A stretch of 62,960 nt of DNA, counting the filler, from Sluysia triapertura (lineage: Eukaryota): assembly GCA_046118255.1 (NCBI GenBank). It is 5 parts of 5 records of this genome, joined end to end, with 100 filler letters (N's around TTAATTAATTAA, not from the genome) between each part and the next. Parts side by side here need not be neighbours in the genome. Positions count along the whole stretch, not along the records: positions 40,036 to 51,309 come from JBJNIA010186503.1; 4 more parts are not named here. One strand, given 5' to 3'. The position numbers were made by a program, and so were the translations under genes. This document shows, piece by piece, positions 1 to 62,960 of the stretch (positions are counted from its first letter, which is position 1; every line of letters starts with the position of its first letter). The notes beneath the pieces are model-generated. The model ran no database searches. It was given only the letters and a program-made list of their open reading frames with translations, and had not been told where the DNA came from.

Positions 1-770
1 TGGCATAACAACCCTTGAGAGTTTTATTTATTTTTGACATTATTCATTTTAAATATTAACTAGTTTTAGTTCTTATTTGTGATTGCAAACATTAATAAAT
101 TATTAGTTTCATGTCTTCGAATAAATTATAAGCCTGAATGGGTTATAAGCCTGATGGACGTAGTAAAATTTATAAGTTACAATAATCACCATTTTAGCTA
201 ATAAAATTAAAAATTTAAAGTTCAATTCATGAACAAATGAATTATATCGCATATTTTTGAATAAAATTTATTGTACATTATTTTTATTTTTGTTGCTCTA
301 TCTATTCAGGAAAAATTCATTAATTAACATGTAATGTATCAATTCACACATTCAATGCATATTATCTTTGAAGTTGAATATCTCAAATACAAGCAGCAAT
401 TACACAGCATATTTGAGATATTTAAAATAATGAACAGTACATCATAAAATAAGTTTTTAACAAATCTTTTCCAGAATGGCTCCGGTATTGTCACGTAAAA
501 TAACATTGGTAAAATTACTCTAATTTTTAAAAATTAAAATTATAAAATATAAGTAATAATTTAGACGTGTTATGTACTCCTATTTTAATAATTGTTGTGT
601 TGTTTTACTATACCAAATTAATCATAAAATTTTGGTGCATACACAAATTTTTTAAGGCTGACTTTTTCGATTGTAAATTATAATGTTATTCGAATTTTAA
701 TAATTTTATGAAATCAGTTTATTAAATAAAGAAATCATATTTTCTGGGTTTGATTAATCGATAAAGCTTA

Positions 771-3700
771 ATGAAAAAGAAAAATTTTCTCAAATGCATT
801 TGTATTCATAAGACACCTCAAGTCAAAGTGTTAGATTACTCCAGTAGATATTTTCGTCAAGTTCCTCCAGATATATTTAATCATGAACGTACATTAGAAG
901 TACTTAATCTTGACAATAACAACATTTCAGAATTATCAAAAGTAAATTATTAAAAATGAATATTTTCATTTTTTAGGAATTATTTTGTTGTCGTTCATTG
1001 CGTGAACTGATATTAAGTGATAACGAACTGTGTAATATCCCGGATGCAATCGAGCATTTAATTAATTTGGTTGTATTAGATGTCAGTAAAAATAGTAATT
1101 TTAGTTTTTATTTTATTTTTGTAATTATTTAATAATAGATTTGCAATCATTGCCAGATAAATTAGGTTCATGTAGTCAGTTAGAAAGTATTGATGCCAGT
1201 GGGAATGCATATGAGGAGTTTGTTTTGTTATTTCACATAATGTTTATTTATTCCAAACACACTTAATGTGGCACACTTTACAATTTCACAGTTTCAAGAT
1301 ATATTACGAATTTAATATTTACTTAAACAATACGAAAATATTTAATCTAAATTTTATAATTTTAATCTTTTTTTTTGATAAAAATATTATAAAATTTTAT
1401 TTAGAAAAGTTATAATTCGTTTTCACAATTAAAACTTCGCCATTTCAGATAAAATTAATAAATATAAAAACGATCAAATTTAATAAATTTTAGGCACTTC
1501 TAACCAATGTTTCGTTTGTTCACATTTTATAACTTTTTCTAATCGATTTTTTAACAGTATCTTAGAATTTAGAAATTCTTGAAAATTCTGTTAAATTTGA
1601 GTCATATTTCAAAGTCAAACTTTAATCTCATTTCGAGTCGAGCATCTTACAATTAATAGTGAACTATGAAAATTGTAAATATTTATCGAATAACTTTATC
1701 AAATAAGTTGTTACTTTTTCTGTTCTTTTGATAGAATTTTCGAGAGATCCATTAATTTGTACTCCAATTATCGGAAAATTGATGTTCAGATTTCGCAAAA
1801 TATAGCGATACTGGCATTTTAGTAATAACGAGGATTAGATAAAATTAAGCCAGTGGTAAGATATTTTCAAAACACATTTCAAATAATTTATAAACCGAAG
1901 AAAGCTTTCCTTTCGAATGTACATTCCAGCCAAAATTATCGAATATGGCACATTAGTACGCATGGTCTGCGAAGCTCGCTCTGGATATATATGCTATTTT
2001 GAAATATATTGTGCTGGCGGTATAAAATTCCAAGGGTATAATAATTTATGGCAAGAAATCTCTATGAATTACTGAAAAACGACCCATATCTGCGGAACAT
2101 TATCGAAGATTAGAGGTACAGAATAGAATAAATTTAAAGAACACTAATCCAAGCTTTCAAAACGAAAGCAAATACATTCAGCAAATATGATAGGTATCAT
2201 ACACCCTAAAACCAAAAAACCGTTACAAAACCTACTTGCATGGTCGAGTACACCAGCAGTACTTATCTTATTATTCAATTTACTAAAAACAAAAAATGGA
2301 CGAAGAAAACTGCTTTGCATTTCATAAACACAGCATTATTTAATACTCGTCAATTTTACATATAAAGTTCCAGTGATAAAATCCGATTTAAAATTTTTTA
2401 TTTACTATAGCAAACTCATGACTACAAACTACAATCGAAACCGAGGAATCACAAAATCAAGTATGATCAGTAATTGCATACTTACGACTTATAACACGAA
2501 CTATTCTTTTAAACTATGTCTATATGTCAAACATACTTCAAGAATTTCAAAGTACGAATCGATTGATAGGTTGTGTCGAATTATCGGGAAAGGAAAATTA
2601 GAAAATCCCCGAAGAGTATGCAAAGTATGCAAAGGAAAATGTTTTGAAAGCTGTCACACTAAAACGAAATCTTCTTGAATAATAATTATTTCTATCTCGT
2701 TAATTACTTCGAATAAAATTTTACGAGATGTTTTTATATTCTTTGTTTGTTTTTTGTACTTCTTTGTTTGGTTTTCTTCTTCGTACTGACGTAAACCAAA
2801 GTTTCTTAGTACAACTATTCATAATATTTGTACATTTTAACACGATTTTGTGTATATCTATTTCGACCAAAAGTGTCTATTTATACCGCTAAATAAATTT
2901 AACAATTATTATACGAAAAGTCAAAACATGAATTGACAAAAAATGATTAAACTTAGAAAAATTATTTAAAATTAAAATATTAAAATGCCTCTTTTGAACC
3001 CTTGGTTAGAAATAGTGTTAAATATGTTTTCTTATCTAAGTAAGAGGACAGCATTCTTTTGTAAAATTTATTTATTCTATCTATATAATTTGCAAAATTA
3101 TATTCAAATATATTCGATAAGTTTTTATTCAATTATTCAATGAGAAATAAATTGTCTTTGAAGAAATAATTTATTTAAATATTTCTCCTTACTGGATTTC
3201 GTATTGATCCTTTAAGTATTGGTCACATCAATAAGCGTTTTTACATAACTTCCGCGACATAATTTATTTGTCTTAATAGCCGAATAACGCCTAGTATGCG
3301 TTCTTTATTTATGTTAGCGTCTGGCTATGTCAGTTATGTACAGTATGATAGGATATTTTAGATTTGTTTGTATCATGTCTACTCCGTATTTAGAATTATG
3401 GAAGTCCTAAACTATGATTATGGATAAATAATTAACTAATCTCATCGCTTCATTACTTTCACTCAGGTTTCTAATTTTTTTCGAGGTTGTTATTTTTATA
3501 CCATCAACTTCTCGCCATTTTCCCGCATCAAAGCGTCCGCGTTTTTGGCAAAATGTGAACAATTTTACGAATGCGATACTGTGAAAAGCCACTACACATA
3601 CTTAAATTCATTTATTATTGTCTTTAATAATAATAATTATTATTATTCTTTTTATAGATTGCCAGAAAGCATATGCCAATTGATAATGCTTCAAGAATTA

Positions 3701-6145
3701 TTGGTCAATACATCGTTTCTGAATTCTTTACCAGCAAAAATTGGAAGGTTCGTAATAATTAATTAATTACTTAATTAATTAATTTAATAACTAATCGACA
3801 CTTTGTTTTACGATTTATTTTAAGTACTACATAACGTTATTCTAGAAATACCAAAGTAATAATTTAATAATGAAATTCCAATAACTAGTTTCAGTTGATA
3901 TATAACTTTATCTATAATTAACACAAATTTGTACTAAAAAGTAAACCAAATTTGCAACTTTATGATCTCATTATCTCTTTTGATCATCTTCTCACGCCAG
4001 AATCTTTATTTACCAAATAATGGATTTATTAATAGTTACAATATTCAATATAAGTTACAGTGGTGGCTAAATTATTAGACTAAAACAGGAAAATATGTTT
4101 TTCTTTGATTTTCTTAATATTTGCTACCCTGGTATGGAAACTCTCCAAACATGAATCCCATAAAAAGTCTGTGGGAAATTTTCAAAAGGAGAGTTTCTAC
4201 AAAGATGGAACTTATTGAAACCCTGATAAAAGTATGGCATCACGATGACGAGATCAAAGACTTGTCCCCCAAGCTCATCCGTTGGCATGCCTTTAAGGAT
4301 CAGGAAATTATTGGATAATAAGGAGGGCATACAAAGTACTGATATAGCAACAGTTTGTACATATTTGATTTGTAGTAAATTGTGTTATCCTATATGAATA
4401 AAATTTATGTATATTTTGTATCTTTGTATTTTTATCGATTATTTTACTTTCACCAGAATTTTTTGAGAAAGTAGTTATTTTCCAACATTTTACATTTTCT
4501 GTGACAATGTTTTTATACACTTGAAAAATAGTTTCATAGCATTGAAAAATGTTGAATTTTATCACAAAAATGGTCTTTAGTCTAATAATTCGGCCACCAC
4601 TGTGTGTTATGTATTTTAACTTTTGACTAAAACGTATAACGGCAAAAGATAATCAATGTTTAGCAAATTTTATTTCAATAACATAATGAATATATCAATA
4701 TTTTATAAGTTCACAGCAATTGCTGAAAATGTCCTTTTTTCTCAACACAACTTCCAAACGAGAAGGGTCATATTTTGATATTGATAAAACGCAGCTATTC
4801 TATTTTGATCTTTGTTGCTGAAATTTTCATAGCGCATCAGTTGATGATAAAATAAAAATATGTGCATATTACAAATATTGTTGCATTATAAATTTCGGAT
4901 TGGCTAATGTGAAGCACAATTTTCTCGTAATTTGAAAAGTGATCATTTAATATTTATTTCATTAAAAATTTTGAAAAATCAATAATTGTTTGAATTGTTC
5001 TTTGAAAAAGGAAGTCTTTTCACTATTTATTTATTATTTTAATAAATTACTCTAGCATCAATAAAAGTATAGATATAATTCAAGGTCCTGATAGTAATGT
5101 GTAAATATTTACGAACGTTCTGAATATTTCTGAATGTTTCTCAGTACGGAAAGAAGATACAGTGATTTATGCAGAATACAGAGTAATAATAATTATGAAA
5201 TATTTAAAAAAAATTAAGTTTTTTCAATTTTGAAATGTACAACAATTCATAGAAATTAAAGAATTCACAATACATTTGTTAAAAATTTCCTTCTACATAC
5301 ATTATTTCCCTTTTTAAACATCAATCTATGAAATGTATTCAAATATTTGAAATTCATTATTGATTATTGATTATTTAATTATATTTTATTACAGTGTTTA
5401 TTCATATAATTTAATACTTTTGTCAAATAATTTAAGCATTATATTAAAACAATTAATAAATTTATTGAATCCTCTTAACCAAAAAATATGCCGAATATAA
5501 GAATAGGAAATGAAAGTAAAGGAAAAGCAAACTTAAATAAAAAACGATGTCTTGAACTTCAATAGATCTTTTGACAAATTTGGATACAAGATTGAACATA
5601 GTCGACTTACTCGGTATAGGTGTTCTGAAATTAAATTTATCATCTTTCTTCAACATGCTTGTAGCTAGTACTGACATAATAATTCTTAATAACGAAGATA
5701 CGTTCGTTTAAATCTAAAGTTCTTCGCTTCAATTTTAAGAATGAGGGTCAGAAATGCACGCTGAACAAAAATCAATAAGATCGCGCAACAAAAGTCATTC
5801 CAAAGACTACTACTCGCAGAAGGAAGTGAATAGTAGCGAATATAACATAAAATGATATAAAAGAAGAAATTACATTTGTCGTTTTTGATATCTAATTTTT
5901 ATTTAAGTTTGTGGTTCGGTTACTTTTGTGACACCCTCTACAAGCACTATATTTGCAATATTCTAATTAATTAAGTTATGTGACAAAATGCTTCAATTAA
6001 ATTATTAATTTAATTTTTTTTCAGATTGGTTAATCTGCGACACTTAGAAGCTAGAGAGAATGAAATCAAAGTATTACCCGCGAATATTGGCGATTTGTTA
6101 AATTTGCAACACTTGGATGTTGGCAATAATGAACTTGAGGAATTA
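771..6145 (+). CDS. LAP-family leucine-rich-repeat protein (Erbin/Densin/Lap1-like), 5' part only; exons 771-941, 977-1094, 1139-1217, 3658-3747, 6025-6145
   Basis: GT-AG introns keep the frame (phases 0,1,2,2). Spliced product: MKKKNFLKCICIHKTPQVKVLDYSSRYFRQVPPDIFNHERTLEVLNLDNNNISELSK/ELFCCRSLRELILSDNELCNIPDAIEHLINLVVLDVSKN/NLQSLPDKLGSCSQLESIDASGNAYE/ELPESICQLIMLQELLVNTSFLNSLPAKIG/RLVNLRHLEARENEIKVLPANIGDLLNLQHLDVGNNELEEL. This is colinear with the Erbin/Scribble N-terminal LRRs (LDYS..VP..IF..E.TLE.L.LD.N.I.EL; LDVSKN; LE.REN). No later exons were found. Confidence 0.9.
1492..3021 (+). mobile_element. Degenerate piggyBac (PGBD-type) transposon in LAP intron 3
   Basis: Frameshifted fragments RLDKIKPVVRYFQNTFQIIYKP (~1830-1900), LSFRMYIPAKIIEYGTLVRMVCEARSGYICYFEIY (~1905-2010), QQYLSYYSI..KTKKWTKKTALHFINTALFN (~2255-2345) and the Cys-rich end PRRVCKVC..CFESCHT (~2610-2660) match piggyBac transposase motifs. 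The first catalytic DE segment is deleted. The right end reads ...ttggttagaaatagtgTTAA; the left end (cacttctaaccaa near 1495) is only a partial match, so boundaries are approximate. Confidence 0.85.
4058..4602 (+). mobile_element. Internally deleted Tc1-like DNA transposon
   Basis: 27-bp TIRs cagtggtggctaaattattagactaaa / tttagtctaataattcggccaccactg (2 mismatches), preceded by TA. Internal LLPWYGNSPNMNPIKSLWEIFKRRV matches the Tc1 C-terminal WP..SPDLNPIE.LW motif. Confidence 0.9.
4700..5941 (-). mobile_element. Remnant of a DD37D/maT-like (Tc1/mariner superfamily) element
   Basis: Minus-strand terminus tagagggtgtcacaaaagtaacc (~5918-5940) is mariner-like. KFNFRTPIPSKSTMFNLVSKF resembles the N-terminal HTH of these transposases. 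Minus-strand ..KKGHFQQLL* (~4710-4740) resembles their G.HFE.LL C-terminus. The second TIR was not identified. Confidence 0.5.
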
Positions 6146-8989
6146 GTTGGTCATTTATTATATTTATGTTTATACATAAGAAGCGATCATCGTTGAGTAG
6201 AAATTTATAAGGGACACTTTCAATTGATTTTTTATGAACATTTTAAAAGAATAATTTAAAGTTTGAAGAAATTTTCTGATTTAACACAGTGATTTGAGCA
6301 TATCCTTCTGTTATTAATGTTTAACCTCTCTAATGGCGTTTATATGGTTACTATCTCTGTATATTCATTTTAAAAATGCACCAAAAAATTAAAATAGAAA
6401 GTAATTCAAATAAATAAAATATTGATTTATTTTAAAGTAAATCATTCACTATAATATTTCTGAAACAGAAATAACTTTGCCTTTTTCTTAAATATTTGAT
6501 AATCTTCCACTAATTTGACATTCCTTGGTAGCTGGTTGTATATTTTTGAAACATAAACGGTATACAACCTATCACCTAGCTTGTAATTTTTAATCTCAAT
6601 TTGTATTTGTGTTAATACAATAAAATAATTCCAATAATTAATTTTTGTATAAATTTAAGTCATTTAATGATTTGTTGACCGTTTTTTCATTGTAATTAAA
6701 TTAAATTAATATAACATAATTTATTTATTTATCGCTAAAATAAAAAATAAGACGTATGGAAAAATCAATAAATATTAACCATGCAACAGTCGGATTTTTT
6801 TTGAGAAAAGGGATAAAAATATTGTTACTTTTATTATTATTTGACTACATTTATTAACACAATTAATGAATTACAATAAATAATTTAATTACAGTATACT
6901 TTATATATTCCGTAGAAAAACGCACCTGTAGGATTTTAATTGCTTAATAAAGAGAACCTTGAAATTAAATTAACGCGCGGAATGTTAATGTCTTTAGCAC
7001 AAATTATGTATTTAAAACTATGTATAATAAGTAAAGTAACGATGTGAATATGTATATTATATATAAAAAAATTATCATAATAAAAATGAAATTAATTTTA
7101 ATCAAGAGAGTTACTATTAAAACAAAGTTCAAACAAGGAGGGCAAAAATGGGCAGGTGGCCCGGGGCGCTGCGTCATGGGGCACAAACCGCTTCTAGAAA
7201 AATAGAAAAAAAAATTAATATAAGTGCTTTTTGATCATTGGTGGTGTGTTTGGGGGTGTCAGGTCGAGGTCTTGCCCCTACCTGGGATATGACTTCGGCA
7301 CGGCACTTCAATTAAGACTTGATATTGAACTATAATTTCTGTTAATAAGAATTATAATGTGTGAGGCCCCTGTGATTCCAGGTTTATGCACTTAAGGGTT
7401 AGTCTGTAGGATGCAGATAAAATTAATTAATTTGGAGGTTAAATTGAACGAATTATAATAGTGGTACAATATACTAAACAGTATAATAAAGAATTTTTTA
7501 GTAATTGGTATGGAAATATTTTCTGTCAAAGGCTAAGTTAAGATAATGTGACTTATAATGCTAATGGACAAGTATGTCGTCAAATAAAATGATACAAATT
7601 TGAAACTGTTTACAAAATGCTCAGGTCAATGTTAATAAAAAGTTGTATAAAAGTTAATAATAATTAATATAATCCACACTAAAATTATATGTTGTGAAAT
7701 TGTTTTATTAAATTGTGTTTCTAGTAATTCGATTGAAAAAACGTTATAGAAATATTTATGTGACTCTTGAATGAATTTAACAAATTATATAATTATTGAA
7801 TAAATTTACCAAATTATTAATTTGAATTAATAATTTGTCTTGATAATTTTTTTTAATTTTTTAAAAATCAATCCTTTTAATATACAATTTTAAATGTGTA
7901 AATCAATTTATTAATAAATCGAACTAACGATCACTTTTTAAAAATCAAGATATTTATGCGAATGAGTAATAAAATTTATTATTCCCAATAATTTGTTGAT
8001 GGAAAATTTAAAATATCAAATCAATTACAATTTTTTCAAATATTAAATCAATTATGTCTTGACAACATGATAATAATATTGTAAATGTCTACATACAATA
8101 AAGTCATTTTTATATATACTTCTGTTTACCTTAAAAATATTCACTTATAAAGTACAATTATTTATTATTATTACTCTAGATTAAAAATCATTGTTTGAAA
8201 TTATTTACTATTTTTATTGATTAGTAAATAAATAAACTAATTAATAAATAAACCAACAAAAATAAGTAAATATACAACCACAATATTAATATAAAATTAT
8301 AATAAGATAGCTCAACATTATGAAAAGATTTTAATTATATTTTATCCCTTACACGTAGGTAAGACAATACATTTTATAAATGGAAATATCTTGATTTGTT
8401 AAATTGATTATCGATCAGGAAGAGAGAATATTGGAATAACAGTAAAAATGACTCAGATAATAATTGAATGTGACGAAGAGAGCGTTGTTTGATTAGATTA
8501 ATATAGTCATATGACTATCTATATATTGGTCAACCATATTATATAATTTGAATATGATAATGGATTGATTTATCATACTATGTGACTTATCTGCTATAAT
8601 AAGTTTCGATCTAGCCTAGTTATATTATTGTGGTTATTTGGTCGTCTTATGGTTATATTCTATTTTTACTTTTATTCTATTTTTGTTTTATTTTAACACA
8701 AAATAAAAATTATTTATAACTCATTGGAGATTTTGGAATTTTACGTACACCAATTAGCACGAAGAATATATCAGTTATGTTTGACAATTTAATGTCAATT
8801 TTTATTCATATAAATCAATAATATTGTAACATAATATTCATCCATTTTGAATTTATTTCAAAAAAATTTTTTTATCGATTTTCTTCAAAATAAAAATTAA
8901 ATCATTATTTTAAATCACTTCAAAACACCAAATTTTTTTTCGAGATTTGAAAGCTAAATTCCATTTAATTTAAATTAATTTCTTAGAAA

Positions 8990-9400
8990 TAAAAATTAAA
9001 ATTATTGCCATTATAATGCTTTTAAATTGAGATTTAATAGAATTAATATGAATTTAAAATTCAGTAACAAATAGTAACTAGTTTTAAATTAAAAACCAAA
9101 TATGCAATTATTTTAAAATGAGATTCCATAAAGACAATACGAAATCAACTTTGAAAACACAAAATCTAAGAAAAACTATTTTAATAAGTAAATTAAAGTT
9201 ATATTGAATAGAGATTTAATAAAACTAGTATGTAATTAAAAATTAACATTATTCTTGATCAAAATTAGCTTAAATTAAAGATTGGGCAGAATAGAGAGAA
9301 TAACGTGATATCAAATTTAAAAGTATTATAATCGAGAAAAATCATTAAAATGAGAATGAATATAAATTAGATACAATCAAAATTCAGTAACAATTTCGGA
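8990..9400 (+). repeat. Dispersed AT-rich repeat family, copy 1 (others at ~19910-20160 and ~62310-62600)
   Basis: Shared blocks tttaaattgagatttaataga..aatat(g/a)aattc/taaaatt and ttttaaaatgagattc.ataaagacaata occur in all three loci, with an internal ~80-90 nt periodicity. Confidence 0.65.
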
Positions 9401-9699
9401 CAGTAACAGTGTTTAACAAAATGAAATTATTATAGTTTGAAATTATTATTTTACTACATCATTATAAAATTATTAAGAAATTTATTTATATATCGATGGA
9501 ATTGAAATTATTATTATGTTATAGAATTTATGCTACAGTATTATAAAATTATTACTACGACTTTATTACTATACTAACTATTAGGAAATTTGAAATTATT
9601 ATTTTGCTACATTACTATAAAATCATTATCGATTGAATTAATAGAAAAATTACGATATAAATAGATGAAAAATTGTTAGACAACACACAAAAATATTTA

Positions 9700-10420
9700 T
9701 AAGAGCGAGTCAGGTCTGGTGATTATGCAGTTTTAAATGCAGTTCATTCAAGCTGTCGACATTGAAGGTTTTGAATATATTTACTATTCTATTTGTGGAC
9801 ACAAATCTACATCACGGTTTATATATATTTATCATTTTATTTTCGGACGCATAAACGTCGTAGAACATTTATTTATTACTCTAATTGTTCGAAATTTAAA
9901 ATGCTTTAATATTAATATAATCATAAATTTGTTGATTCCATTGTTAAAGTGTCTAAATTAATCAAAAATCTTATTTTTTGATTAATAAATTTTATTATAA
10001 ATCTGATTCGTGTTTTTATTTATTTGTTTTTGATTGAATAATATCCAAGGAGGAGCTGAATTCGAGCACTTACTCTAAATAAAACAAAGTTTAATTTTAA
10101 GACATCATAAAAATAAAAACTTACTTTGCGTTTCCGAAACGAGTATCTGATTCACGCTTCTAGATAGAATAAGTCTAATACATAAATAATACTTATAAAG
10201 CAAAAGGACAGTCTATACGATATGAGGTAAAAAAATTTGACGAATAATAAATTATATAAGTGAAGATATTTAGGCTATCATCGAAGACTAAAAGTACATA
10301 TTAATTAAAGTTGAGAATTCATTATAATTTTAGTTAAAATTAGAGTTAAAGATTTAGGATAGCATTAATAAGAATTCATAAAGAAAGTTTCATTGATTGT
10401 AAACACATACGGAATGCATT
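9700..10420 (-). mobile_element. Highly decayed non-LTR retrotransposon 3' fragment
   Basis: Minus-strand fragments VLLVFDDSLN, LLLYK and RFVSTNRIVNIFKTFNVDSL loosely resemble post-RT segments of Jockey/CR1-type ORF2; there are many stops. Confidence 0.3.
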
Positions 10421-11480
10421 GATTACAAGCATATATAAATCTATCGATGTAATAAAGTGTTCCAAAGCATTTAATTTTTATAAAGAACTACTAAGCTTAA
10501 ATTTTTAAATTTTACAATATGTGTTTCTTTTCTTTTCAATAAGTAAACAAATTTGGAAATTAATGGATAAAAATATGGAAAAAACATAAATAATATCATG
10601 ATATCATAAATATCATGAAATAATTAAATAAATAAAAAGCAAATCGAATTTTTCTTTGTTTCAAAAACAATATGAAGTATGTCTATTTTATGTTATTGAG
10701 TATTTATTATTTCATAATAAAATCAATTAATATTTTTCAATTAATCTTTCTTCTTTGTTTTAATAAATCGTATTATTTGCTCATATTTTCATATTTAATA
10801 CAAAATAATCGTTAAATTAAAATTACTCATTCGAAGATTTAATGTACATATATATAGTACATATTTTACTATATTATTTATTTATTTATTATTATTATTT
10901 TTATTATTATCTTAGTGTGATTATATAAAGGGAAAGTTGTTTTTATATTTAACTAGACCAAAGGTGCGCAAACTAGAGGGCAAGCCCCCGAATGGGGCTG
11001 CGTGATAATAATTTGGGGTGCTAAAAATTTTAAAATTGTTAGATTTTACAAAGTTTTGTGTTTTCTTTGAATATTTTTTGTTGTTTTTTACCAATTCAAG
11101 TAATTCCATCATCTAATTCCACAATTTACGATCTTGATGTAGAACAATCATCAAGAATAAAATTTCAAAGCAAATATACTTACAAACTCATGTGCACTAG
11201 AGATATTATTCTGCTATTTTTTAGCTGTTAATTAAAAATAACGACGTTAGCAGACACTGCTATCACAATCGCGAAGTAGCAGCTATTAAATAACAGCGAC
11301 CATATGAAAAAAAATTAATATCTTTTTTGATATAAAGAATTAAAATTTAATTTTGTTAATTTTTCTTTATTTTTGATAAAGAATTAGAACTGTTGATGTT
11401 CATAATATTTAATTTATTTAATTTATAAGAAACAGAAAAATAAATTTTGTTATTAAAAAGGTGTTTATTTTATTTATGAA

Positions 11481-11580
11481 NNNNNNNNNNNNNNNNNNNN
11501 NNNNNNNNNNNNNNNNNNNNNNNNTTAATTAATTAANNNNNNNNNNNNNNNNNNNNNNNNNNNNNNNNNNNNNNNNNNNN
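11481..11580. other. Assembly gap spacer
   Basis: 44 N + TTAATTAATTAA (stop codon in all six frames) + 44 N, identical at four sites. Confidence 0.97.
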
Positions 11581-13199
11581 TAAGTTTATCAATCTATGCT
11601 AAAAAAAGTCATCATTTTTGACGGTCTTGTCGAAAAAAACCATGCGTTAAGTGGTTATTATATGTACTTTCGAGAATTTTCTATTTAATTAATTTTGCAA
11701 AAACTTTTAAAATTGAAAATGTAAAAATTAAACTTTTATAACTTTATACTGTAACGAACAAATTTTTAAATCTGAATGTTTCTGATTCCGTCCTCTCGAT
11801 ACAAATTAAAAAAATAAAGTGTTGCACAATAATAATCATATTCGAGTTAGATTCATTTATCTTATACTTGCAAGACTTAATTTTATCACATGGATTATTT
11901 ACGAACATTTCATCAATAATTTAGTAAATCCATTTTCAGTATGCTCTGATTTCTTACATATTGAAGATAGACAATGGCACGGATGATAATGAAGCGCTTA
12001 TACTTCGCAATGAAGAGTTTACATAAGTATTTTAGATTCAACTTAATTATTTAAATTTTTTTCTTTCATATAAATTAACGAAACACCACTCATCACAACC
12101 ATACAATCACAAAACCAACTTCAAAATCTTAAAAACACTTTAACTTACAAAACCCTTAAGACTTTGTTATAAAATCAAATAACAAAAACAAGCTCAATTC
12201 TTCTTAACTTGTTATTCTGATCTGCCCTTTATAATAAGAAATAAGCTACTTGAAAAGCTTTTTGTAATGAAATATCTCAAAGAACATTTTGTGGAATCAA
12301 ATTCTGGCATCTATTAGATTCTATGAATACCTTAATCAAAAGTTTAATTAAAGAGACAAGAATTATAAAATTGCATTAAACCATGTAGCAAGAGAAGACA
12401 CTGCACTTAAAAGAACAAAATTGAAATATTGAGAAGCAATAATGGGATAAATTCAAATTCATATTGAATTACAAAAGCAAACTAGGAAAACAATTAGAAA
12501 CTCAACATATTATGTTAATGTATAAAAATGAAATGTAATTTGTATAAAAATGTAATGGAATGTTTTTCATGTAAATAATTAGTGTAATATAATATTTTAA
12601 TTTTAAATAGTTGTTATTTTATATTATTGATATTATTATTAATAAGATAACTATCGAAGATAAAACTATCAAAGAAATTTATGCCATTGCAAATTAACCA
12701 ATATTACTTCAAAATGTTTAAATAACTGGTGTTTTATTATATACAAGAAACATAAGTTACCACAACAATGGAATTGAGACAAATCAATAAATTATCTACA
12801 TTTACCATATTAGAACAGAACTGTTTATCTTTTGTGTTTACAATAACGATAGAATATCCATTGCTGATTTTTCGAAGGAAGAAAATATACCATGATTTAG
12901 GTTTATAACTTATGCAATGGAATACATATAGTTTAGTAGCTTTTTATTCAAATACTCAATTATATTATATTTCTAATAAAATTATGCAAAATTAAAATTA
13001 ATTTTTTAATGCGATGATAAAATCACTTCTTAAATCATGTTTAAATGTGATTAAAAAATCAATCAATAAAACCTCAATAGTGCAAGGACAAATAACCATT
13101 AACTCGTTTATTAAACTCAAATCGAACATAATTCCAGTTAAGTTACAATTGAAATTTAATCACTCAGATTTTAGTTTACAATAGTGCATCATAACAGAG

Positions 13200-13320
13200 T
13201 AATAATTTATTAACACATACATAAATCCTGTGGACGAGCCCACAATTGTTTAAGACTCGCATCACAGGCGGACTCTAAATTATTTAAACAATTGTAGGAC
13301 TTCTTTAAAGATCCACTTCA
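13200..13320 (+). repeat. Probable 3' end (R/U5) of a diverged LTR
   Basis: Contains the AAATCC-stem-GG(C/T)G(A/G)AC motif also present in the LTR at 42128. It is followed ~45 nt later by cacttca, comparable to cacttgca at the end of the 42.2-kb LTR. Confidence 0.45.
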
Positions 13321-15099
13321 TATTGTTGAGTACCTAAAACCTTGATTATTTATTTGATTAAAAATATAGATAGTATGTGTATCAAATTTCTTTATTTCTA
13401 ATCATTCCTTTTAATAATGTAATTATCGCATACATAAAAAAATTAATATTTTTTAAATTTATTTTATATTTTGATTTTTTATTACTTGATTAGATGATAA
13501 TAAATACGTACAGCAAACCCAAAAACGCTTTTTTAGTGGTTAAGATTGTAATCCTAACCCGTTAAATAAAATAAAGCAGAATATCTATGTGGTGATCCAG
13601 CATTTCACCGATAATTTTATTATATCAAAAACATGCGTAAAAAATACGTACCAAAAAAACATAACCAAACTAAACACATAACTAAGATGGGTAATGCTAA
13701 TCGACAAAATGTACAAACACAGACAGCGAATATATTCCATCCATTGATATTAAATCTGGACCTGGCTCTAAAATGTCTTCATTAAAACTTTCAAAGCAAA
13801 AAACCAGTAACTGCAGGAATAACACTTAAAATTAATTCCAAGTTTTGTACACAAAAATAATGTTTAACTAAAACTTCGTGAACAAACTTGGGTTGATTGC
13901 ATATATGTCCGATTTGATCTTATTATATTATCGTTAGTATAGAAACATCGTCAAAGTAACCAACAGTTACATCCATTTTAACATTTTACTAGGTATCATT
14001 AAAAACTGTAAACTTAAAATTATTTCTCACACCAAATCTAGCTGCTTAATTTTACCTCATAATCTCTTCTAAAATCTTCATGAAACCAAATTTTGAAAAC
14101 TTTTACTTTTCCTCTTCTGACATTAGCTTGATAGAAATGAATCTGACCAATTAAAACAACTGCTTCCCGCATCAAACTTTTCATTTTTCTTAATAAACGA
14201 AGTAAAACAGGAAAAGTAAAAACGATAATAAATAAATGCTCAAAATATTTTTACTCTGACTAACACGGTTTTCTTGACTGTTATTATCCACAAGATGTTC
14301 TCTAATACCAATTCCTTTGTCTTTACTACTATCGTGCTTTAGATACGCAGGTGGTTGATGAGTCCCTATGTAGTTTTATGAACTAATAGAATTCCATTCG
14401 AAATCCTAGATTCAAATTCGGCCACTGCAATTTAATATGATAAGTATCTACCAACTGTGTAGGTTCCTGCCACTGGCAATTCCATAATTCGCAAAAACTC
14501 ATTTAAGTCGACTTGTTTTACTAAATCACCAATAGGTTTCCTAAATTGACAATGATGACAATTTTTGTTAAATTTTTTGTGGAAAATCTGTGTCCATTCT
14601 TTTCAAACATTTATCATCAAATGATGTAAAGCTCTAAATGATTCCTGAAGTTTGTTGCCAGACTACAAATTTTTTCATTATTTTGTTTGATTTGATCAAT
14701 AATTCTTTTGAACCAGATCTCATTAACGATATTAAATTATTAATGATAATATTTACACTACTTTTTAAATTATGTTAAAAATTTTTAAAAAACTTCAAAT
14801 TAATAATAATGTTATGCTGTGGTTTTTCTAAGACCTAACCTACGACAAAACATTTTTTACAGGGTCAGATTACCGTAAACGTCTTACAACGCATAGTCCG
14901 CGTTTCTGCAACTAAATAAGTTAATAATTACCTTAATAATATTATTACAACCTTACAATCAAATTTAATACTATTTAATATTTAACAAGTACAGCTGCAA
15001 ATTTTAATATAATGAATAAAACTAAAAATCCAAAACTTTATTAATTAGAAATTCGACGAACACAAATTATAAAACTTACAAAGATTACGAAAAAAGGTG

Positions 15100-16700
15100 T
15101 AATTCGAATAAATTATAGCTGTTGAAGTTAAAACTGCATTTTAGCCTTTAACTTTTAATAAAACGTAAGATTATGCCAATTAACTATTTTAGATGTAGAT
15201 GTGTTTATACCAATAGCAGTTTGGGATTTATGCCTTTATGAAATAATAATAGGTATGGATGTTATAAGTAAATTAGAAAATATCGTCATTCATGGTAGAT
15301 TAGGATTTTTAAAGATGACAGCAAATGCACAAATATCGTTACCACAAATTGTATTAGAATCAACATTGAATGGAATATCACATTCTATCATATCTCAACA
15401 TAATCATCATCCACCGAGACCACCTACACCAATTCCAAATTGGAATAACCTAGACTGGTGGGATACGACGGTGACATCAAATTATGGATCATCAGATACA
15501 TCAGGAAGAGAAACTAATAATGATAATTATAGTAATGGTAATTATAGTAATAGTAGTATGTTAATAACAGGAATACAGAACAATAAATCTGTTTATATTA
15601 TTGCTCTAATACTATTATTTATGCAATTAATAGCAATGATAAATTCATATCCATCAAAATTAATATCATATACTAATACTACATAAGGACTCTTCGTAAA
15701 AAAATACTTTTAATCGATATTGGTCAATAAAGTTTGATATAAAAAAATGAAATCCATTCTTAACAAAACAACGTTAAGACATAAACAATATTTACTACTG
15801 TGAATATTCAATTTATTATAATACTATTTTAGCAATTTCGTTGCTTAATAATGTCACATATTAAAGATATGTTTAAAAATGTTAAATACTATAATATTAC
15901 TATTGAGGAATGCAGTCCACCATTAACGAGTAAACCGATAATAATCGAAACAAAGAGTAATACTATCAATACAAATATCACTACGTCAATTAAATAAAAA
16001 GGAGGTAATAATTATATCTTTATAATATCACTTGCAATATTTACTTTGCTTCATTTAATGTCTTCAATCTATTGCATAATTGTTTGTAAAAAGACATTAA
16101 AAACTTCAAATATGAGAAAAGATATGTTATTAGTGTTGTTATCAATAATAACAGTTTCGGATGGATCACGAAAAGTTTACAGATCTAAGTATTTTGATTT
16201 TTATAATTATGACGCAAATATACAAGTTAAAATAATGGATAATAGTATTGAAGCACAATGCATCTGCATAAATCCTGGTAGATTTAATTTTAGCACACAG
16301 AAAGTTTATAAACAATATATACCTATAGTACTACGATTCTAGGATTTTCTATAAAACTAGGTAAGAATCTAAGTTTACCTAATAAAAATCATTTACAGAA
16401 CATAACAAATGACTTTATAACAAACCTCTATCACGTCATATTTAGTTACTTCATTTTGACTTCGTTTCTTTTTCTTACAACAGCAATACACACTATATTT
16501 CAGATGTGGTGGTATTGTTATGTTTATGATACTTAAAATTATTATATTATTCAACAAAAAATTTATAATATATCTTTTAATTGTGGCTTTCACAACATTT
16601 ATTTTAACTTCGAATTTTATACAGTTGATACGTAATTTTTGATTTAAAATTTTAAGATAGAAAAAAATGAGATCTAAAAACACTGAAAGTTTTATTGAAT
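15100..16700 (+). mobile_element. 3' fragment of a retroelement related to the 41.7-49.3 kb element: aspartic protease C-terminal half followed by TM/signal-peptide segments
   Basis: YEIIIGMDVISKLENIVIHGRLGFLKMTANAQISLPQIV aligns with LDLIIGLDILDKLDDMVTHSKYGLMKFPQGAQLLLPQVV (ORF 47847-48269). Both are followed by a Ser-rich linker and hydrophobic segments. Confidence 0.75.
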
Positions 16701-16867
16701 ATTAAAAATACTAAATTATCATCGTAAAATGCATGACTAATGTCTTCTATGTTGTCAGTCGTCCCTGTTTCCCTACGTTTGTATTGTCACAAAAGTTGAT
16801 ATTGTTCGGTGGGATAGGAATATTAATCGATTGTATTAAATCCGTGAGTGTGAATAGGTGATTCAAG

Positions 16868-17439
16868 TTAGCATGATGTAAATAGGAATGTCATTTGACC
16901 AACAATGTGAGCATATGGGCAATTGCTTGAAAATCTTGTATAGGTACCATTGAAGTCGCTACCATATGGACATATTGCCATTCCAGTTAACTGATTTGAA
17001 GTTCGTGCACTATCAGACTGGAATACTTTGTGGTACGGACTGCAAGTAAGATTCTCATTATTCGCTTTACTCTCTAATGTATCATAATTCTGTGAGATTT
17101 CTTGATAATCATTTTCATTGATTAGTGATTTATTTTCTAAGGCGTGATCATTTACGTTCATCGTAGTGTTCGGAAGAATTAGAAATTGCATCTGCGTACT
17201 TGGATATAAAATGGTATCGTTGTTAATAATTACAATAATTACTATGAACATCAAAGTCTTATGTTTATATCGTCACTAAAACATAATAACTTTTCAACCT
17301 CACTTCGACTTAGGAACATAATAAAACATAAAAAGATCAATTCTTCGACGACACTATCTGGTGATATATTCGGCTGATAATCATATCTAATAGTAGTAAG
17401 CTCGAAACAATTTATACCTATGATAATCATGATTAACAA
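16868..17439 (-). pseudogene. Broken ORF(s) of unknown function with Cys-containing C-terminal part
   Basis: Two abutting ORFs (17251-17439 and 16868-17254) with coding-like composition. No family recognised. Confidence 0.25.
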
Positions 17440-18249
17440 AAGATTTACGCTTTTCTAATAATAAATTTACATCGTACATAATGTAATAAACTTAATGAAA
17501 TAATTCATATGTATCATAATCATGCTTGCTAATAAAAATTTTACGCTTATCTATTTTAACAGTAATTAAGAAGGCTTTTTCGGGATCTTTTTTAATTACA
17601 GGTTCAAAACAAGGATCTTGTATGTTTGCATATGCTCACGAAATAATGACAATCAAATCTGGACAATCTCTTTTATACCATGTGAAATTATTTCTTTATT
17701 CCGTGATGCATCATCATTATCATACTATAAAACGACGTCTTGGAAAGCCATCTTTATGTAAAAATTAAAATCAAACTTTCTAGTTAATAAATTATGAAAC
17801 AAAACAAGCTTAATGCCTTTAAAAACAAGACTTAATTTTAAAATCATATAAACAATAATAGAAAACTTTTTATTAAAAAACAATATATGGATTAAAAACA
17901 AAAATAACATACTTCATTGTTTTTATGAATTCGGAAAATAGACTATCCGGTAGCATTTCCATTGCAAACGTTTTTGACTATTTTGTTTTGTAATTAGGTT
18001 CAAGAACATCGTTGAATTTATCATTGAAACAAATTATTCATTAATAATTTTGTCTAACTTAGGAATATTGACTTTTTTGGCTATAGTTAACAATTCATAT
18101 AAATTTTATTTATTTTATTATTTTTATAATTACAGGTTAGAAGATGCAGTGACTTATAACTCAATCGATGTAATCAACTGAGCTCTGGTTTTTTGCAATA
18201 TAATTAAAATCTGGAAATCACTTTTCATTAAATCCCATATGCATTCTAC

Positions 18250-19045
18250 AACCTAACATCAGCTTCAGACTGTCGATTTATTTCATCTTGCACAGATCTT
18301 TCTGCTTGATAACTGCTGTTTAAATCACGATTCTGATTGACGAATTGATTTACTATTTCTGAGTATTGTTTTTCCTATTCCAACGACAACTTAATTTGCG
18401 CAAAGTTTCATTAATATTACTGTTGACAATAAAAGTAACAATGGCAGCGGTGGAGTCTGAATTGTTTTTCATACTTCTGAATCCTCCGAATATGGAAACA
18501 CTGGACCATCGAATGGTTAAACTCATGTTGAACTATACCAGTGGGATTTCCAATGCAAGCCAATAATTGAGTTACGTAAGTTCCTGTTTCAAAGCCATAT
18601 CATAAGCCACATCATTTTAAAATACTGTAAAGGTGATGCGATAAAGCAATTGTTATTATCTGGAGCGAATGGTTTGAAACAGATATCACTTAACGTTATT
18701 GCTCGTAGTAATTCATCATTAGAGAAAGATATATTCGTCAAATTGTCTTGTAATTCAGCAACCTTTTTTAAGAGTTTTGGAAAATGCAGGTCCTAAATAT
18801 GGATATTTCGCAGACCATGTTTTGGGAAGAAATTATGATTTGTTCAGTTCGATAAAATCGGCCAAAATTATTAACGAAATAATCTTTATTTTGACGTGCT
18901 GTACTTTCCATTGTACTCCACAATACTGGATCAGTTGTTATTTGTGCTCGCATCATAGCTTATCAAACCAGCTACTAGAATTGGAGTAGTTATGCAGAAT
19001 ACTACATTTTTGGCCAGAAGGTTGCCCCATTTATGAAAACATAAT
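18250..19045 (-). pseudogene. NPC1: NPC1 (Niemann-Pick C1-like) middle luminal domain pseudogene fragment
   Basis: Minus-strand pieces FHKWGNLLAKN, TTDPVLWSTMESTARQNKDYFVNNFGRFYRTEQIII, ITLSDICFKPFAPDNNNCFIASPLQYF, DGPVFP and YQAERSVQDEINRQSEAD occur in NPC1 order (TT.PV.LWS...S.AR..K.YFD..FG.FFRTEQ; L.DIC..P..P.N.NC...S.L.YFQ; AERSIEDELNRES). Several frameshifts and deletions. Confidence 0.9.
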
Positions 19046-19909
19046 TAATATTGATTCTACTCGAGTTCCGATACGATTGTAAAGGCGGATAGAAATTCTA
19101 GCCTTTTTAATCAATAGAAGTAAATGTAATCTGATTTCAAAAGAACAGAAATGCCAAAATTGTGTTTAACAATTTAATGAAATGATATGCTCTTTATAAC
19201 CAGTTCTTGTAACAAAAAGTAACGATGGAATAGCACAAACACAGTTCAGTAATAATGGTAGTAGTAATCGTAATGGTAGTATCTTGTGTTATACTACGTG
19301 AATAAGATATTCAATAATTTCAACACCAGAAAATTGAAGAAAGAGATAATGCGAATAATAACAACGCATACATAAATACTTACATATTATATACAATCAA
19401 CAAGCAAGATTATAAAAAAGAATTAATTGTGAAGATAACAGAAGTAATAATAATGAACCTAAATTTATGAAAGGATTATTATGTATTTTAGTATGATGAT
19501 GTTGGAAATAATTACGAAATTATAAATATGAAATTATAATTATTATTAAAATGGAAATTATGATAATAACTATAACTCATGATTGTGTTTTGTATGAATC
19601 TGATTTGTTTAGCGTTTTGTGTATGAAATGTTAATTTGTGGTGGCTTGTGTATGTGTGAATACGATTTGTATAAGGTGTTGAAAAATTTTAATTTCTTTT
19701 GTGTTGTGGCACTACTTAATTTAGTAATATACTTATATAAAGTTGACTTGCAACGCTGCACGTTAAAGTATGTTAAAATTTTCGATAAATGATGTTGGGA
19801 ATTCGTAGATAGTACAAATTGTAAGGTGCAGAATGCATGAATCACTATTAATTGATTTAAGAATTTGTAACATAATATTCATTTACTTAAACTCTTCAAA
19901 TCTTAAATA

Positions 19910-20160
19910 AAATTGTTTTACGATTATAAGGCTTTATATTAATTTAAATTGAGATTTAATAGAGTCAATATAAATTCGAAATTTAACAAATACTATCCAA
20001 CTTTATTAAAATTACATAATCGTTTTAAAATGAAATCCAATAAAAACAATATGAAAGCAAACTTTAAGAACATAAAACCCAAGTAAAAAGAATTATACTT
20101 GACAAAATTATCTTAAAATAAGAATAAATATAAATTAATAAAATTTAATATCATTTTGGT
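19910..20160 (+). repeat. Dispersed AT-rich repeat family, copy 2
   Basis: Similar to 8990-9400 and 62310-62600. Confidence 0.6.
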
Positions 20161-20894
20161 AGAGAATAATATTATTGTGACAGTATAATAGTACATTATT
20201 TGTTATTATATTTTATTTATTATAAGACATTACGATTAAGTATTAATATTATACATAGTTATTATTTATAATTGTGTAATATTATTTTATTAACATATAT
20301 TTTAATATTACATTTATTATTATAGGTATGTTTTAAAAGGTAAAAGAATTATAGACAAAAACTAAAACATAAAAAAGAAAATTAAATTATCAAGCACTAA
20401 TAATAGACAGTATAAATAGTACTGTCGTAGGAAAATACAAGTAGACTGATGAAGACAATAATATATCAAACACATAGACAGTGTTTTGAATAAAAAAATC
20501 GATTCATAAATACGATATCATTTCAGTGAATTTTCTTACAAAGCTTTGACAAGGAACCTCAGATTAATTTGTTATTATTAGTTAAAATTTTAGAGAAAGT
20601 GAGTATTATTCTCTTACCTATAAAATAAAACATTTAAACTTATTGTGTGGAAGGCAAAAAGTGTTTTATTTTATTTGAAACAATGTATTTTTTTATTTAT
20701 TTTCGTATTTTTGTGAAGCATTAACTTGATTAAATAAAATTCAATTAAGCTAAAACAATTTAAACCTCTTTTTATTTTTAGCAAAATAGACTTAAGGCCT
20801 ATAATTATTAAAAACAATAACAAAACTTTTAGATTTAATAAATTATCAAAATTTGTTACTTTATAAAAACACAATAAACAATAATACAACAAAT

Positions 20895-21615
20895 TTATAA
20901 ATTCAAATATAAAATAGTGCTTTCAGATATTTTAGTATCAACCGTATACATTTGAACTGCACAAAATCTTTTATGTGAAATTCTGTTTTTTATAAAAGTT
21001 TCGTAAAAGAGAGGCAATAAATTAAATTCATTTTTAATATAGATAATTGCATAAACATTATATTTCGATTTCCATCTATCATGCGGTTTTAAACGTATAA
21101 AACTCCATCCCAAAGTCGTATGTTTACTATATGTTTCATAAAACGGATAAATTGGTCTAATATACATCGCATACATTGATAAATTCTCTGTTTTTTGGAT
21201 ATGCTGGATACAATTGCAATTTTAGTTTCTTCGAAATTGGATGACTTTCCCAATTATTTTGATACCAAAAAGCAGCAACTCCAATTATAAATAATGGAAA
21301 TAAAATACTTAACTGCACAAATATTTTTAAACCGACATATTCAAGCTGAAATGGTTTTAACTTTTCGGACATACATAGAGGCATTATATAATAACTTGGA
21401 AGAATAAATGCATGTATTACTAGTATTAATGTTGGCCGCTTCAAATGATATAATACAAAATTATCACTTTCATTCCCAAGCAAAAATGAAAAAATATTTT
21501 CTATTGTCAATCCAGAACATACTACAGCATCGGTTGGAAACAAAATTAGCAAGACCACCACGACAAATATGATAGAATAACAAAAATCTAGTTTGGAAAA
21601 TGTAATAGTATCCAT
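20895..21615 (-). CDS. TMEM129: TMEM129-like E3 ubiquitin ligase, N-terminal/TM part; C-terminal RING not found (partial gene or pseudogene)
   Basis: ORF 21157-21615: LFPTDAVVCSGLTIENIFSFLLGNESDNFVLYHLKRPTLILVIHAFILPSYY and WYQNNWESHPISKKL match TMEM129 (P.EF..AGLTV.N.....LGSE...FV..HLRR; W....W..HP). The continuation in another frame (YIKNEFN) is weak. Confidence 0.8.
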
Positions 21616-22365
21616 AATGATTTTTTAAAAGGAATTATTGATAAATTTTATTAAATTTATAAAACAAAAAATTAATATATAACATATAGAATAAAAATGT
21701 AAACCAAAATAAAATCAATTATAATTATAAAATATTAAAATATAAAAAGTTTTAATGCTTGACAAAATATTCCAAATTATTTAAACAACGCAATATTATG
21801 AAGAATGATATCTTCAAAATATTAATCAAAAATAAATTTTATAAGTATTTAGAATATAATTACATTAATCAATTGTGAAGGTAAGAGTATTAAATTTGCA
21901 ACTCCCGTTAATTTATATATGTTAGTTTGTGAAAAATAAACATTTTAATTTCAGTTATTTATTGAGGAAGTTATTTTATAAATATTGTTATTTTTCAGGT
22001 CTCTCAATGAAGGTTTTTGGAATAAATTTACCACATTTGGTACTGATGCACGTCACTTCCATGTTAGTTAAAAGATAAGGTAGTTGTAAGGATGTCGCCG
22101 CTTGAAGGTCAAGGGATTAATATTTTATAAAGTTTTTTGGATATTGGATTTTTATTAGATTATAATTTTTGTTCACAGAAAATTTTAATTTTATTTTAAA
22201 AAATCTGTTGTGAAATAAGAATATTTCAAAATAATTGTATATACATTTATTTATTAAACTAAATAATATAAATTTTATGCACATAATTGTTTATTGACTT
22301 TATACTTCAAGCCGAGTTGGGGACGAGCTACTGTACTTCTGACCTTGTGAGTTCTGAAACAAAAA

Positions 22366-22832
22366 TCAATCATAAATTAATTGGATCAAATTAAAATTAA
22401 TGTTTATCTCAAAATGATTGTTATCAGTAAAACAGTAAATTGCATAAATCAAATCATGTCCTGTATTGTATTCTACATTCAACTTATATAAGCTTGGTAT
22501 GACAACTATAATTTGTTTAAAATAAACTTCGATCATGCTGTATTTTATCATTGTATTATCATGGTCGGGTAAATTTCCACATTGAATCTAACTAATATTT
22601 GACTATAACAGACGACTGTAATTTTATCAACAGACTCAGTTCCATGAGAAATAGATAGGTAACATGGTGATTCATACTTGAGAAACTGTGGCGTTACAAC
22701 ATTGATTATTTTGCCATTCACCAAAATTGCTCGACTAAGTTCCAAGAAATCCGCCGCTGAAGTACTAATATTTTCTACGATGCTATGATTAAATTTCTTT
22801 ATTATTAAGTTGACAAATATTCTATGTTTCAC
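22366..22832 (-). pseudogene. Broken ORF of unknown function
   Basis: Two overlapping ORFs in different frames with coding-like composition. No family recognised. Confidence 0.2.
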
Positions 22833-23463
22833 ATCTAGACGTAAGTTGTTGAAATAAACAATGATCTTCTTGTAGTGGTCAACATATAACCTTAATGAAT
22901 TTTATTAAAATTCACATCCCATATTTTCCAAAATACTCATCAAAAACATTTCTTTTACATAAGTCCTTTTCAACATAACACTTACCTTCAAAACCTGCCT
23001 TTTAAAATCATTCTAAAACATGCTAAAATCAACATAAAACAATAATAAATTAAAGCAACGCATTGTACATGGAACCATATTTATAAACATTTTAAAATTC
23101 CCATATTTATCTCTTTTACATCCACTAAAACATCTTCATCCGTTAAAATCAATTAAACCCACAATCTTATAACATCCAAACAACTATTACATTCAATACC
23201 ATCAAATTACATTTAATAATTCATCCAAAATATTTTATCTCTCATCTTTCAATCATTCTAATTATGTAAAAGTAAAGTAAATATTATTAAATACAATAAA
23301 AAGTAAATATAAGTTAAATATAATTTAATATAATCAGATTATTATTAAATTATTAAACAAATTATTATATTAATTATGATAAAAATATAAATATTATTTA
23401 ATATATTAATTATGATAAAATTATTAATAATATAATTATTATTAAGTTATTATAAAATAATTA

Positions 23464-23563
23464 NNNNNNNNNNNNNNNNNNNNNNNNNNNNNNNNNNNNN
23501 NNNNNNNTTAATTAATTAANNNNNNNNNNNNNNNNNNNNNNNNNNNNNNNNNNNNNNNNNNNN
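23464..23563. other. Assembly gap spacer
   Basis: 44 N + TTAATTAATTAA + 44 N. Confidence 0.97.
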
Positions 23564-23729
23564 TCCCGTCAACGTTTCCAATTATATATATGTGAAATGA
23601 ATGGGTACGTATTCTTTAATCCTTATTTTATTTACATTGTTAAATAGTGCGATATTACATCTACATCTACGGTTAATATATATTTCATTATATGGAGGAG
23701 GGGATCGCTATATAAAAAAGTTTAAGAAG

Positions 23730-24195
23730 CCCTGGTATATACTAAGCGAACTGACCCTACAGATAATTTGTTAGGAATAAGGAAAAATCTAACATTATCA
23801 TTAAGTTTAGAATTTGAATTAAATTGAAAAAATCATATAACTAAATCGATCACTAAGTTAAAATCCTTTTTTTGCAACAACACCTTAATAAAAGGGTTGT
23901 GCAATATAAATAAAATACTCTTTTCGATACAACATCTCAGCAAGAGAGTTGTGTAATTTATTTTCTTGACAACACCTTAATAAAAGGGTTGTGTAATTTG
24001 TTAAAATCAAAAGATTTAAGCAGTTGAATTGAGTTTATTTAGTTATATTGATTAGTAATTTAAGTTAATTTAATTAGTTGTAAAATCCTAATAATGCGTC
24101 TCCAGAATTGGTATAAAACGTATATATTAGGTGGACCGATCCCTCAGATAATTTGCTGTTAAGTGTAAGATAAATTGTAAAAACACCAGCAGTAG
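23730..24195 (+). mobile_element. Solo/partial LTR related to the LTR at ~41750-42231
   Basis: aaatcctaataatgcgtctccagaattggtataaaacgtatatattaggtggaccgatccctcagataatttg aligns with 42128-42200. It carries the same caacacctt..aagggttg hairpins, a partial duplicate of the 3' block at ~23740-23770, and no adjacent PBS. Confidence 0.8.
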
Positions 24196-26522
24196 TAAAC
24201 AATATTTTCAACCATTAACTTGTTCATAAATTTGCCAAATAATTTAATAATTGACTTATATTTTCCTTATTGTGTAATTCGTGCTGTTTTTTCATGACAT
24301 TCATCTATATATTTTGTAGTCTCTAAATGGATTTGATTTTCATTTTCTGCCTGATCGCTTGCTTCATTTTATTCTTCTTGTTCATCTTTACTATTGTCTT
24401 CTTCTGAATTCATATCAATTTCTTCAGTAAAATAATCTTCTTCATTTATATCGTCTTGATTGTCGTTGATTATGTCCGCGTCCTTATTGCAGAATAAAGG
24501 AGGTACGTTTATAGTTTTTAAATAGAATAAGTGATCTTGATGTAGAATGTTTAAGTGAAAGGGAAGATCAGTAATTATAAATTTGATGAATTTATGATGC
24601 CTTTTCTAATTTCTTGGTCACTTTTTAACCAGGATTGGTGATTGTTATTTGAATGTGAAAAGCAAGTTACGTAAAAATAGATCGTTCTTACTCATAATGA
24701 AAGTTTTCATACGATCAAGGTATGTCAACTTCTCTTGCATACGTTTGTATTTTATGCATTTATTTTATTTAGTTTTTTTTTATTTAGTACACAGTTTCTT
24801 GTTTCTTATCCAATTATCTTGTTAACATTAAATTTCATAAAAAGATTACTTCTAAATTAATTAGGTTAAGTTTAATTTGCCCTTGTTTTTCAATGAAAAT
24901 AAAATTACATTATTTTGATAAACTTTTAAAATAGATTTTATCAAAATTTGAAAATTTACATTCATTTTAAATTTCTAAGCACTAATTTGAGTAAATATAA
25001 ATTTATTGACTGAACTAGTTGTTTACCAAGCTTACAAAATGTCAATTACATTTTCATGATGTTTTATTCTGTGGTTCTAAGTACATAACTTCAACTATCT
25101 GTCACGATTAGAAAAGGTGCTAAAGGACGATTATGAAATATTTCCTCTTCTGAAAATCTTGATGGACTGAAGATCGTTTTGCATTTTGTAAATCTGGTTC
25201 TTCTGTTTTATTAAGCAATAGTTAATTAAGTGATTTTTCTTCTGGAGGCGAATACTTAGCTTTTGACATATTTTTTGATCAAGTGTCAAGTATTTATTTT
25301 TTAAATATTTCGTTACCCTAAACTTATTAAACATATTAAAATTTAAGCCTATTTCTGGTTGTTTAGTAAATCCAATAAATGCTAGATCAGCAAATAAATG
25401 GAAAATGAACACTTTGTCCATGCCAACTAATACTTCTACCAGAACAAGAAACTTGCATCAAACTAGAAACAGCATCAGAACAAAATTGAGCATTTTTTTG
25501 TTCGAAATCTTTACCAATCTCGGTAGTAACGTCATAAACATCAGCAACACAAAAGGTTTAGACAGAATAGGATTTTTGATCAGAATAATAAAATGAATAA
25601 TTAGAAAATTTAATTAATTAAATTCTGTTATTCAAAATTATCGTGTCAGCTAGTGAACACTTCTAAGAGACATTATAATTCAGCGAATTTTTGTAAAACT
25701 TAATTCGTAAAACTAATGAAGTACTTGCGTACACATATTTAGACACTAATATTTTTAACGGTAGACATTTTATTATATTTAAAAATGACTATTAATTACT
25801 GATTAAACGAAATATTAATTTTTTTTCCATTTGCACACAAAAACATTAAATTTTGTCCAATGAAATGTGAATTGGTATTGAAGTAGCCCATTTAAATTTG
25901 ATTGGATTTTTATTCAATTAATTATAAGTCATATATTTCAGCCATTTTGTTTATTATTATTGTTATTAATATTATTTTAATAATTTTATTATTATTATTA
26001 TCATTATTAAATCATTATTAAATTTGTCTTATTTTTTATTTCTACAGTTTCTTTCCTTTACTATTTACATTATCTTGCATAAATGATACATGTGATGATG
26101 TTTAGGGGGATGTGACTTTGACATTCTAAAATGAGAAATGTTTGCGTCAGTAATGATCTGTAAAATGAAATGTATCGTTATTATTAAAATGGTTTAATGA
26201 ATAAAGTTGAGAATTAGAAAAATGTAAGATACAGAATATATGTGAAGAACTATCAAATAATTTAAGAATTTGTAATTGGAAGTATTTTTAAATTTGTTAT
26301 GAGTAAAAGATTTATTACGTTATGAGTTGATCAACCACATAATACTTTGACTTAAAATATCTTTTACAGAAGGTTAATTGCAATAACTGACTGTGAAGTT
26401 ATTATTATTATAAAAATTATATTAACAAAAACAATGGAAATAAAATTAATATTTTTCAGCAAAAATAACTATTAAGTATAAAATTAATTAAAGATGAAAA
26501 ACAAATAGTCTGAATAAAAATA

Positions 26523-26567
26523 ATAATTAACGAATTTATAATTAACGAATTTATAATTAACGAATTT
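26523..26567 (+). repeat. 15-bp tandem repeat x3 (ataattaacgaattt)
   Basis: Directly visible. Confidence 0.85.
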
Positions 26568-29500
26568 TCCTGCCTTTAATTTTCGAAATAGGATTTTAAA
26601 CGTTTAAAATTAATTTAAGTATATTTTAAAATTTGTCTCCAAAGAGCAAATAGAACTTAAATAAATAAAAAATTTTCCAATAAAGATAGACGCCAAATGT
26701 AACGCTCTAGACACGCAGAATTTATCAGTGAAATTGAAATTATAAAATTGTAACTTTACGAGAGTGAGTGAAAAATTTGTTGGATTATATATCAGTCTTT
26801 AGCCAATCACATTCGTCCACATATACTAATAAAATAGTTGTTTTTTATAAACAGCTAATACTAATAAGAATTAAATTTTGAAAAATAATTTCTTTTAAAT
26901 AATTACTTAAATTACTTATCCTAAAAATGTCGTGCCACCAGAATACAGAAATTATGATAATTTGTGGATATATTTGCAACTCTGAATTAAAGGAAATTTA
27001 AAATTTTTAGCGTCATATCTATCCTAATGATGATATATAAAATGCATGGCATGAAATTTTATTTCCATTTAAGAATATAGCACCTTGTGAACTACTATTA
27101 GGACCATATCATTTTTAGAAAGTAGCTCAAAATATCTTGAGGCAAATTTATCACACCTTTCAGTTTTGTGGCAAGCTTTTTATGGACAAATTGAAATATA
27201 TTATTAAAATAATAGAATTCATAAAATGGCAAACATTTTCAGAGCCGAAATTTATAAAATTTCAGGGCTTACTTGGAAACTAATTATTGGTTGTTTCACA
27301 TGACCATGCAAACTCACAAATAAATGCTTTTGAAAATACGTTGAAAAAAGAAAGATAAACTGAAAATATAATTCTTCATGCAATAGAAAATGTAGGAGTT
27401 CATAAAAAACGAAGAAAATAAATGATTACTTATGTCAAACTCCTCTAACGTTTCGTCGAAAAAAAGTAATTCGATGATTATTGATAATTATAATTATTAT
27501 GTGCAAAAAGACGAACATAATAATTGAACCAGTGATGAATTTAAAAATTGAACAGTTCATTTGTATAATTTCGAAGGTGTCATGGGAGACACTAGCTGGA
27601 GTTATGAAAGCACATTGTGAATTAGGAAAAACAATAATGATGTAAAATTTGAAGACATGATTATGAGAATGGACACATTATTACAACTTAAAGATATTAT
27701 TTTAGATTTATTTTAATACATAGTTGTATTATATATTATTAAACATAATTTCTATTCAGTGTTTTTGTTTATTTGAGTAGTTAATTCTAAAGTTCATAGA
27801 AAATTTATAAAAAAGCATAGTAATTTTTGTTAATTAGATTGATTAAAATTTCAACAAAATCCTGTGTGGATGACAACTTCAATTAATCAATATCCATTCT
27901 TTAATTAATTTTTGCCCAAATGAAAAAAAGTTATCTTACATATTAATAATTTGCCTTATGGTATCCAATTCGGCATAATAGTTATAAATGGATTTTACAT
28001 AAATGAATTACACAATTTAATTGCGAATTAACTAATTTCAGATACTGTCGATAGTGAAGTTGGCTTGATTTTTCTATCCCATATACGCAATAGATAGATG
28101 ACTTATTTTCATCTTCGCAATCTAAATGTCCATCAAATTCAAAATTTAAAAATTATTATTAACTCATGAACCTAAATTAAATTATATAATGCATTGGCGT
28201 ATCATCCAAGTGTATAAGTATTTTTAAAAAATATATAGATTTTAAATGAAATAAGTGTTGTCAGGTAGCACTAAAATTCCAAACAAAGTTTAAAGTCATA
28301 ACCCTTTAAAATCCTTGAAAATAACATAATAACACTTCGAAATTATTTAAAAATCATTTAAAAAATTTTCGAAAAAGAAAATTCACTTCTAAAAATTGAA
28401 TATAAGCTTGCAGAATGTTCTAGAACTTTATTATTTAGTATTATATATTTCAAGATATTGTAGGTAAATTTAAAGATGGAGATCAAAGTAAATAATAAAT
28501 AATCGTATTTTAAAATATAAATAAGTTTCAAATAATTACTTACTTACAAAAGTAATGTATACAATTTTATTTTAAAGTGGTATAATTTGATTGGATGGAA
28601 ACTGGTATATAAACCAGTGAAATTTCAGTCAAGTTCAGAATTTAGTCATTAGTATTCAATTTGAGTTTTTGTGATATTAATTGTAGCCGATGAGTAATTC
28701 GTCACCATCTTGTTTTATTTATTCTAAATAATTATATAATAAACTAGTAAGATTAAATCAATTGTAAAATGTATTGTATTAACACAAACTTTAAAAACAG
28801 GTAAAATAATATTTATAATTGCTATTTTGTCCGATTGAATGAGAGCTAAAATCATTTATACAATTCATTAATATTAAAATTAAAGGCCTAAAAACTGTAC
28901 TGTTCTAACAACAATTCTAATTGTGATTTTATATTTATCACTTGATAATTCATTTTTACGATTTGATTTAATCATTGTTGAATCTATTCGTGTAAACCTT
29001 CTAAATTTTTTGTATTGAAAATATTAATTACGAATTTGTGAAAAACTTGGTGTATATTGGTGTCACACTTTAAAATGCATTTAGACATTAAATAATGACT
29101 ACTAGATATTTCTCGGATTCTACATATACGAAGAGTTATCATAAATATTAAGTTGCAATATTCGAAATTTAGAGTCAAATTAAATTCATATATTCGTTGT
29201 AGTTATGTGAACGTTTTAAGTCTCGTACTGTAACCGTATTTTTCAGTTTACCCTACATTTAAAAAATAATCATAAATTAAAATTTAATCTGACTAATTCG
29301 AAAAGGTTTAGGCAAAACAAAACAAAACAAAACCAAACATTCTAAATTAAAATTTCGTTTAATGTATTTTCTAATTTTCAGAATTTAGTTGTTTACTGAA
29401 ATAAATAGCTAATTTATAACGCTCATTTTAATATATTGAATGCTCTAAGATTGTACAAAATATCGACTGCTCCAAAAATAAAATATCACAATGTTTTAGG

Positions 29501-30252
29501 ACATAAATTGTTCTGATTCAAAGGATTTCGAATATTAGAATATTAGACTCCAACAATTTAGATTATTATTTTCGAGTTCAAACCTAACTTGATATTCTGT
29601 CTGATCGGTGTATTTTCAAAAATTCTATTTAAATATTAAAATATTCATACAATATCAATGAATTAATTTTTCTATTCGTGTATATGTTCTTAGTAAGTCA
29701 TCATTAAACGGTTGCGATATAACTAGCTTATTTCTCACTTAGTTATGGTAATTTAATTTAATTAATCATTATGGTAATATTTCGAGTCTTGATTTATAAT
29801 GTAGTTAATTCATATTTAATCTATTTGATAAACGAAATTTTAGTAAATAAATTAATATTCTAAATTAAGCACAAAGAGCGTCCATTGTTTGTGAGGCACA
29901 CGTAAATACAATCGCATAGAAATTCTTCATGAAAAAATCCTTGGTGTCATTGTAAAACAGAAGTTTATTTAAAAATATTCTTTTATATAATATTTATTTA
30001 ATATTTAATATATGTTGAATTATTTAATTCGGAATATTTCCCGGGATAAAGAGCTTTAGTATCAAGTATAATCAACTGTAATATTTTAATAAATTATTTT
30101 ATTTCAATTATTTTATTAATTACTTTCTATAGTTTTATAAGATTTAAAAAACAAGAATAATTTTTTTAGATTTTAAATTTATTAAAAGTATTGTTTAATT
30201 ATTCTTGATTATTTTAATACCATAGTTACCAATTAAAGTTGTATTTTCAATA

Positions 30253-33200
30253 ATGGCTCGAAAAAAGCAAGAAGTAGCTTTACAAATTGAAATTAATTCA
30301 CAAGAAGAATGGAAAGATATGATGCAAAAAGAAGGATTATATGGTAAAATGATACATTGTTATTTTTGTAATAGTAATCGATGTATATCAAGATTGGTGT
30401 GGTCCTTGTAAAGCATTAATTAATTTTTTTCGTCGAATCAAAAACGAACAGGGAGATGAATTATTGAATTTTGCAATAGCTAAAGCTGATACTATTGATT
30501 CATTGGAGAAATATCGTGGTAAATGTGAACCTTGTTTTTTGATGTACGGCGTAAGTTATAATATTTTAAAAAGTGTATTTAATATTTTATAAAGTAACAC
30601 ACTATTTATATCATTTATAATTATGGCGATTGTTTCAAAATTATGAATCCTTTTAGCCAAGGAAAAATTTCATGCTGCCACAAATTATTGTTCAAATATG
30701 AATTTTACAGTAAATATGTTCAGCTAAGTTGCCATTCATCCGCCAGTTTCCAAATGTTAAGAATTGAACATAGATAAACTTTTTTGTATTTAATGTTGTA
30801 CGATATTTGTAACATAATAAAATCTTGATAATTTGCGTTATTTATTACAGGATAAATTTATCCTACATCTTCACAAATCCAAGTTCTTTTCAATCTTATT
30901 TGGCAAGAATAATAATAATAATAATAGTAGTAGTAAGAAAATTTATATTTCAATTTTTAAATTCTTTTATTCTCTCTTTCATTTTATCATTTTTTATAAA
31001 TTTGAAATATATTTCTCTTTATGTTCAGTAATTAATTGTTCCACATTTTATTTGGCATTTTTGAACATTGATAATTCAGATTTTGCTTTAAAGATTTCCG
31101 TTTTATTTAAGTTATTAGTTTTAATCTCTTAAAGAACTATTGCAAATTTCTCTAACATACAAATGTTGTGGTGTATTCTAATTTTTAGTTTAACAAAGTG
31201 GTTTCTGAAGGCTTCAACATTGATTTATTGGGGGGTATTGTACATTGATACAGAGTATTTGGAGTATTACTATTAATTGATACTTTAAAAATTGTTATTA
31301 AATTCAGAAATTTACGAAATTTATTGAAAAAAAATTTAAATAATGCTTAATACATTGATTAATTTTGTATTAAAATTTTGTCTAAAATTGCTTGTATATG
31401 CTACTGCCACATCTTCAATTGAACCTATAAATATAAATGTTAAAATGTAATCATCATGAATAAAAACTAATAACAGTTTAATAAAATTAAAATGTACTTA
31501 AGAAACGTTTTTATTGTCCATATAGTTATGTATTATGTTAATTTCAGATTCATCAAATTGTGAGCAAAAATGATTGATTGCATTGACCTAGGAATTGGTC
31601 ATAATTCATATAATCCGTGTGCATAAGGACAAGATTTTCCATACCTGATGCATTGGCCTGATATTGTAGTTTCGTATATACATAGTGCTGATTTAAAAAA
31701 ACTTGATTTATCATTGTTTTCTTTTTCATTAAACTTTCCACGAGAATAATTATGACTGTTTAGGTTCAAAAAATAACTTGCGTGTTTATCATCACTTATC
31801 ACACTAACTGGTCTTGAATGAGTAGTCGATAAAACTTGCTTGTCACTAAATGGCTCATTAGAAAAATTAGGTATTTGCATTACAGTTGAAATTGAATGGC
31901 CAATTTAGAGGTGAACCTCTGGTAAAACCGCTGCGTTGATCATTTGAGAATAAGTTATTTGTAAAGGATTGCACTGGTATAACGAATATTGTACATGCTT
32001 CTGCATTGCGTGACACTTATTTTTTAAATTAGCATTTTTATTCCTTTTATTTAATTTATCTAGATTTTCGACAGCTTTTTGTACAATAATTGAAGGCCAT
32101 GTATCATTATCTTTCGAAGTTGGAAAAGATCCACGTAATTCTGTATAACTACTTTTAATATTAGTACTTCGCTTTGTATCTGATAGATTGTAGATATTCT
32201 TTCTCAATCTAATCTCATCGGATAAATAATTATACGTATTAGAACTTGAGTACGTATGAGTTTGATTATGATCATCATATTCATAATCATAATCTTCATT
32301 ATAATAATCGTCGTTAAAACTGTTTACACCTTTAATTTTCTCGTGAGACATTTAGAACATCAAAGCTTGTTTTGTAATGTAATTTAAATTTAAATTTTAT
32401 AAATATAAACTTTGACTATTGCAATGATTATAAATTGAGTAAGTACTTTTTATTTGACGAGTTGATAATTTTAATTATTAAAAAGACTCTTTCACAAAAC
32501 CAAGAAATCAACTTTACATAAAATTATTATTACTATTATGATTTTGTCCAAATAAAAGATGATAAAACTACTTACAATTGGATGGCCAATAAAAACAACA
32601 TCAACTGAGTTGTTAGACAATAACTAATTTTCGTTTGCACACATAATCACTATTAGCTCAAAAATTAAAACTGTCAAATAATGACAGAGATAATTGCATT
32701 GTTGGAATGCTGTTGAAATATTTCTTTTTCTTACAATTGTGTAAAAAGTTTCTTTCTTAAAATTTTGTTAAAAAGTTTATTTGTTCTTTATGCTCTTTCC
32801 TTGTTTATTATTTGTATTTTGTTGAGAAAGTATGTTCTTTGTAATTCCTATTTCTTTTAATGATTCAAATACTTTACAGATCTTTTAACTGTTGTACAAT
32901 GCTAAAGTAATTGCTCGGGACTGTTGAATTTGGTTTCTGTTTTACAAAATAATTGTTATAATAGAAATAATACATGTTATAATAGAAATAAAAAGAAATT
33001 AAGGAAATTGGAGTTGTTGAAAGAAATTTCATTTATAATACTAATATATTTGAATTTGAATTGTAAATTTAATGATTTATAATATTATTTATGGTTTTAA
33101 TGTTGTAGGATGTGAGCTTAAAATTGTTTTGATATATTTACAATTTTGAATGATAAGGTTGGCCACCACAATTTATTATTTGTTTGACATAATTTAATGA

Positions 33201-34961
33201 AATAATAAGTGTGAATAAAGTTGTTTTGTTTGTGGCGTAAGATTAGCTTAAGGTTTTGTCTGACAAAGTTTGATTGTTTTAAAATGCTACTCTTTAGGTA
33301 ACTGATAATGATGAGAAATGTAAATAGTTGTACTAGTACTATTGTTAGACTTCATAAAATGGACTGACCAGGGATCGATGATTAAAAAACATGTATTAAT
33401 ATAATAGTTTTAGTCTCTTCTTTCTCTTTTTCTAGAGAAGGAAGGTAAACTTTCTTCTATTCAGGGTCCTTGTAGGACATGGTCGCGATATGCGTTATTC
33501 GAGGACTCCATAGCTAGTCTTACACACTGTCGTACCAGGGTCTTGATTTCGGTCTCGTGGAAGCCAGGTGCCTTGAGAAGCTTGTCATTCTCGGGATCTC
33601 ATGAGCCCAAGGCTCCAACGACGAATGTATCCAGAGACACCTTACATTTCAGTTGTTCCTGTAGTTTGCCCTGTAGATCAGAATACTTCGCAATATTGGT
33701 GGTTCGGGCTATTTCGAAATTTTTCTTCAGGTCCATGTGAGTTTTGACATCAATCAAGAACAGCTGCGATGAGGAGAATCCCTTTTGGGTCATTTTGTTC
33801 GTTAGGTAATTAAGGATTTTGTTGTGCCGGACTGTTCTGGCTGTGCTTGTGTGAGGACATAGACAGAGCACGTGTAGAGCACCATCGACATGATACTGGC
33901 AGATGGAAACGTATGTTCTGTGGACTGAAATTAAGACTAAGGATGTTGTTCCGGGCCTTTATTATAAACATCCATGCATTATTTTCCAGTTCCAGTGACA
34001 GGGATTAGTTGGAGAGTGGGTACTGCATGAGAGAGTCGACATAGATACCCTGGCACTTGAGAGATTTCCAGATATTGGTATTGCAAGTGCTGATCAACTC
34101 CTGTAGGTATTTCCCGACTTTATTCTTGTGGTAGTGGTTAATGAATAATTGGGTTATCGCCAAGTATGTTCGACTTCAGTGATAGTTGGACATTGTAGTT
34201 ATCAGAGCAGATGAATGAAGCAGTAATCTGGTACTTTTGTTCCAAGTTCTTAATAGATGTTCGGATTTTCGACCACCAGGTTTTTAACCTAGCGCACTTA
34301 ACCGTAGGACTTCCATTGAGCCATGCGAGAGCTTTGGTAAGATCCACCCAATTTCCATTCATCCGGCTGTTGGCTATTCGTATAACTTCCCGATGTGCCA
34401 ATGTGCGTAATATCGGTGTATGACTATTGAATAGTCTGAACGCACATATCACGTTTCTGACACATGTAGTTGTCCTATGCTAAGTTTAGGCTGAGTCCCC
34501 CATGGTTCCTGTGTGCAAGAAAGAAACTCCTGTTCAGTGGGTACTTTTTGAGATCGAGACACACTTTCAACAGTTCTTGTATCTTTTCGTCGTACTTCAC
34601 TGATTTGGATGTGCTTTTAGGATGGGGATTGCTGAGGGATTGTACATTGATGTTCAGTTTCTTTAGATGGAACGGAAGTCTGGACTGCACAAAGTTCTTG
34701 TGCATGAGGAACTTATTCCAGATACTCAGTTTTAGTTCGGTGTATTTGATGTTCTCGTTTAATAAATCATTAATACTTTGCCGTTTATAGTCACCATATG
34801 GAACGCCAAGATATAGTTTGGTTTTCGTCGGAGTATTTTCGATTAGTAGTGAATATCTCAAGTCGTGGATGTTGTTGTTGAGCTATTAGCCCCGTCTAAC
34901 AATTTTTAGATTACTATAGTCCATTACACCACATGGCACTTTAGGCATATATTATTATGTC

Positions 34962-35004
<43 letters not shown>

Positions 35005-35244
35005 GTCATATGATTTTGACTCACCATAGATAGCACGTTTAATATTATTATTATTATCATTATTATTATCATTATTAAATAGGGTGGATCATTAGTAAGT
35101 GTGATACGAGGTGCTAATCCTCCCCTTTTAGAAGATACTATTAAACTGAAGTTAGCCGAAGAACGTAAAATAATGAATGGCGATATAGAAAGAAAAGAAG
35201 TATTATTATTATCATTATAATTATTATTATCATTATTATTATTA

Positions 35245-35285
<41 letters not shown>

Positions 35286-37155
35286 GGATATTATATATAA
35301 TAATCGGTATTTTTATTCTATAGATTAAAGATCCAGTTATTTCCGAAATGGAAGTAGATGAGAAAGTTGAAGAAGAAGAAAAAGATGTTGAAGGTAATTT
35401 TATTTAAAATATTTATCATTTCTAGAGTTAGAAATTACCAAGACGTGGTTTTCATAATTTTATTAAATAATGAATAAATAAACTTCATTTAAGAGCATCG
35501 AATAAATAATAGTAGTTTTCAGAGACGATGAAAATATATTTAAATGTTCTGACAGGATTCAAGAAAACAGCATGCCTTATATATTTCAAAAATTACATTT
35601 TTCTAGAGCTTTCATGATTGGCTAATGAGAGATAAGAAATTAAAATTGCGTGCTATTTGTGAAGTGTCTCATGCAGGACCGGATTTAGGGTTTTGAACTC
35701 CCCTTTCATAGAAGAATATACAAATTTACTGCGAATTTAAAAAAGTAAAAAATAGTAAAAAAGGCAAAAAATCAAAATTACGCAATAAATAGCTGCTAAA
35801 AACAAACTTTTTAGAGATAAAAAAGCACTTTTTCTGCATCAGTGTTGTGTGATAAAATCCATATGATAAAAATTCTTAAGTTTCATTATTTTTATTGGGA
35901 AATTTTTGTTTTTGTCTATTAATCTTTTTATTGAGCTATTACGAATTCTGAATAAACAAATAGTTTTCTTATGACTAATATTACAATTATTAAATCTGTT
36001 TACAATTTTAAAATAATTAGCGTTGTGACCTTTATTTGGTATTATTAAAGAAAAAAAATTTATTGCTTGCTAAAATAATCGATATCTCATACAAAATGAT
36101 CGATTTTAATTTATGAAATCTAAAAACATAATGAATGTAAAAAATGTTTTATTTTTATATCGGCGTTCCGGGCATTCGCCCGGCTTGACCGCCCATTTAT
36201 CAAAAACTCTCTTATATGTATGTATGCACTTTTGTAACGAACTTATTCTAAACATTTACAGAATCATAACTATTTCATATTATTAATTATCTAATAATTT
36301 TTGGATGCTACTAGATATTACAGAATCGAATTATCTATCGGAATCATATACGACGACAACTGTTGTACTTGATAAACCGATCACTCTTATCGATGATAAA
36401 GGTATTATTCAATGATGAAGTAGCCTGATTTTAAAAATTGGTACAAAAAATGCAAAAAAAGTAAAACATTTAAATGAAACAATTAATCAATTGTATTTTT
36501 TCTTTTTTTTTAAATTGAAAAAATGATTGAAATTTTTTGCATTATTTGTAAAATCAATTTCAGTAATATTTTACTGTAATTTTTACATTTTTATTTTCGA
36601 TTTAATTGTAGCACGTATACATTCTTTAATTGATTTGTTTTCAAATTTTAATTATTTATTATTTTATGCATTTAAATTATTCAGTTGTAGAACGTGAAGT
36701 TACTCTGGCATTAATTAAACCAGATGCTGTTAAAGCTGGAAAAGTCGAAGAAATAATTGAAAAAGTAATTAAATAATGTTTATCTACTTTTTATTATAAG
36801 GAAATAATTTATTTACAAAAATAACTATTTAATGGCTTTTTAAATAATTTTTATTTACTTTTTATTACAAGTAGATAATTTATTTACAAAAATACTATTT
36901 TAATTCGGTTTAGTTACAAGAATGTGGTATAGAAATTTTGGCACGACAAGAAAGATGTATCACTGAAGAAGAAGCTAGAAATTTCTATCATCACATGCAA
37001 GGTACTGATGTGTATGAGAATCTGATAAAGTTTATGATTTCTGGACCATCTCATGTACTTGTATTAGCAAAAGGTGATGAAGGTATTATATCGGAATTCA
37101 GAGAATTAATTGGACCCAAAATTGTGGATGAAGCTAAAGAACATGCACCAGACAG
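30253..37155 (+). CDS. NME8: Thioredoxin domain + nucleoside diphosphate kinase domain protein (NME8/NME9/TXNDC3, outer-arm dynein IC1-like), 5' part; exons 30253-30343, 30375-30550, 35083-35199, 35324-35393, 36685-36764, 36914-37155
   Basis: GT-AG introns keep the frame. Product: MARKKQEVALQIEINSQEEWKDMMQKEGLYVIDVYQDWCGPCKALINFFRRIKNEQGDELLNFAIAKADTIDSLEKYRGKCEPCFLMYG/GGSLVSVIRGANPPLLEDTI...EVTLALIKPDAVKAGKVEEII...EEEARNFY...FMISGPSHVLVL...FRELIGP..VDEAKEHAPD. It has a WCGPC thioredoxin site and the NDK TLALIKPDAV motif. NME8 versus NME9 cannot be resolved by eye. Confidence 0.93.
31540..32351 (-). pseudogene. Intronless TIS11/ZFP36-type CCCH zinc-finger pseudogene nested in NME8 intron 2
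   Basis: ORFs 31905-32351 and 31599-31880 are in the same frame, separated by an in-frame TAA. FFKSALCIYETTISGQCIRYGKSCPYAHGLYEL*PIP matches YKTELC..C.YG..C.FAHG..ELR, with a probable CGA>TGA change. The second finger is mostly deleted (only FAH remains). Confidence 0.75.
33395..34870 (-). mobile_element. 5'-truncated, decayed non-LTR retrotransposon with restriction-like endonuclease (NeSL/Utopia/R4-type)
   Basis: YLGVP (end of RT), HGGLSL, FIIKARNNIL, CCHC remnant HVLCLC followed by RHN, LFLIDVK (PD-(D/E)xK region), KYSDL and FVVGALGS*DPEND. GC content is higher than the flanks. Confidence 0.88.
34961..35005. repeat. (TTA)n microsatellite
   Basis: Directly visible; further (TTA/TCA)n tracts at ~35043-35077 and ~35201-35285 flank NME8 exon 3. 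Confidence 0.9.
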
Positions 37156-39935
37156 GTTCATTATTTGATTTGTTTTGAATTATCTAATTAAACTGCATTT
37201 ATTTTCAATAGCTGAATATTTATCAAACATACCAAAGTAATATTAAAATAAGTAAATTTTTGTTTTTTGATGACATTTACTCATTTGTTTTTATTGATAA
37301 AAATGATTTAGATCGGCATTTTAAACTTTATGATTATATTTATGAGTTATCGTGAGTTCTTTTGATTTGTGCAGTTTTCGGTATCACTATCAAAACAACT
37401 ATTAATATATAAATAATTAACATAGTTCAAGGGTCCACACACAATAGTTGTCACTATTTAAATATTTAATTTATTTACTGATGAATAATTTTTTCATTTA
37501 TTGAATCTGTTACGACATTTATAAAATCATTATTGTACACATTAATTAGTTCACTTACATAACATTCTTCAATTTCACCATCCTTACTTGACTTGACCTT
37601 AAGTCCTGGCTGGATTTTAATGTTTCTTAATTTATTTTTAATTTCTCTTAACTAAACACTTTGAGCACGAATGACGTTAATAATGTATTATACTTAATAA
37701 ATGTTACACACAATGTTTTCGAAATTATCCCTCTGAATTTATATAATTTCAACAAATTATGCTATATGCTTTTCATCACATACCATTTTCAATGTGTTAA
37801 TTAATTAATGTACTGATTTTAAATTCTGATCACTTAATATTGTAACTTAAAATTTGGTGATGATTGATTAAATCACTTTATAATTGGATATTTTTTGAGA
37901 CCAAAATATGTGCTATTAAATTTTCATTTCCTTTCATTCCTAATGCTCGTGAACCACAAAATTAATTCAGGAGAAGTGTATGATTAAATAACAATTAATA
38001 AAATCTTACCTCTATTTATACTAATTTGGCTTCAAGTTTCTATTTGACGCATAACATTTTCATTTTTATCAATAATTAAAGTGTGAGTAGTATCGAGAAC
38101 ATGTTTTTGAATATTAAAAATATTCTATATATTTTCCAAATTGGTATCACTAATATATTCAATAATACATTTTCGTCCGAAACTTTTGAACATTACAGAT
38201 TACGGCAATTTTCCATAGTTTAGTGAAGAATCTAAAAAATAATTAATTATACTTAAATAAAAACATACGTTTAGTATTTCCCTTAAATTTTGTCTTGCTT
38301 ATTCTTGCATTTCGCTTATGAATGATTTTCTGGTTTTTGGTTTTTTAGGTATTGGCTTTCGCGATACTAATATTGTCTTACGTGTTTAGTATTACATGTT
38401 GCAGTTTTTATATTTTAAAAATAATTTGTTACTAATGGAGTAAGAAAATTATTATGTGGGTCTAAATTTTTAAAAGATGGTGGTCTTAAAAATACAGTAC
38501 TGAAAGAAAATGAACTTTTAGGTGTTGATTGTGCTAAAGAACTTTATAGAAGTAAACTGCTAGAATACGTTTCATAATTGTGTCAACTTGTTGATGATTT
38601 CTTAATTTTTGTGTTTACTTACTTTTGTATTGTTAAAACTTTTATGATTTTCTACACCTGTGGTACGATAACTTTTGCGATTATCATGTTATTAAAATAT
38701 CTGTACGGTCTTAACTTAGTGTCATAATATACATATTGTCCTAAATTCTTATTGTGTTCCCTTAAGTTATTAATCAATATTAAGATTTACTTCTTGCAAT
38801 GTTTATACTTGTTTTTCGGCCTACAATATTTTTGTGCTGTTTAAGTGTTTTTGTACAATCAATACAAGTATCATTAGTACAAAGGCGCTGATAATTTAAA
38901 ATGATCTTACACAATTATTACAAATATTTTAATATTTTATAATCCAAAGACTCGTGACAAAATAAAAATATTTTATATTTTTACTCAACATATTAAAACA
39001 ATAAAATTAATTCTGATAATCTAAAACCCGATGAAAATAATAATTTTATTATGGGTACCACGGAGAATATGTCTGGTATCCTGGATCGATCGGAACAGCA
39101 TTTCGACGCTGTTTATACTTTTAATACTGTTCTCTATTTCTTCTGCCGAATACCATTTAGTAGTAGTAACAATTGATTTATTTCGTATTTTCCTATCTTT
39201 GGCGAATTTGTCATATTTCGGCCAATCTTCCTTTTAAGGAACTCAGATTATCTGTCATACCCATCGGTCAATCGTCGTACCAATATTGTAGAATGAATTC
39301 TCCAGTGCTTCTAGACGATATAAGCAAATGAATATCTCCATAATATCTAAAACTAAATAAAATAAAAAACCCAATAACAAAATTAAAAAATAAAATACTT
39401 ACAAGACTCTTGTAGTTCGGGTATTGTTTCGTCAAGTGTGATTATTTCTAATGGGTCAACATTTTCTCAAATTGTCCGATAATTTGTTGACCCGCAGCAA
39501 TGCTCTTAGTCGCCCTATTTTGGTCTCATTACGGAAATGGTATTAGTTGTGACGCTTCAGCAGATCCATTTGATTCATAATAATTGATATAATAATTTGT
39601 TAAATCCTTAATTTAAATAATGTTTTAACTTGGAATTATCCACCAAAAAAGACACCAAATCATATTAAATTTTTTATACTACCTAAGCAAATTACATTTT
39701 TTTAATACCAAGTACAACTTTACCAGTAGTAAAAATAGTGACACAGGGTAGATAAAAAAGCTTAGTTGATAGCATGTTAATTGATTCGTCCATTTTAAAT
39801 GTGACTGCACATGTGTGTATTCAATCAATTTAGATTCTGATTGGATGTTAAATACATTCTGTTGGTTGCTTACATTCCGCAGTATGCATTACGTAATGAA
39901 TGTTTAACTTATATAAGACATAATTTAAGGTATAT

Positions 39936-40035
39936 NNNNNNNNNNNNNNNNNNNNNNNNNNNNNNNNNNNNNNNNNNNNTTAATTAATTAANNNNNNNNN
40001 NNNNNNNNNNNNNNNNNNNNNNNNNNNNNNNNNNN
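39936..40035. other. Assembly gap spacer
   Basis: 44 N + TTAATTAATTAA + 44 N. Confidence 0.97.
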
Positions 40036-41749
40036 ATAGTGACATTCTTACGTTAGAACCTTCACCGCTTTAAAATCCTACGCTCTCGTCCGTTTTAGGT
40101 AAACCGATTGACGTAGGCGAACCCAAACTATAAACATAAAATTAGTATTTTATAATTGTTCAGGTCGTAGTAAAACCGAACACAACATATTAAAAGAATT
40201 TTATTTAATATCAATCTCAATAACCTCAATTTTAGTAATTTAATAATCTTTATACTTAATTTAATTAAAATTTTATTTTTTAATTTTATAGTATTATTAT
40301 TAAAATAAATTTATAATTAAATGTGAATAGAATTCATTTTTGATAAATAATTCTCTGGAATTGTTATTAATTAGATTGTGGTAAATTTATTTGTCTAAAA
40401 ATTCGAGAAACTAATTAGTTTTAAAAACAAATACTATATTTATTTTTAGAAAGCAAAAATGTTGCATTGTTTATTATCATTACTAATATTATTATCATTA
40501 TTAATAATATTATTAATATTCAAATAATTTTTCAAAGAAAAAAATAATCAATGATCAAAACCAGAAATAAAAGTAAAATAGTTAGGCAACGGCGAATATT
40601 TTATTATTTTACACAATCAAAATGTATTAAGCATGAATTTGCCTATAGTAGGTAGCTAATGCCTTATGGTAGCTAACCCTGAGGATTTTCTTTATTTATT
40701 GAATGCGATGAAGAATTAACGTTTCTGAGACACGTATCTGAAAATATAATTTTTAGATTTTACAAAAATATAGTAAATCAATTTGATTTAATTATGTAAT
40801 AATTTAAAAAAATTAATTTATTTGAAAAAAATCAAATTTGGACATTTATTGCACTAATCTAATAAATCAAATTTGGCCATTTATATTATTTGCAGAAATA
40901 AATATTCGGATATTTTTGACAAGGTAGATAATATTAGTAAATTAATATAAGTAGATCGAGAGAAATAATTGGAAATAGAGAGGAAAATTCAAAAACAGTT
41001 TTATAGTTAATTAAGAATATTAATATTCGACAATGTAACGAATCTGATTAAAATAACAACCGCAGTGATCCATTCGGAATAATATTCAACTATTTGTTTA
41101 TTAAGTTTTGTCTTCCTTCCGTGAAGACTTAAAATCCTACTCAAATTAGTAAACTTTTTCAACCAGGCCTATAGCATATAAAACTTTTTGTTATGTCAAG
41201 ATCAATTACATCAATACCTCTGGTAGCTGAAAGCGATTAACCGTTATAATTCTTCGTATTATCAACATTATTCGATGTGTCAGAGTGCATTTTGTATATT
41301 TTGTAGTTTCTAATTTGTATAATATTTCTTTTTATCTGTATAAATAATTTTTATTATAATAAATTTCAAATAAAATAAATTTTAAAATAAAATTTAGTTT
41401 TTTTAAAAAATATAAATTTTAAAATTTCTAATATTTCAAAAATTATTTTATTAAAATTTTAAAACGAATTTTAATATCTATTTTAAATAAAATAAAATTT
41501 TGCTTAAATAAATCAAAATTAAATTATTTTTTATTTTTCTTTAAATGAATCAATTTAATAAATAGAAGACAACTTCCAATATGGAGTAAATCAATTTTAT
41601 ATAAGTACGTAAGTTTTTAGCAAAAGTAACACAAATTTTTATAAAGTTCTTTCGGAGAAAATTTCAGTAGATAAATATTCCATGCTTTCCAAGTAATTTT
41701 TTATTGTTAGGATTTTCCAATTTACTTTAATAATGGAATAGTAAAATAT

Positions 41750-42231
41750 ACTTAAAGTCATTTTTATTTTGATGCAACACCTTAATATGGGTTGCGAAAC
41801 TTATTTTAAAACTGCCAACCGAGGTTGAGCTAGTTAATTAACTTATTATCGTCATAATTTTAATGTTTGTAAGAACTTTAATAAGTTTTTTCTTTGTTGG
41901 TAATATATACTTTAAGAGAGTTAGAATGTTCTTAATCTATAATAAACTTAAAAAATCATTTTTGTTAAGCAACACCTTAATAAGGGTTGCGTAATTATAA
42001 AATGTATAAGTTTAATTAAACAACACCTCGTAAATGGTTGTATCATAAATTAATTAATGAGTTACAAGTGATTCATATAAGTCGTAAGTGATAAGTAAAA
42101 AGTTTTTTCTAAAGTTAAATTATAAAAAAATCCTAATAGTACGTCTCCAATAGTGGTATAAATCGTATGTATTAAGCGAACCGACTCCTTAGATATTTTG
42201 TAAGAATACGTTTCTAAGAGAAACACTTGCA
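41750..42231 (+). repeat. 5' LTR (start uncertain; ends ..cacttgCA)
   Basis: Homologous to 23870-24190 and ends in CA five nt before the PBS. Confidence 0.7.
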
Positions 42232-42236
42232 AAATT

Positions 42237-42254
42237 TGGCGCCCGAAATGGAAT
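42237..42254 (+). promoter_or_regulatory. Primer binding site, tRNA-Lys(UUU)-like
   Basis: TGGCGCCCGAA matches the first 11 nt of the canonical tRNA-Lys3 PBS (TGGCGCCCGAACAGGGAC). It lies between the LTR end and gag. Confidence 0.8.
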
Positions 42255-42683
42255 CACTTGAAGCATATTATAAGTTTTCATTATTAAATCTATTTGATAA
42301 GTAGATATTGATTAAATTTGAATATAAGTTTTGTTATTATTGAAGTTTTTTGATAAGTTTAAGTTAATATTGATTAAGTTATATTTATTGATTAAGTTAA
42401 GTTTATAAGCTTTAGGTTTTGATAAATTTATAAGTTACGATTTTTGATTTTTGAAGTTACATTAACTGTGTTGATATTAAGTTTAAGTTGTCGTATTGTT
42501 AATTGTTAAATACGTTTTGATGAATTGATTACGATTATTATATTATTGATTTTATTTTTACGTTTACATTTGATTTTTGAATATTATTATTAAGTAATTA
42601 CGTTAAGAATAGATAATAATAATAATAACCCTAAGAAGAAATATAAGAGAACTTTAAGAAGCAACTCACTTGAAAGAATTACA

Positions 42684-43740
42684 ATGACAGTACCATTTGA
42701 AGAATTTAAAGATTGTATGACTCAACTGACTCAGAATATTAAGCCAATAGTAATACTTCCAGAAATGCGCAATTTTAGTGGCGCCGAAGAGGAACTTTGT
42801 GATTTCTTATTTGAATTTGTTAGCTTAGCTGAAGCCTATGGCTGGACTCAAATAGATAAGGTTAAGAGGATACAATATTATTTATCTGGTGTTGCAATAC
42901 AAACCTATAAAGAGATAAAAGATGAATATAAACAAGAGTGGAACACATTTGTCTATGTTTTTACTGAAGAAATAGATTTAGAAGACATAAGAAAATAGTA
43001 TGCAAGAATGCTTAATATAAGAGTGCAGAAACCGCACGAAACAGTTTATGAATTTGCATGTGCGATTAGAAGTTTGGCGTCTAGAGCCAGAATTCCAGAT
43101 AATAGAAGGGAATAATATTAATAGATAAGTTTAAAAATGGGCTACATTCCGAATTACGAATTTATGTAGATTTAATCGAAGAAATGCCATTCAAAGACAT
43201 AGTTAAGAAATTAAGAAGTATTGAAAGTACTAAAAATGAAACCAGAAAAAATATAAGTTACATAGGTGATAACAAGAATACAAGAAATAATTATAATGAA
43301 TCCCCTAAGCATAAGTATGAGAATTTTTTTGAAGACAATAACTTTAATAGTAATATCGGTGGTTTTAATAGCAATAGAGGTAACAGTAACAATAACTTTC
43401 GAGGTAACAATAGAAGAAATTTAAATAATTTTAGAAATAACCCAGGAAGAAATTACGCTAATGTTGGTAGGAGTAATAGAGTGTTTGAAAAGAGACAAAT
43501 AAATAATATGGGCTCAAGAGGGTACGAACAACGTCCACTGCCAAGATGGCCTATTAATCAACCTAATAATAATAATAATAATAATAAGAGATAAGAGATA
43601 TTTTAATAAGAGATAAAAGTCCTGCACGATCAAATTATAATAACAATTATAAAGCTAAAACAAATATAGAAGGTGATATAGTATGTCACAATTGTGGTAG
43701 GCATGGGCACTATGCTCGAAACTCGAAAAATCGAATAAGT
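42684..43740 (+). pseudogene. gag: Gag (capsid + NC zinc knuckle), frameshifted
   Basis: FSGAEEELCDFLFEFVSLAEAYGWTQIDKVKRIQYYLSGVA, QKPHETVYEFACAIRSLA and LIDKFKNGLHSELR are typical retrotransposon capsid motifs. An N/R/G-rich linker follows, then the CCHC remnant VCHNCGRHGHYARN (~43681-43722). Confidence 0.88.
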
Positions 43741-44188
43741 TAAGGTCAAATACTTTTAAGCAAGACTTAAATAAAATGTCGAACTCTAGACAGACCTCAC
43801 CAAGAAGATTAAGTTTCGATATGAATAAGAATGAAGGACAAATAAATTATAATTAGGATGAGGAGTATGAAAAATATGATTATGAGAGACATCCAAGAAC
43901 ACTGACAGATGAAAAGGATAAATACGAAATGGATAAATACGAAATCAAGGAAGAAAAGAAGCAACCTAGGAGTAGGCATGATGATGAAGAGAATATGTTT
44001 ATTAATTGTTTACATAATTACTTTATGCAATTAGTAAAAGAAAATGAAAAAGAGGATAAGAAGAGAAAAAAGATAGAAGATAAATAATTAAAAGTGCTCA
44101 ATAAATTGAAGAAGAAATAAAGCATGCCGAAGCAAATGTAAGAAGATGAATCAAGCATAGTGGCATAACAGACGAGGACGGGGATAGA

Positions 44189-45075
44189 TTGAGTGATATT
44201 GATTGTGTATTAAACTTAGAAGAAGAAGAAGAAGAAATGGATGACATACTCTCAGATACTGAGCCAATGATTATTTTAGGTAATGAAGAAGATATACCAA
44301 CCGAGGAAAATAGCACGAAAAAAACAGCATTTAGTGGTTTATCCAAAAAGGTAAAAAATACAGTTAAAAATTTAGACATACTTTTAAAGATTAATTTAGA
44401 TATGTTTAAAAGACAAAGTATTCGGTCATGTTTACTTTACCTAAGTCAGGCAGATAGCCCACATAGCAACCTGAAACATTAACGAAAATTAACGTATTAT
44501 TAGCAGAATTGATAAATGTATTTATGGAATTGCCTGTTACTATAGTAGTAGAAGATGTAATAGATATGCTTAAATAAAGCGATCCATCAATAAAGGATAT
44601 GAAATTATATTTCTTTAATAGATATCTAGAACCTAGAGAATATTTAATAGATTACGGCTACCAGTTGGGTGATCATGATGAAATGATAAAGGCAGAAATA
44701 GTACATGAAAATTCAAATAATGCTGAAAACGTAACAAATAAAAAAGATAATGAATTCCCACGTACGTTACTAAGACAATTAATGGATGATGATATACATG
44801 TAGTTGACATTGATGATGAAGCAGAAAATAATGAGCTAGTTGTTATCGATGCTGAAGAAGAAAAAGATGAGCCACCTGATTATATAGTGAACCTTAATAA
44901 AAACCCACATATAGAAACCGTTGATAAGGAGACAAATACAATAAAAAGAAAACCTGGGCGTCCACGAAGAGACGAAAATGATATAATAACTGCACCTATT
45001 GTTAAGAATGTTATTGATTTGTCAAAAATAAATTGTGAAAATGATGATGAAATTGAATTAGATATTAAGGAATAA
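44189..45075 (+). pseudogene. Acidic region with AT-hook, inside the retroelement
   Basis: D/E-rich ORFs; KRKPGRPRR at 44944-44970 is a canonical AT-hook core (GRP flanked by K/R). Confidence 0.55.
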
Positions 45076-45077
45076 GT

Positions 45078-45430
45078 TATGCCTTTTTATCCGAAAAATT
45101 TACTAATTTTACTAAATATAAGAAGTTATTGGCGGAAATCAACAAAGTGTATAAAGTTTCTATATATAAATTAATAAGTAAGTTTGAAGAAAGATATACG
45201 GATAAAGATATTAGTGATTTTATAGAAAACGAACAATATAAAGTAGTGATAAATAAGTTAATTAATAAAGGATTTGATGAGGAAAAATTGAAAATAATCT
45301 TAACATACGTTATATACCAATACAACCAAGAAAAAATGGTTACCAAAAATAAAATAGATAATGTTATAGATTTTGTAATTAAGAAAACTAAATTATGGAT
45401 TGAAAATCAAGGAGGTTGGCGCAATATAAT
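45078..45430 (+). other. Putative Bcl-2-like domain inside the retroelement polyprotein
   Basis: BH2-like WIENQGGW at 45396-45419. It is preceded by amphipathic helices spaced like Bcl-2 alpha4-alpha6 (YKVVINKLINKGFDEEKLKIILTYV...KIDNVIDFVIKKTKL). The BH1 NWGR motif is not conserved. Confidence 0.55.
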
Positions 45431-45548
45431 AAAAGGGAAAAATAATCAACAAACGAAAAAGCCGACAAATATAATGACACAATTATTCGACAATAACAGT
45501 AACATATTAAATAATGCAATACCAAGGATAGGTAATTCGACAAGTAAT

Positions 45549-46700
45549 ATACTGTTTATCATAATACTATTATCAATGTTCGGCATAAATAGAACTAATG
45601 TAATAAAGGCATTTGACTGTAGCCAGCCACAAGTGAGCAGAAAATTTTCATTACTGGACAGTGAAGATTGTCCTGAATCAAGGCCAAATAGAATAACGGA
45701 AACCAATTATCAAGGAATTTATCTCTCAGAGAAAATAATTCAACAAGCTAAGAAAGGCGTTGATATAAAAAATATAAAATTAAATGCCTATTTTAACAAT
45801 AAAATCGATTTCTATTACCATTTAGGTTTGATTTCGCTAGAAAAAGTTTTAGGGATTGTTAATTAAACAAAGAAATTTTACGCACAAAATTGGCAATAGC
45901 TATTAGAAATCCAGACTTAGTCGTACCACTACTACCATTAGAAGAAGAAGTTTTCGGTCGACTAATGGGAGAGGTATTATACACGTATAAATGTAAAAAG
46001 GTAGAAGTGCAATTAAGGTCAACTACCGAACGCACAAATGAATCACCCATATTATACGATATTTTCAGAAATATACCTCGAACCAGTAACTAGAGTAATC
46101 TTTCCAAATAACAAAGTCAACAGTTAATGCACTGCTCTAATGTCATGGCACCGGAATATAGAATCGACGATAATTTACGGATAATTATTGGAGTCAAGTA
46201 AAAACTCCAGAAATAATAGAACTAACCGAATTAAAAGGAAGACTAAAATTTTTAGCTTCAAAAAATATACAAAATTCTGGCATTTATACGAATGACAATA
46301 TTCAAGCAGCCTGGCAGGAGGTATTATTCCCAATAAAAAGATCAAAAATATTAACTGAAATCGTAGATAAAGCAACAGTTGAAAAGAATGGACAAGTAAA
46401 TTTCGAATTACTATTGGGACCCGATCATTTTAAAAGAGCTGCACAAGATACATTGAAACAGATATGGGGAAAATTTTTAATAATAGGATAAGCACTTTCC
46501 GGATTGATAGAAATATATATAATTAAGGTAATAGCTTTGATAATTTCTCAAGCTTTTTCAGTAGTCGGAATTTATAAAGTCTCAGGATTTGCGTGGAAAT
46601 TGATAATTGGATGTTTTCCATTTTTGGCAAAATACCTCTTGCACCACCACGTAAATGCTCAAATAAACGCATTAAGAAAAGAAAGACAATATGCAGAAGA
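45549..46700 (+). pseudogene. env: Env: chuvirus-like (class III, gB-related) fusion glycoprotein, internally deleted and frameshifted
   Basis: Signal peptide ILFIIILLSMFG, then AFDC....SLLDSEDC, LNAYFNNKIDF, AIRNPDL..FGRLMGEVLYTYKCKKVEVQLRSTTE.TNE.PI.Y, EPVTRVI, CSNVMAPEYRI, and WGKFLIIG..LSGLI followed by TM segments. These follow the motif order of chuvirus G-like proteins. Confidence 0.8.
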
Positions 46701-46754
46701 AAGACTTATGGAATACTTAGATTTAGAAATTCAAAAGATGAATTTAGTAACACC

Positions 46755-47700
46755 AATATTAATACAATTTCATGATGGACAATTGGTGGACATCTATCTA
46801 AGAGAAAAACACTATCCAGAATAAAAAACAACTATTATTGGGAGGATATGGAAAATGATATTACAAATTGGTTGTTCAATGTGCTGCAGGAAAAAAAATA
46901 CAGGAACCTATGGAATTCACAGCAATGGACAGAATGGGACCATTACCAGAAACTATTAGTATATTATCGTATTTGCAATTTTTTGCCTAAATGGCCTGAG
47001 GCATATCCGATGCCGAATCAAAAGGTAGAGACCGTAGCGCAAATACTTGTAGAAAAATAATTTATAGATACGGCACACCAAGGAAACTGTTGACAGATCA
47101 AGGCACAAATTTTATCAGCGATATAATTAAATCAGTAGCGAAAATATTTAGCATTCTTAGAATTTATACATCATCTCATCATCCACAAATAGATGGATTA
47201 GTCGAACACTTCAACTAGACACTGATAAATATGATACAGTCATATATTAAAGATAGGCAATCCGATTGGGATTTGTACATTGCACCATGTTTATTCGCTT
47301 ATAGAAGTTCGTAAATCCAGCTACGAATTTTACAACATTTTATCAAATGTATTGACGGCATTCTAATATGTCTGTAGCTTTAGAATGGATACCACCAATG
47401 TCACAATACATGGAAACGCCAGAGTATGTGACAGTAATTCATGAAAGATTACAGGATGCATGGAAGCGCGCTGGCCTGCAAATAAAGTTTTCACAAGAAG
47501 CATACAAAGGTGCATATAATAAAAATGATAAAGAGCATAACTTTCAAATGTAACAAAGTACTTATTGAATATCCATTGACTATTCAATGGACAATCACCA
47601 AAGTTGCATAAACCATTTAAGAGACTATATGAAGTGATAAAAATTACTGATACTAATTTATTTGTTAAAGACACTACCAAAACATTTGTAGTACGTGTAG
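46755..47700 (+). pseudogene. int: Gypsy-type integrase, frameshifted
   Basis: HHCC region ILIQFHDGQ/GGHLSKRKTLSRIKNNYYWEDMENDI; KWPEAYPMPNQKVETVAQIL; RYGTPRKLLTDQGTNF; TSSHHPQIDGLVEHFN; DWDLYIAPCLFAYR; GPY/F-like PKLHKPFKRLYEVI. Confidence 0.92.
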
Positions 47701-47869
47701 GTGTAAAATAGCACCAAATAATAAATACAAGTTAAGAAATAGGGCAGTTACCAAATCACTATTAAAAGCTAAACCGAAAATTAAAGATCGTGATAAACCA
47801 CCAACAATACAATCATTAGTTGATAAACAAGTAATAATGATGCTTAATGTATCACTGGAGACCAACAAA

Positions 47870-48190
47870 TATTTTTCAAAACGTGCGTTTTAATGGTAGA
47901 TTGATCCGAGCTGTTCTAGATACCGGAGCTACCATATCTATAATACATTATATTTTTTTAACTACATGGGAACTTGTATTTATAGATCCACCACAAACAA
48001 TAATTTATAATGTTCAACGAGCACCAATAAATAAGAATGGAATAATACATACACATTTAGATTTAATAATTGGCTTAGATATACTTGACAAATTAGATGA
48101 CATGGTTACACATAGTAAGTACGGTCTTATGAAATTTCCACAAGGTGCACAACTATTACTTCCTCAAGTTGTTGTTCCATGTCTCAATAA
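47870..48190 (+). pseudogene. Retroviral-type aspartic protease located downstream of integrase
   Basis: VRFNGRLIRAVLDTGATISII (catalytic D at 47919) and LIIGLDIL. Confidence 0.85.
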
Positions 48191-49729
48191 TGACATCATA
48201 TTCCAACACCTGATCTTGAATTTAATAACCCGGTACCGCTGTCTCATCAATGTCAGAAGTAACAAGTGAATTTTCAGAGTCATCATCAGGAATTGGTTCT
48301 GTTGACACAGTAATGCTCACTTTTTCTAGTAAAAATAATTATAAGGCTAGGCAATCTTTCTGACATCATCATTATTAATATTAACGATTTTATTTTTAAC
48401 TTTGATTGGTACAGTTAAGCCAATAGATATTGAGTAAGATGAGGAATATAGAAATTTAAATGCAGCAATTAATAACGGAAATGAACAAAGAATATCAATT
48501 ACAGATATATATAATGAGTATCGGGAGTTAAAATTTAATTCGAAGAAAATGTTTTTACGTCATAACTTCGATATTTACTGCATCTATTTAGAACCATTAC
48601 TTATCGGAAAACCACATCATATAGACAAAACTCCACGTGGTTTGCAATATGCATATAGACCAATGCTAATAGCATTTGCCTTAGACACAAAAAGAAATAT
48701 AAGAAAGGTACGAAATTTAGTGCAAAATATAACAAACAAAGTCATAAATAATTGTACTTCTAAACTCAAGACTAGTAAACTATCATCTAACGACGCTACG
48801 TAAAAAAACTTACATTTTAGTTCATAAGTTGATCATTATCTCAGTAATTCTTATAGTAGTATATTCCATATGGATTATATTACATAGTTGATTTTAGTAA
48901 ATAAATTACGGACAAGTAACATTAATAAAAATTTGATACCTCTAATGATAACAATGATAATTACTACAGTCCAATGTAACTGTAATTAGAGAACAGTGCA
49001 AGTGATAGTATCTTAGCAATAGGCTGTGACAGTTGTAGGGAAATCACACAAAATTCATCACACTTCATCACATAAAAACATTTCACAGGTACACAGATTA
49101 TTAAACAAACTACTAAACTCTTCTAAAAAACAAACATAATCATCGCACATAATTATCATGAACTACAGCTATTATTATTACAATTCAAATCATATTAAAC
49201 TATATATAATAATTATAGTCATTGTTATATAATATGAATATCAAATAATAACTTTTATAATAAATTTCATATCAACATCAACAATTCAGTATTAATAAAC
49301 ATAATAACCACGTTATTGTTATCATTATTATTTCTTTTATCCTTATTATCAGTCTTTCTTTTTACTCTTCTGCTTTTCTCATTTTTATTTAAACAGTAAT
49401 GCTTAATCAGAAAGATCTCAAATTGTCAAAAGAATGTATCAAAAAGAAGCAAATGATGCGCCAATAAAATCATTGACACTGAGTAATGGCATATAAACAC
49501 GATTATTAGAAAGTTTTCTTAATACAGAAGATTCGGCAACATTAATGGAATCGTTTTTAAAAATTGAACAGCTTCAATTATTAGAAAATTCATTATCAAA
49601 AGAATCAACGATTAAACTTTCAACAATTACAAGTATTACGGAAATTATTATTTATTTATTTGCTAATGCCAAATTACATGATACTATGCAATATTAATCA
49701 AAAGTTTATCAATACATACCATTTACCGA

Positions 49730-49920
49730 CAGTTGTCACGGAAAATGTAACGTGTTGGAAAATAACTACTTTCACCAAAAATAGATAAAAATACTGAGAT
49801 CCAAAACATACAGAAATCCTATTTATGCAGAATTTGATAACACAATTTATTACAAATTAAATACATACAAAGTTACATATCAGTACTTTGTTTGCTCTCT
49901 TTGTGGCTAATAATTCCCTT
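49730..49920 (-). mobile_element. Fragment of the same Tc1 family as 4058-4602, inverted
   Basis: Sequence is the diverged reverse complement of ~4300-4510 (tgttggaaaataactactttc, ataacacaattt, atatcagtactttgt). Confidence 0.8.
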
Positions 49921-50711
49921 AAAATAATTAAAAAACAAAACAAAAATAATAAAAATTATAATAATTAATAAAAAATATTTATCCTATAAAATATCAATAT
50001 TAGTTTGATAAATAAAAGCAACTTTTTAAAATGTTTATACATGGACTTATTTTATTATTTATCAAACAAATTGAATGCTTCAATCATGTAGAAATAATCA
50101 AAAATGGTTGTTATATTGGTAAATTTTGTTTTCAAGAACATATAAATAATAATACATTTAAGTTTACAAAACAAATTTAAAATGCTCTGGAAAAGAAAAC
50201 TATAAAGCTTCTGTAGGTGAACCAGTATTCGACAATTTTTTCAATGGATCTATATACGTACGTAGTATTATATGCGGATTTAATGAAGATTATTCAGTAA
50301 TTGATGGAGAGTATAAAATGATTTATTTAAAAGTAATCATCATTTTAATAAAATAATTTATTTATCGCGCTCCACACAGCCACGAGTGCCACCTAATAAC
50401 TTTCATATCAGTATCATCAATACCACTATTTTAAAAAATATAATAATTACCGTATTGTTATCATTATTATTTCTTTTATCCTAATTATCAACCTTTCTTC
50501 TTATTCTTTTGTTTTTTCCCAGTTATATATTTATGTGTGTGTATCTGATAAGGTACTTGTCAATTAGGTACAGCTGTATTTATTATATTAACTTGTTAAA
50601 TCAAATATTATTAAATCAATGTCGAAAGCATTACTATTGCAAAATCAATCAAATGCAAATAACCTCCACAAATTCAAATAACTATATCGAATATTTATTT
50701 TTTTATGCCAG

Positions 50712-51182
50712 ATGATAAAGTTTCACTAAAGCCATTTGGAGATGATAAAGATAGACGTTTAAGTAGTATCCTTAAACGGAATTATTGTAACATTCATTTA
50801 CATCATAATAAATTGGTTATTAAAGGTCAAAAACGATGAAAGTCCATCTGTAGAATCAGCTGTCAAATGTGTTAAGCAAGTTTATCAATATTTTCCTAAT
50901 TTTTATGTCAGTACAGCTTTAGAACGTTCTTTGGTAGATATATCTTTACCAAAAGTATGTAATGCTAAACTTTTGAAAAGTGAAAAATTTTATTCAATTT
51001 AACGTATTTTCTTTACTTTCATGTAATCGGTAAACGTAGAAATGATTTTATTGTATGGTTAAATTCTGGTGTTTCGGGCCAACTAACATCGAGTCAGTGC
51101 GTTGTCTTAGCTAATGAAAATTGTAATCGTGATGCCGGATTTAAACGAAGCTATGTACAAATTCATGGACAAACTAAAACAG
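50712..51182 (+). pseudogene. Coding-like exon fragments of unknown gene
   Basis: Open stretches (NWLLKVKNDESPSVESAVKCVKQVYQYFPNFYVSTALERSL; NDFIVWLNSGVSGQLTSSQCVVLANENCNRDAGFKRSYVQIHGQTK) with AG/GT boundaries. Partly similar to 49400-49720. No family recognised. Confidence 0.3.
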
Positions 51183-51309
51183 GTATTTAATCGGTTTATC
51201 CTTACATCAAATAACATTGTATTTAATGCTACAGTATTAATATAATGGAAATGTTGATTTATAAGGATACTTATTTTTGCTTTTAATTACAATTGTATTC
51301 TATTTTTAT

Positions 51310-51409
51310 NNNNNNNNNNNNNNNNNNNNNNNNNNNNNNNNNNNNNNNNNNNNTTAATTAATTAANNNNNNNNNNNNNNNNNNNNNNNNNNNNNNNNNNN
51401 NNNNNNNNN
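51310..51409. other. Assembly gap spacer
   Basis: 44 N + TTAATTAATTAA + 44 N. Confidence 0.97.
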
Positions 51410-53088
51410 GAATTTAAATTTTGTAATTTTTATGGCTCTCATTTAAGAAAACTTTATCCATTTGAAATGCCACTTCAAAAAAAGAAGGGAGTCGATCACG
51501 AATATATTCAAACCCCTGTTGAACCGGTAGATCGAGGCTTGTATGGGGTGAGTGCACAGTGCACGGGGGCCTATGGCGGGATCATTGTCATGTGTTTGTT
51601 TATTGCTGTTAAATTAACTCGTAAAGAATTGTGTAATGTTAAAAGAGATGTAATGAAAGCACTCGACTGTATTATGTCTCTATCAACACCTGTTCAATAC
51701 TTGCATTATTTTATATCATTAGCCATATTCATTTGTTGCTGCTGCCACGTGTTGTTTGGCCAATCACCGTGCCATGAATTTACACGTGAAGATGTATTGC
51801 TCATGTAAGACTTTTTTATGCAAGGAAATTCTGTGTCGTGAAATAAAAACCACTGTGGATGTACACAAATTCTATTCAAATAAAATTACATTTTGTTACT
51901 TTTATCGCCCTCAGCAATTTAATGGAAATAATTTGAAGTGCTTTAAGCACAAGTTTTGTAATAGTAATAATCAAAAACTTTATAAAGCATATAAATTTTC
52001 TAAGCTAAAATAGGATATTTTTAATGTATATAAAAATATAAACACAATAAAATTAATAGTAATAAAATAAACGATTGATGGCCTTATTTAAATTAGATCT
52101 TGGCGCATTGCTGCAATACGATTCTACGCACGTCCGAGAACCTACATTTCATCAGTAAAGGAAGAAAAATACATAAACACGAAGTTTATAGAGCATTTAA
52201 TATGGTCAATTGAATTATATTTACAATTTTATTAGTTTTGTGCAGTTTATTCGTATGTAAAAACGTTTTAAAATTATAAAATTTTAATTAACAAATGTAC
52301 TTGTTAATTAAAACTTAGTCAATGTTTTCCACTAATGACTCCATTTATGTAATGATCATAATTGTTTTCCGATTATTATGTTCAATGATTTTAATCGATT
52401 TTCTAGGAATTGGCGCGTCCTATGTCTTTTATTTACAAATGGACAAAGACACTTGTAAATTTGACGATGTGTTCTACTTGCAATTAAATTTTACCAATTT
52501 TACATTTCAAATTTGGGATTAATTTAGCTCCAAACGTATCAAATCATTCCCTTCAATTACGTTAATAGGTTTTATTTACTATATAAAGCTGCAATTTTTT
52601 GACTATTTTCATTTAATCAGCAGCTTCCAATGGAGGTAAGTTACTTTGTGGAAAACAAGTAGTTTACTTTAAAATATAATTTATTTATCTTTTCTGTTCT
52701 TTTTTTTCGTTGTGTTTTCTATTATACTTACTTATTATCTTGTAAGTTTCTATGATCTTTTATTACGCATACATTTCATATTTACCTATGCACGCGCACA
52801 CATTCATTTACATGATAATAATTTTACGTATATCTTTTTTTAGATTATTGAAAACAAACTAATGGAGCTAATAAACACCAAAGAAGAAGATAAACAGGCC
52901 AGAATTCTAAAAGAACTAATATTTATTTATTTAATATTTATTTTTTTAAAAATATTACTTCAATAAGATAAATTTCAATATAAGTTAAAAAATCAAATAC
53001 AATATATTAAAGAAAACTAATTATAAAATAAAAAGGTAATATCACAGTTTTTATAAATATAGTTGTTAAATTAGTGACCATTAATGAG

Positions 53089-53209
53089 TCAGGAATTCTC
53101 ATTTGATGAATTATCACCACCTCTATTCACTATGTGCGGAAAATCTTCATTACTTTTAAAATTAGACAACCGTTGCTGTCTTCGCCAAGGTGCACCGTTC
53201 AAAACAAAC
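53089..53209 (-). CDS. Probable terminal exon of a vigilin (HDLBP)-like gene
   Basis: After an acceptor ctccag (phase 2) it reads FVLNGAPWRRQQRLSNFKSNEDFPHIVNRGGDNSSNENS*, resembling the vigilin C-terminus (GFVV..APW....S.EEFP). No upstream KH exons were identified. Confidence 0.45.
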
Positions 53210-53374
53210 CTGGAGTTAGTTTTAATAGATTAAGTGGAGTGATATAACTTTAGCCTTTATTACTTTAACTTTGTCTAGCAAATCAATTACTGTTTTAGCT
53301 AAATAATCACAACATTAATCCTCAATTTTACATAATTAGCGATGTTGAAATATATGATACTTTCTATCACTTAA

Positions 53375-53607
53375 CCCTTTGACTACCAATGGGACGATGG
53401 GTCCCACGGAAACTATGTACTATATCAGTGGATTAAAAGTAGCTTTAAACAGCCTAACAGGTCGTCCCAATGGTTGTTTAGTGTTTATTGAATGACGTGA
53501 AATCAGCTGGTCGGTTACATTTTTTCAATTATGCCATAGCCATAAGTTATTAGCCAATTAAGTTAATATTATAAAATGGGACCAAAAAAGGTTTGGTAGT
53601 GAAAGGG
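53375..53607. mobile_element. piggyBac-type MITE (233 bp)
   Basis: TTAA target duplications on both sides; 15-bp TIRs ccctttgactaccaa / ttggtagtgaaaggg (1 mismatch). Confidence 0.9.
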
Positions 53608-53726
53608 TTAAACACCTTCAAAATATTTTTACAGAAACTATAAAGTCTATTAATAATTTGATTTTTTAAAATTCAATTTTAAAATTTTAGCGCTGCGAGT
53701 TTTTAGTTTTAGGTGCTTAAATGCCT

Positions 53727-53765
<39 letters not shown>
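53727..53765. repeat. (AAT)n microsatellite
   Basis: Directly visible. Confidence 0.9.
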
Positions 53766-54413
53766 GGCTAATTAATAATAATTATACAGAAATGAAGACT
53801 TTTATACCTACTAAAAATTTCTACAAAATGCCTTAATGCTTACATAACTCTTAAAAGGTATTATAAAGGTGCCGGCCCCGCATTAACACGGGCTTTATCA
53901 AATAGCCTATTTATTAAAATCGTGTGAAAATCTGATTAAAATGGTCTGTTGTTTAGGAGTTATTTCATTTTATGTACAAAAATGCACGAGTCTTCAAATT
54001 ATGTACGTAAAGTTTCCAGAAAAATAGCCGGCCCTTTAAGTATTAAAAACCGGATTACTAATTTTCCCTGTAATCATGTATGACATCAATAGGGATATCT
54101 TTTAAACGCTTATGATAAAACAACACTATACACAAGAATATTGGGATAAAGTATTATATTTTTAAGATTTTTGTTATTTAACACTGAAAGTTTCGAGCAT
54201 TTTTAAATTCCTTAGTTTAGTGGTACAAATCAATCAAACATTCGCAAAAAATTTGAACACAATAAAAATGAATCTACAAATATTTTATTTTGCAAAAATT
54301 GATTACAAGAGGATTCACACAGATATATTTTTTCCCCAAACTTTAAATTATTTTAAGTTGATTTCGTTTAAGACAAACTGTACCTAAACAGTGTCATAAA
54401 TATTAAGCAAGAC

Positions 54414-55865
54414 TTAATATATAAGATATTTTGTTTTTTGGTGGGGTTGTTGTAATGGCCGTATGGTAAAAGTGGCTATATTTAAGTTTAAATTTAAAAT
54501 CGTCATTAAGGAAGAATAAGACTTAAGGTCTTGTAAAAGGTTATGATTATCAACGTTGTTATTAATCGACAAAATAAATTTAAAATAACGAGTACAATTG
54601 ATATATTTCACAAAAAATTTACTATTTATATAAAAATATAAAATCATATGAGTAGGATCATGCGTTACAAAGTACATTAAAAAGTTACTAGTTGTTATTA
54701 AATCAGAAACATAAATAACTTGAACATGATTAAAAAAAAAAGATAAAATTGAAAAGTTTAATGAACTTGGCTCGAAATGGGGTCGTATAATGAAAGTTTT
54801 AGCATAAAAAATAATATAGTCTACTATCTTATTGTAATCTTTAGTCGATGGAAACGTCTTTAAGTTTAAGCTATCATGTTGTATAACTTTATTGCGATTT
54901 TTTAAATTGATTTGAAAATCATTTAATCTAAAATGTGGTATAGTAATATTACGAGATATAGTTACATTTTTAAAATCTGACTCAAGGTCTTCGCTATGTT
55001 CTCTAAAGTAAAAATCATTTGGGTTAGGTAAGTTATAATCTTTTTTAAAGTAACATTTGAGTAAAATTTCGATTACAACTATTTCATGTACATGATGATC
55101 ATCATGGTTTACTTTATCGAATAAGTTTTCACTAACACCTTGATCTATGTGAAATACAAAAGGTTCCTTAGCACTTAGACTATCAACTACAATTATTTTA
55201 TGATCAAAATTGATAAAAATAGTATACATTAATACTTTAAAATTCGACTCGGTTACAGCATTAAAAAAAAACGAGTAAAACAGACCTTCGGATGCAAAAT
55301 TCAAATTCAAAAATAGAATATCAAATATAAATATTGTATGAACATAATTACCGACAAGTTCATATTTGCTGACAACCATTCCATAAACGTCGTGGTCTAA
55401 ATAGATCAGTTCTCGTAGATTCGAAAATCTAAATACTGCTGCATAGCATGTCTCTTTAATGTTTATAAACTTTTGGAGTATCATGCAAGTATGTTTAAAA
55501 GATAGTTCATTGTCTTCTTCCAAGCTGGAGGCGAAATTTGACATAAATCTAACACCTGAATATTTAAAAATTAAGGAAATTATAATCATCTTACCATCAC
55601 GAAAAGCAAATGTAATGTAGGGAAGTCGCAAGGCGAATCGTATATTAGATTCAGTATGGATCCAAGCAAGTAACATTATTTCTTTTGTGCATACTTCAAA
55701 ATTTAACATAAAATCTAAAAAATCTTTACTTGTATCATCTAATAGAAATATAGTAAGATTCAATCTTGGATAGTACTCATCGATTACAGCTCGAATTTTG
55801 TATTGATATTGACTTAAAAGATTCAACTCGTAATGGCTTGATTTTGGTATTGCTTTTTTATCCAT
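54414..55865 (-). CDS. Intact single-exon 483-aa orphan protein
   Basis: A 1452-nt ATG-to-stop ORF is very unlikely by chance at this AT content. No recognised motif; a decayed paralog lies at 58040-58950. Confidence 0.75.
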   Translation of the reverse strand: MDKKAIPKSSHYELNLLSQYQYKIRAVIDEYYPRLNLTIFLLDDTSKDFLDFMLNFEVCTKEIMLLAWIHTESNIRFALRLPYITFAFRDGKMIIISLIFKYSGVRFMSNFASSLEEDNELSFKHTCMILQKFINIKETCYAAVFRFSNLRELIYLDHDVYGMVVSKYELVGNYVHTIFIFDILFLNLNFASEGLFYSFFFNAVTESNFKVLMYTIFINFDHKIIVVDSLSAKEPFVFHIDQGVSENLFDKVNHDDHHVHEIVVIEILLKCYFKKDYNLPNPNDFYFREHSEDLESDFKNVTISRNITIPHFRLNDFQINLKNRNKVIQHDSLNLKTFPSTKDYNKIVDYIIFYAKTFIIRPHFEPSSLNFSILSFFFNHVQVIYVSDLITTSNFLMYFVTHDPTHMILYFYINSKFFVKYINCTRYFKFILSINNNVDNHNLLQDLKSYSSLMTILNLNLNIATFTIRPLQQPHQKTKYLIY

Positions 55866-56794
55866 AATACATCTTTTCTTTTATGTGTTATATACACGTT
55901 ATTAGAGTAGTCAATGAAAAACAACTGCTTATTATTTTGCTTTAAAATTTAATTTTTGCTACTAAACTAATTTACACGTATAGCTTTTTCAAAAGTTTTC
56001 CACCCTCAACCAATATTCAAACAAATTGACATAATAACGAAAAATAGTAAAAAAAATAACAAAGATAATAAAAATTAATAATAATAAAATAAAGTAAAAA
56101 ATAATAATAAAATAATAGTAGAAATAATAAATGATAATAAAGATTATAATAAAAATTAATAGTAATAAAATAAAGTAAAAAAAATAGTAATAAAATAATA
56201 AAAATAATAATAATAGTAATAAAAATAAAAATAAAAAATAAAAATAAAAATAATATCATTTCTGTAAACAAAATTGGGAGATTTATTTGAAACTATTAGA
56301 ATTATTGTAGTTATTATTAATCAATTAGCATTGTATTTACAAAATGATTTAATTTGATTTCATAACTGTAAGATACCTATGTGAATCATAATGACACAGA
56401 AATAGAATAAAAATATAAAAACTACACTAGAGTAATATATTTATATGGGACAATATTGACGATTTGAATGTGCTGATAAATATAATTTATTATAGAATAT
56501 TACATGAATTTCAAAGGGTTATAGTTTATTTAAGTAATGATATATTAATGTAGAGTGTAATGGATGTTAATGTTGTGTATTGAGATTAAGGTAGGTACAA
56601 CACTACACTTTTCAAGTCCAAATTGTCAACTAAAAATTATCTCCCTTACGTGGAAATTTAAAATACCCTCAAAATATCATTGCATTTGCTCCTAGTTTGA
56701 GCTAGGATTAAATTTATTGATTTAGTATTAAGTCATTTGCTTAATATATATATTCTATTGTTGTATTTGTTTTTCTGTCATCTAAATATACATT

Positions 56795-56841
<47 letters not shown>

Positions 56842-56843
56842 TT
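56795..56843. repeat. (TTTA)n microsatellite
   Basis: Directly visible. Confidence 0.9.
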
Positions 56844-56999
56844 ACTTGTCTTAGAATTATAAAGGATTAATATAGACAAAGTTAAAGTTAAGGCAAATAA
56901 TATTAAAAGATTTCTAGAAATTAGATCATAAATTGCACATTGGGAATAAGACATGAATAAAATTACAATAGAATAATTCAAAAAGAATATGTAAATACA

Positions 57000-57800
57000 T
57001 TAGAAAGTCGATAATGAACGATAAGTTTAACGCAAAAAGAAATAATCTAAAGGTGAAATAAATTAATCACTCGAAGGGTAATATGATAATATTTCAAGGA
57101 TTAAAAAGATTGAGTTGATTTAAGTTTCTGACTTGTAAATCCTATAAGAATGTTTCCTTTAAGGTACAAACGTTTATTATGGGAGAACCTGTTTTTAAGT
57201 ATTTTATAAGAAATTTTCAAATTAAATAAAGATTTTTTATAAAAGATTATATTCGAGTAAACAAGGAGCTCATTGTTTATGTAAATTTCATCTGTAAAGT
57301 TATATTTATTCAATGATTTAGTGTACCATTTCATTACCTCCGAAAACTATTATTTGCCTGTAAAACTATATTTATTTATCGTCATGAATATAAATTGTTT
57401 AATATATATTTGAAACTTTGTTTAGTAAATTATTTAGTCTAATAAATTCGTTTTCATAGTACTATAGATGATTTGTAATAGCTTCTATAGCACCCACTTA
57501 TTAAAATGTATCTATGGAATAAACGCTAATAATTTATTCTGCTAATTAATCCAATACTACGTGAGTACTGTGCGGTATTCTAAAGACAAAATCTATAAAA
57601 ATGTTGTATTACCATTGAAATTCGTAGTTTTTAGAATAAAAAACTTAAACACTCTAGACAAACATCAGCATATGCTAACTCACTTCTTATAAATAAAATT
57701 CTGAACGAGTTTCAACGCAGTCTAATACAAAATATCAAATCAGCAAACAAATATATGAAACACATTTTAACTACACATTTTAACTATTACATAGCTTTAC
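57000..57800 (+). mobile_element. Highly decayed non-LTR RT fragment
   Basis: VNKE/KQGA (GVPQGS-like) near 57255 followed by FNDL..LFA near 57310-57360, in RT motif order. Many stops. Confidence 0.3.
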
Positions 57801-58039
57801 AATCAAAATTTATCATATTTGTTTAAATTACTTGGTGTTTTTCTTAATCTAAAAACCTAACCTACAGTATACGACCTACTAATGGCGTACCTGTAAAAAT
57901 TACGTGAAAACAATTATAAAAATTAATCGTACAAAAATATTCTTTGCCTTAACTTAACAATAATGACAAAATCGTCTTATACTGAATGACTTGAAAAAAT
58001 AATCACGACCAACGCTAGCTCGTAAACTTATATTACAAA

Positions 58040-58950
58040 TTAGAATGCACTTTAAAATAGTTTATTCAATTCAAAAAATTACCATTAGTATATCAAAAAT
58101 AAGACTTTGGGTGGTGAGTTAATCTATGTTGTAATGTACAGTTAAAATCCTTGAAGGTTTTGGATGTTATTATGAAAGATTTAAAATCTATATTAAGATA
58201 TGACCTTAATGATTTGAGATCGTAAAAGCAATGTCGATCTATTTTTGATGACGAGTTAATGACAAAGTTTGAATTTCTAGTTTCGGGTCTAAGAGATATC
58301 TCAATTATGATGTGAGTCGAGTTTTGTATGACGAACTAACAGATAACTAAATAAGACATTATTAAACTACACGTCTTGTATACTGATATGTGTATGCATT
58401 TATTTATCAACAGAATTTGATCTTTAGTATCTTTATAAAACGTTATTTTACAATTCAAATTAACTTTTGTAGTAATGTTCTTATAACTATAAGAAATTAT
58501 TTCTTTCAAAATTAACAAACTTAATATATATACATTAATTTCAGAACTAAGTAAAGAAATATTAGATAGAACACATTTATTATATGAAACTTCAATTTTA
58601 AGGTTTATAATGCAACTTTTTCTTGCGACTTCTTTGGCCGATATCACAACCGGTTGCATTTCGTGAACTAAAGAAATAAAAATCAAAGAGTATATGGAAT
58701 AAAAACTCACATTAGATGTTCTGATGTTGACAATAATATTAATCATTCATCCATCTAGCGATTTATCCATTGATAACTTGTATTGTGGTAACATATCTAA
58801 GTACTGACACTGTATTATTATAATCATCTCGTTGACTAATACTAAATGCATCTCGTAATGACAAATTTTGAAATTGACTGGATCATTAAAATTCACCTTT
58901 TTGCGAACCGTTAACGCTATTATAAATGTTTTCACTTTCATGATTCTTAT
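58040..58950 (-). pseudogene. Decayed paralog of the 483-aa orphan ORF
   Basis: Reading through the TAG at 58336 gives HISVYKTCSLIMSYLVIC*FVIQNSTHIII...FYDLKSLRSY. This aligns with HVQVIYVSDLITTSNFLMYFVTHDPTHMIL...LQDLKSYSSL of the 54414-55865 protein. Confidence 0.55.
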
Positions 58951-59526
58951 TCAAACAATGTTTGTACCAGTTTTTCCTTCATTTTATGATTTTATATTTT
59001 TTCATTCGTCTCCAGATCCACAGTTTGTCAATCCCAACAATTTCACAAGCGGAAATATTATTGAAGCAGTTTTTACTTTTGCTGTAAGAAGGCTGATTCA
59101 ATGCAGTAGCGGCTAATACTGACTGAATCTTATATATCTTCAGATTTTAACTTTAAGCTAATTTATTTGTGGTTTGTTCATTTATTTTTAATTGGGTACT
59201 AACATTTATATATGTTATGTGACCCCGAGATTAAGTATTATAATCGATTTTTATTTATTGAATTATTTTGTGGTTGATTAATAATATACTGTAATTAATT
59301 GTCGTAAAAAGACTGAGTTATACTGAGCTAATTATTATAGGTTTTCTGTTAAAGTTAATACATATTGAAATTGAGAATCATTAATTGTGTTTTATAATTA
59401 TCGTTGTTAATTTAATTTATACTAAAATTATAAGACATAACAATAGTTTTGACAGACAGGCCTAAATAAGTGTCATTTAGAATAATGATAATGTAATTGA
59501 CTATAATAAAATAAAATTGTTAGACG

Positions 59527-59607
59527 AGGCTGATAGGTCAGTGGCCAGATCATCAAACTGCACAGCTGTGAGGTAAGAGAGCCGGAGTTTGAATCCCCGC
59601 CAGCCCA
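59527..59607 (+). other. tRNA-derived sequence (SINE head or tRNA pseudogene)
   Basis: A-box TAGGTCAGTGG, D-stem GGTC/GATC, B-box-like GAGTTTGAATCC and acceptor pairing GGCTG/CAGCC. The anticodon arm is malformed (possible GCA). Confidence 0.6.
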
Positions 59608-60039
59608 TTTAATGATGTCTAACAACAGCATGTCTACGATTATTAATATATCGTTTCAGAGTTGTTTTACTTTTTCTTTTTATCAAGAAACCGTCGACGT
59701 AGATTGAAACATAATGACGTAATTTGCAAACAACATAACTAAGTTGGTCTTTAATAAAATAATTTATGAACTTATAAATCGGTAACTTTTCTGAAATTGT
59801 TTTATTGCTTGGGGATACTAATTTTTTATTTTTAAATTCAATGTATCAGTTTCATGTTCCCCATGAGTATCTTTAAATTCGTTGTCTTTCTTCAAATTGT
59901 CGTCAGCTACATGGATTCTTGTTCTTGGCACTAGTATAAATCATTTTTGTCATTTTAATTATTTTAACTCATTATGGGAATTACAAAGCCCCTATAATTA
60001 ATATAATTTGAATTAATATAATTTAAATATATGTATTAG

Positions 60040-60111
60040 CACATTATGAGCGGGGCGGGTATTATTACCCGTTTTATATACTGTCACTTAAGAATACCCG
60101 CTCATAATGTG
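60040..60111. mobile_element. 72-bp piggyBac-like MITE
   Basis: Perfect 15-bp TIRs cacattatgagcggg / cccgctcataatgtg, flanked by ttag and ttaa. Confidence 0.75.
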
Positions 60112-62309
60112 TTAACATGTAAATTTAAAAATCAACAAAAGTGCATCCAACAATTAAGTATCTAAACAATATTACATTTGACACCCATGACATTGAAATA
60201 CTCTTATTACTCTTATTTTTTATTGATGAATTTGTATTTCGACTTGACGATATATATCCTTAAATTATTGTTAATATTACGCTCAGATAATTTTGATAAA
60301 GATTTTTGGAAATGTGGTCGTTACTGAAACTTGAATTTAAATTGTTGTTATTTAAATAGCAAAATAAATGTTGATTTGGAATCTGGTAATTTTTGATGTG
60401 CAAGATCTAAAATAATTTTATTCACTGAATTCACGGATTTGCTTTTGTACAATTATTGGTAATATATATTAATAAGAGGTTATTGGGAATTTGTTATGAT
60501 ATTCCCAACTTGCGTAATGGAGATTGTATAGTTGAAATTAGATTGAAATATTGTTATTTTAGAGTCTGTATGTTTCTGAGACGTTTTTGTAAATAATGAT
60601 TGTACTGATGGTGCGTAGCTGACAATGAAACAATAAAGCAATCATGTAATTGGTGTAAATTGTGATTTACTATTTTTGATTTAAAGATCTATCGGAAACA
60701 TTTTCATGTATAAGATTTTGTCTAACAAGTTACAAATAGATTTAACTTATCATTATTGAATTTTTACGGTGATGCATTGCAATGTAAGTTTAAATAACTG
60801 AACTGATTAGAATTGCTTTGATTTTGACTGATAACCATGAAAATATAATTACCTGAATTTTGGTACTTTTGTAAATAACAAATATTTGAATTATTTGATG
60901 AAGTAAAGCCTAACGACAAAGTAAATTTGTAACAACATAAAGGTAATTCGCTCAAAAGTCAGTTAAACTTATACTTATTGACAGTGATATTATTGGTATC
61001 CTTTTAAAATCCGTAGCCAAAGCGTATGCTATAATTTTGTTAAAAAATCGATAAGAAACTTCACTACAAACCTCTATATAAAAATTGATATTAAAAGATT
61101 TTGATGTAATTGTTGAAATTCGTGAATTAAATTGAAAATTCTACTATGTCGTGCGTGAAGATTTTGTCATTAGTTGATCATGTAATGAACTACACCACCA
61201 CAACACTGTAATTATACATTCATTTATTAATTAATTTCGAAAAAATATTTAGTTAAAATTCGCTTTCACTTCATTAAATACTTTGTTGCTTATTAAATTC
61301 ATAATTCGATACATTTAGTCAAATTAATCACTGTTATGTTCTCGAAATTTTGATCACTCTTAGATTTATTTTTTGTCAATTAATCATTCAATAAATAATC
61401 CAATTAAAATAACTAAGAATGGGAGCAAAATTCTTATTTTTAGTACATTATTAATATACTCAGATATATCGTTTACTATTATTTAAATCGATCCAAAATA
61501 ATTATATATACCATGTTAATAACACTTTAATTTAAATAGTACTTTAATTTTTAAATTTTTTTATATTTTTAAGATTAAAAATAAATTAATAGTTTTTTCG
61601 TAATAACACACAAACTTCAAGATGCTTCTATTTTGCAAAAGGATAATGTATTGCTTGATAAGATTTTCTTCATTTTCATAATGAAAAATGACTTCGACAG
61701 CATATTTCATATTTCAGCCTTATGACTTAAGAAATGATAAGCTGCAGCACATAAATTGACTACCATAAAACTAAATTTTAATTAAGAAAATTAGAAAGTG
61801 GCAACTATATATTACAGAATTGTGCATTGTATATTTTATGAATAAATAATTGAAATATGTGCAATAAAATTCGGTTATAATAAAACATTAAATATAAAAA
61901 TTCATATATTAATTCGTACTTTTATAAAATAAAAATATAAATAAAATTTATTACAAAATAAATGTAACAAATATAATAAAATACATGTAATATTTAATTT
62001 ATTCGAATATCCAGTAAAATCCTAAATAGAAATTTTAAATTAAAATTTTTAACAAATTATACAAATTAAACTTAATGCAGTGGAACCTTATGTATATGTA
62101 GTTATATTTGTATTTGATCTTATGTTTAATATTTAAGTCTATGCATTTTAAAGGTAATTATCATTTGAAATATTTGTAAAAATTGTATTGTAATAAAAAT
62201 GTATTTTGTAAAAGAATTTTAAACTTAATTCTCATTTTTAATAAAAATAATGTTAAAATAATTATTCATCTTAAAATAATTGTTAAAAAAATTACTAAGA
62301 TTATAATGC

Positions 62310-62600
62310 TTTAGTATCACTTCAAAATGAGATTCCATATAGTTAATATGAATTCAAAATTTAATAACAAATAACAATTAAATTTAAAGCGAAAATGTAT
62401 GAATAATCACTTTAAAGTAAGATTCTATAAAGACAATATGAAATTAAAATGTATAAATATCAAACCTTATAGTATGTCAATAATAGTAATATGTAATCAA
62501 AGTTTAAGAGTATTGTAATCTAGTAATACCATTTTAAATTGATATTAAAAAAAATAATATTAAATCAAAACCCAATAATATAAAATTCGAAATTATGAAA
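62310..62600 (+). repeat. Dispersed AT-rich repeat family, copy 3
   Basis: Similar to 8990-9400 and 19910-20160. Confidence 0.6.
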
Positions 62601-62960
62601 GTAAAAACATTGTTTATTACTATTATTTGATTGAATATCTTCAATATAGTATTATAACATAATAACGTAAACAACACTAGAATCAAGTATGTACTAAATG
62701 CAGCAAACTACTATAAAAATTTATTAAAACCTATAGAAAAGCCTACCGAAAGTTTTAATCTTAAACTTCGGGTTCATTATAGGTGAACCCAAAATTATAT
62801 TAAAAAAAATAAATTCGCTAGCAATTATTATACATATAATTTAATGTATAATAATAAATATGTAGCAAAATATTTCACAAGTCCAATTTTGAAAAGTATA
62901 AATATTCTGCACCTGATTTTATTTTATGAACATGATAAATAAATAAATGATAGTATAATG

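Follow-up and report, generated by a model that had tools for sequence, protein, structure and literature searches.

Our results support the presence, in DNA of Sluysia triapertura, of an RNA structure that is under selection, specific to one strand and located close to the 3' end of LTRs. This conclusion draws on covariation within its helix, on a copy found out of sample, on G-U pairs formed on the plus strand and on sequencing-read data, and it bears out an earlier sequence-only reading, which had taken stems that vary but keep pairing as the mark of a selected RNA structure. The window analyzed (62,960 nt of GCA_046118255.1) comprises five pieces with 100-nt spacers between them, so the copies of the motif do not represent a single locus. 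We found six full copies and one 3' half copy, that is, seven in 63 kb, all of them on the plus strand (Table 1).

Table 1. Copies of the motif and the host-element features located in the window
Feature	Position	Strand	Details
Motif copy 1	13223..13274	+	head AAAU; P1 13227-13233/13262-13268; P2 13235-13238/13256-13259; tail 13269-13274; 11/11 pairs
Motif 3' half copy	~23733..23752	+	3' arm and tail; E 0.32 and E 0.081 in model searches
LTR related to that at 41.4-42.2 kb	23795..24191 (approximate limits)	+	probable end ...GCA at 24191
Motif copy 2	24083..24137	+	P1 24087-24093/24125-24131; P2 24095-24098/24119-24122; tail 24132-24137
3' end of a very abundant repeat	40036..40182	+	ends ...GAACA; 5' part lost at the edge of the piece
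Motif copy 3	40073..40123	+	P1 of six pairs; unpaired A one position before that of the other copies; tail 40118-40123
5' LTR of a Gypsy-type element	41370..42236 (uncertain start)	+	repeat depth climbs at about 41300-41370; TGTT start at 41706
Motif copy 4	42128..42182	+	P1 42132-42138/42170-42176, one mismatch; P2 42140-42143/42164-42167; tail 42177-42182
Hairpin, U5-IR-like	42195..42234	+	3' arm is the LTR end
PBS, tRNA-Lys type	42237..42254	+	first 11 letters clear; resembles the gypsy Lys PBS printed in an excerpt of PMC1635307
Broken internal region of the Gypsy-type element	42594..48270	+	gag-like; chuvirus-type glycoprotein 45069-46641; integrase 46776-47550; aspartyl protease 47841-48269
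Motif copy 5, new	57137..57189	+	P1 57141-57147/57177-57183; P2 57149-57152/57171-57174; tail 57184-57189
Motif copy 6	62726..62789	+	P1 62730-62736/62777-62783; weak P2; long hairpin within the loop; tail 62784-62789

Results

The common core of the motif is a helix of fixed length, with seven (P1) and four (P2) pairs and an unpaired purine on the 3' side, surrounded by flanks that cannot be aligned. Across the six full copies, 61 of the 66 helix cells are paired, double changes occur in 6 of the 11 pairs, and 11 letters of the motif are invariant. None of 500 shuffles reached the helix score, and slid controls paired at 27-53%. RNAalifold, run unaided on the six copies, returned the identical 11 pairs. 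Moreover, a covariance model built from the five copies of the sequence-only reading recovered the copy at 57137, outside its training set (27.2 bits, E 0.024), and this copy keeps 11/11 pairs. A descriptor, which was composed after the copies had been seen, matched 4 times in its strict form and 5 times with one mismatch; the respective means over 200 local shuffles of dinucleotides were 0.02 and 0.08. Similarity within the motif gave z values of 3.4-12.3 in 15/15 copy pairs, as against -1.3 to 1.0 for the upstream flanks. The helix cells include five G-U versus two A-C combinations, which favors the plus strand as the RNA. Single-sequence folding with flanks gave z values from -2.3 to 0.55 on the plus strand, and the minus strand folds better in some copies. 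A four-copy MAFFT alignment misplaced the copy at 40073 and was left out.

All five strings of the sequence-only reading lie on the plus strand where it had placed them, but its count of five was incomplete, as it lacked the sixth full copy at 57137-57189 and the half copy at about 23733-23752. The outer stems pair as it described, except for one mismatch in that of 42128. The inner stem that it assigned to 62726 (CCGAA..TTCGG) is a hairpin inside the loop and does not correspond to the inner stem in the other four copies; in the register common to all copies, 62726 keeps 2 of the 4 inner-stem pairs. In the half copy, the 5' part has been replaced by other DNA, and an LTR-end-like ...AACA is found downstream, at 23794.

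In the read data, the similarity of many contigs, one of them from a second organism, begins at the motif. Contigs assembled from sequencing reads reach a summed depth of 61,893 (122 contigs) in copy 42128, versus 740 (23 contigs) 38 nt upstream. Forty-one read contigs diverge exactly before this copy and continue unlike, and in one contig of a second organism the similarity is confined to 42126-42204.

An association with LTRs, which the sequence-only reading had proposed for the motif as a whole, is tied by sequence for two of the six full copies (42128 and 24083) and for the half copy, and is likely for 40073; none was established for 13223, 57137 and 62726. The more precise claim that two copies lie in recognisable LTRs, one of them about 50 nt before the end, was confirmed: the tail of 42128 ends 54 nt before the PBS, and the 300 nt upstream of 24083 are alike (z 7.7). 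Wherever an element end could be placed (24083, 40073, 42128 and the half copy, with none placed for 13223, 57137 and 62726), it falls 42-59 nt, or in round figures about 50-60 nt, after the tail. No PBS follows the LTR end at 24191, and a remnant with 68% likeness to the glycoprotein region is found at 27089-27296, 2.9 kb downstream of this LTR. Regarding 40073, read-contig pieces of two organisms end at 40181-40182 and a unique contig begins at 40183. Hence, the repeat end at 40182 is probably an LTR end, as judged from read depth, the contig stops and the end consensus given in an excerpt of PMC3601003.

Copy 42128 is the only one whose LTR leads straight into a tRNA PBS and then into gag and integrase, those of an env-bearing Gypsy element. 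We take this PBS to be of the Lys3 type. No reverse transcriptase, RNase H or 3' LTR was found for the internal region at 42594-48270, and relatives show the order RT-RH-INT. A Bcl-2-like identity considered for the stretch before the glycoprotein was unsupported. Hairpins like that at 42195-42234 occur after most of the other copies (Fisher p 0.004 over six copies, in a window chosen post hoc; p 0.096 for 42195-42234 alone).

The sequence-only reading was right about the stem and missed the best-conserved block, which is the unpaired 3' tail. This suggests a fourth function beyond those listed by that reading, in which the tail would pair with the primer tRNA. The loop holds YCC...GGU...AAA, and the conserved single-stranded tail reads Y-G-R-A-C-Y. 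Over the seven copies, the tail can pair with T-arm positions 52-57 of tRNA in 41 of 42 cells. When 62 six-column blocks were compared, the tail block alone reached 35/36 cells, the next best reaching 26. The predicted duplex of tail and tRNA amounts to -7 to -13 kcal/mol, versus -1 to -6 for fold-back on the loop. Moreover, the HIV-1 PAS as printed in PMC3185550 begins with six letters that are also present in the tail of copy 13223. The first letter after the helix is C in four, T in two and A in one of the seven copies.

Several observations weigh against pairing of the tail with the primer tRNA. Copy 42128, the sole copy with a PBS, gives 5-6 pairs and fails at tRNA position 51, as judged with the Lys3 T stem of PMC3675109, so the pairing does not extend in a primer-specific way; a PAS would be expected to form about eight pairs and to suit specifically the tRNA to which the PBS corresponds. 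Position 51 also pairs in 4/7 copies. In copy 13223, the tail is outdone by a site ending at 13242, to which the T-arm motif in question binds more strongly; this shows that such matches arise easily. A six-letter match with wobble has odds of about 1 in 128 per register, the tRNA idea came after several others had been tried, and the C/T variation could be a plain transition or CpG decay. A scan for eukaryote-type tRNA-Lys returned six loci and yielded no usable tRNA.

Searches of databases agree with the earlier claim that the motif is undescribed, since no match to it was obtained in Rfam or in viral, prokaryotic or metagenome sequences. The whole window gave only two chance-level rows in Rfam at E<=5, and for three stretches of 160 nt the counts were 2, 0 and 2, with every row far under the gathering scores. 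Pattern searches returned 55 matches in viral contigs and 17 in metagenomes, all judged by eye to be due to chance, and the covariance model, applied to 51 of 74 loci (near-duplicates left out), found none at E<=1. The most tempting pattern match (L065) sits in a reverse transcriptase reading frame. Stricter patterns gave no match in genome contigs or viral contigs. Three attempts at protein-based retrieval of related elements yielded 0, 0 and 2 distant loci, both without the motif, and protein searches with the glycoprotein ORF and with a host exon had no matches.

Known RNA and DNA elements were also compared. An HDV-like ribozyme is a nested double pseudoknot with an invariant catalytic C after P4; in the motif, neither strand offers a fitting order of helices, the letter that follows the helix is not constant and Rfam gives no match. 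A hammerhead of the retrozyme kind likewise has no Rfam match, and its three-way junction core is absent by inspection. Twister, pistol, k-turn, B box, DPE and attC do not fit.

Discussion

The best reading of the motif, which we judge plausible rather than probable, is that of a cis-acting RNA element in the R-U5 of Gypsy-type LTRs, a PAS-like site with a folding switch that aids the start of reverse transcription. When the 3' end of the primer tRNA sits on the PBS and the T stem has opened, the tail would pair with tRNA positions 52-57, much as the PAS does in HIV-1 or as U5 contacts the T loop in avian sarcoma virus. Since tRNA letters 52-57 are near-universal, the same tail could persist in families with different primers. 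More speculatively, before tRNA binding the tail ACC might be folded back on the loop GGU as a pseudoknot, the masked state, and tRNA binding might free the GG, which would pair with the loop CC. A two-state switch of this kind would explain both of the uses for which the loop GG is conserved.

The HIV-1 PAS, which is masked in cis and released when the PBS is bound, pairs with tRNA 48-55 (PMC3675109, PMC1865047); the PAS model is itself disputed (PMC3185550). This PAS resembles the motif tail in being a short stretch with GAC, located about 50 nt upstream of the PBS and able to pair with the T arm of the primer; the tail, too, may be masked in cis. Unlike the tail, which has six letters facing tRNA 52-57, into the T loop, in a register shifted by two, the PAS has eight letters, faces 48-55 and is primer-specific. 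The tail, moreover, hangs off a separate fixed-length hairpin, its masking, if any, would be by a local pseudoknot, and its role is putative. Within the Gypsy group, Ty3 has a bipartite PBS and Drosophila gypsy a second site for tRNA-Lys2, and both also pair with the T arm outside the PBS; these sites, however, have 11-12 letters and occupy the extreme 3' part of the RNA, and the excerpts of PMC5371799 and PMC1635307 describe no conserved hairpin there. According to the latter excerpt, the second site of gypsy is dispensable for cDNA synthesis, and R+U5 of gypsy measures 244 nt, so R-U5 can include a position 110 nt ahead of the PBS. If the tail of our motif grips the tRNA T loop, the disputed retroviral PAS mechanism gains an independent, compact and easily assayed retrotransposon counterpart, with thousands of natural variants for testing it.

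Alternatively, the motif may be an R-region stem-loop comparable to HIV TAR or the poly(A) hairpin, serving protein docking, minus-strand transfer or 3' end formation; this is possible, if somewhat unlikely. Head, bulge and tail would then be conserved as protein contacts, and the fixed helix length and the conserved unpaired purine suit a protein site. Long R regions typically carry conserved stem-loops (excerpt of PMC3601003), and at 40073 the motif is followed by TATAAA/CATAAA and then by a GT-rich stretch, which would place it in R. However, the polyadenylation role that the sequence-only reading had included among its candidates finds no enrichment of hexamers: AATAAA follows 2/7 copies and any variant 4/7, versus 17% and 53% of random 60-mers, and no variant follows 42128. 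The match of the tail to the T arm is also left unexplained.

Less likely, and in our opinion doubtful, is a compact pseudoknot that would work by its own fold in Gag binding, packaging, dimer formation or template organisation. The loop GGU and the tail ACC are kept in five of the six full copies, with 4-6 possible pairs (six in 24083) and an adjoining pair that varies between copies. The fold-back has Fisher p values of 0.008 against letter shuffles and 0.023 against random 10-mers, but beyond the ACC core it is not significant (p 0.14 with ACC fixed), and copy 13223 fails to form it. In addition, a CC/GG hairpin within the loop competes, a 3-nt linker has to span a 12-pair helix, and Y-G-R is unexplained. 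The model for this reading, the Ty1 pseudoknot, is likewise near the 5' end in an LTR element's RNA and is needed for reverse transcription; it differs in belonging to the Copia group and to a long 5' region, whereas our motif has about 55 nt and is common to families with unalignable flanks (excerpt of PMC3681743).

That the motif founds a new class of self-acting RNA, a portable module of unrelated LTR families, is very unlikely; in its boldest form, it would be a self-cleaving ribozyme of new fold, or else a cutter or a switch triggered by tRNA, setting the RNA end. We assign similarly little credence to a novel class of self-cleaving ribozyme located in the LTR, by analogy with the hammerheads of plant retrozymes. 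The motif is small, abundant and sharply bounded, with its invariant letters, unpaired ones among them, and a possible pseudoknot, and retrozymes are a precedent for ribozymes in LTRs and for a conserved RNA motif in Gypsy-related LTRs that are otherwise unconserved (excerpt of PMC4918200). According to the same excerpt, retrozymes bear hammerheads and are non-coding, unlike the motif, one host element of which has gag, glycoprotein and integrase remnants. By inspection, there is no hammerhead, HDV or twister core. Furthermore, the letter after the helix is variable, and cutting near the LTR end would delete the repeat required by a coding element. The functions first suggested for the motif stand as candidates.

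Just as improbable is a block to 5'-3' exoribonucleases, similar to class 3 xrRNAs, that would protect the element RNA. These plant virus RNAs, of 54 nt, share with the motif the order of P1, internal loop and P2 and, if its weak pseudoknot forms, an apical loop pairing with the 3' tail over a short linker (excerpts of PMC12397905 and PMC7668246), and U-N-Y-A-A, a possible T-loop, follows the loop GG in 4/6 copies. Nevertheless, the conserved contacts described in those excerpts are absent: J1/2 of the motif is one letter, with no A-G/A-C and no L2B partner for the J1/2-L2B G-C pair, the L2B T-loop is missing, and the linker is Y-G-R in place of AGY in J1/3. A stop within R-U5 would also cost the 5' repeat, and our literature search found no report of class 3 xrRNAs from retroelements. 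Finally, a DNA-level promoter block with incidental or inherited pairing is scarcely tenable and, as sole account, largely refuted: TATAAA is present in the loops of 24083 and 42128, with the initiator-like TCAGA/TTAGA 34 nt later, but it is missing from the loop in 4/6 copies, and such a block cannot yield double changes or one-strand G-U pairs.

Little has been charted of conserved RNA structure in the Gypsy LTRs of animals. In the excerpt of PMC3601003, a survey of LTRs, the features listed are end repeats, AATAAA, GT-rich and TATA-like words, and no such fold. A 55-nt motif found across families with unalignable flanks is a handle to find and group solo LTRs. Among the copies described here, the loop of that at 13223 is the most divergent.

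Structure and conservation of the motif

The stem-loop characterized here is a real RNA motif conserved across diverged repeats. The sequence-only reading had claimed five covarying copies, all of which are present on the plus strand at the positions it named, and the covariation holds in an alignment of six (named by start position: 13223, 24083, 40073, 42128, 57137 and 62726), where 61 of 66 cells are paired and double changes occur at 6 of the 11 pairs. The aligned copies share a core whose 5' arm measures 12 nt and whose 3' arm measures 13 nt. The outer stem, P1, comprises seven pairs, the first two being C-G, and is followed by a 1x2 internal loop; the inner stem, P2, comprises four, the last being G-C. 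In the five original copies, 90.9% of cells are paired and none of 500 shuffles matched the covariation score. Because this structure was derived from those same sequences, the out-of-sample test is the stronger one. Trained on the five, a covariance model detected copy 57137 (27.2 bits; E 0.024, rough calibration), in which all 11 pairs are retained through new letters; the top non-copy score was 20.9 bits. The same model recovered a 3' half copy near 23740, and a second model yielded no copies beyond those known. Slid controls on the six copies were 27-53% paired, and RNAalifold, unaided, predicted the identical 11 pairs. A descriptor composed after the copies had been seen (AANCC, at least six pairs, YGRAC) matched the window, whose A+T content is 74%, four times in strict and five times in loose form, where 200 shuffles averaged 0.02 and 0.08 matches.

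All 15 pairs of copies are alike within the motif (z 3.4-12.3). Likeness is absent from the 37 nt upstream (z -1.3 to 1.0) and rare in the 60 nt downstream (top z 3.1, for 24083 and 42128). Judging from sequence, these two copies form a single family that may extend, at some distance, to 57137 (67-69% alike within the motif), and the six represent at most five independent lineages. All seven copies, half copy included, lie on the plus strand across four separate pieces, with both strands scanned by the model (naive p 0.016, the copies not all being independent). The helix contains five G-U versus two A-C cells, which indicates the plus strand as the RNA strand. An unpaired A stands eighth from the 3' end in four of the six copies and seventh in 40073; 42128 has a G instead.

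Rfam contains no match for the motif, as expected for the undescribed element originally suggested. Viral, metagenome and prokaryotic collections, with few animal genomes, yielded chance matches or none in pattern scans, and we found no description in the full-text literature outside subscription journals. The motif is apparently undescribed so far.

Element context and abundance

In the copies whose context is readable, the motif is tied to Gypsy LTR ends. Copy 42128, in the one full element, ends 54 nt upstream of a tRNA-Lys-type primer-binding site (PBS) at 42237. The PBS is followed, in this order over 42594-48270, by broken gag-like, chuvirus-type glycoprotein, integrase and protease stretches, and the nearest database relatives of the element are Gypsy-type pol proteins. 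Copy 24083 shares its LTR with 42128 (upstream likeness z 7.7) and has a glycoprotein remnant 2.9 kb downstream. The LTR link previously put forward stands for these two copies. In 13223, 57137 and 62726, neither upstream likeness (z -0.3 to 1.9) nor a pol remnant was found. The gene layout of 42594-48270, in which no RT or RNase H was found, appears unusual for Gypsy. Among relatives, the glycoprotein lies ahead of pol in P0005, and a second protease lies behind the integrase in P0004 and P0010.

Contigs of two public sequencing runs were aligned to 40036-42400. Run X1 looks like the same species, its unique contigs (depth 9-19) being without differences, and X2 looks like a relative. Summed contig depth, which is not copy number, exceeds 200,000 over 40036-40193. 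Contig pieces of both runs terminate at 40181-40182, and a unique contig starts at 40183, preceded by 56 unlike letters; copy 40073 therefore lies 59 nt upstream of the point where a very abundant repeat ends. Six of seven letters at this end agree with the LTR end consensus in PMC3601003. Depth reaches 61,893 (122 contigs) in copy 42128, versus 740 at 42090 and 2,332 at 42206; 41 contigs diverge exactly upstream of this copy, and one 235-letter X2 contig matches only 42126-42204. These depths and divergence points indicate that LTR variants with a common motif far outnumber those with common flanks. Among the 40 difference rows listed (of 158), three fall within motifs (40084, 42169 and 42175), and each time the window has the minority letter, at odds with the shared pattern.

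Two further structures accompany the motif. Bulged-hairpin triplets 100-350 nt upstream, where summed depth also peaks (193,271 at 41983), may constitute a second conserved RNA signal. A hairpin is also commonly seen downstream of the motif, with single p values of 0.01-0.38 and a Fisher p of 0.004 for six copies, in a window picked after the fact; in 24083, 40073 and 42128 the element probably ends with the 3' arm of this hairpin.

A possible role in primer recognition

The best-conserved block of the motif is its unpaired tail, YGRACY. With G-U allowed, the tail is the complement of positions 52-57 of the Rfam consensus tRNA in 41 of the 42 cells that the seven copies provide; among 62 six-column blocks, it alone attains 35 of 36 against these positions, the next reaching 26. 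In HIV-1, according to PMC3675109, PMC1865047 and PMC3185550, an 8-letter U5 signal is masked in cis until the PBS opens the T stem of the tRNA, after which it pairs with tRNA positions 48-55; copy 13223 carries the first six letters of this signal in its tail. T-arm-pairing sites outside the PBS are described for Ty3 and gypsy in PMC5371799 and PMC1635307. Since the tail complements the T arm and these three precedents exist, we tentatively read the motif as a scaffold presenting a site like the primer activation signal (PAS) of HIV-1, possibly with a masking fold-back. The tail would perhaps be masked by folding back onto the loop; the primer tRNA would release it, its computed duplex with the tail being the stronger (-7 to -13 versus -1 to -6 kcal/mol), and the freed loop GG would then be taken up by the loop CC. 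This proposed mechanism is concrete and testable, the function and every step that involves tRNA being predictions; the helix, its strand, its conservation and its place in one full element are demonstrated.

The loop (16-29 nt) opens with a run of pyrimidines whose last letters are CC, and contains GGU in five of six copies and an A-rich 3' end in five of six. Its GG can pair locally with its CC (2-3 pairs, more in 62726), or GGU can alternatively pair with the tail ACC (4-6 pairs). Over four lineages, with 42128 (sister of 24083) and 57137 (found later) excluded, Fisher p for the fold-back was 0.008 with shuffled letters as the control, 0.023 with random 10-mers and 0.14 with ACC fixed. The pairing fails in 13223, and overall the fold-back is weakly supported. 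Of note, within 13233-13298 almost the entire loop of copy 13223 is complementary to 12-14 nt just downstream, a competing fold.

Several observations speak against the PAS reading. The six-letter tail match is post hoc, and within 13223 a chance site binds better than the tail. Copy 42128, the sole copy with a PBS, makes 5-6 tail pairs with no primer-specific extension (the tRNA used is not the host's own, and letters 12-18 of the PBS are partly minority states in the contigs). CpG decay is a possible source of the C/T variation in the tail. In HIV-1 itself the PAS model is disputed, according to PMC3185550. The motif may act like a PAS, yet it is not classed as one because it fails the primer-specific length test.

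Among the alternatives, an R-region hairpin for protein binding or strand transfer is conceivable but doubtful. A Ty1-like pseudoknot is improbable; the Ty1 pseudoknot (PMC3681743) and the predicted Ty3 pseudoknots (PMC11381356) differ in structure from the motif. The fold is absent from the animal Gypsy LTR features listed in the accessible part of the LTR survey PMC3601003. We consider an xrRNA-like block very unlikely, class 3 being ruled out by the lack of its conserved contacts, as outlined in PMC12397905 and PMC7668246. A ribozyme of a new class is just as remote, and the motif is set apart from both HDV-like and hammerhead ribozymes, the latter as presented for retrozymes in PMC4918200. 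A promoter is the least credible reading.

Other features of the window

Features located in the window
Feature	Positions	Strand	Remarks
Small bulged hairpin CAAC-A-CC / GG-GTTG	23875-24000; 41775-42042		variable loop; three copies per LTR; two related LTRs
Host exons or remnants	765-950; 1887-2072; 18592-18959; 21157-21624; 30353-30589; 31602-31904; 36914-37165		LRR, piggyBac-like transposase, NPC1, TMEM129, thioredoxin, UNK zinc finger, NDK
Artificial spacers, 100 nt	11481-11580; 23464-23563; 39936-40035; 51310-51409		44 N, 12-letter all-frame stop, 44 N; link the five pieces of the window
AT-rich repeat, period ~90 nt	8966-9148; 19868-20079; 62248-62466		three copies
tRNA-like stretch	59527-59607		Rfam 23 bits, sub-threshold; inverted partial copy at 34879-34928
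Open frame, 488 codons	54414-55880	-	no Pfam match

Upstream of the glycoprotein, 45069-45440 carries the terminal word WIxxQGGW, which is reminiscent of the Bcl-2 BH2 motif; a Bcl-2 reading was unsupported by Pfam, PDB and atlas searches. No motif was found at two of the AT-rich repeat copies, and 62726 lies 260 nt downstream of the third. The host exons and remnants indicate an animal genome. Finally, the tRNA-like stretch and its inverted partial copy are probably a tRNA-derived SINE.

Follow-up and report, generated by a model that had tools for sequence, protein, structure and literature searches.

Burro and GYPSM1 are the giant Gypsy-like LTR retrotransposons of planarians reportedly described by Jurka in 2007 and by Grohme et al. 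in 2018. According to the domain map in the review of Arkhipova and Yushenova 2019 (PMC6431247), ORF1 of Burro (4873 aa) encodes Gag, CCHC, a Ubi/SUMO-like domain, BCL2, a mononegavirus-like env placed between gag and pol, and ankyrin. The same review gives the order of pol as PR-dUTPase-like-RT-RH-IN, describes elements of more than 30 kb with an ORF near 5000 aa and paired LTRs, and lists a cargo (BIR, MATH, ankyrin) that differs among published members. It names Burro as the first element with an in-frame env flanked by gag and pol, and mentions decaying Burro fragments in Dugesia japonica (PMC6431247). Burro1 has been reported to protect planarian stem cells via a captured IAP module (PMC13465017). 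Among other elements, Anakin comprises BEL/Pao elements of mosquitoes with a chuvirus glycoprotein (Dezordi et al. 2020, PMC7642597), errantiviruses (Metaviridae) carry an env that is likely baculovirus derived (PMC12440569) and forms a separate 3' ORF (PMC6431247), and Troyka, also an LTR retroelement, has one Gag-Pol ORF and CG termini but neither env nor GPY/F (Kojima 2025, PMC12440569).

Here, we analyzed a locus within a 62,960-nucleotide stretch of Sluysia triapertura DNA, filler included (the window). The earlier note had placed gag, an AT-hook, a Bcl-2-like domain, a signal plus glycoprotein, an integrase, a protease, and a hydrophobic tail on one strand. We confirmed the + strand location of every named feature and the order first listed, all within a single gap-free stretch (gaps end at 40035 and start again at 51310), as follows:

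41742..42236, +, LTR-like segment, 5' boundary provisional; 81% over 74 bp to 24082-24155
41775, 41970, and 42021, +, three short inverted-repeat motifs within the LTR-like segment
42237..42254, +, PBS-like primer-binding site; 11-mer at 42237
42684..43115, +, gag capsid region with one internal stop; PF03732 (Retrotrans_gag), E 0.0037
43106..43594, +, Asn/Arg-rich gag linker in a shifted frame, from the ORF list; comparable low-complexity tract in P0004
43681..43722, +, CCHC zinc knuckle missing its final Cys; zf-CCHC, E 0.016; match to P0030, E 0.002
43857..44482, +, acidic/charged spacer, broken, from the ORF list
44539..44662, +, possible ubiquitin-like domain (weak), at the expected position; profile of 8 relatives, domain E 0.13
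44950..44970, +, AT-hook-like motif KPGRPRR in an acidic region, seen in the translated ORF
45075..45450, +, Bcl-2-like domain; leave-out profile, E 1.5e-10
45549..45608, +, internal signal-like hydrophobic segment preceding env; hydropathy 1.93, same position in relatives
45609..46749, +, Monjiviricetes-type env with frameshifts and stops, ~240 residues missing near 45700; PF24664
near 46492, +, membrane anchor within env
46700..46750, +, junction left by a large deletion of protease(s), RT, and RNase H; 9-46 aa here versus 835-2127 aa in 11/12 relatives
46750..47670, +, Gypsy-type integrase, frameshifted, with zinc-finger region, D-D-E core, and degenerate GPY module; PF17921, PF00665
47841..48269, +, aspartic protease downstream of integrase, with DTG at 47919; RVP, E 1.4e-4, and collinear tblastn chains
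48351..48803, +, signal-like hydrophobic segment and tail; hydropathy 2.54

Relatives were found by a HMMER search with the Bcl-2/env ORF; a word-index search with the end of env retrieved none. No relative was detected in three scans of viral contigs or in one scan of prokaryote genomes. A TMEM129 piece used as query for the host gave no match. The RT-bearing set consists of 13 sequences (12 proteins and the L001 ORF), with ORFs of 2627-4844 aa, and in all 13, env precedes PR-RT-RH-IN within a single frame. The pieces of the window copy map in order onto the single ORFs of relatives; env and integrase find their matches in the same relatives, and so does gag in records that cover it. This collinearity, broken by two missing blocks, bears out the view of the earlier note that the locus derives from an enveloped Gypsy-type lineage through decay and many deletions. 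The accessory domains had been assigned to one long polyprotein, and the ORFs of relatives agree: P0029 reads capsid-CCHC-ubiquitin-like-AT-hook-Bcl-2-env-PR-ankyrin in a single ORF, and P0021 (4844 aa) contains ankyrin repeats. The complete combination of features was pieced together from overlapping partial records and the Burro paper. We conclude that the locus very probably holds the dead remains of a Gypsy-type LTR retroelement with internal deletions, most likely one of the Burro-like lineage known from planarians. Intact relatives have one giant env-protease(s)-RT-RNase H-integrase ORF, preceded by gag where the record reaches that far.

The earlier note had named deletion as the probable reason for the lack of RT and RNase H. 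Indeed, a profile of 8 relatives run over the six frames of the window gave a best E of only 0.16 for RT/RNase H, and the interval that separates env from integrase in 11 of 12 relatives is almost gone from this copy. In the relatives, RT/RH lies between env and integrase. Env-integrase-protease is not the lineage's own order; that of intact relatives is gag-(cargo)-env-PR(s)-RT-RH-IN-(PR)-membrane tail. The integrase of the window was recognized by Integrase_H2C2 (E 2.9e-8) and rve (E 0.0017), and its core is 53-65% identical to 13 env-bearing relatives versus 38% to one canonical Gypsy control. Two traits of Ty3/Gypsy elements (Metaviridae), H2C2 and rve, occur in the window, and two more, the RT-RH-IN order and a GPY/F motif, in 11/12 relatives. 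A match of the RH-IN linker to P0027 sits in another frame. Env and integrase trees, built with one or no outgroup, left the position of the window copy unsettled. The protease 3' of the integrase is a trait of the lineage and no rearrangement, because 8/12 relatives have a DTG downstream of IN. The segment at 48351..48803 is a probable remnant of a C-terminal membrane protein; at least 2 hydrophobic segments follow IN in 11/12 relatives. This tail showed no sequence match to the tails of relatives, and the Atlas search was blank.

In the 5' half of the coding region, gag matched relatives with tblastn E values as low as 2e-13 and was 23-34% identical to 6/13 RT-bearing relatives, the records of several others beginning downstream of gag. 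The Burro-type combination of retrotrans_gag and CCHC is present in the window, where a single damaged knuckle was seen. The GRP[RK] motif occurs upstream of env in 7/21 long relatives. The segment at 44539..44662 was the top window match of the ubiquitin-like profile, yet without a Pfam match of its own; ubiquitin Pfam matches are present in P0030 and L002. This candidate does not figure in the feature list of the earlier note.

The Bcl-2-like domain lies immediately upstream of env, as in Burro. A leave-out profile built from 7 relatives, with the window row excluded, assigned it the E value listed above (runner-up, 1.8), which upholds the proposed identity although Pfam by itself was weak (E 0.014-0.08). 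The family profile also matched Bcl-2-related A1 (E 4e-5) and Bcl-xL (2e-4). A BH2-like motif is found at 45396-45419, and the canonical BH1 motif is lost. Neither the Atlas nor a single-sequence search of the PDB recognized the domain. Its structural model had a pLDDT of 61; the best Foldseek match was not significant (E 0.16), all matches listed being Bcl-2-family chains, and a VIA structure search with the model was nondiscriminating (best Z 5.7). The profile matched 8/35 fetched proteins, 7 of these 8 being training rows; among the 12 RT-bearing proteins it had no match.

PF24664 matched env in four pieces (E 1e-3 to 7e-11), jumping from profile positions 4-57 to 340-611. This jump and a gap of 213-248 aa relative to 10/12 relatives corroborate that env lacks its middle. 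Its assignment to class III is supported through the predicted model of relative P0001, with matches to chuvirus G at E 8e-37 and to herpes gB at E 7e-13. PF24664 and the P0001 model agree with the kinship of Burro-type env to mononegavirus/chuvirus fusion glycoproteins. Its Burro-type placement, in frame between gag and pol, is seen from gag, env, and IN in the window and from the relatives.

At the 5' end, the claim of an LTR held in part. The segment is LTR-like, a reading backed by another copy at 23.9-24.2 kb that is similar up to the PBS and no further; the segment is unpaired, as self-blast of the window found no downstream partner. The locus yielded neither a 3' LTR nor a polypurine tract nor a target-site duplication. 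The PBS-like 11-mer, which we take to be of tRNA-Lys type, has 1 match in the window versus 0.04 expected by chance. Other fragments of the same repeat family lie in the window at about 15, 24, and 27 kb, and 24,734 contigs of run X1 align to the region at a level of at least 80%, 18,169 of them being less than 95% alike. The abundance of diverged contigs and these fragments therefore point to a large, old repeat family. The env fragment at 27 kb is not followed by an integrase and thus lends no support to a deletion shared between copies. The copy itself is ~7 kb long and cannot transpose on its own, because RT and RNase H are missing and none of its parts is free of stops or frameshifts.

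Joining of an env from one element to an integrase and protease from another, by nested insertion or chimerism, could explain why env adjoins integrase without RT and why no paired LTRs or target-site duplication delimiting one element were found. However, env, integrase, and the protease behind it all align in order to the same single ORFs, self-blast found no internal LTR fragment, and neither strand nor purine skew changes between 42 and 47 kb, so that this extremely improbable scenario is largely refuted. We also hold it to be very unlikely that the deletions are assembly artifacts of a collapsed high-copy repeat, with a true locus that is longer and still Burro-like. Similar contigs are very numerous, the scaffold is gapped, and neither junction was spanned by any contig among the best 8 of about 25,900 pieces, but small deletions and stops are spread over the whole copy and the junctions join nonhomologous ORF parts, which would be unusual for repeat collapse.

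There is likewise little probability that the locus belongs to an independent Gypsy clade of the same architecture, which gained its chuvirus-type env and Bcl-2 domain apart from planarian Burro. The likeness is to Burro as described in print, BIR and MATH domains were found neither in the window nor in the scanned relatives, and a chuvirus-type glycoprotein was also captured by the BEL/Pao element Anakin. Against this, the gag-ubiquitin-like-Bcl-2-env-PR order, ankyrin, and an ORF of ~4,800 aa all fit the Burro description, and the review regards Burro as the first case of such an env placement (PMC6431247). We infer descent from Burro from the architecture, likened to the published description. 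The odd layout, with capsid, Bcl-2-like domain, and virus-derived env ahead of the enzymes in one giant protein, matches that of published Burro elements, so that an element of a known type is most likely and a new system less so. The earlier note had seen an unusual lineage; the unusual feature, an env that follows a BCL2-like domain and joins gag to pol in frame, had been published for Burro in 2019.

An intact element of this Burro-like lineage would be transcribed from its 5' LTR, primed by tRNA-Lys, and translated as a single polyprotein. Env would enter the ER by way of the internal signal, its anchor would bring the enzymes back to the cytosol, and several aspartic proteases together with signal peptidase would free the parts, among which the Bcl-2-like module may dampen apoptosis of the host cell. 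Found right before env in the window copy and in 8 fetched proteins, this domain may represent a second anti-apoptotic candidate in the lineage. A broader proposal strikes us as rather doubtful: the lineage would be wider and more modular than published, with hosts beyond Dugesiidae/Geoplanidae, 1 to 8 aspartic-protease motifs (one post-IN), a second, C-terminal membrane protein, and swaps of cargo (Bcl-2-like, ankyrin, C2H2, a separate exonuclease ORF); the env signal would double as a tail anchor of the Bcl-2-like protein after cleavage, and the RT-less layout would mark a nonautonomous subfamily amplified in trans. The copy is a fossil and the importance lies in the lineage, whose intact natural sequences in relatives, found in public assemblies, are material for studying Bcl-2-like function and host range.

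Compared with other known elements, identity with Troyka was rejected, given the env and GPY/F of the window's lineage. Errantiviruses share a Gypsy-type pol and an envelope gene with it but differ in env family and in encoding env in its own ORF. Anakin is likewise an LTR element that captured the same glycoprotein class, on a BEL/Pao rather than a Gypsy backbone, and the passages on Anakin mention neither a Bcl-2-like domain nor Burro. Unlike Burro as described in PMC6431247, the window copy is ~7 kb long and lacks PR before RT, RT, RH, part of env, and the 3' LTR; it has one knuckle versus two or three in Burro, and BIR, MATH, and ankyrin were not seen in it, ankyrin being found in P0021 and P0029. 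The Burro section of PMC6431247 makes no mention of several proteases (one post-IN) or of a C-terminal membrane protein, as in the window's lineage. In common with Burro, the window holds Gag plus CCHC, a BCL2-like domain, a mononegavirus-like env between gag and pol, and signs of decay; the ubiquitin-like domain is weak in the window and clear in relatives, and the relatives share with Burro one giant ORF and ankyrin cargo, in a family that is also high copy.

Pfam searches of 16 ORF pieces detected PF24664, the Monjiviricetes fusion glycoprotein, in four plus-strand pieces (E 1.1e-3, 2.3e-7, 7e-11, and 6.2e-3), as well as Integrase_H2C2 (E 2.9e-8), rve (E 1.7e-3), and retroviral protease (E 1.4e-4) on the plus strand of the Gypsy-type element at 41742-48803 (approximate bounds), hereafter the main copy. 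In further Pfam scans, on single-frame translations with stops written as X, we obtained a zinc knuckle (E 0.016) and Retrotrans_gag (E 0.0037) for the main copy. Of the parts named in the earlier note, gag, the Bcl-2-like domain, env, integrase, and protease were recovered on the plus strand by Pfam or profile searches. An 11-mer primer site at 42237, which we take to be of the tRNA-Lys type, occurs once in the window versus 0.04 times expected. The segment 5' of this site recurs at 23.9-24.2 kb, and the likeness stops at the primer site, which fits an LTR end. Searches of the window yielded neither a downstream LTR nor a polypurine tract or target-site duplication of the main copy. The main copy is decayed, in a region (40036-51309) with zero N.

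To collect relatives, we used the Bcl-2/env ORF as a HMMER query and obtained 20 proteins at E ≤0.001; of the 18 that we scanned, 17 carry PF24664. The set grew to 35 proteins with cluster members and the yield of a second search (13 of 5883 candidates), and a metagenome scan reduced 595 pattern matches to 3 loci. RT was present in twelve relative proteins and in the ORF of one nucleotide locus, L001. All 13 carry env, protease(s), RT, RNase H, and integrase in that order in a single ORF, although they are not 13 independent cases, since P0008/P0026, P0031/P0032, and P0024/P0030 are close pairs. At least two hydrophobic segments follow the integrase in 11 of 12 RT-bearing relatives. In a further relative, P0029, a single ORF that stops short of RT encodes capsid with two knuckles, a ubiquitin-like domain and AT-hook-like motif, Bcl-2, env, and proteases, together with ankyrin.

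By tblastn, the window pieces align collinearly with the ORFs of relatives. The env of the main copy covers profile positions 4-57 and then 340-611 of PF24664, and that of relatives is longer inside by 213-248 residues (measurable in 10 of 12), in line with the earlier observation that env lacks its middle. The env-to-integrase interval spans 835-2127 residues in relatives versus 9-46 in the window (measurable in 11 of 12), and an RT-RNase H profile built from 8 relatives had no match in the window (best E 0.16), as anticipated by the proposal that these domains were lost through deletion. Collinearity, missing residues, and lack of RT-RNase H together argue that the adjacency of env and integrase, previously read as element order, is the product of a deletion. 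In contrast, the protease C-terminal of integrase is a lineage trait, an extra DTG motif being found there in 8 of 12 RT-bearing relatives. The integrase core of the main copy is 53-65% identical to that of 13 env-bearing relatives versus 38% for one canonical Gypsy control; trees of the window env and integrase pieces gave no resolved placement.

The class III assignment of env, made from sequence in the earlier note, gained support for the family from P0001, a natural relative whose structure model (pLDDT 68) matched chuvirus-type glycoproteins (E 8e-37) and herpesvirus gB (E 7e-13), with low TM-scores (about 0.27 for gB).

Alone, the Bcl-2-like segment of the main copy was weak (Pfam E 0.08; BAX at E 2 in a single-sequence PDB search; no match in an Atlas search). 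A matching segment lies directly ahead of env in seven relatives, picked by a BH2-like motif and hence mildly selected. All 8 rows (these relatives plus the window) matched Pfam Bcl-2 at E ≤0.1 (best 2.3e-5), and the family profile best matched Bcl-2-related A1 (E 4e-5) and Bcl-xL (E 2e-4) in the PDB. Without the window row, the profile recovered the window segment among 504 six-frame blocks (E 1.5e-10; runner-up 1.8); it matched 0 of the 12 RT-bearing proteins. The structure model was modest (pLDDT 61): the Foldseek matches listed were exclusively Bcl-2-family chains, at E 0.16 or worse, and the best VIA Z score, 5.7, was not discriminating. The canonical BH1 motif is not conserved in the segment, so canonical BH3 binding is uncertain. 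In 8 Bcl-2-bearing relatives, the env signal lies ~50-80 residues C-terminal of the BH2-like motif.

Several relatives, including P0021 and P0005, contain ankyrin and C2H2 domains and as many as 8 D[TS]G motifs per ORF, counted as motifs rather than proven proteases. L001 carries, 3' of its giant ORF, a separate 496-aa ORF (10617-12107, plus strand), an accessory gene that encodes an exonuclease domain of the RNase_T family (E 1.4e-5). The Burro-like polyprotein P0009 is catalogued in a metagenome-assembled genome of Flavobacteriaceae and probably comes from a mis-binned eukaryotic contig. Locus L004, titled Wolbachia plasmid, contains a canonical Gypsy PR-RT-RH-IN, probably host retrotransposon DNA.

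In the sequencing run X1, 24,734 contigs matched 40047-51300 at ≥80% and covered every module, a depth that does not equal copy number; by falling identity band, they numbered 2000, 4565, 9880, and 8289. Neither deletion junction of the main copy was spanned among the 8 pieces listed. Family fragments at ~15, 24, and 27 kb agree with an old, abundant family.

Features of the window
15162-16342, plus strand: second family fragment, matching the post-integrase protease in its C-terminal half (37% in 54 aa, E 6e-10)
23690-24190, plus strand: LTR-like copy that shares the inverted-repeat motifs of the main copy and contains an internal duplication; its end corresponds to the PBS start of the main copy
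27017-27355, plus strand: decayed C-terminal piece of env from this family (E 7e-12), no integrase after it
21157-21624, minus strand: TMEM129-like host gene piece (E 4e-22)
31599-31904, minus strand: Unkempt-type CCCH finger, host gene piece (E 4e-10)
49258-49377 and 50394-50516: repeat pair 3' of the element, 82% alike
49733-49919: repeat 3' of the element, 73% to 4302-4507

The LTR-like copy is possibly a solo or 3' LTR. In the 15162-16342 fragment, ORF pieces containing hydrophobic segments come after the protease half. The three repeats 3' of the element are probably insertions unrelated to it, which mark where its 3' end was truncated. The TMEM129-like and Unkempt-type pieces show that the host is a eukaryote. 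A GC-richer stretch at 33400-34900 (minus strand) contains ORF pieces that had no Pfam match and presumably resemble an R2-type non-LTR element in its C-terminal region.

What the analysis shows for the mechanism is which domains are present, how they are ordered in relatives, which blocks are missing, and where the breaks lie. From retroelement biology, we infer that in an intact element the LTR would drive transcription and a tRNA would prime reverse transcription. The internal signal and env anchor would thread a single polyprotein through the ER, signal peptidase and the element's own proteases would process it, and the Bcl-2-like module may be anti-apoptotic. More speculatively, the env signal might remain as a tail anchor of the Bcl-2-like protein.

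Neither Anakin, of the BEL/Pao elements, nor Troyka, an LTR retroelement without env, fits the main copy as described in parts of PMC7642597 and PMC12440569, respectively. The element described in the earlier note is real and its parts were rightly read, but its kind had already been published as Burro (Arkhipova and Yushenova 2019, PMC6431247). As described in a section of that paper, Burro is present in thousands of copies in planarians, with decaying fragments in Dugesia japonica, and its 4873-aa ORF1 comprises Gag with CCHC knuckles, a Ubi2/SUMO-like domain, BCL2, dUTPase-like, BIR, MATH, and ankyrin. Its env matches mononegavirus glycoproteins and sits between BCL2 and PR, according to the authors the first case of an in-frame env between gag and pol. 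Parts of other papers describe Burro1 as abundant, active, and PIWI controlled and Burro elements as hampering assembly (PMC8532177, PMC13238120), and mention second-hand that Burro1 protects stem cells via a captured IAP module and ranges over Dugesiidae and Geoplanidae (PMC13465017). The genome of Schmidtea mediterranea is over 70% AT (part of PMC11410931); the ~74% AT of the window, which has four scaffold gaps, is compatible with a planarian host but is not proof. The multiple proteases and C-terminal membrane protein of our relatives, and the separate exonuclease ORF of L001, go without mention in the PMC6431247 section. Compared by description, the architecture published there is the one found in the window and its relatives, and the main copy is most likely a decayed member of the Burro kind, its descent being judged by architecture.

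Follow-up and report, generated by a model that had tools for sequence, protein, structure and literature searches.

The stretch of DNA analysed here (the window; 62,960 nt) is AT-rich, with a GC content mostly of 19-32%, and is interrupted at 11481, 23464, 39936, and 51310 by N44-TTAATTAATTAA-N44 joints, which we read as assembly gaps; the TTAATTAATTAA linkers inside these joints produce spurious repeats in a repeat comparison. Between the last two joints lies a broken copy, about 7 kb long, of a Ty3/Gypsy retroelement with an envelope gene (env), and a second env relic lies further upstream. The features are:

41941..42236, + strand: probable 3' end of the 5' LTR (267 nt align to 23903-24155 at 64% identity)
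42237..42247, + strand: site resembling a primer-binding site (PBS), TGGCGCCCGAA
42684..43720, + strand: gag, a capsid-like region and a broken CCHC knuckle (tblastn, zf-CCHC)
43720..45068, + strand: acidic/linker region, decayed; KRKPGRPR at 44944-44967 resembles an AT-hook
45069..45449, + strand: predicted Bcl-2-fold domain, in frame with the env start (model of the window sequence, pLDDT 65)
45528..45608, + strand: predicted internal signal sequence before env (hydropathy 1.6; equivalent hydrophobic stretch in relatives)
45609..46742, + strand: predicted class III (gB/chuvirus-G-like) env, in pieces (PF24664 in four ORFs, tblastn, model of the relative P0001)
45609-45671: env motif AFDC..SL..C
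45687..45701, + strand: gap 1, in frame, about 240 env residues (domains I-II) missing (CP-to-TNY spacing)
45786-45812: env motif AYFNNKIDF
45968-46018: env motif GEVLYTYKCKKVEVQLR
46083-46100: env motif PVTRVI
46465: env motif WGKF, followed by a hydrophobic stretch from about 46492
46742..46756, + strand: gap 2, in frame, env tail to integrase, protease (PR), reverse transcriptase (RT), and RNase H (RH) missing (GCxP-to-GGH spacing)
46756-46779: integrase start motif ILIQFHDG
46756..47669, + strand: integrase (IN), with H2C2, core, and a GPY/F-like end (Integrase_H2C2 E 3e-8, rve E 2e-3)
47871..48131, + strand: aspartyl-protease domain past the integrase, LDTGA at 47916 (RVP E 1.4e-4)
48351..48890, + strand: candidate remnant of a second membrane protein (layout of a signal-like stretch, a 121-aa ORF, and a TM-like stretch)
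26926..27413, + strand: second env relic of the same family, more decayed (68% identity to 46409-46620)

The initial annotation described a chuvirus-like class III fusogen in a Gypsy element, running in frame into the integrase, and every glycoprotein motif that it quoted is found in the window. These motifs occupy three different frames; the frame changes at least three times, and a stop codon stands at 46489-46491. They go beyond chance because four separate ORFs between 45069 and 46824 match the Monjiviricetes_fusion profile (PF24664) collinearly, at profile positions 4-57, 340-404, 450-548, and 551-611 (E 1e-3, 2e-7, 7e-11, and 6e-3; two of these matches are above the curated cut-off). The env pieces retained are the N-terminus, the central helix region, the C-terminal ectodomain, the TM, and the tail, at 33-50% identity to relatives by tblastn. 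One ORF (46492-46824, stop to stop) does connect the TM and tail with ILIQFHDG, though for eight integrase codons only: these alone share the env frame, GGHLS at 46785 lies in a different frame, and the ORF stops 15 codons past ILIQFHDG.

The left border of the 5' LTR escaped detection; its LTR-like end directly adjoins the PBS-like site, TGGCGCCCGAA, which we take to resemble a tRNA-Lys PBS. No 3' LTR matching the 5' one was found from the element to the gap at 51310. The gag stretch carries stops and frameshifts; its zf-CCHC match has E 0.016, and tblastn with the N-termini of P0003, P0004, and P0027-P0031 matches it at E 2e-7 to 2e-13. The linker region gave no match with Pfam or phmmer, and the K/R-PGRP-K/R word that it contains recurs before env in P0005, P0007, P0008, P0021, and P0026 (by eye). 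The integrase is frameshifted and has small deletions, at 44-49% identity to relatives. No RT was found in the window by tblastn from RT-bearing relatives, a stronger test than a six-frame Pfam scan with stops read as X, which found neither RT nor RNase H and is insensitive, having missed env too.

Just upstream of env lies a domain, overlooked in the initial annotation, which by its structural model has a Bcl-2 fold. The 30 best VIA alignments of this model are all to Bcl-2-family proteins, the best (Z 8.8, rmsd 3.3, 108 aligned residues) lying under the caution line of the VIA tool for helical bundles and the first unrelated one at Z 5.5; the listed Foldseek matches are likewise all Bcl-2-family, yet at E of 0.15 or higher. 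A BH2-like WIENQGGW at 45396 marks the end of the helical domain, and the Pfam Bcl-2 profile scores E 0.08 in the window and 8e-5 to 1.5e-3 in four relatives. We favour the Bcl-2 assignment because of the unbroken series of Bcl-2 matches, the BH2-like motif, and the Pfam matches in the four relatives.

The relatives come from a phmmer search with the ORF at 45069 against 1.84 billion representatives, which returned 20 proteins, and from a cluster look-up and a profile search that enlarged the set to 32. All of them except P0009 are unnamed ENA/JGI proteins, and some are near-duplicates (P0007/P0021, P0010/P0024, P0008/P0026). Word-indexed protein searches with two window ORFs as queries gave no match, and searches of viral contigs and genome contigs found no relative. 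In the proteins, Pfam shows env, proteases, RT, RNase H, and integrase in single ORFs, with gag in the same ORF in P0028, P0029, and P0030, and Monjiviricetes_fusion is matched over its full length (E 1e-50 to 1e-95). The intact polyprotein can be written as Gag-(ubiquitin-like)-(Bcl-2)-env-protease(s)-RT-RH-IN-(protease)-C-terminal hydrophobic-bounded domain; all eight relatives with an integrase (2627-4844 aa, some incomplete) have the order PR-RT-RH-IN with an H2C2, rve, GPY/F integrase, of which the window retains H2C2, rve, and a GPY/F-like end. Since one ORF joins env with gag, PR, RT, RH, and IN in the relatives, the glycoprotein belongs to a Ty3/Gypsy element, as had been proposed. In an env tree (105 columns; 21 rows, two of them outside rows and none from Pao or viral G), the window sequence groups with the relatives that have the polyprotein, away from L003 and L005.

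Several observations concern single relatives. In L003 (1-3627), the integrase is succeeded by an env ORF of its own, a full one of the Monjiviricetes type (E 1e-254); this is an ordinary pol-then-env layout, at only 25% identity to the polyprotein clade. A separate DEDD exonuclease ORF (Pfam RNase_T E 1e-5, 1e-3) stands behind both full-length loci, at L001:10617-12104 and L002:12085-13470. P0009 (HBK71150.1), a Gypsy env-pol polyprotein, bears a Flavobacteriaceae MAG label and probably comes from an animal contig that was sorted into a bacterial bin.

The fold of the env family was modelled with AlphaFold2 on the intact relative P0001 rather than on the broken window copy (pLDDT 64.5, pTM 0.41; 80-95 over most of residues 180-460), and the outcome is a gB-like fold. 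Every PDB match that Foldseek listed for this model is a herpes gB (best E 6e-12, HSV-1 gB), and VIA aligns it to EBV gB with Z 10.9 and rmsd 6.3 over 342 residues; against BFVD, chuvirus and xinmovirus G proteins stand at the top (E 1e-38, Tacheng tick virus 4 G). On this model, the env family has a class III fold of the gB/chuvirus G type, and the fold, together with the PF24664 matches, supports the call of a class III, chuvirus-G-like fusogen gene. The fold is like that of Jingchuvirales/Xinmoviridae G and of gB, at 16-21% identity to the top viral G proteins and 9-14% to gB; unlike these viral proteins, the env of the window family is embedded in a retroelement polyprotein. The nematode Tas element, too, carries a gB-like env.

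If env runs into integrase in this copy, is that the design of the family? The relatives say no: a protease motif follows the env TM in all 15 in which the TM motif was matched (about 12 independent ones, given the near-duplicates), and RT lies between env and integrase in 8/8 that bear an integrase, so that env placed directly before IN is not supported as a family design and this part of the initial annotation falls. The GCxP-to-GGH spacing is 58 aa in the window and 874-2170 aa in the eight relatives with IN; at the DNA level, the env and IN matches are 4.6 kb apart in L001 and 3.25 kb apart in L002. The other gap is similar. CP and TNY are 9 aa apart in the window and 240-260 aa apart in all 16 relatives that have both motifs, and the missing interval is that of the domain I-II segments published for six Schmidtea elements (by eye). 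Fusion loops have been assigned to domain I (PMC13524379; here and below, the available part of that text), which is absent from the window copy. The order that the copy keeps is that of the relatives, minus env domains I-II and PR-RT-RH, and small deletions are frequent in both env copies of the window. We think it probable that the copy is a decayed Burro-like Ty3/Gypsy element, likely planarian, and that its env-integrase junction is a scar, most likely left where PR-RT-RNase H was deleted. The host would be a planarian, judging from the element family only. Against parts of this reading, both large gaps preserve the frame, no sister from the same genome was seen to span either gap, the contigs of sequencing run X1 being short, and BIR, RING, MATH, and dUTPase domains, reported for Burro, were undetected in the relatives by Pfam.

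The deletion reading has a competitor: the element may descend from a shortened, non-autonomous subfamily in which RT and the fusion domains were lost in frame, a single protein still combined Gag, Bcl-2, an env stump, and integrase, and spreading relied on full-length elements. Both large gaps preserve the frame (by chance, about 1 in 9), gap 1 takes out domains I-II almost exactly, and among the 6 loose ends listed, of 3251 in X1, none falls at either junction, as such a subfamily would have it. The frame is, however, broken by many other deletions of the window copy, and the short env-IN spacing occurs in none of the 32 relative proteins, which come from databases that under-sample broken or shortened forms. 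The second env relic also speaks against it, since it does not run on into integrase: it aligns locally to 46139-46742 with many gaps of 9-27 nt, its last two env segments, up to 46742, give shuffle counts of 3/500 and 6/500, and past 46742 it has no resemblance to the integrase side (458/500 and 474/500 shuffles). This comparison of sequences is weak but direct evidence that the relic at 26926..27413 does not appear to share the junction. On balance, we regard a shortened subfamily as unlikely.

Could the junctions instead be artefacts of a short-read assembler that jumped within a very high-copy repeat? Gaps interrupt the scaffold every 12-16 kb, and 24,737 contigs of X1 (the single run listed with the stretch, and possibly the source of the window; no RNA run is listed) fall on 40040-51300, an 11-kb stretch, most at 80-95% likeness. 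Since 62-77 distinct X1 contigs match at the listed env sites vs 3 at a pair of sites listed close to the ends, env is multi-copy, although the contigs are short, their depth does not equal copy number, and the joining of copies cannot be read from them. Against an artefact, the order of the parts agrees with that of the family and the decay pattern is particular to this copy, whereas repeat collapse would be expected to yield cleaner sequence; we give this explanation very little credence. An insertion of a separate chuvirus into one Gypsy copy would fit the chuvirus and xinmovirus G proteins at the top of the BFVD matches of the P0001 model, but it is ruled out for practical purposes, at a vanishingly small residual probability, by relatives that hold env in one ORF with gag and pol, by an env 37-47% identical to relatives vs about 20% between P0001 and viral G, and by the multi-copy env in X1.

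How much of this is new? The layout is that of Burro, whose reported order, in one frame, is gag, SUMO-like, BCL2, env, PR, dUTPase, RT, RH, IN, and which was called the first case of an in-frame env between gag and pol (PMC6431247; here and below, the available part of that account). Its env matches mononegavirus fusion glycoproteins and was loosely tied to F-type env; its size is giant, with an internal region of up to 25 kb and an ORF1 of about 4900 aa; and decaying fragments were reported in Dugesia japonica (PMC6431247). The related element Burro1 reportedly uses a BIR/RING region to protect stem cells (PMC13465017, in the part available). Like Burro/GYPSM1, the family has a CCHC Gag, a BCL2-like domain and a mononegavirus-like env in frame before pol, and a high copy number; the relative P0030 adds matches to the SUMO-like and ankyrin domains found in Burro (PMC6431247). 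In the window, too, a BCL2-like domain is followed in frame by env between gag and pol. Unlike the giant Burro, the window copy is about 7 kb long and has neither PR-RT-RH nor a 3' LTR. Pfam found no BIR, RING, MATH, or dUTPase in the window or in 30 of the 32 relatives, which were the ones scanned, while the published calls used the more sensitive HHpred. We thus class the copy as Burro-like, by its domain layout, and not as Burro proper, whose size it does not reach.

gB-type Gypsy elements have also been catalogued across animals, including hymenopteran insects; nematodes, bryozoans, and flatworms have forms with the order GAG-ENV-POL, and an ancient acquisition of the gB-type env is favoured (PMC13524379). 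Among them are six elements of Schmidtea, which reach up to 215 copies: Smed_errantivirus_1-6 fall into the Platyhelminthes C1a group of HSV/gB-type GAG-ENV-POL errantiviruses (PMC13524379). With these the family shares a Ty3/Gypsy pol and a gB-type env before pol (PMC13524379), an env position found in the window and in the relatives alike. By eye, the Schmidtea domain I-II segments have a YQESD-like start and a TNYxG[IVL][YF]xS end; YQESD..EC and TNYxGIYxS are common to the Schmidtea sequences and to the relatives/window, and TNYQGIYLS fits the end motif in 6/6 Schmidtea rows, as against 0/3 mosquito BEL and 0/10 bryozoan among the rows listed. The catalogue holds intact elements only (PMC13524379), whereas the window copy is broken, with no intact ORF holding full RT and IN; it is a relic of the gB-type GAG-ENV-POL kind, not an intact member. 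The words Burro, Bcl, in-frame, and polyprotein do not occur in the part of the main text of PMC13524379 that was available. More distant are the Anakin elements, mosquito BEL/Pao elements with a chuvirus-derived glycoprotein (PMC7642597, in the part available): they too are LTR elements bearing a chuvirus-G-like class III env (PMC7642597), but they belong to the Pao superfamily, not Gypsy, and the three mosquito BEL rows lack the TNYxGIYxS end motif.

Because the Burro layout is published and flatworm gB-type GAG-ENV-POL Gypsy elements are catalogued, the element is not a new capture; the in-frame BCL2-env-PR of Burro (PMC6431247) and the gB-type Gypsy elements (PMC13524379) had been described before the capture that the initial annotation put forward. 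What it flagged adds little: gB-type env proteins within Gypsy elements, their place ahead of pol, and their fusion to Bcl-2 have all been published, and the env-IN fusion is most likely damage. What the analysis does provide is a tie, for the Bcl-2-bearing relatives, between the Burro env and the class III fold.

In the intact family, the polyprotein would enter the ER membrane at its internal signal sequence. The N-terminus of env would be set free by signal peptidase, and on the cytosolic side Gag and Pol would be cut loose by the aspartyl proteases of the element itself. A gB-type trimer would fuse particle and cell membranes, and the Bcl-2 domain might delay the death of the producing cell. 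The window copy is dead, because frameshifts and stops are scattered throughout; without fusion domains and RT, and frameshifted, it would be inactive, capable of neither membrane fusion nor self-copying.

Two features of the relatives may be new, the number of their proteases and a second membrane protein predicted past the integrase. Each relative has one to seven D[TS]G protease motifs, and Pfam finds up to six protease stretches (in P0021); because four of the eight relatives with IN have such a motif after it, a protease past the integrase, as in the window, is a family trait. Six polyproteins, P0021 (4844 aa), P0005, P0008, P0026, P0029, and P0002, have three to seven aspartyl-protease motifs each, on both sides of RT-IN; some of these motifs are separated by ankyrin and C2H2 domains. 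Hydropathy scans of six relatives with an integrase show, in every one, a second hydrophobic-bounded region at the C-terminus. By eye, P0009, P0026, and L001 have similar tails, and a word of the kind C/A-x-x-L-x-P-x-T-x-Y was matched in eight of nine tails scanned. The layout is that of a predicted type I membrane protein, with a signal-like stretch, Cys-containing domain(s), a Thr-rich stalk, and a TM, at the C-termini of P0008, P0021, P0024, P0028, P0029, and P0030 and at L001:9098-9739 and L002:10069-10707. Pfam and PDB sequence searches gave no match to this C-terminal domain and did not confirm an FN3 identity. The candidate remnant at 48351..48890 in the window scores iE 3.6 against a profile of the relatives' domain and has no significant Pfam or Atlas match; Atlas searches with the Bcl-2-like part and the ORF at 48438 all scored under 0.9.

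The available part of the Burro account (PMC6431247) makes no mention of several proteases, a post-IN protease, or a C-terminal membrane domain, and our literature searches turned up no Gypsy polyprotein described with multiple proteases or with an FN3 domain, although Grohme 2018 and Lee et al. 2026 may describe such features. Such a layout bears on a question raised in PMC13524379, in the part available: how a lone gB-type protein could manage entry without gD/gH/gL. A tentative answer, which we hold to be possible but doubtful, is that the Burro-like polyprotein is a two-glycoprotein entry kit, combining a gB-type fusogen before pol with a post-IN type I attachment protein, up to seven protease domains, and a Bcl-2 domain that would keep the producer cell alive. 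The attachment protein would then comprise a signal-like stretch, one or two predicted cysteine-containing beta-type domains with the L-x-P-x-T-x-Y word, a Thr-rich stalk, and a TM.

The surroundings of the element hold further relics and host genes. Dispersed short repeats lie directly 3' of the element (49258-49377 and 50394-50516, 82% identity; 49733-49919 and 4302-4507, 73% identity). An LTR-like relic at 23850-24160 is 64% identical to 41941-42200 and contains repeated hairpin-like CAACACC..GGGTTG words, which occur again at about 41775 and 41970. The segment 15162-16342 (+) encodes a protease-like C-terminal half followed by hydrophobic stretches, with a weak match to P0009 (iE 0.007), and is possibly another relic of a related element. 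Host exons on the plus strand (30353-30592 and 36914-37168) encode thioredoxin and NDK domains of an NME8/9-like protein; those on the minus strand (21157-21624 and 31599-31904) encode a TMEM129-like protein and an Unkempt-type CCCH finger, the latter between the thioredoxin and NDK exons on the opposite strand. The thioredoxin, NDK, and TMEM129 matches indicate a eukaryotic host, in all likelihood an animal. Decayed ORFs at 33400-34900 (-), without a Pfam match, have a higher GC content and a CCHC-like and nuclease-like look, presumably resembling the end of a site-specific non-LTR retrotransposon.
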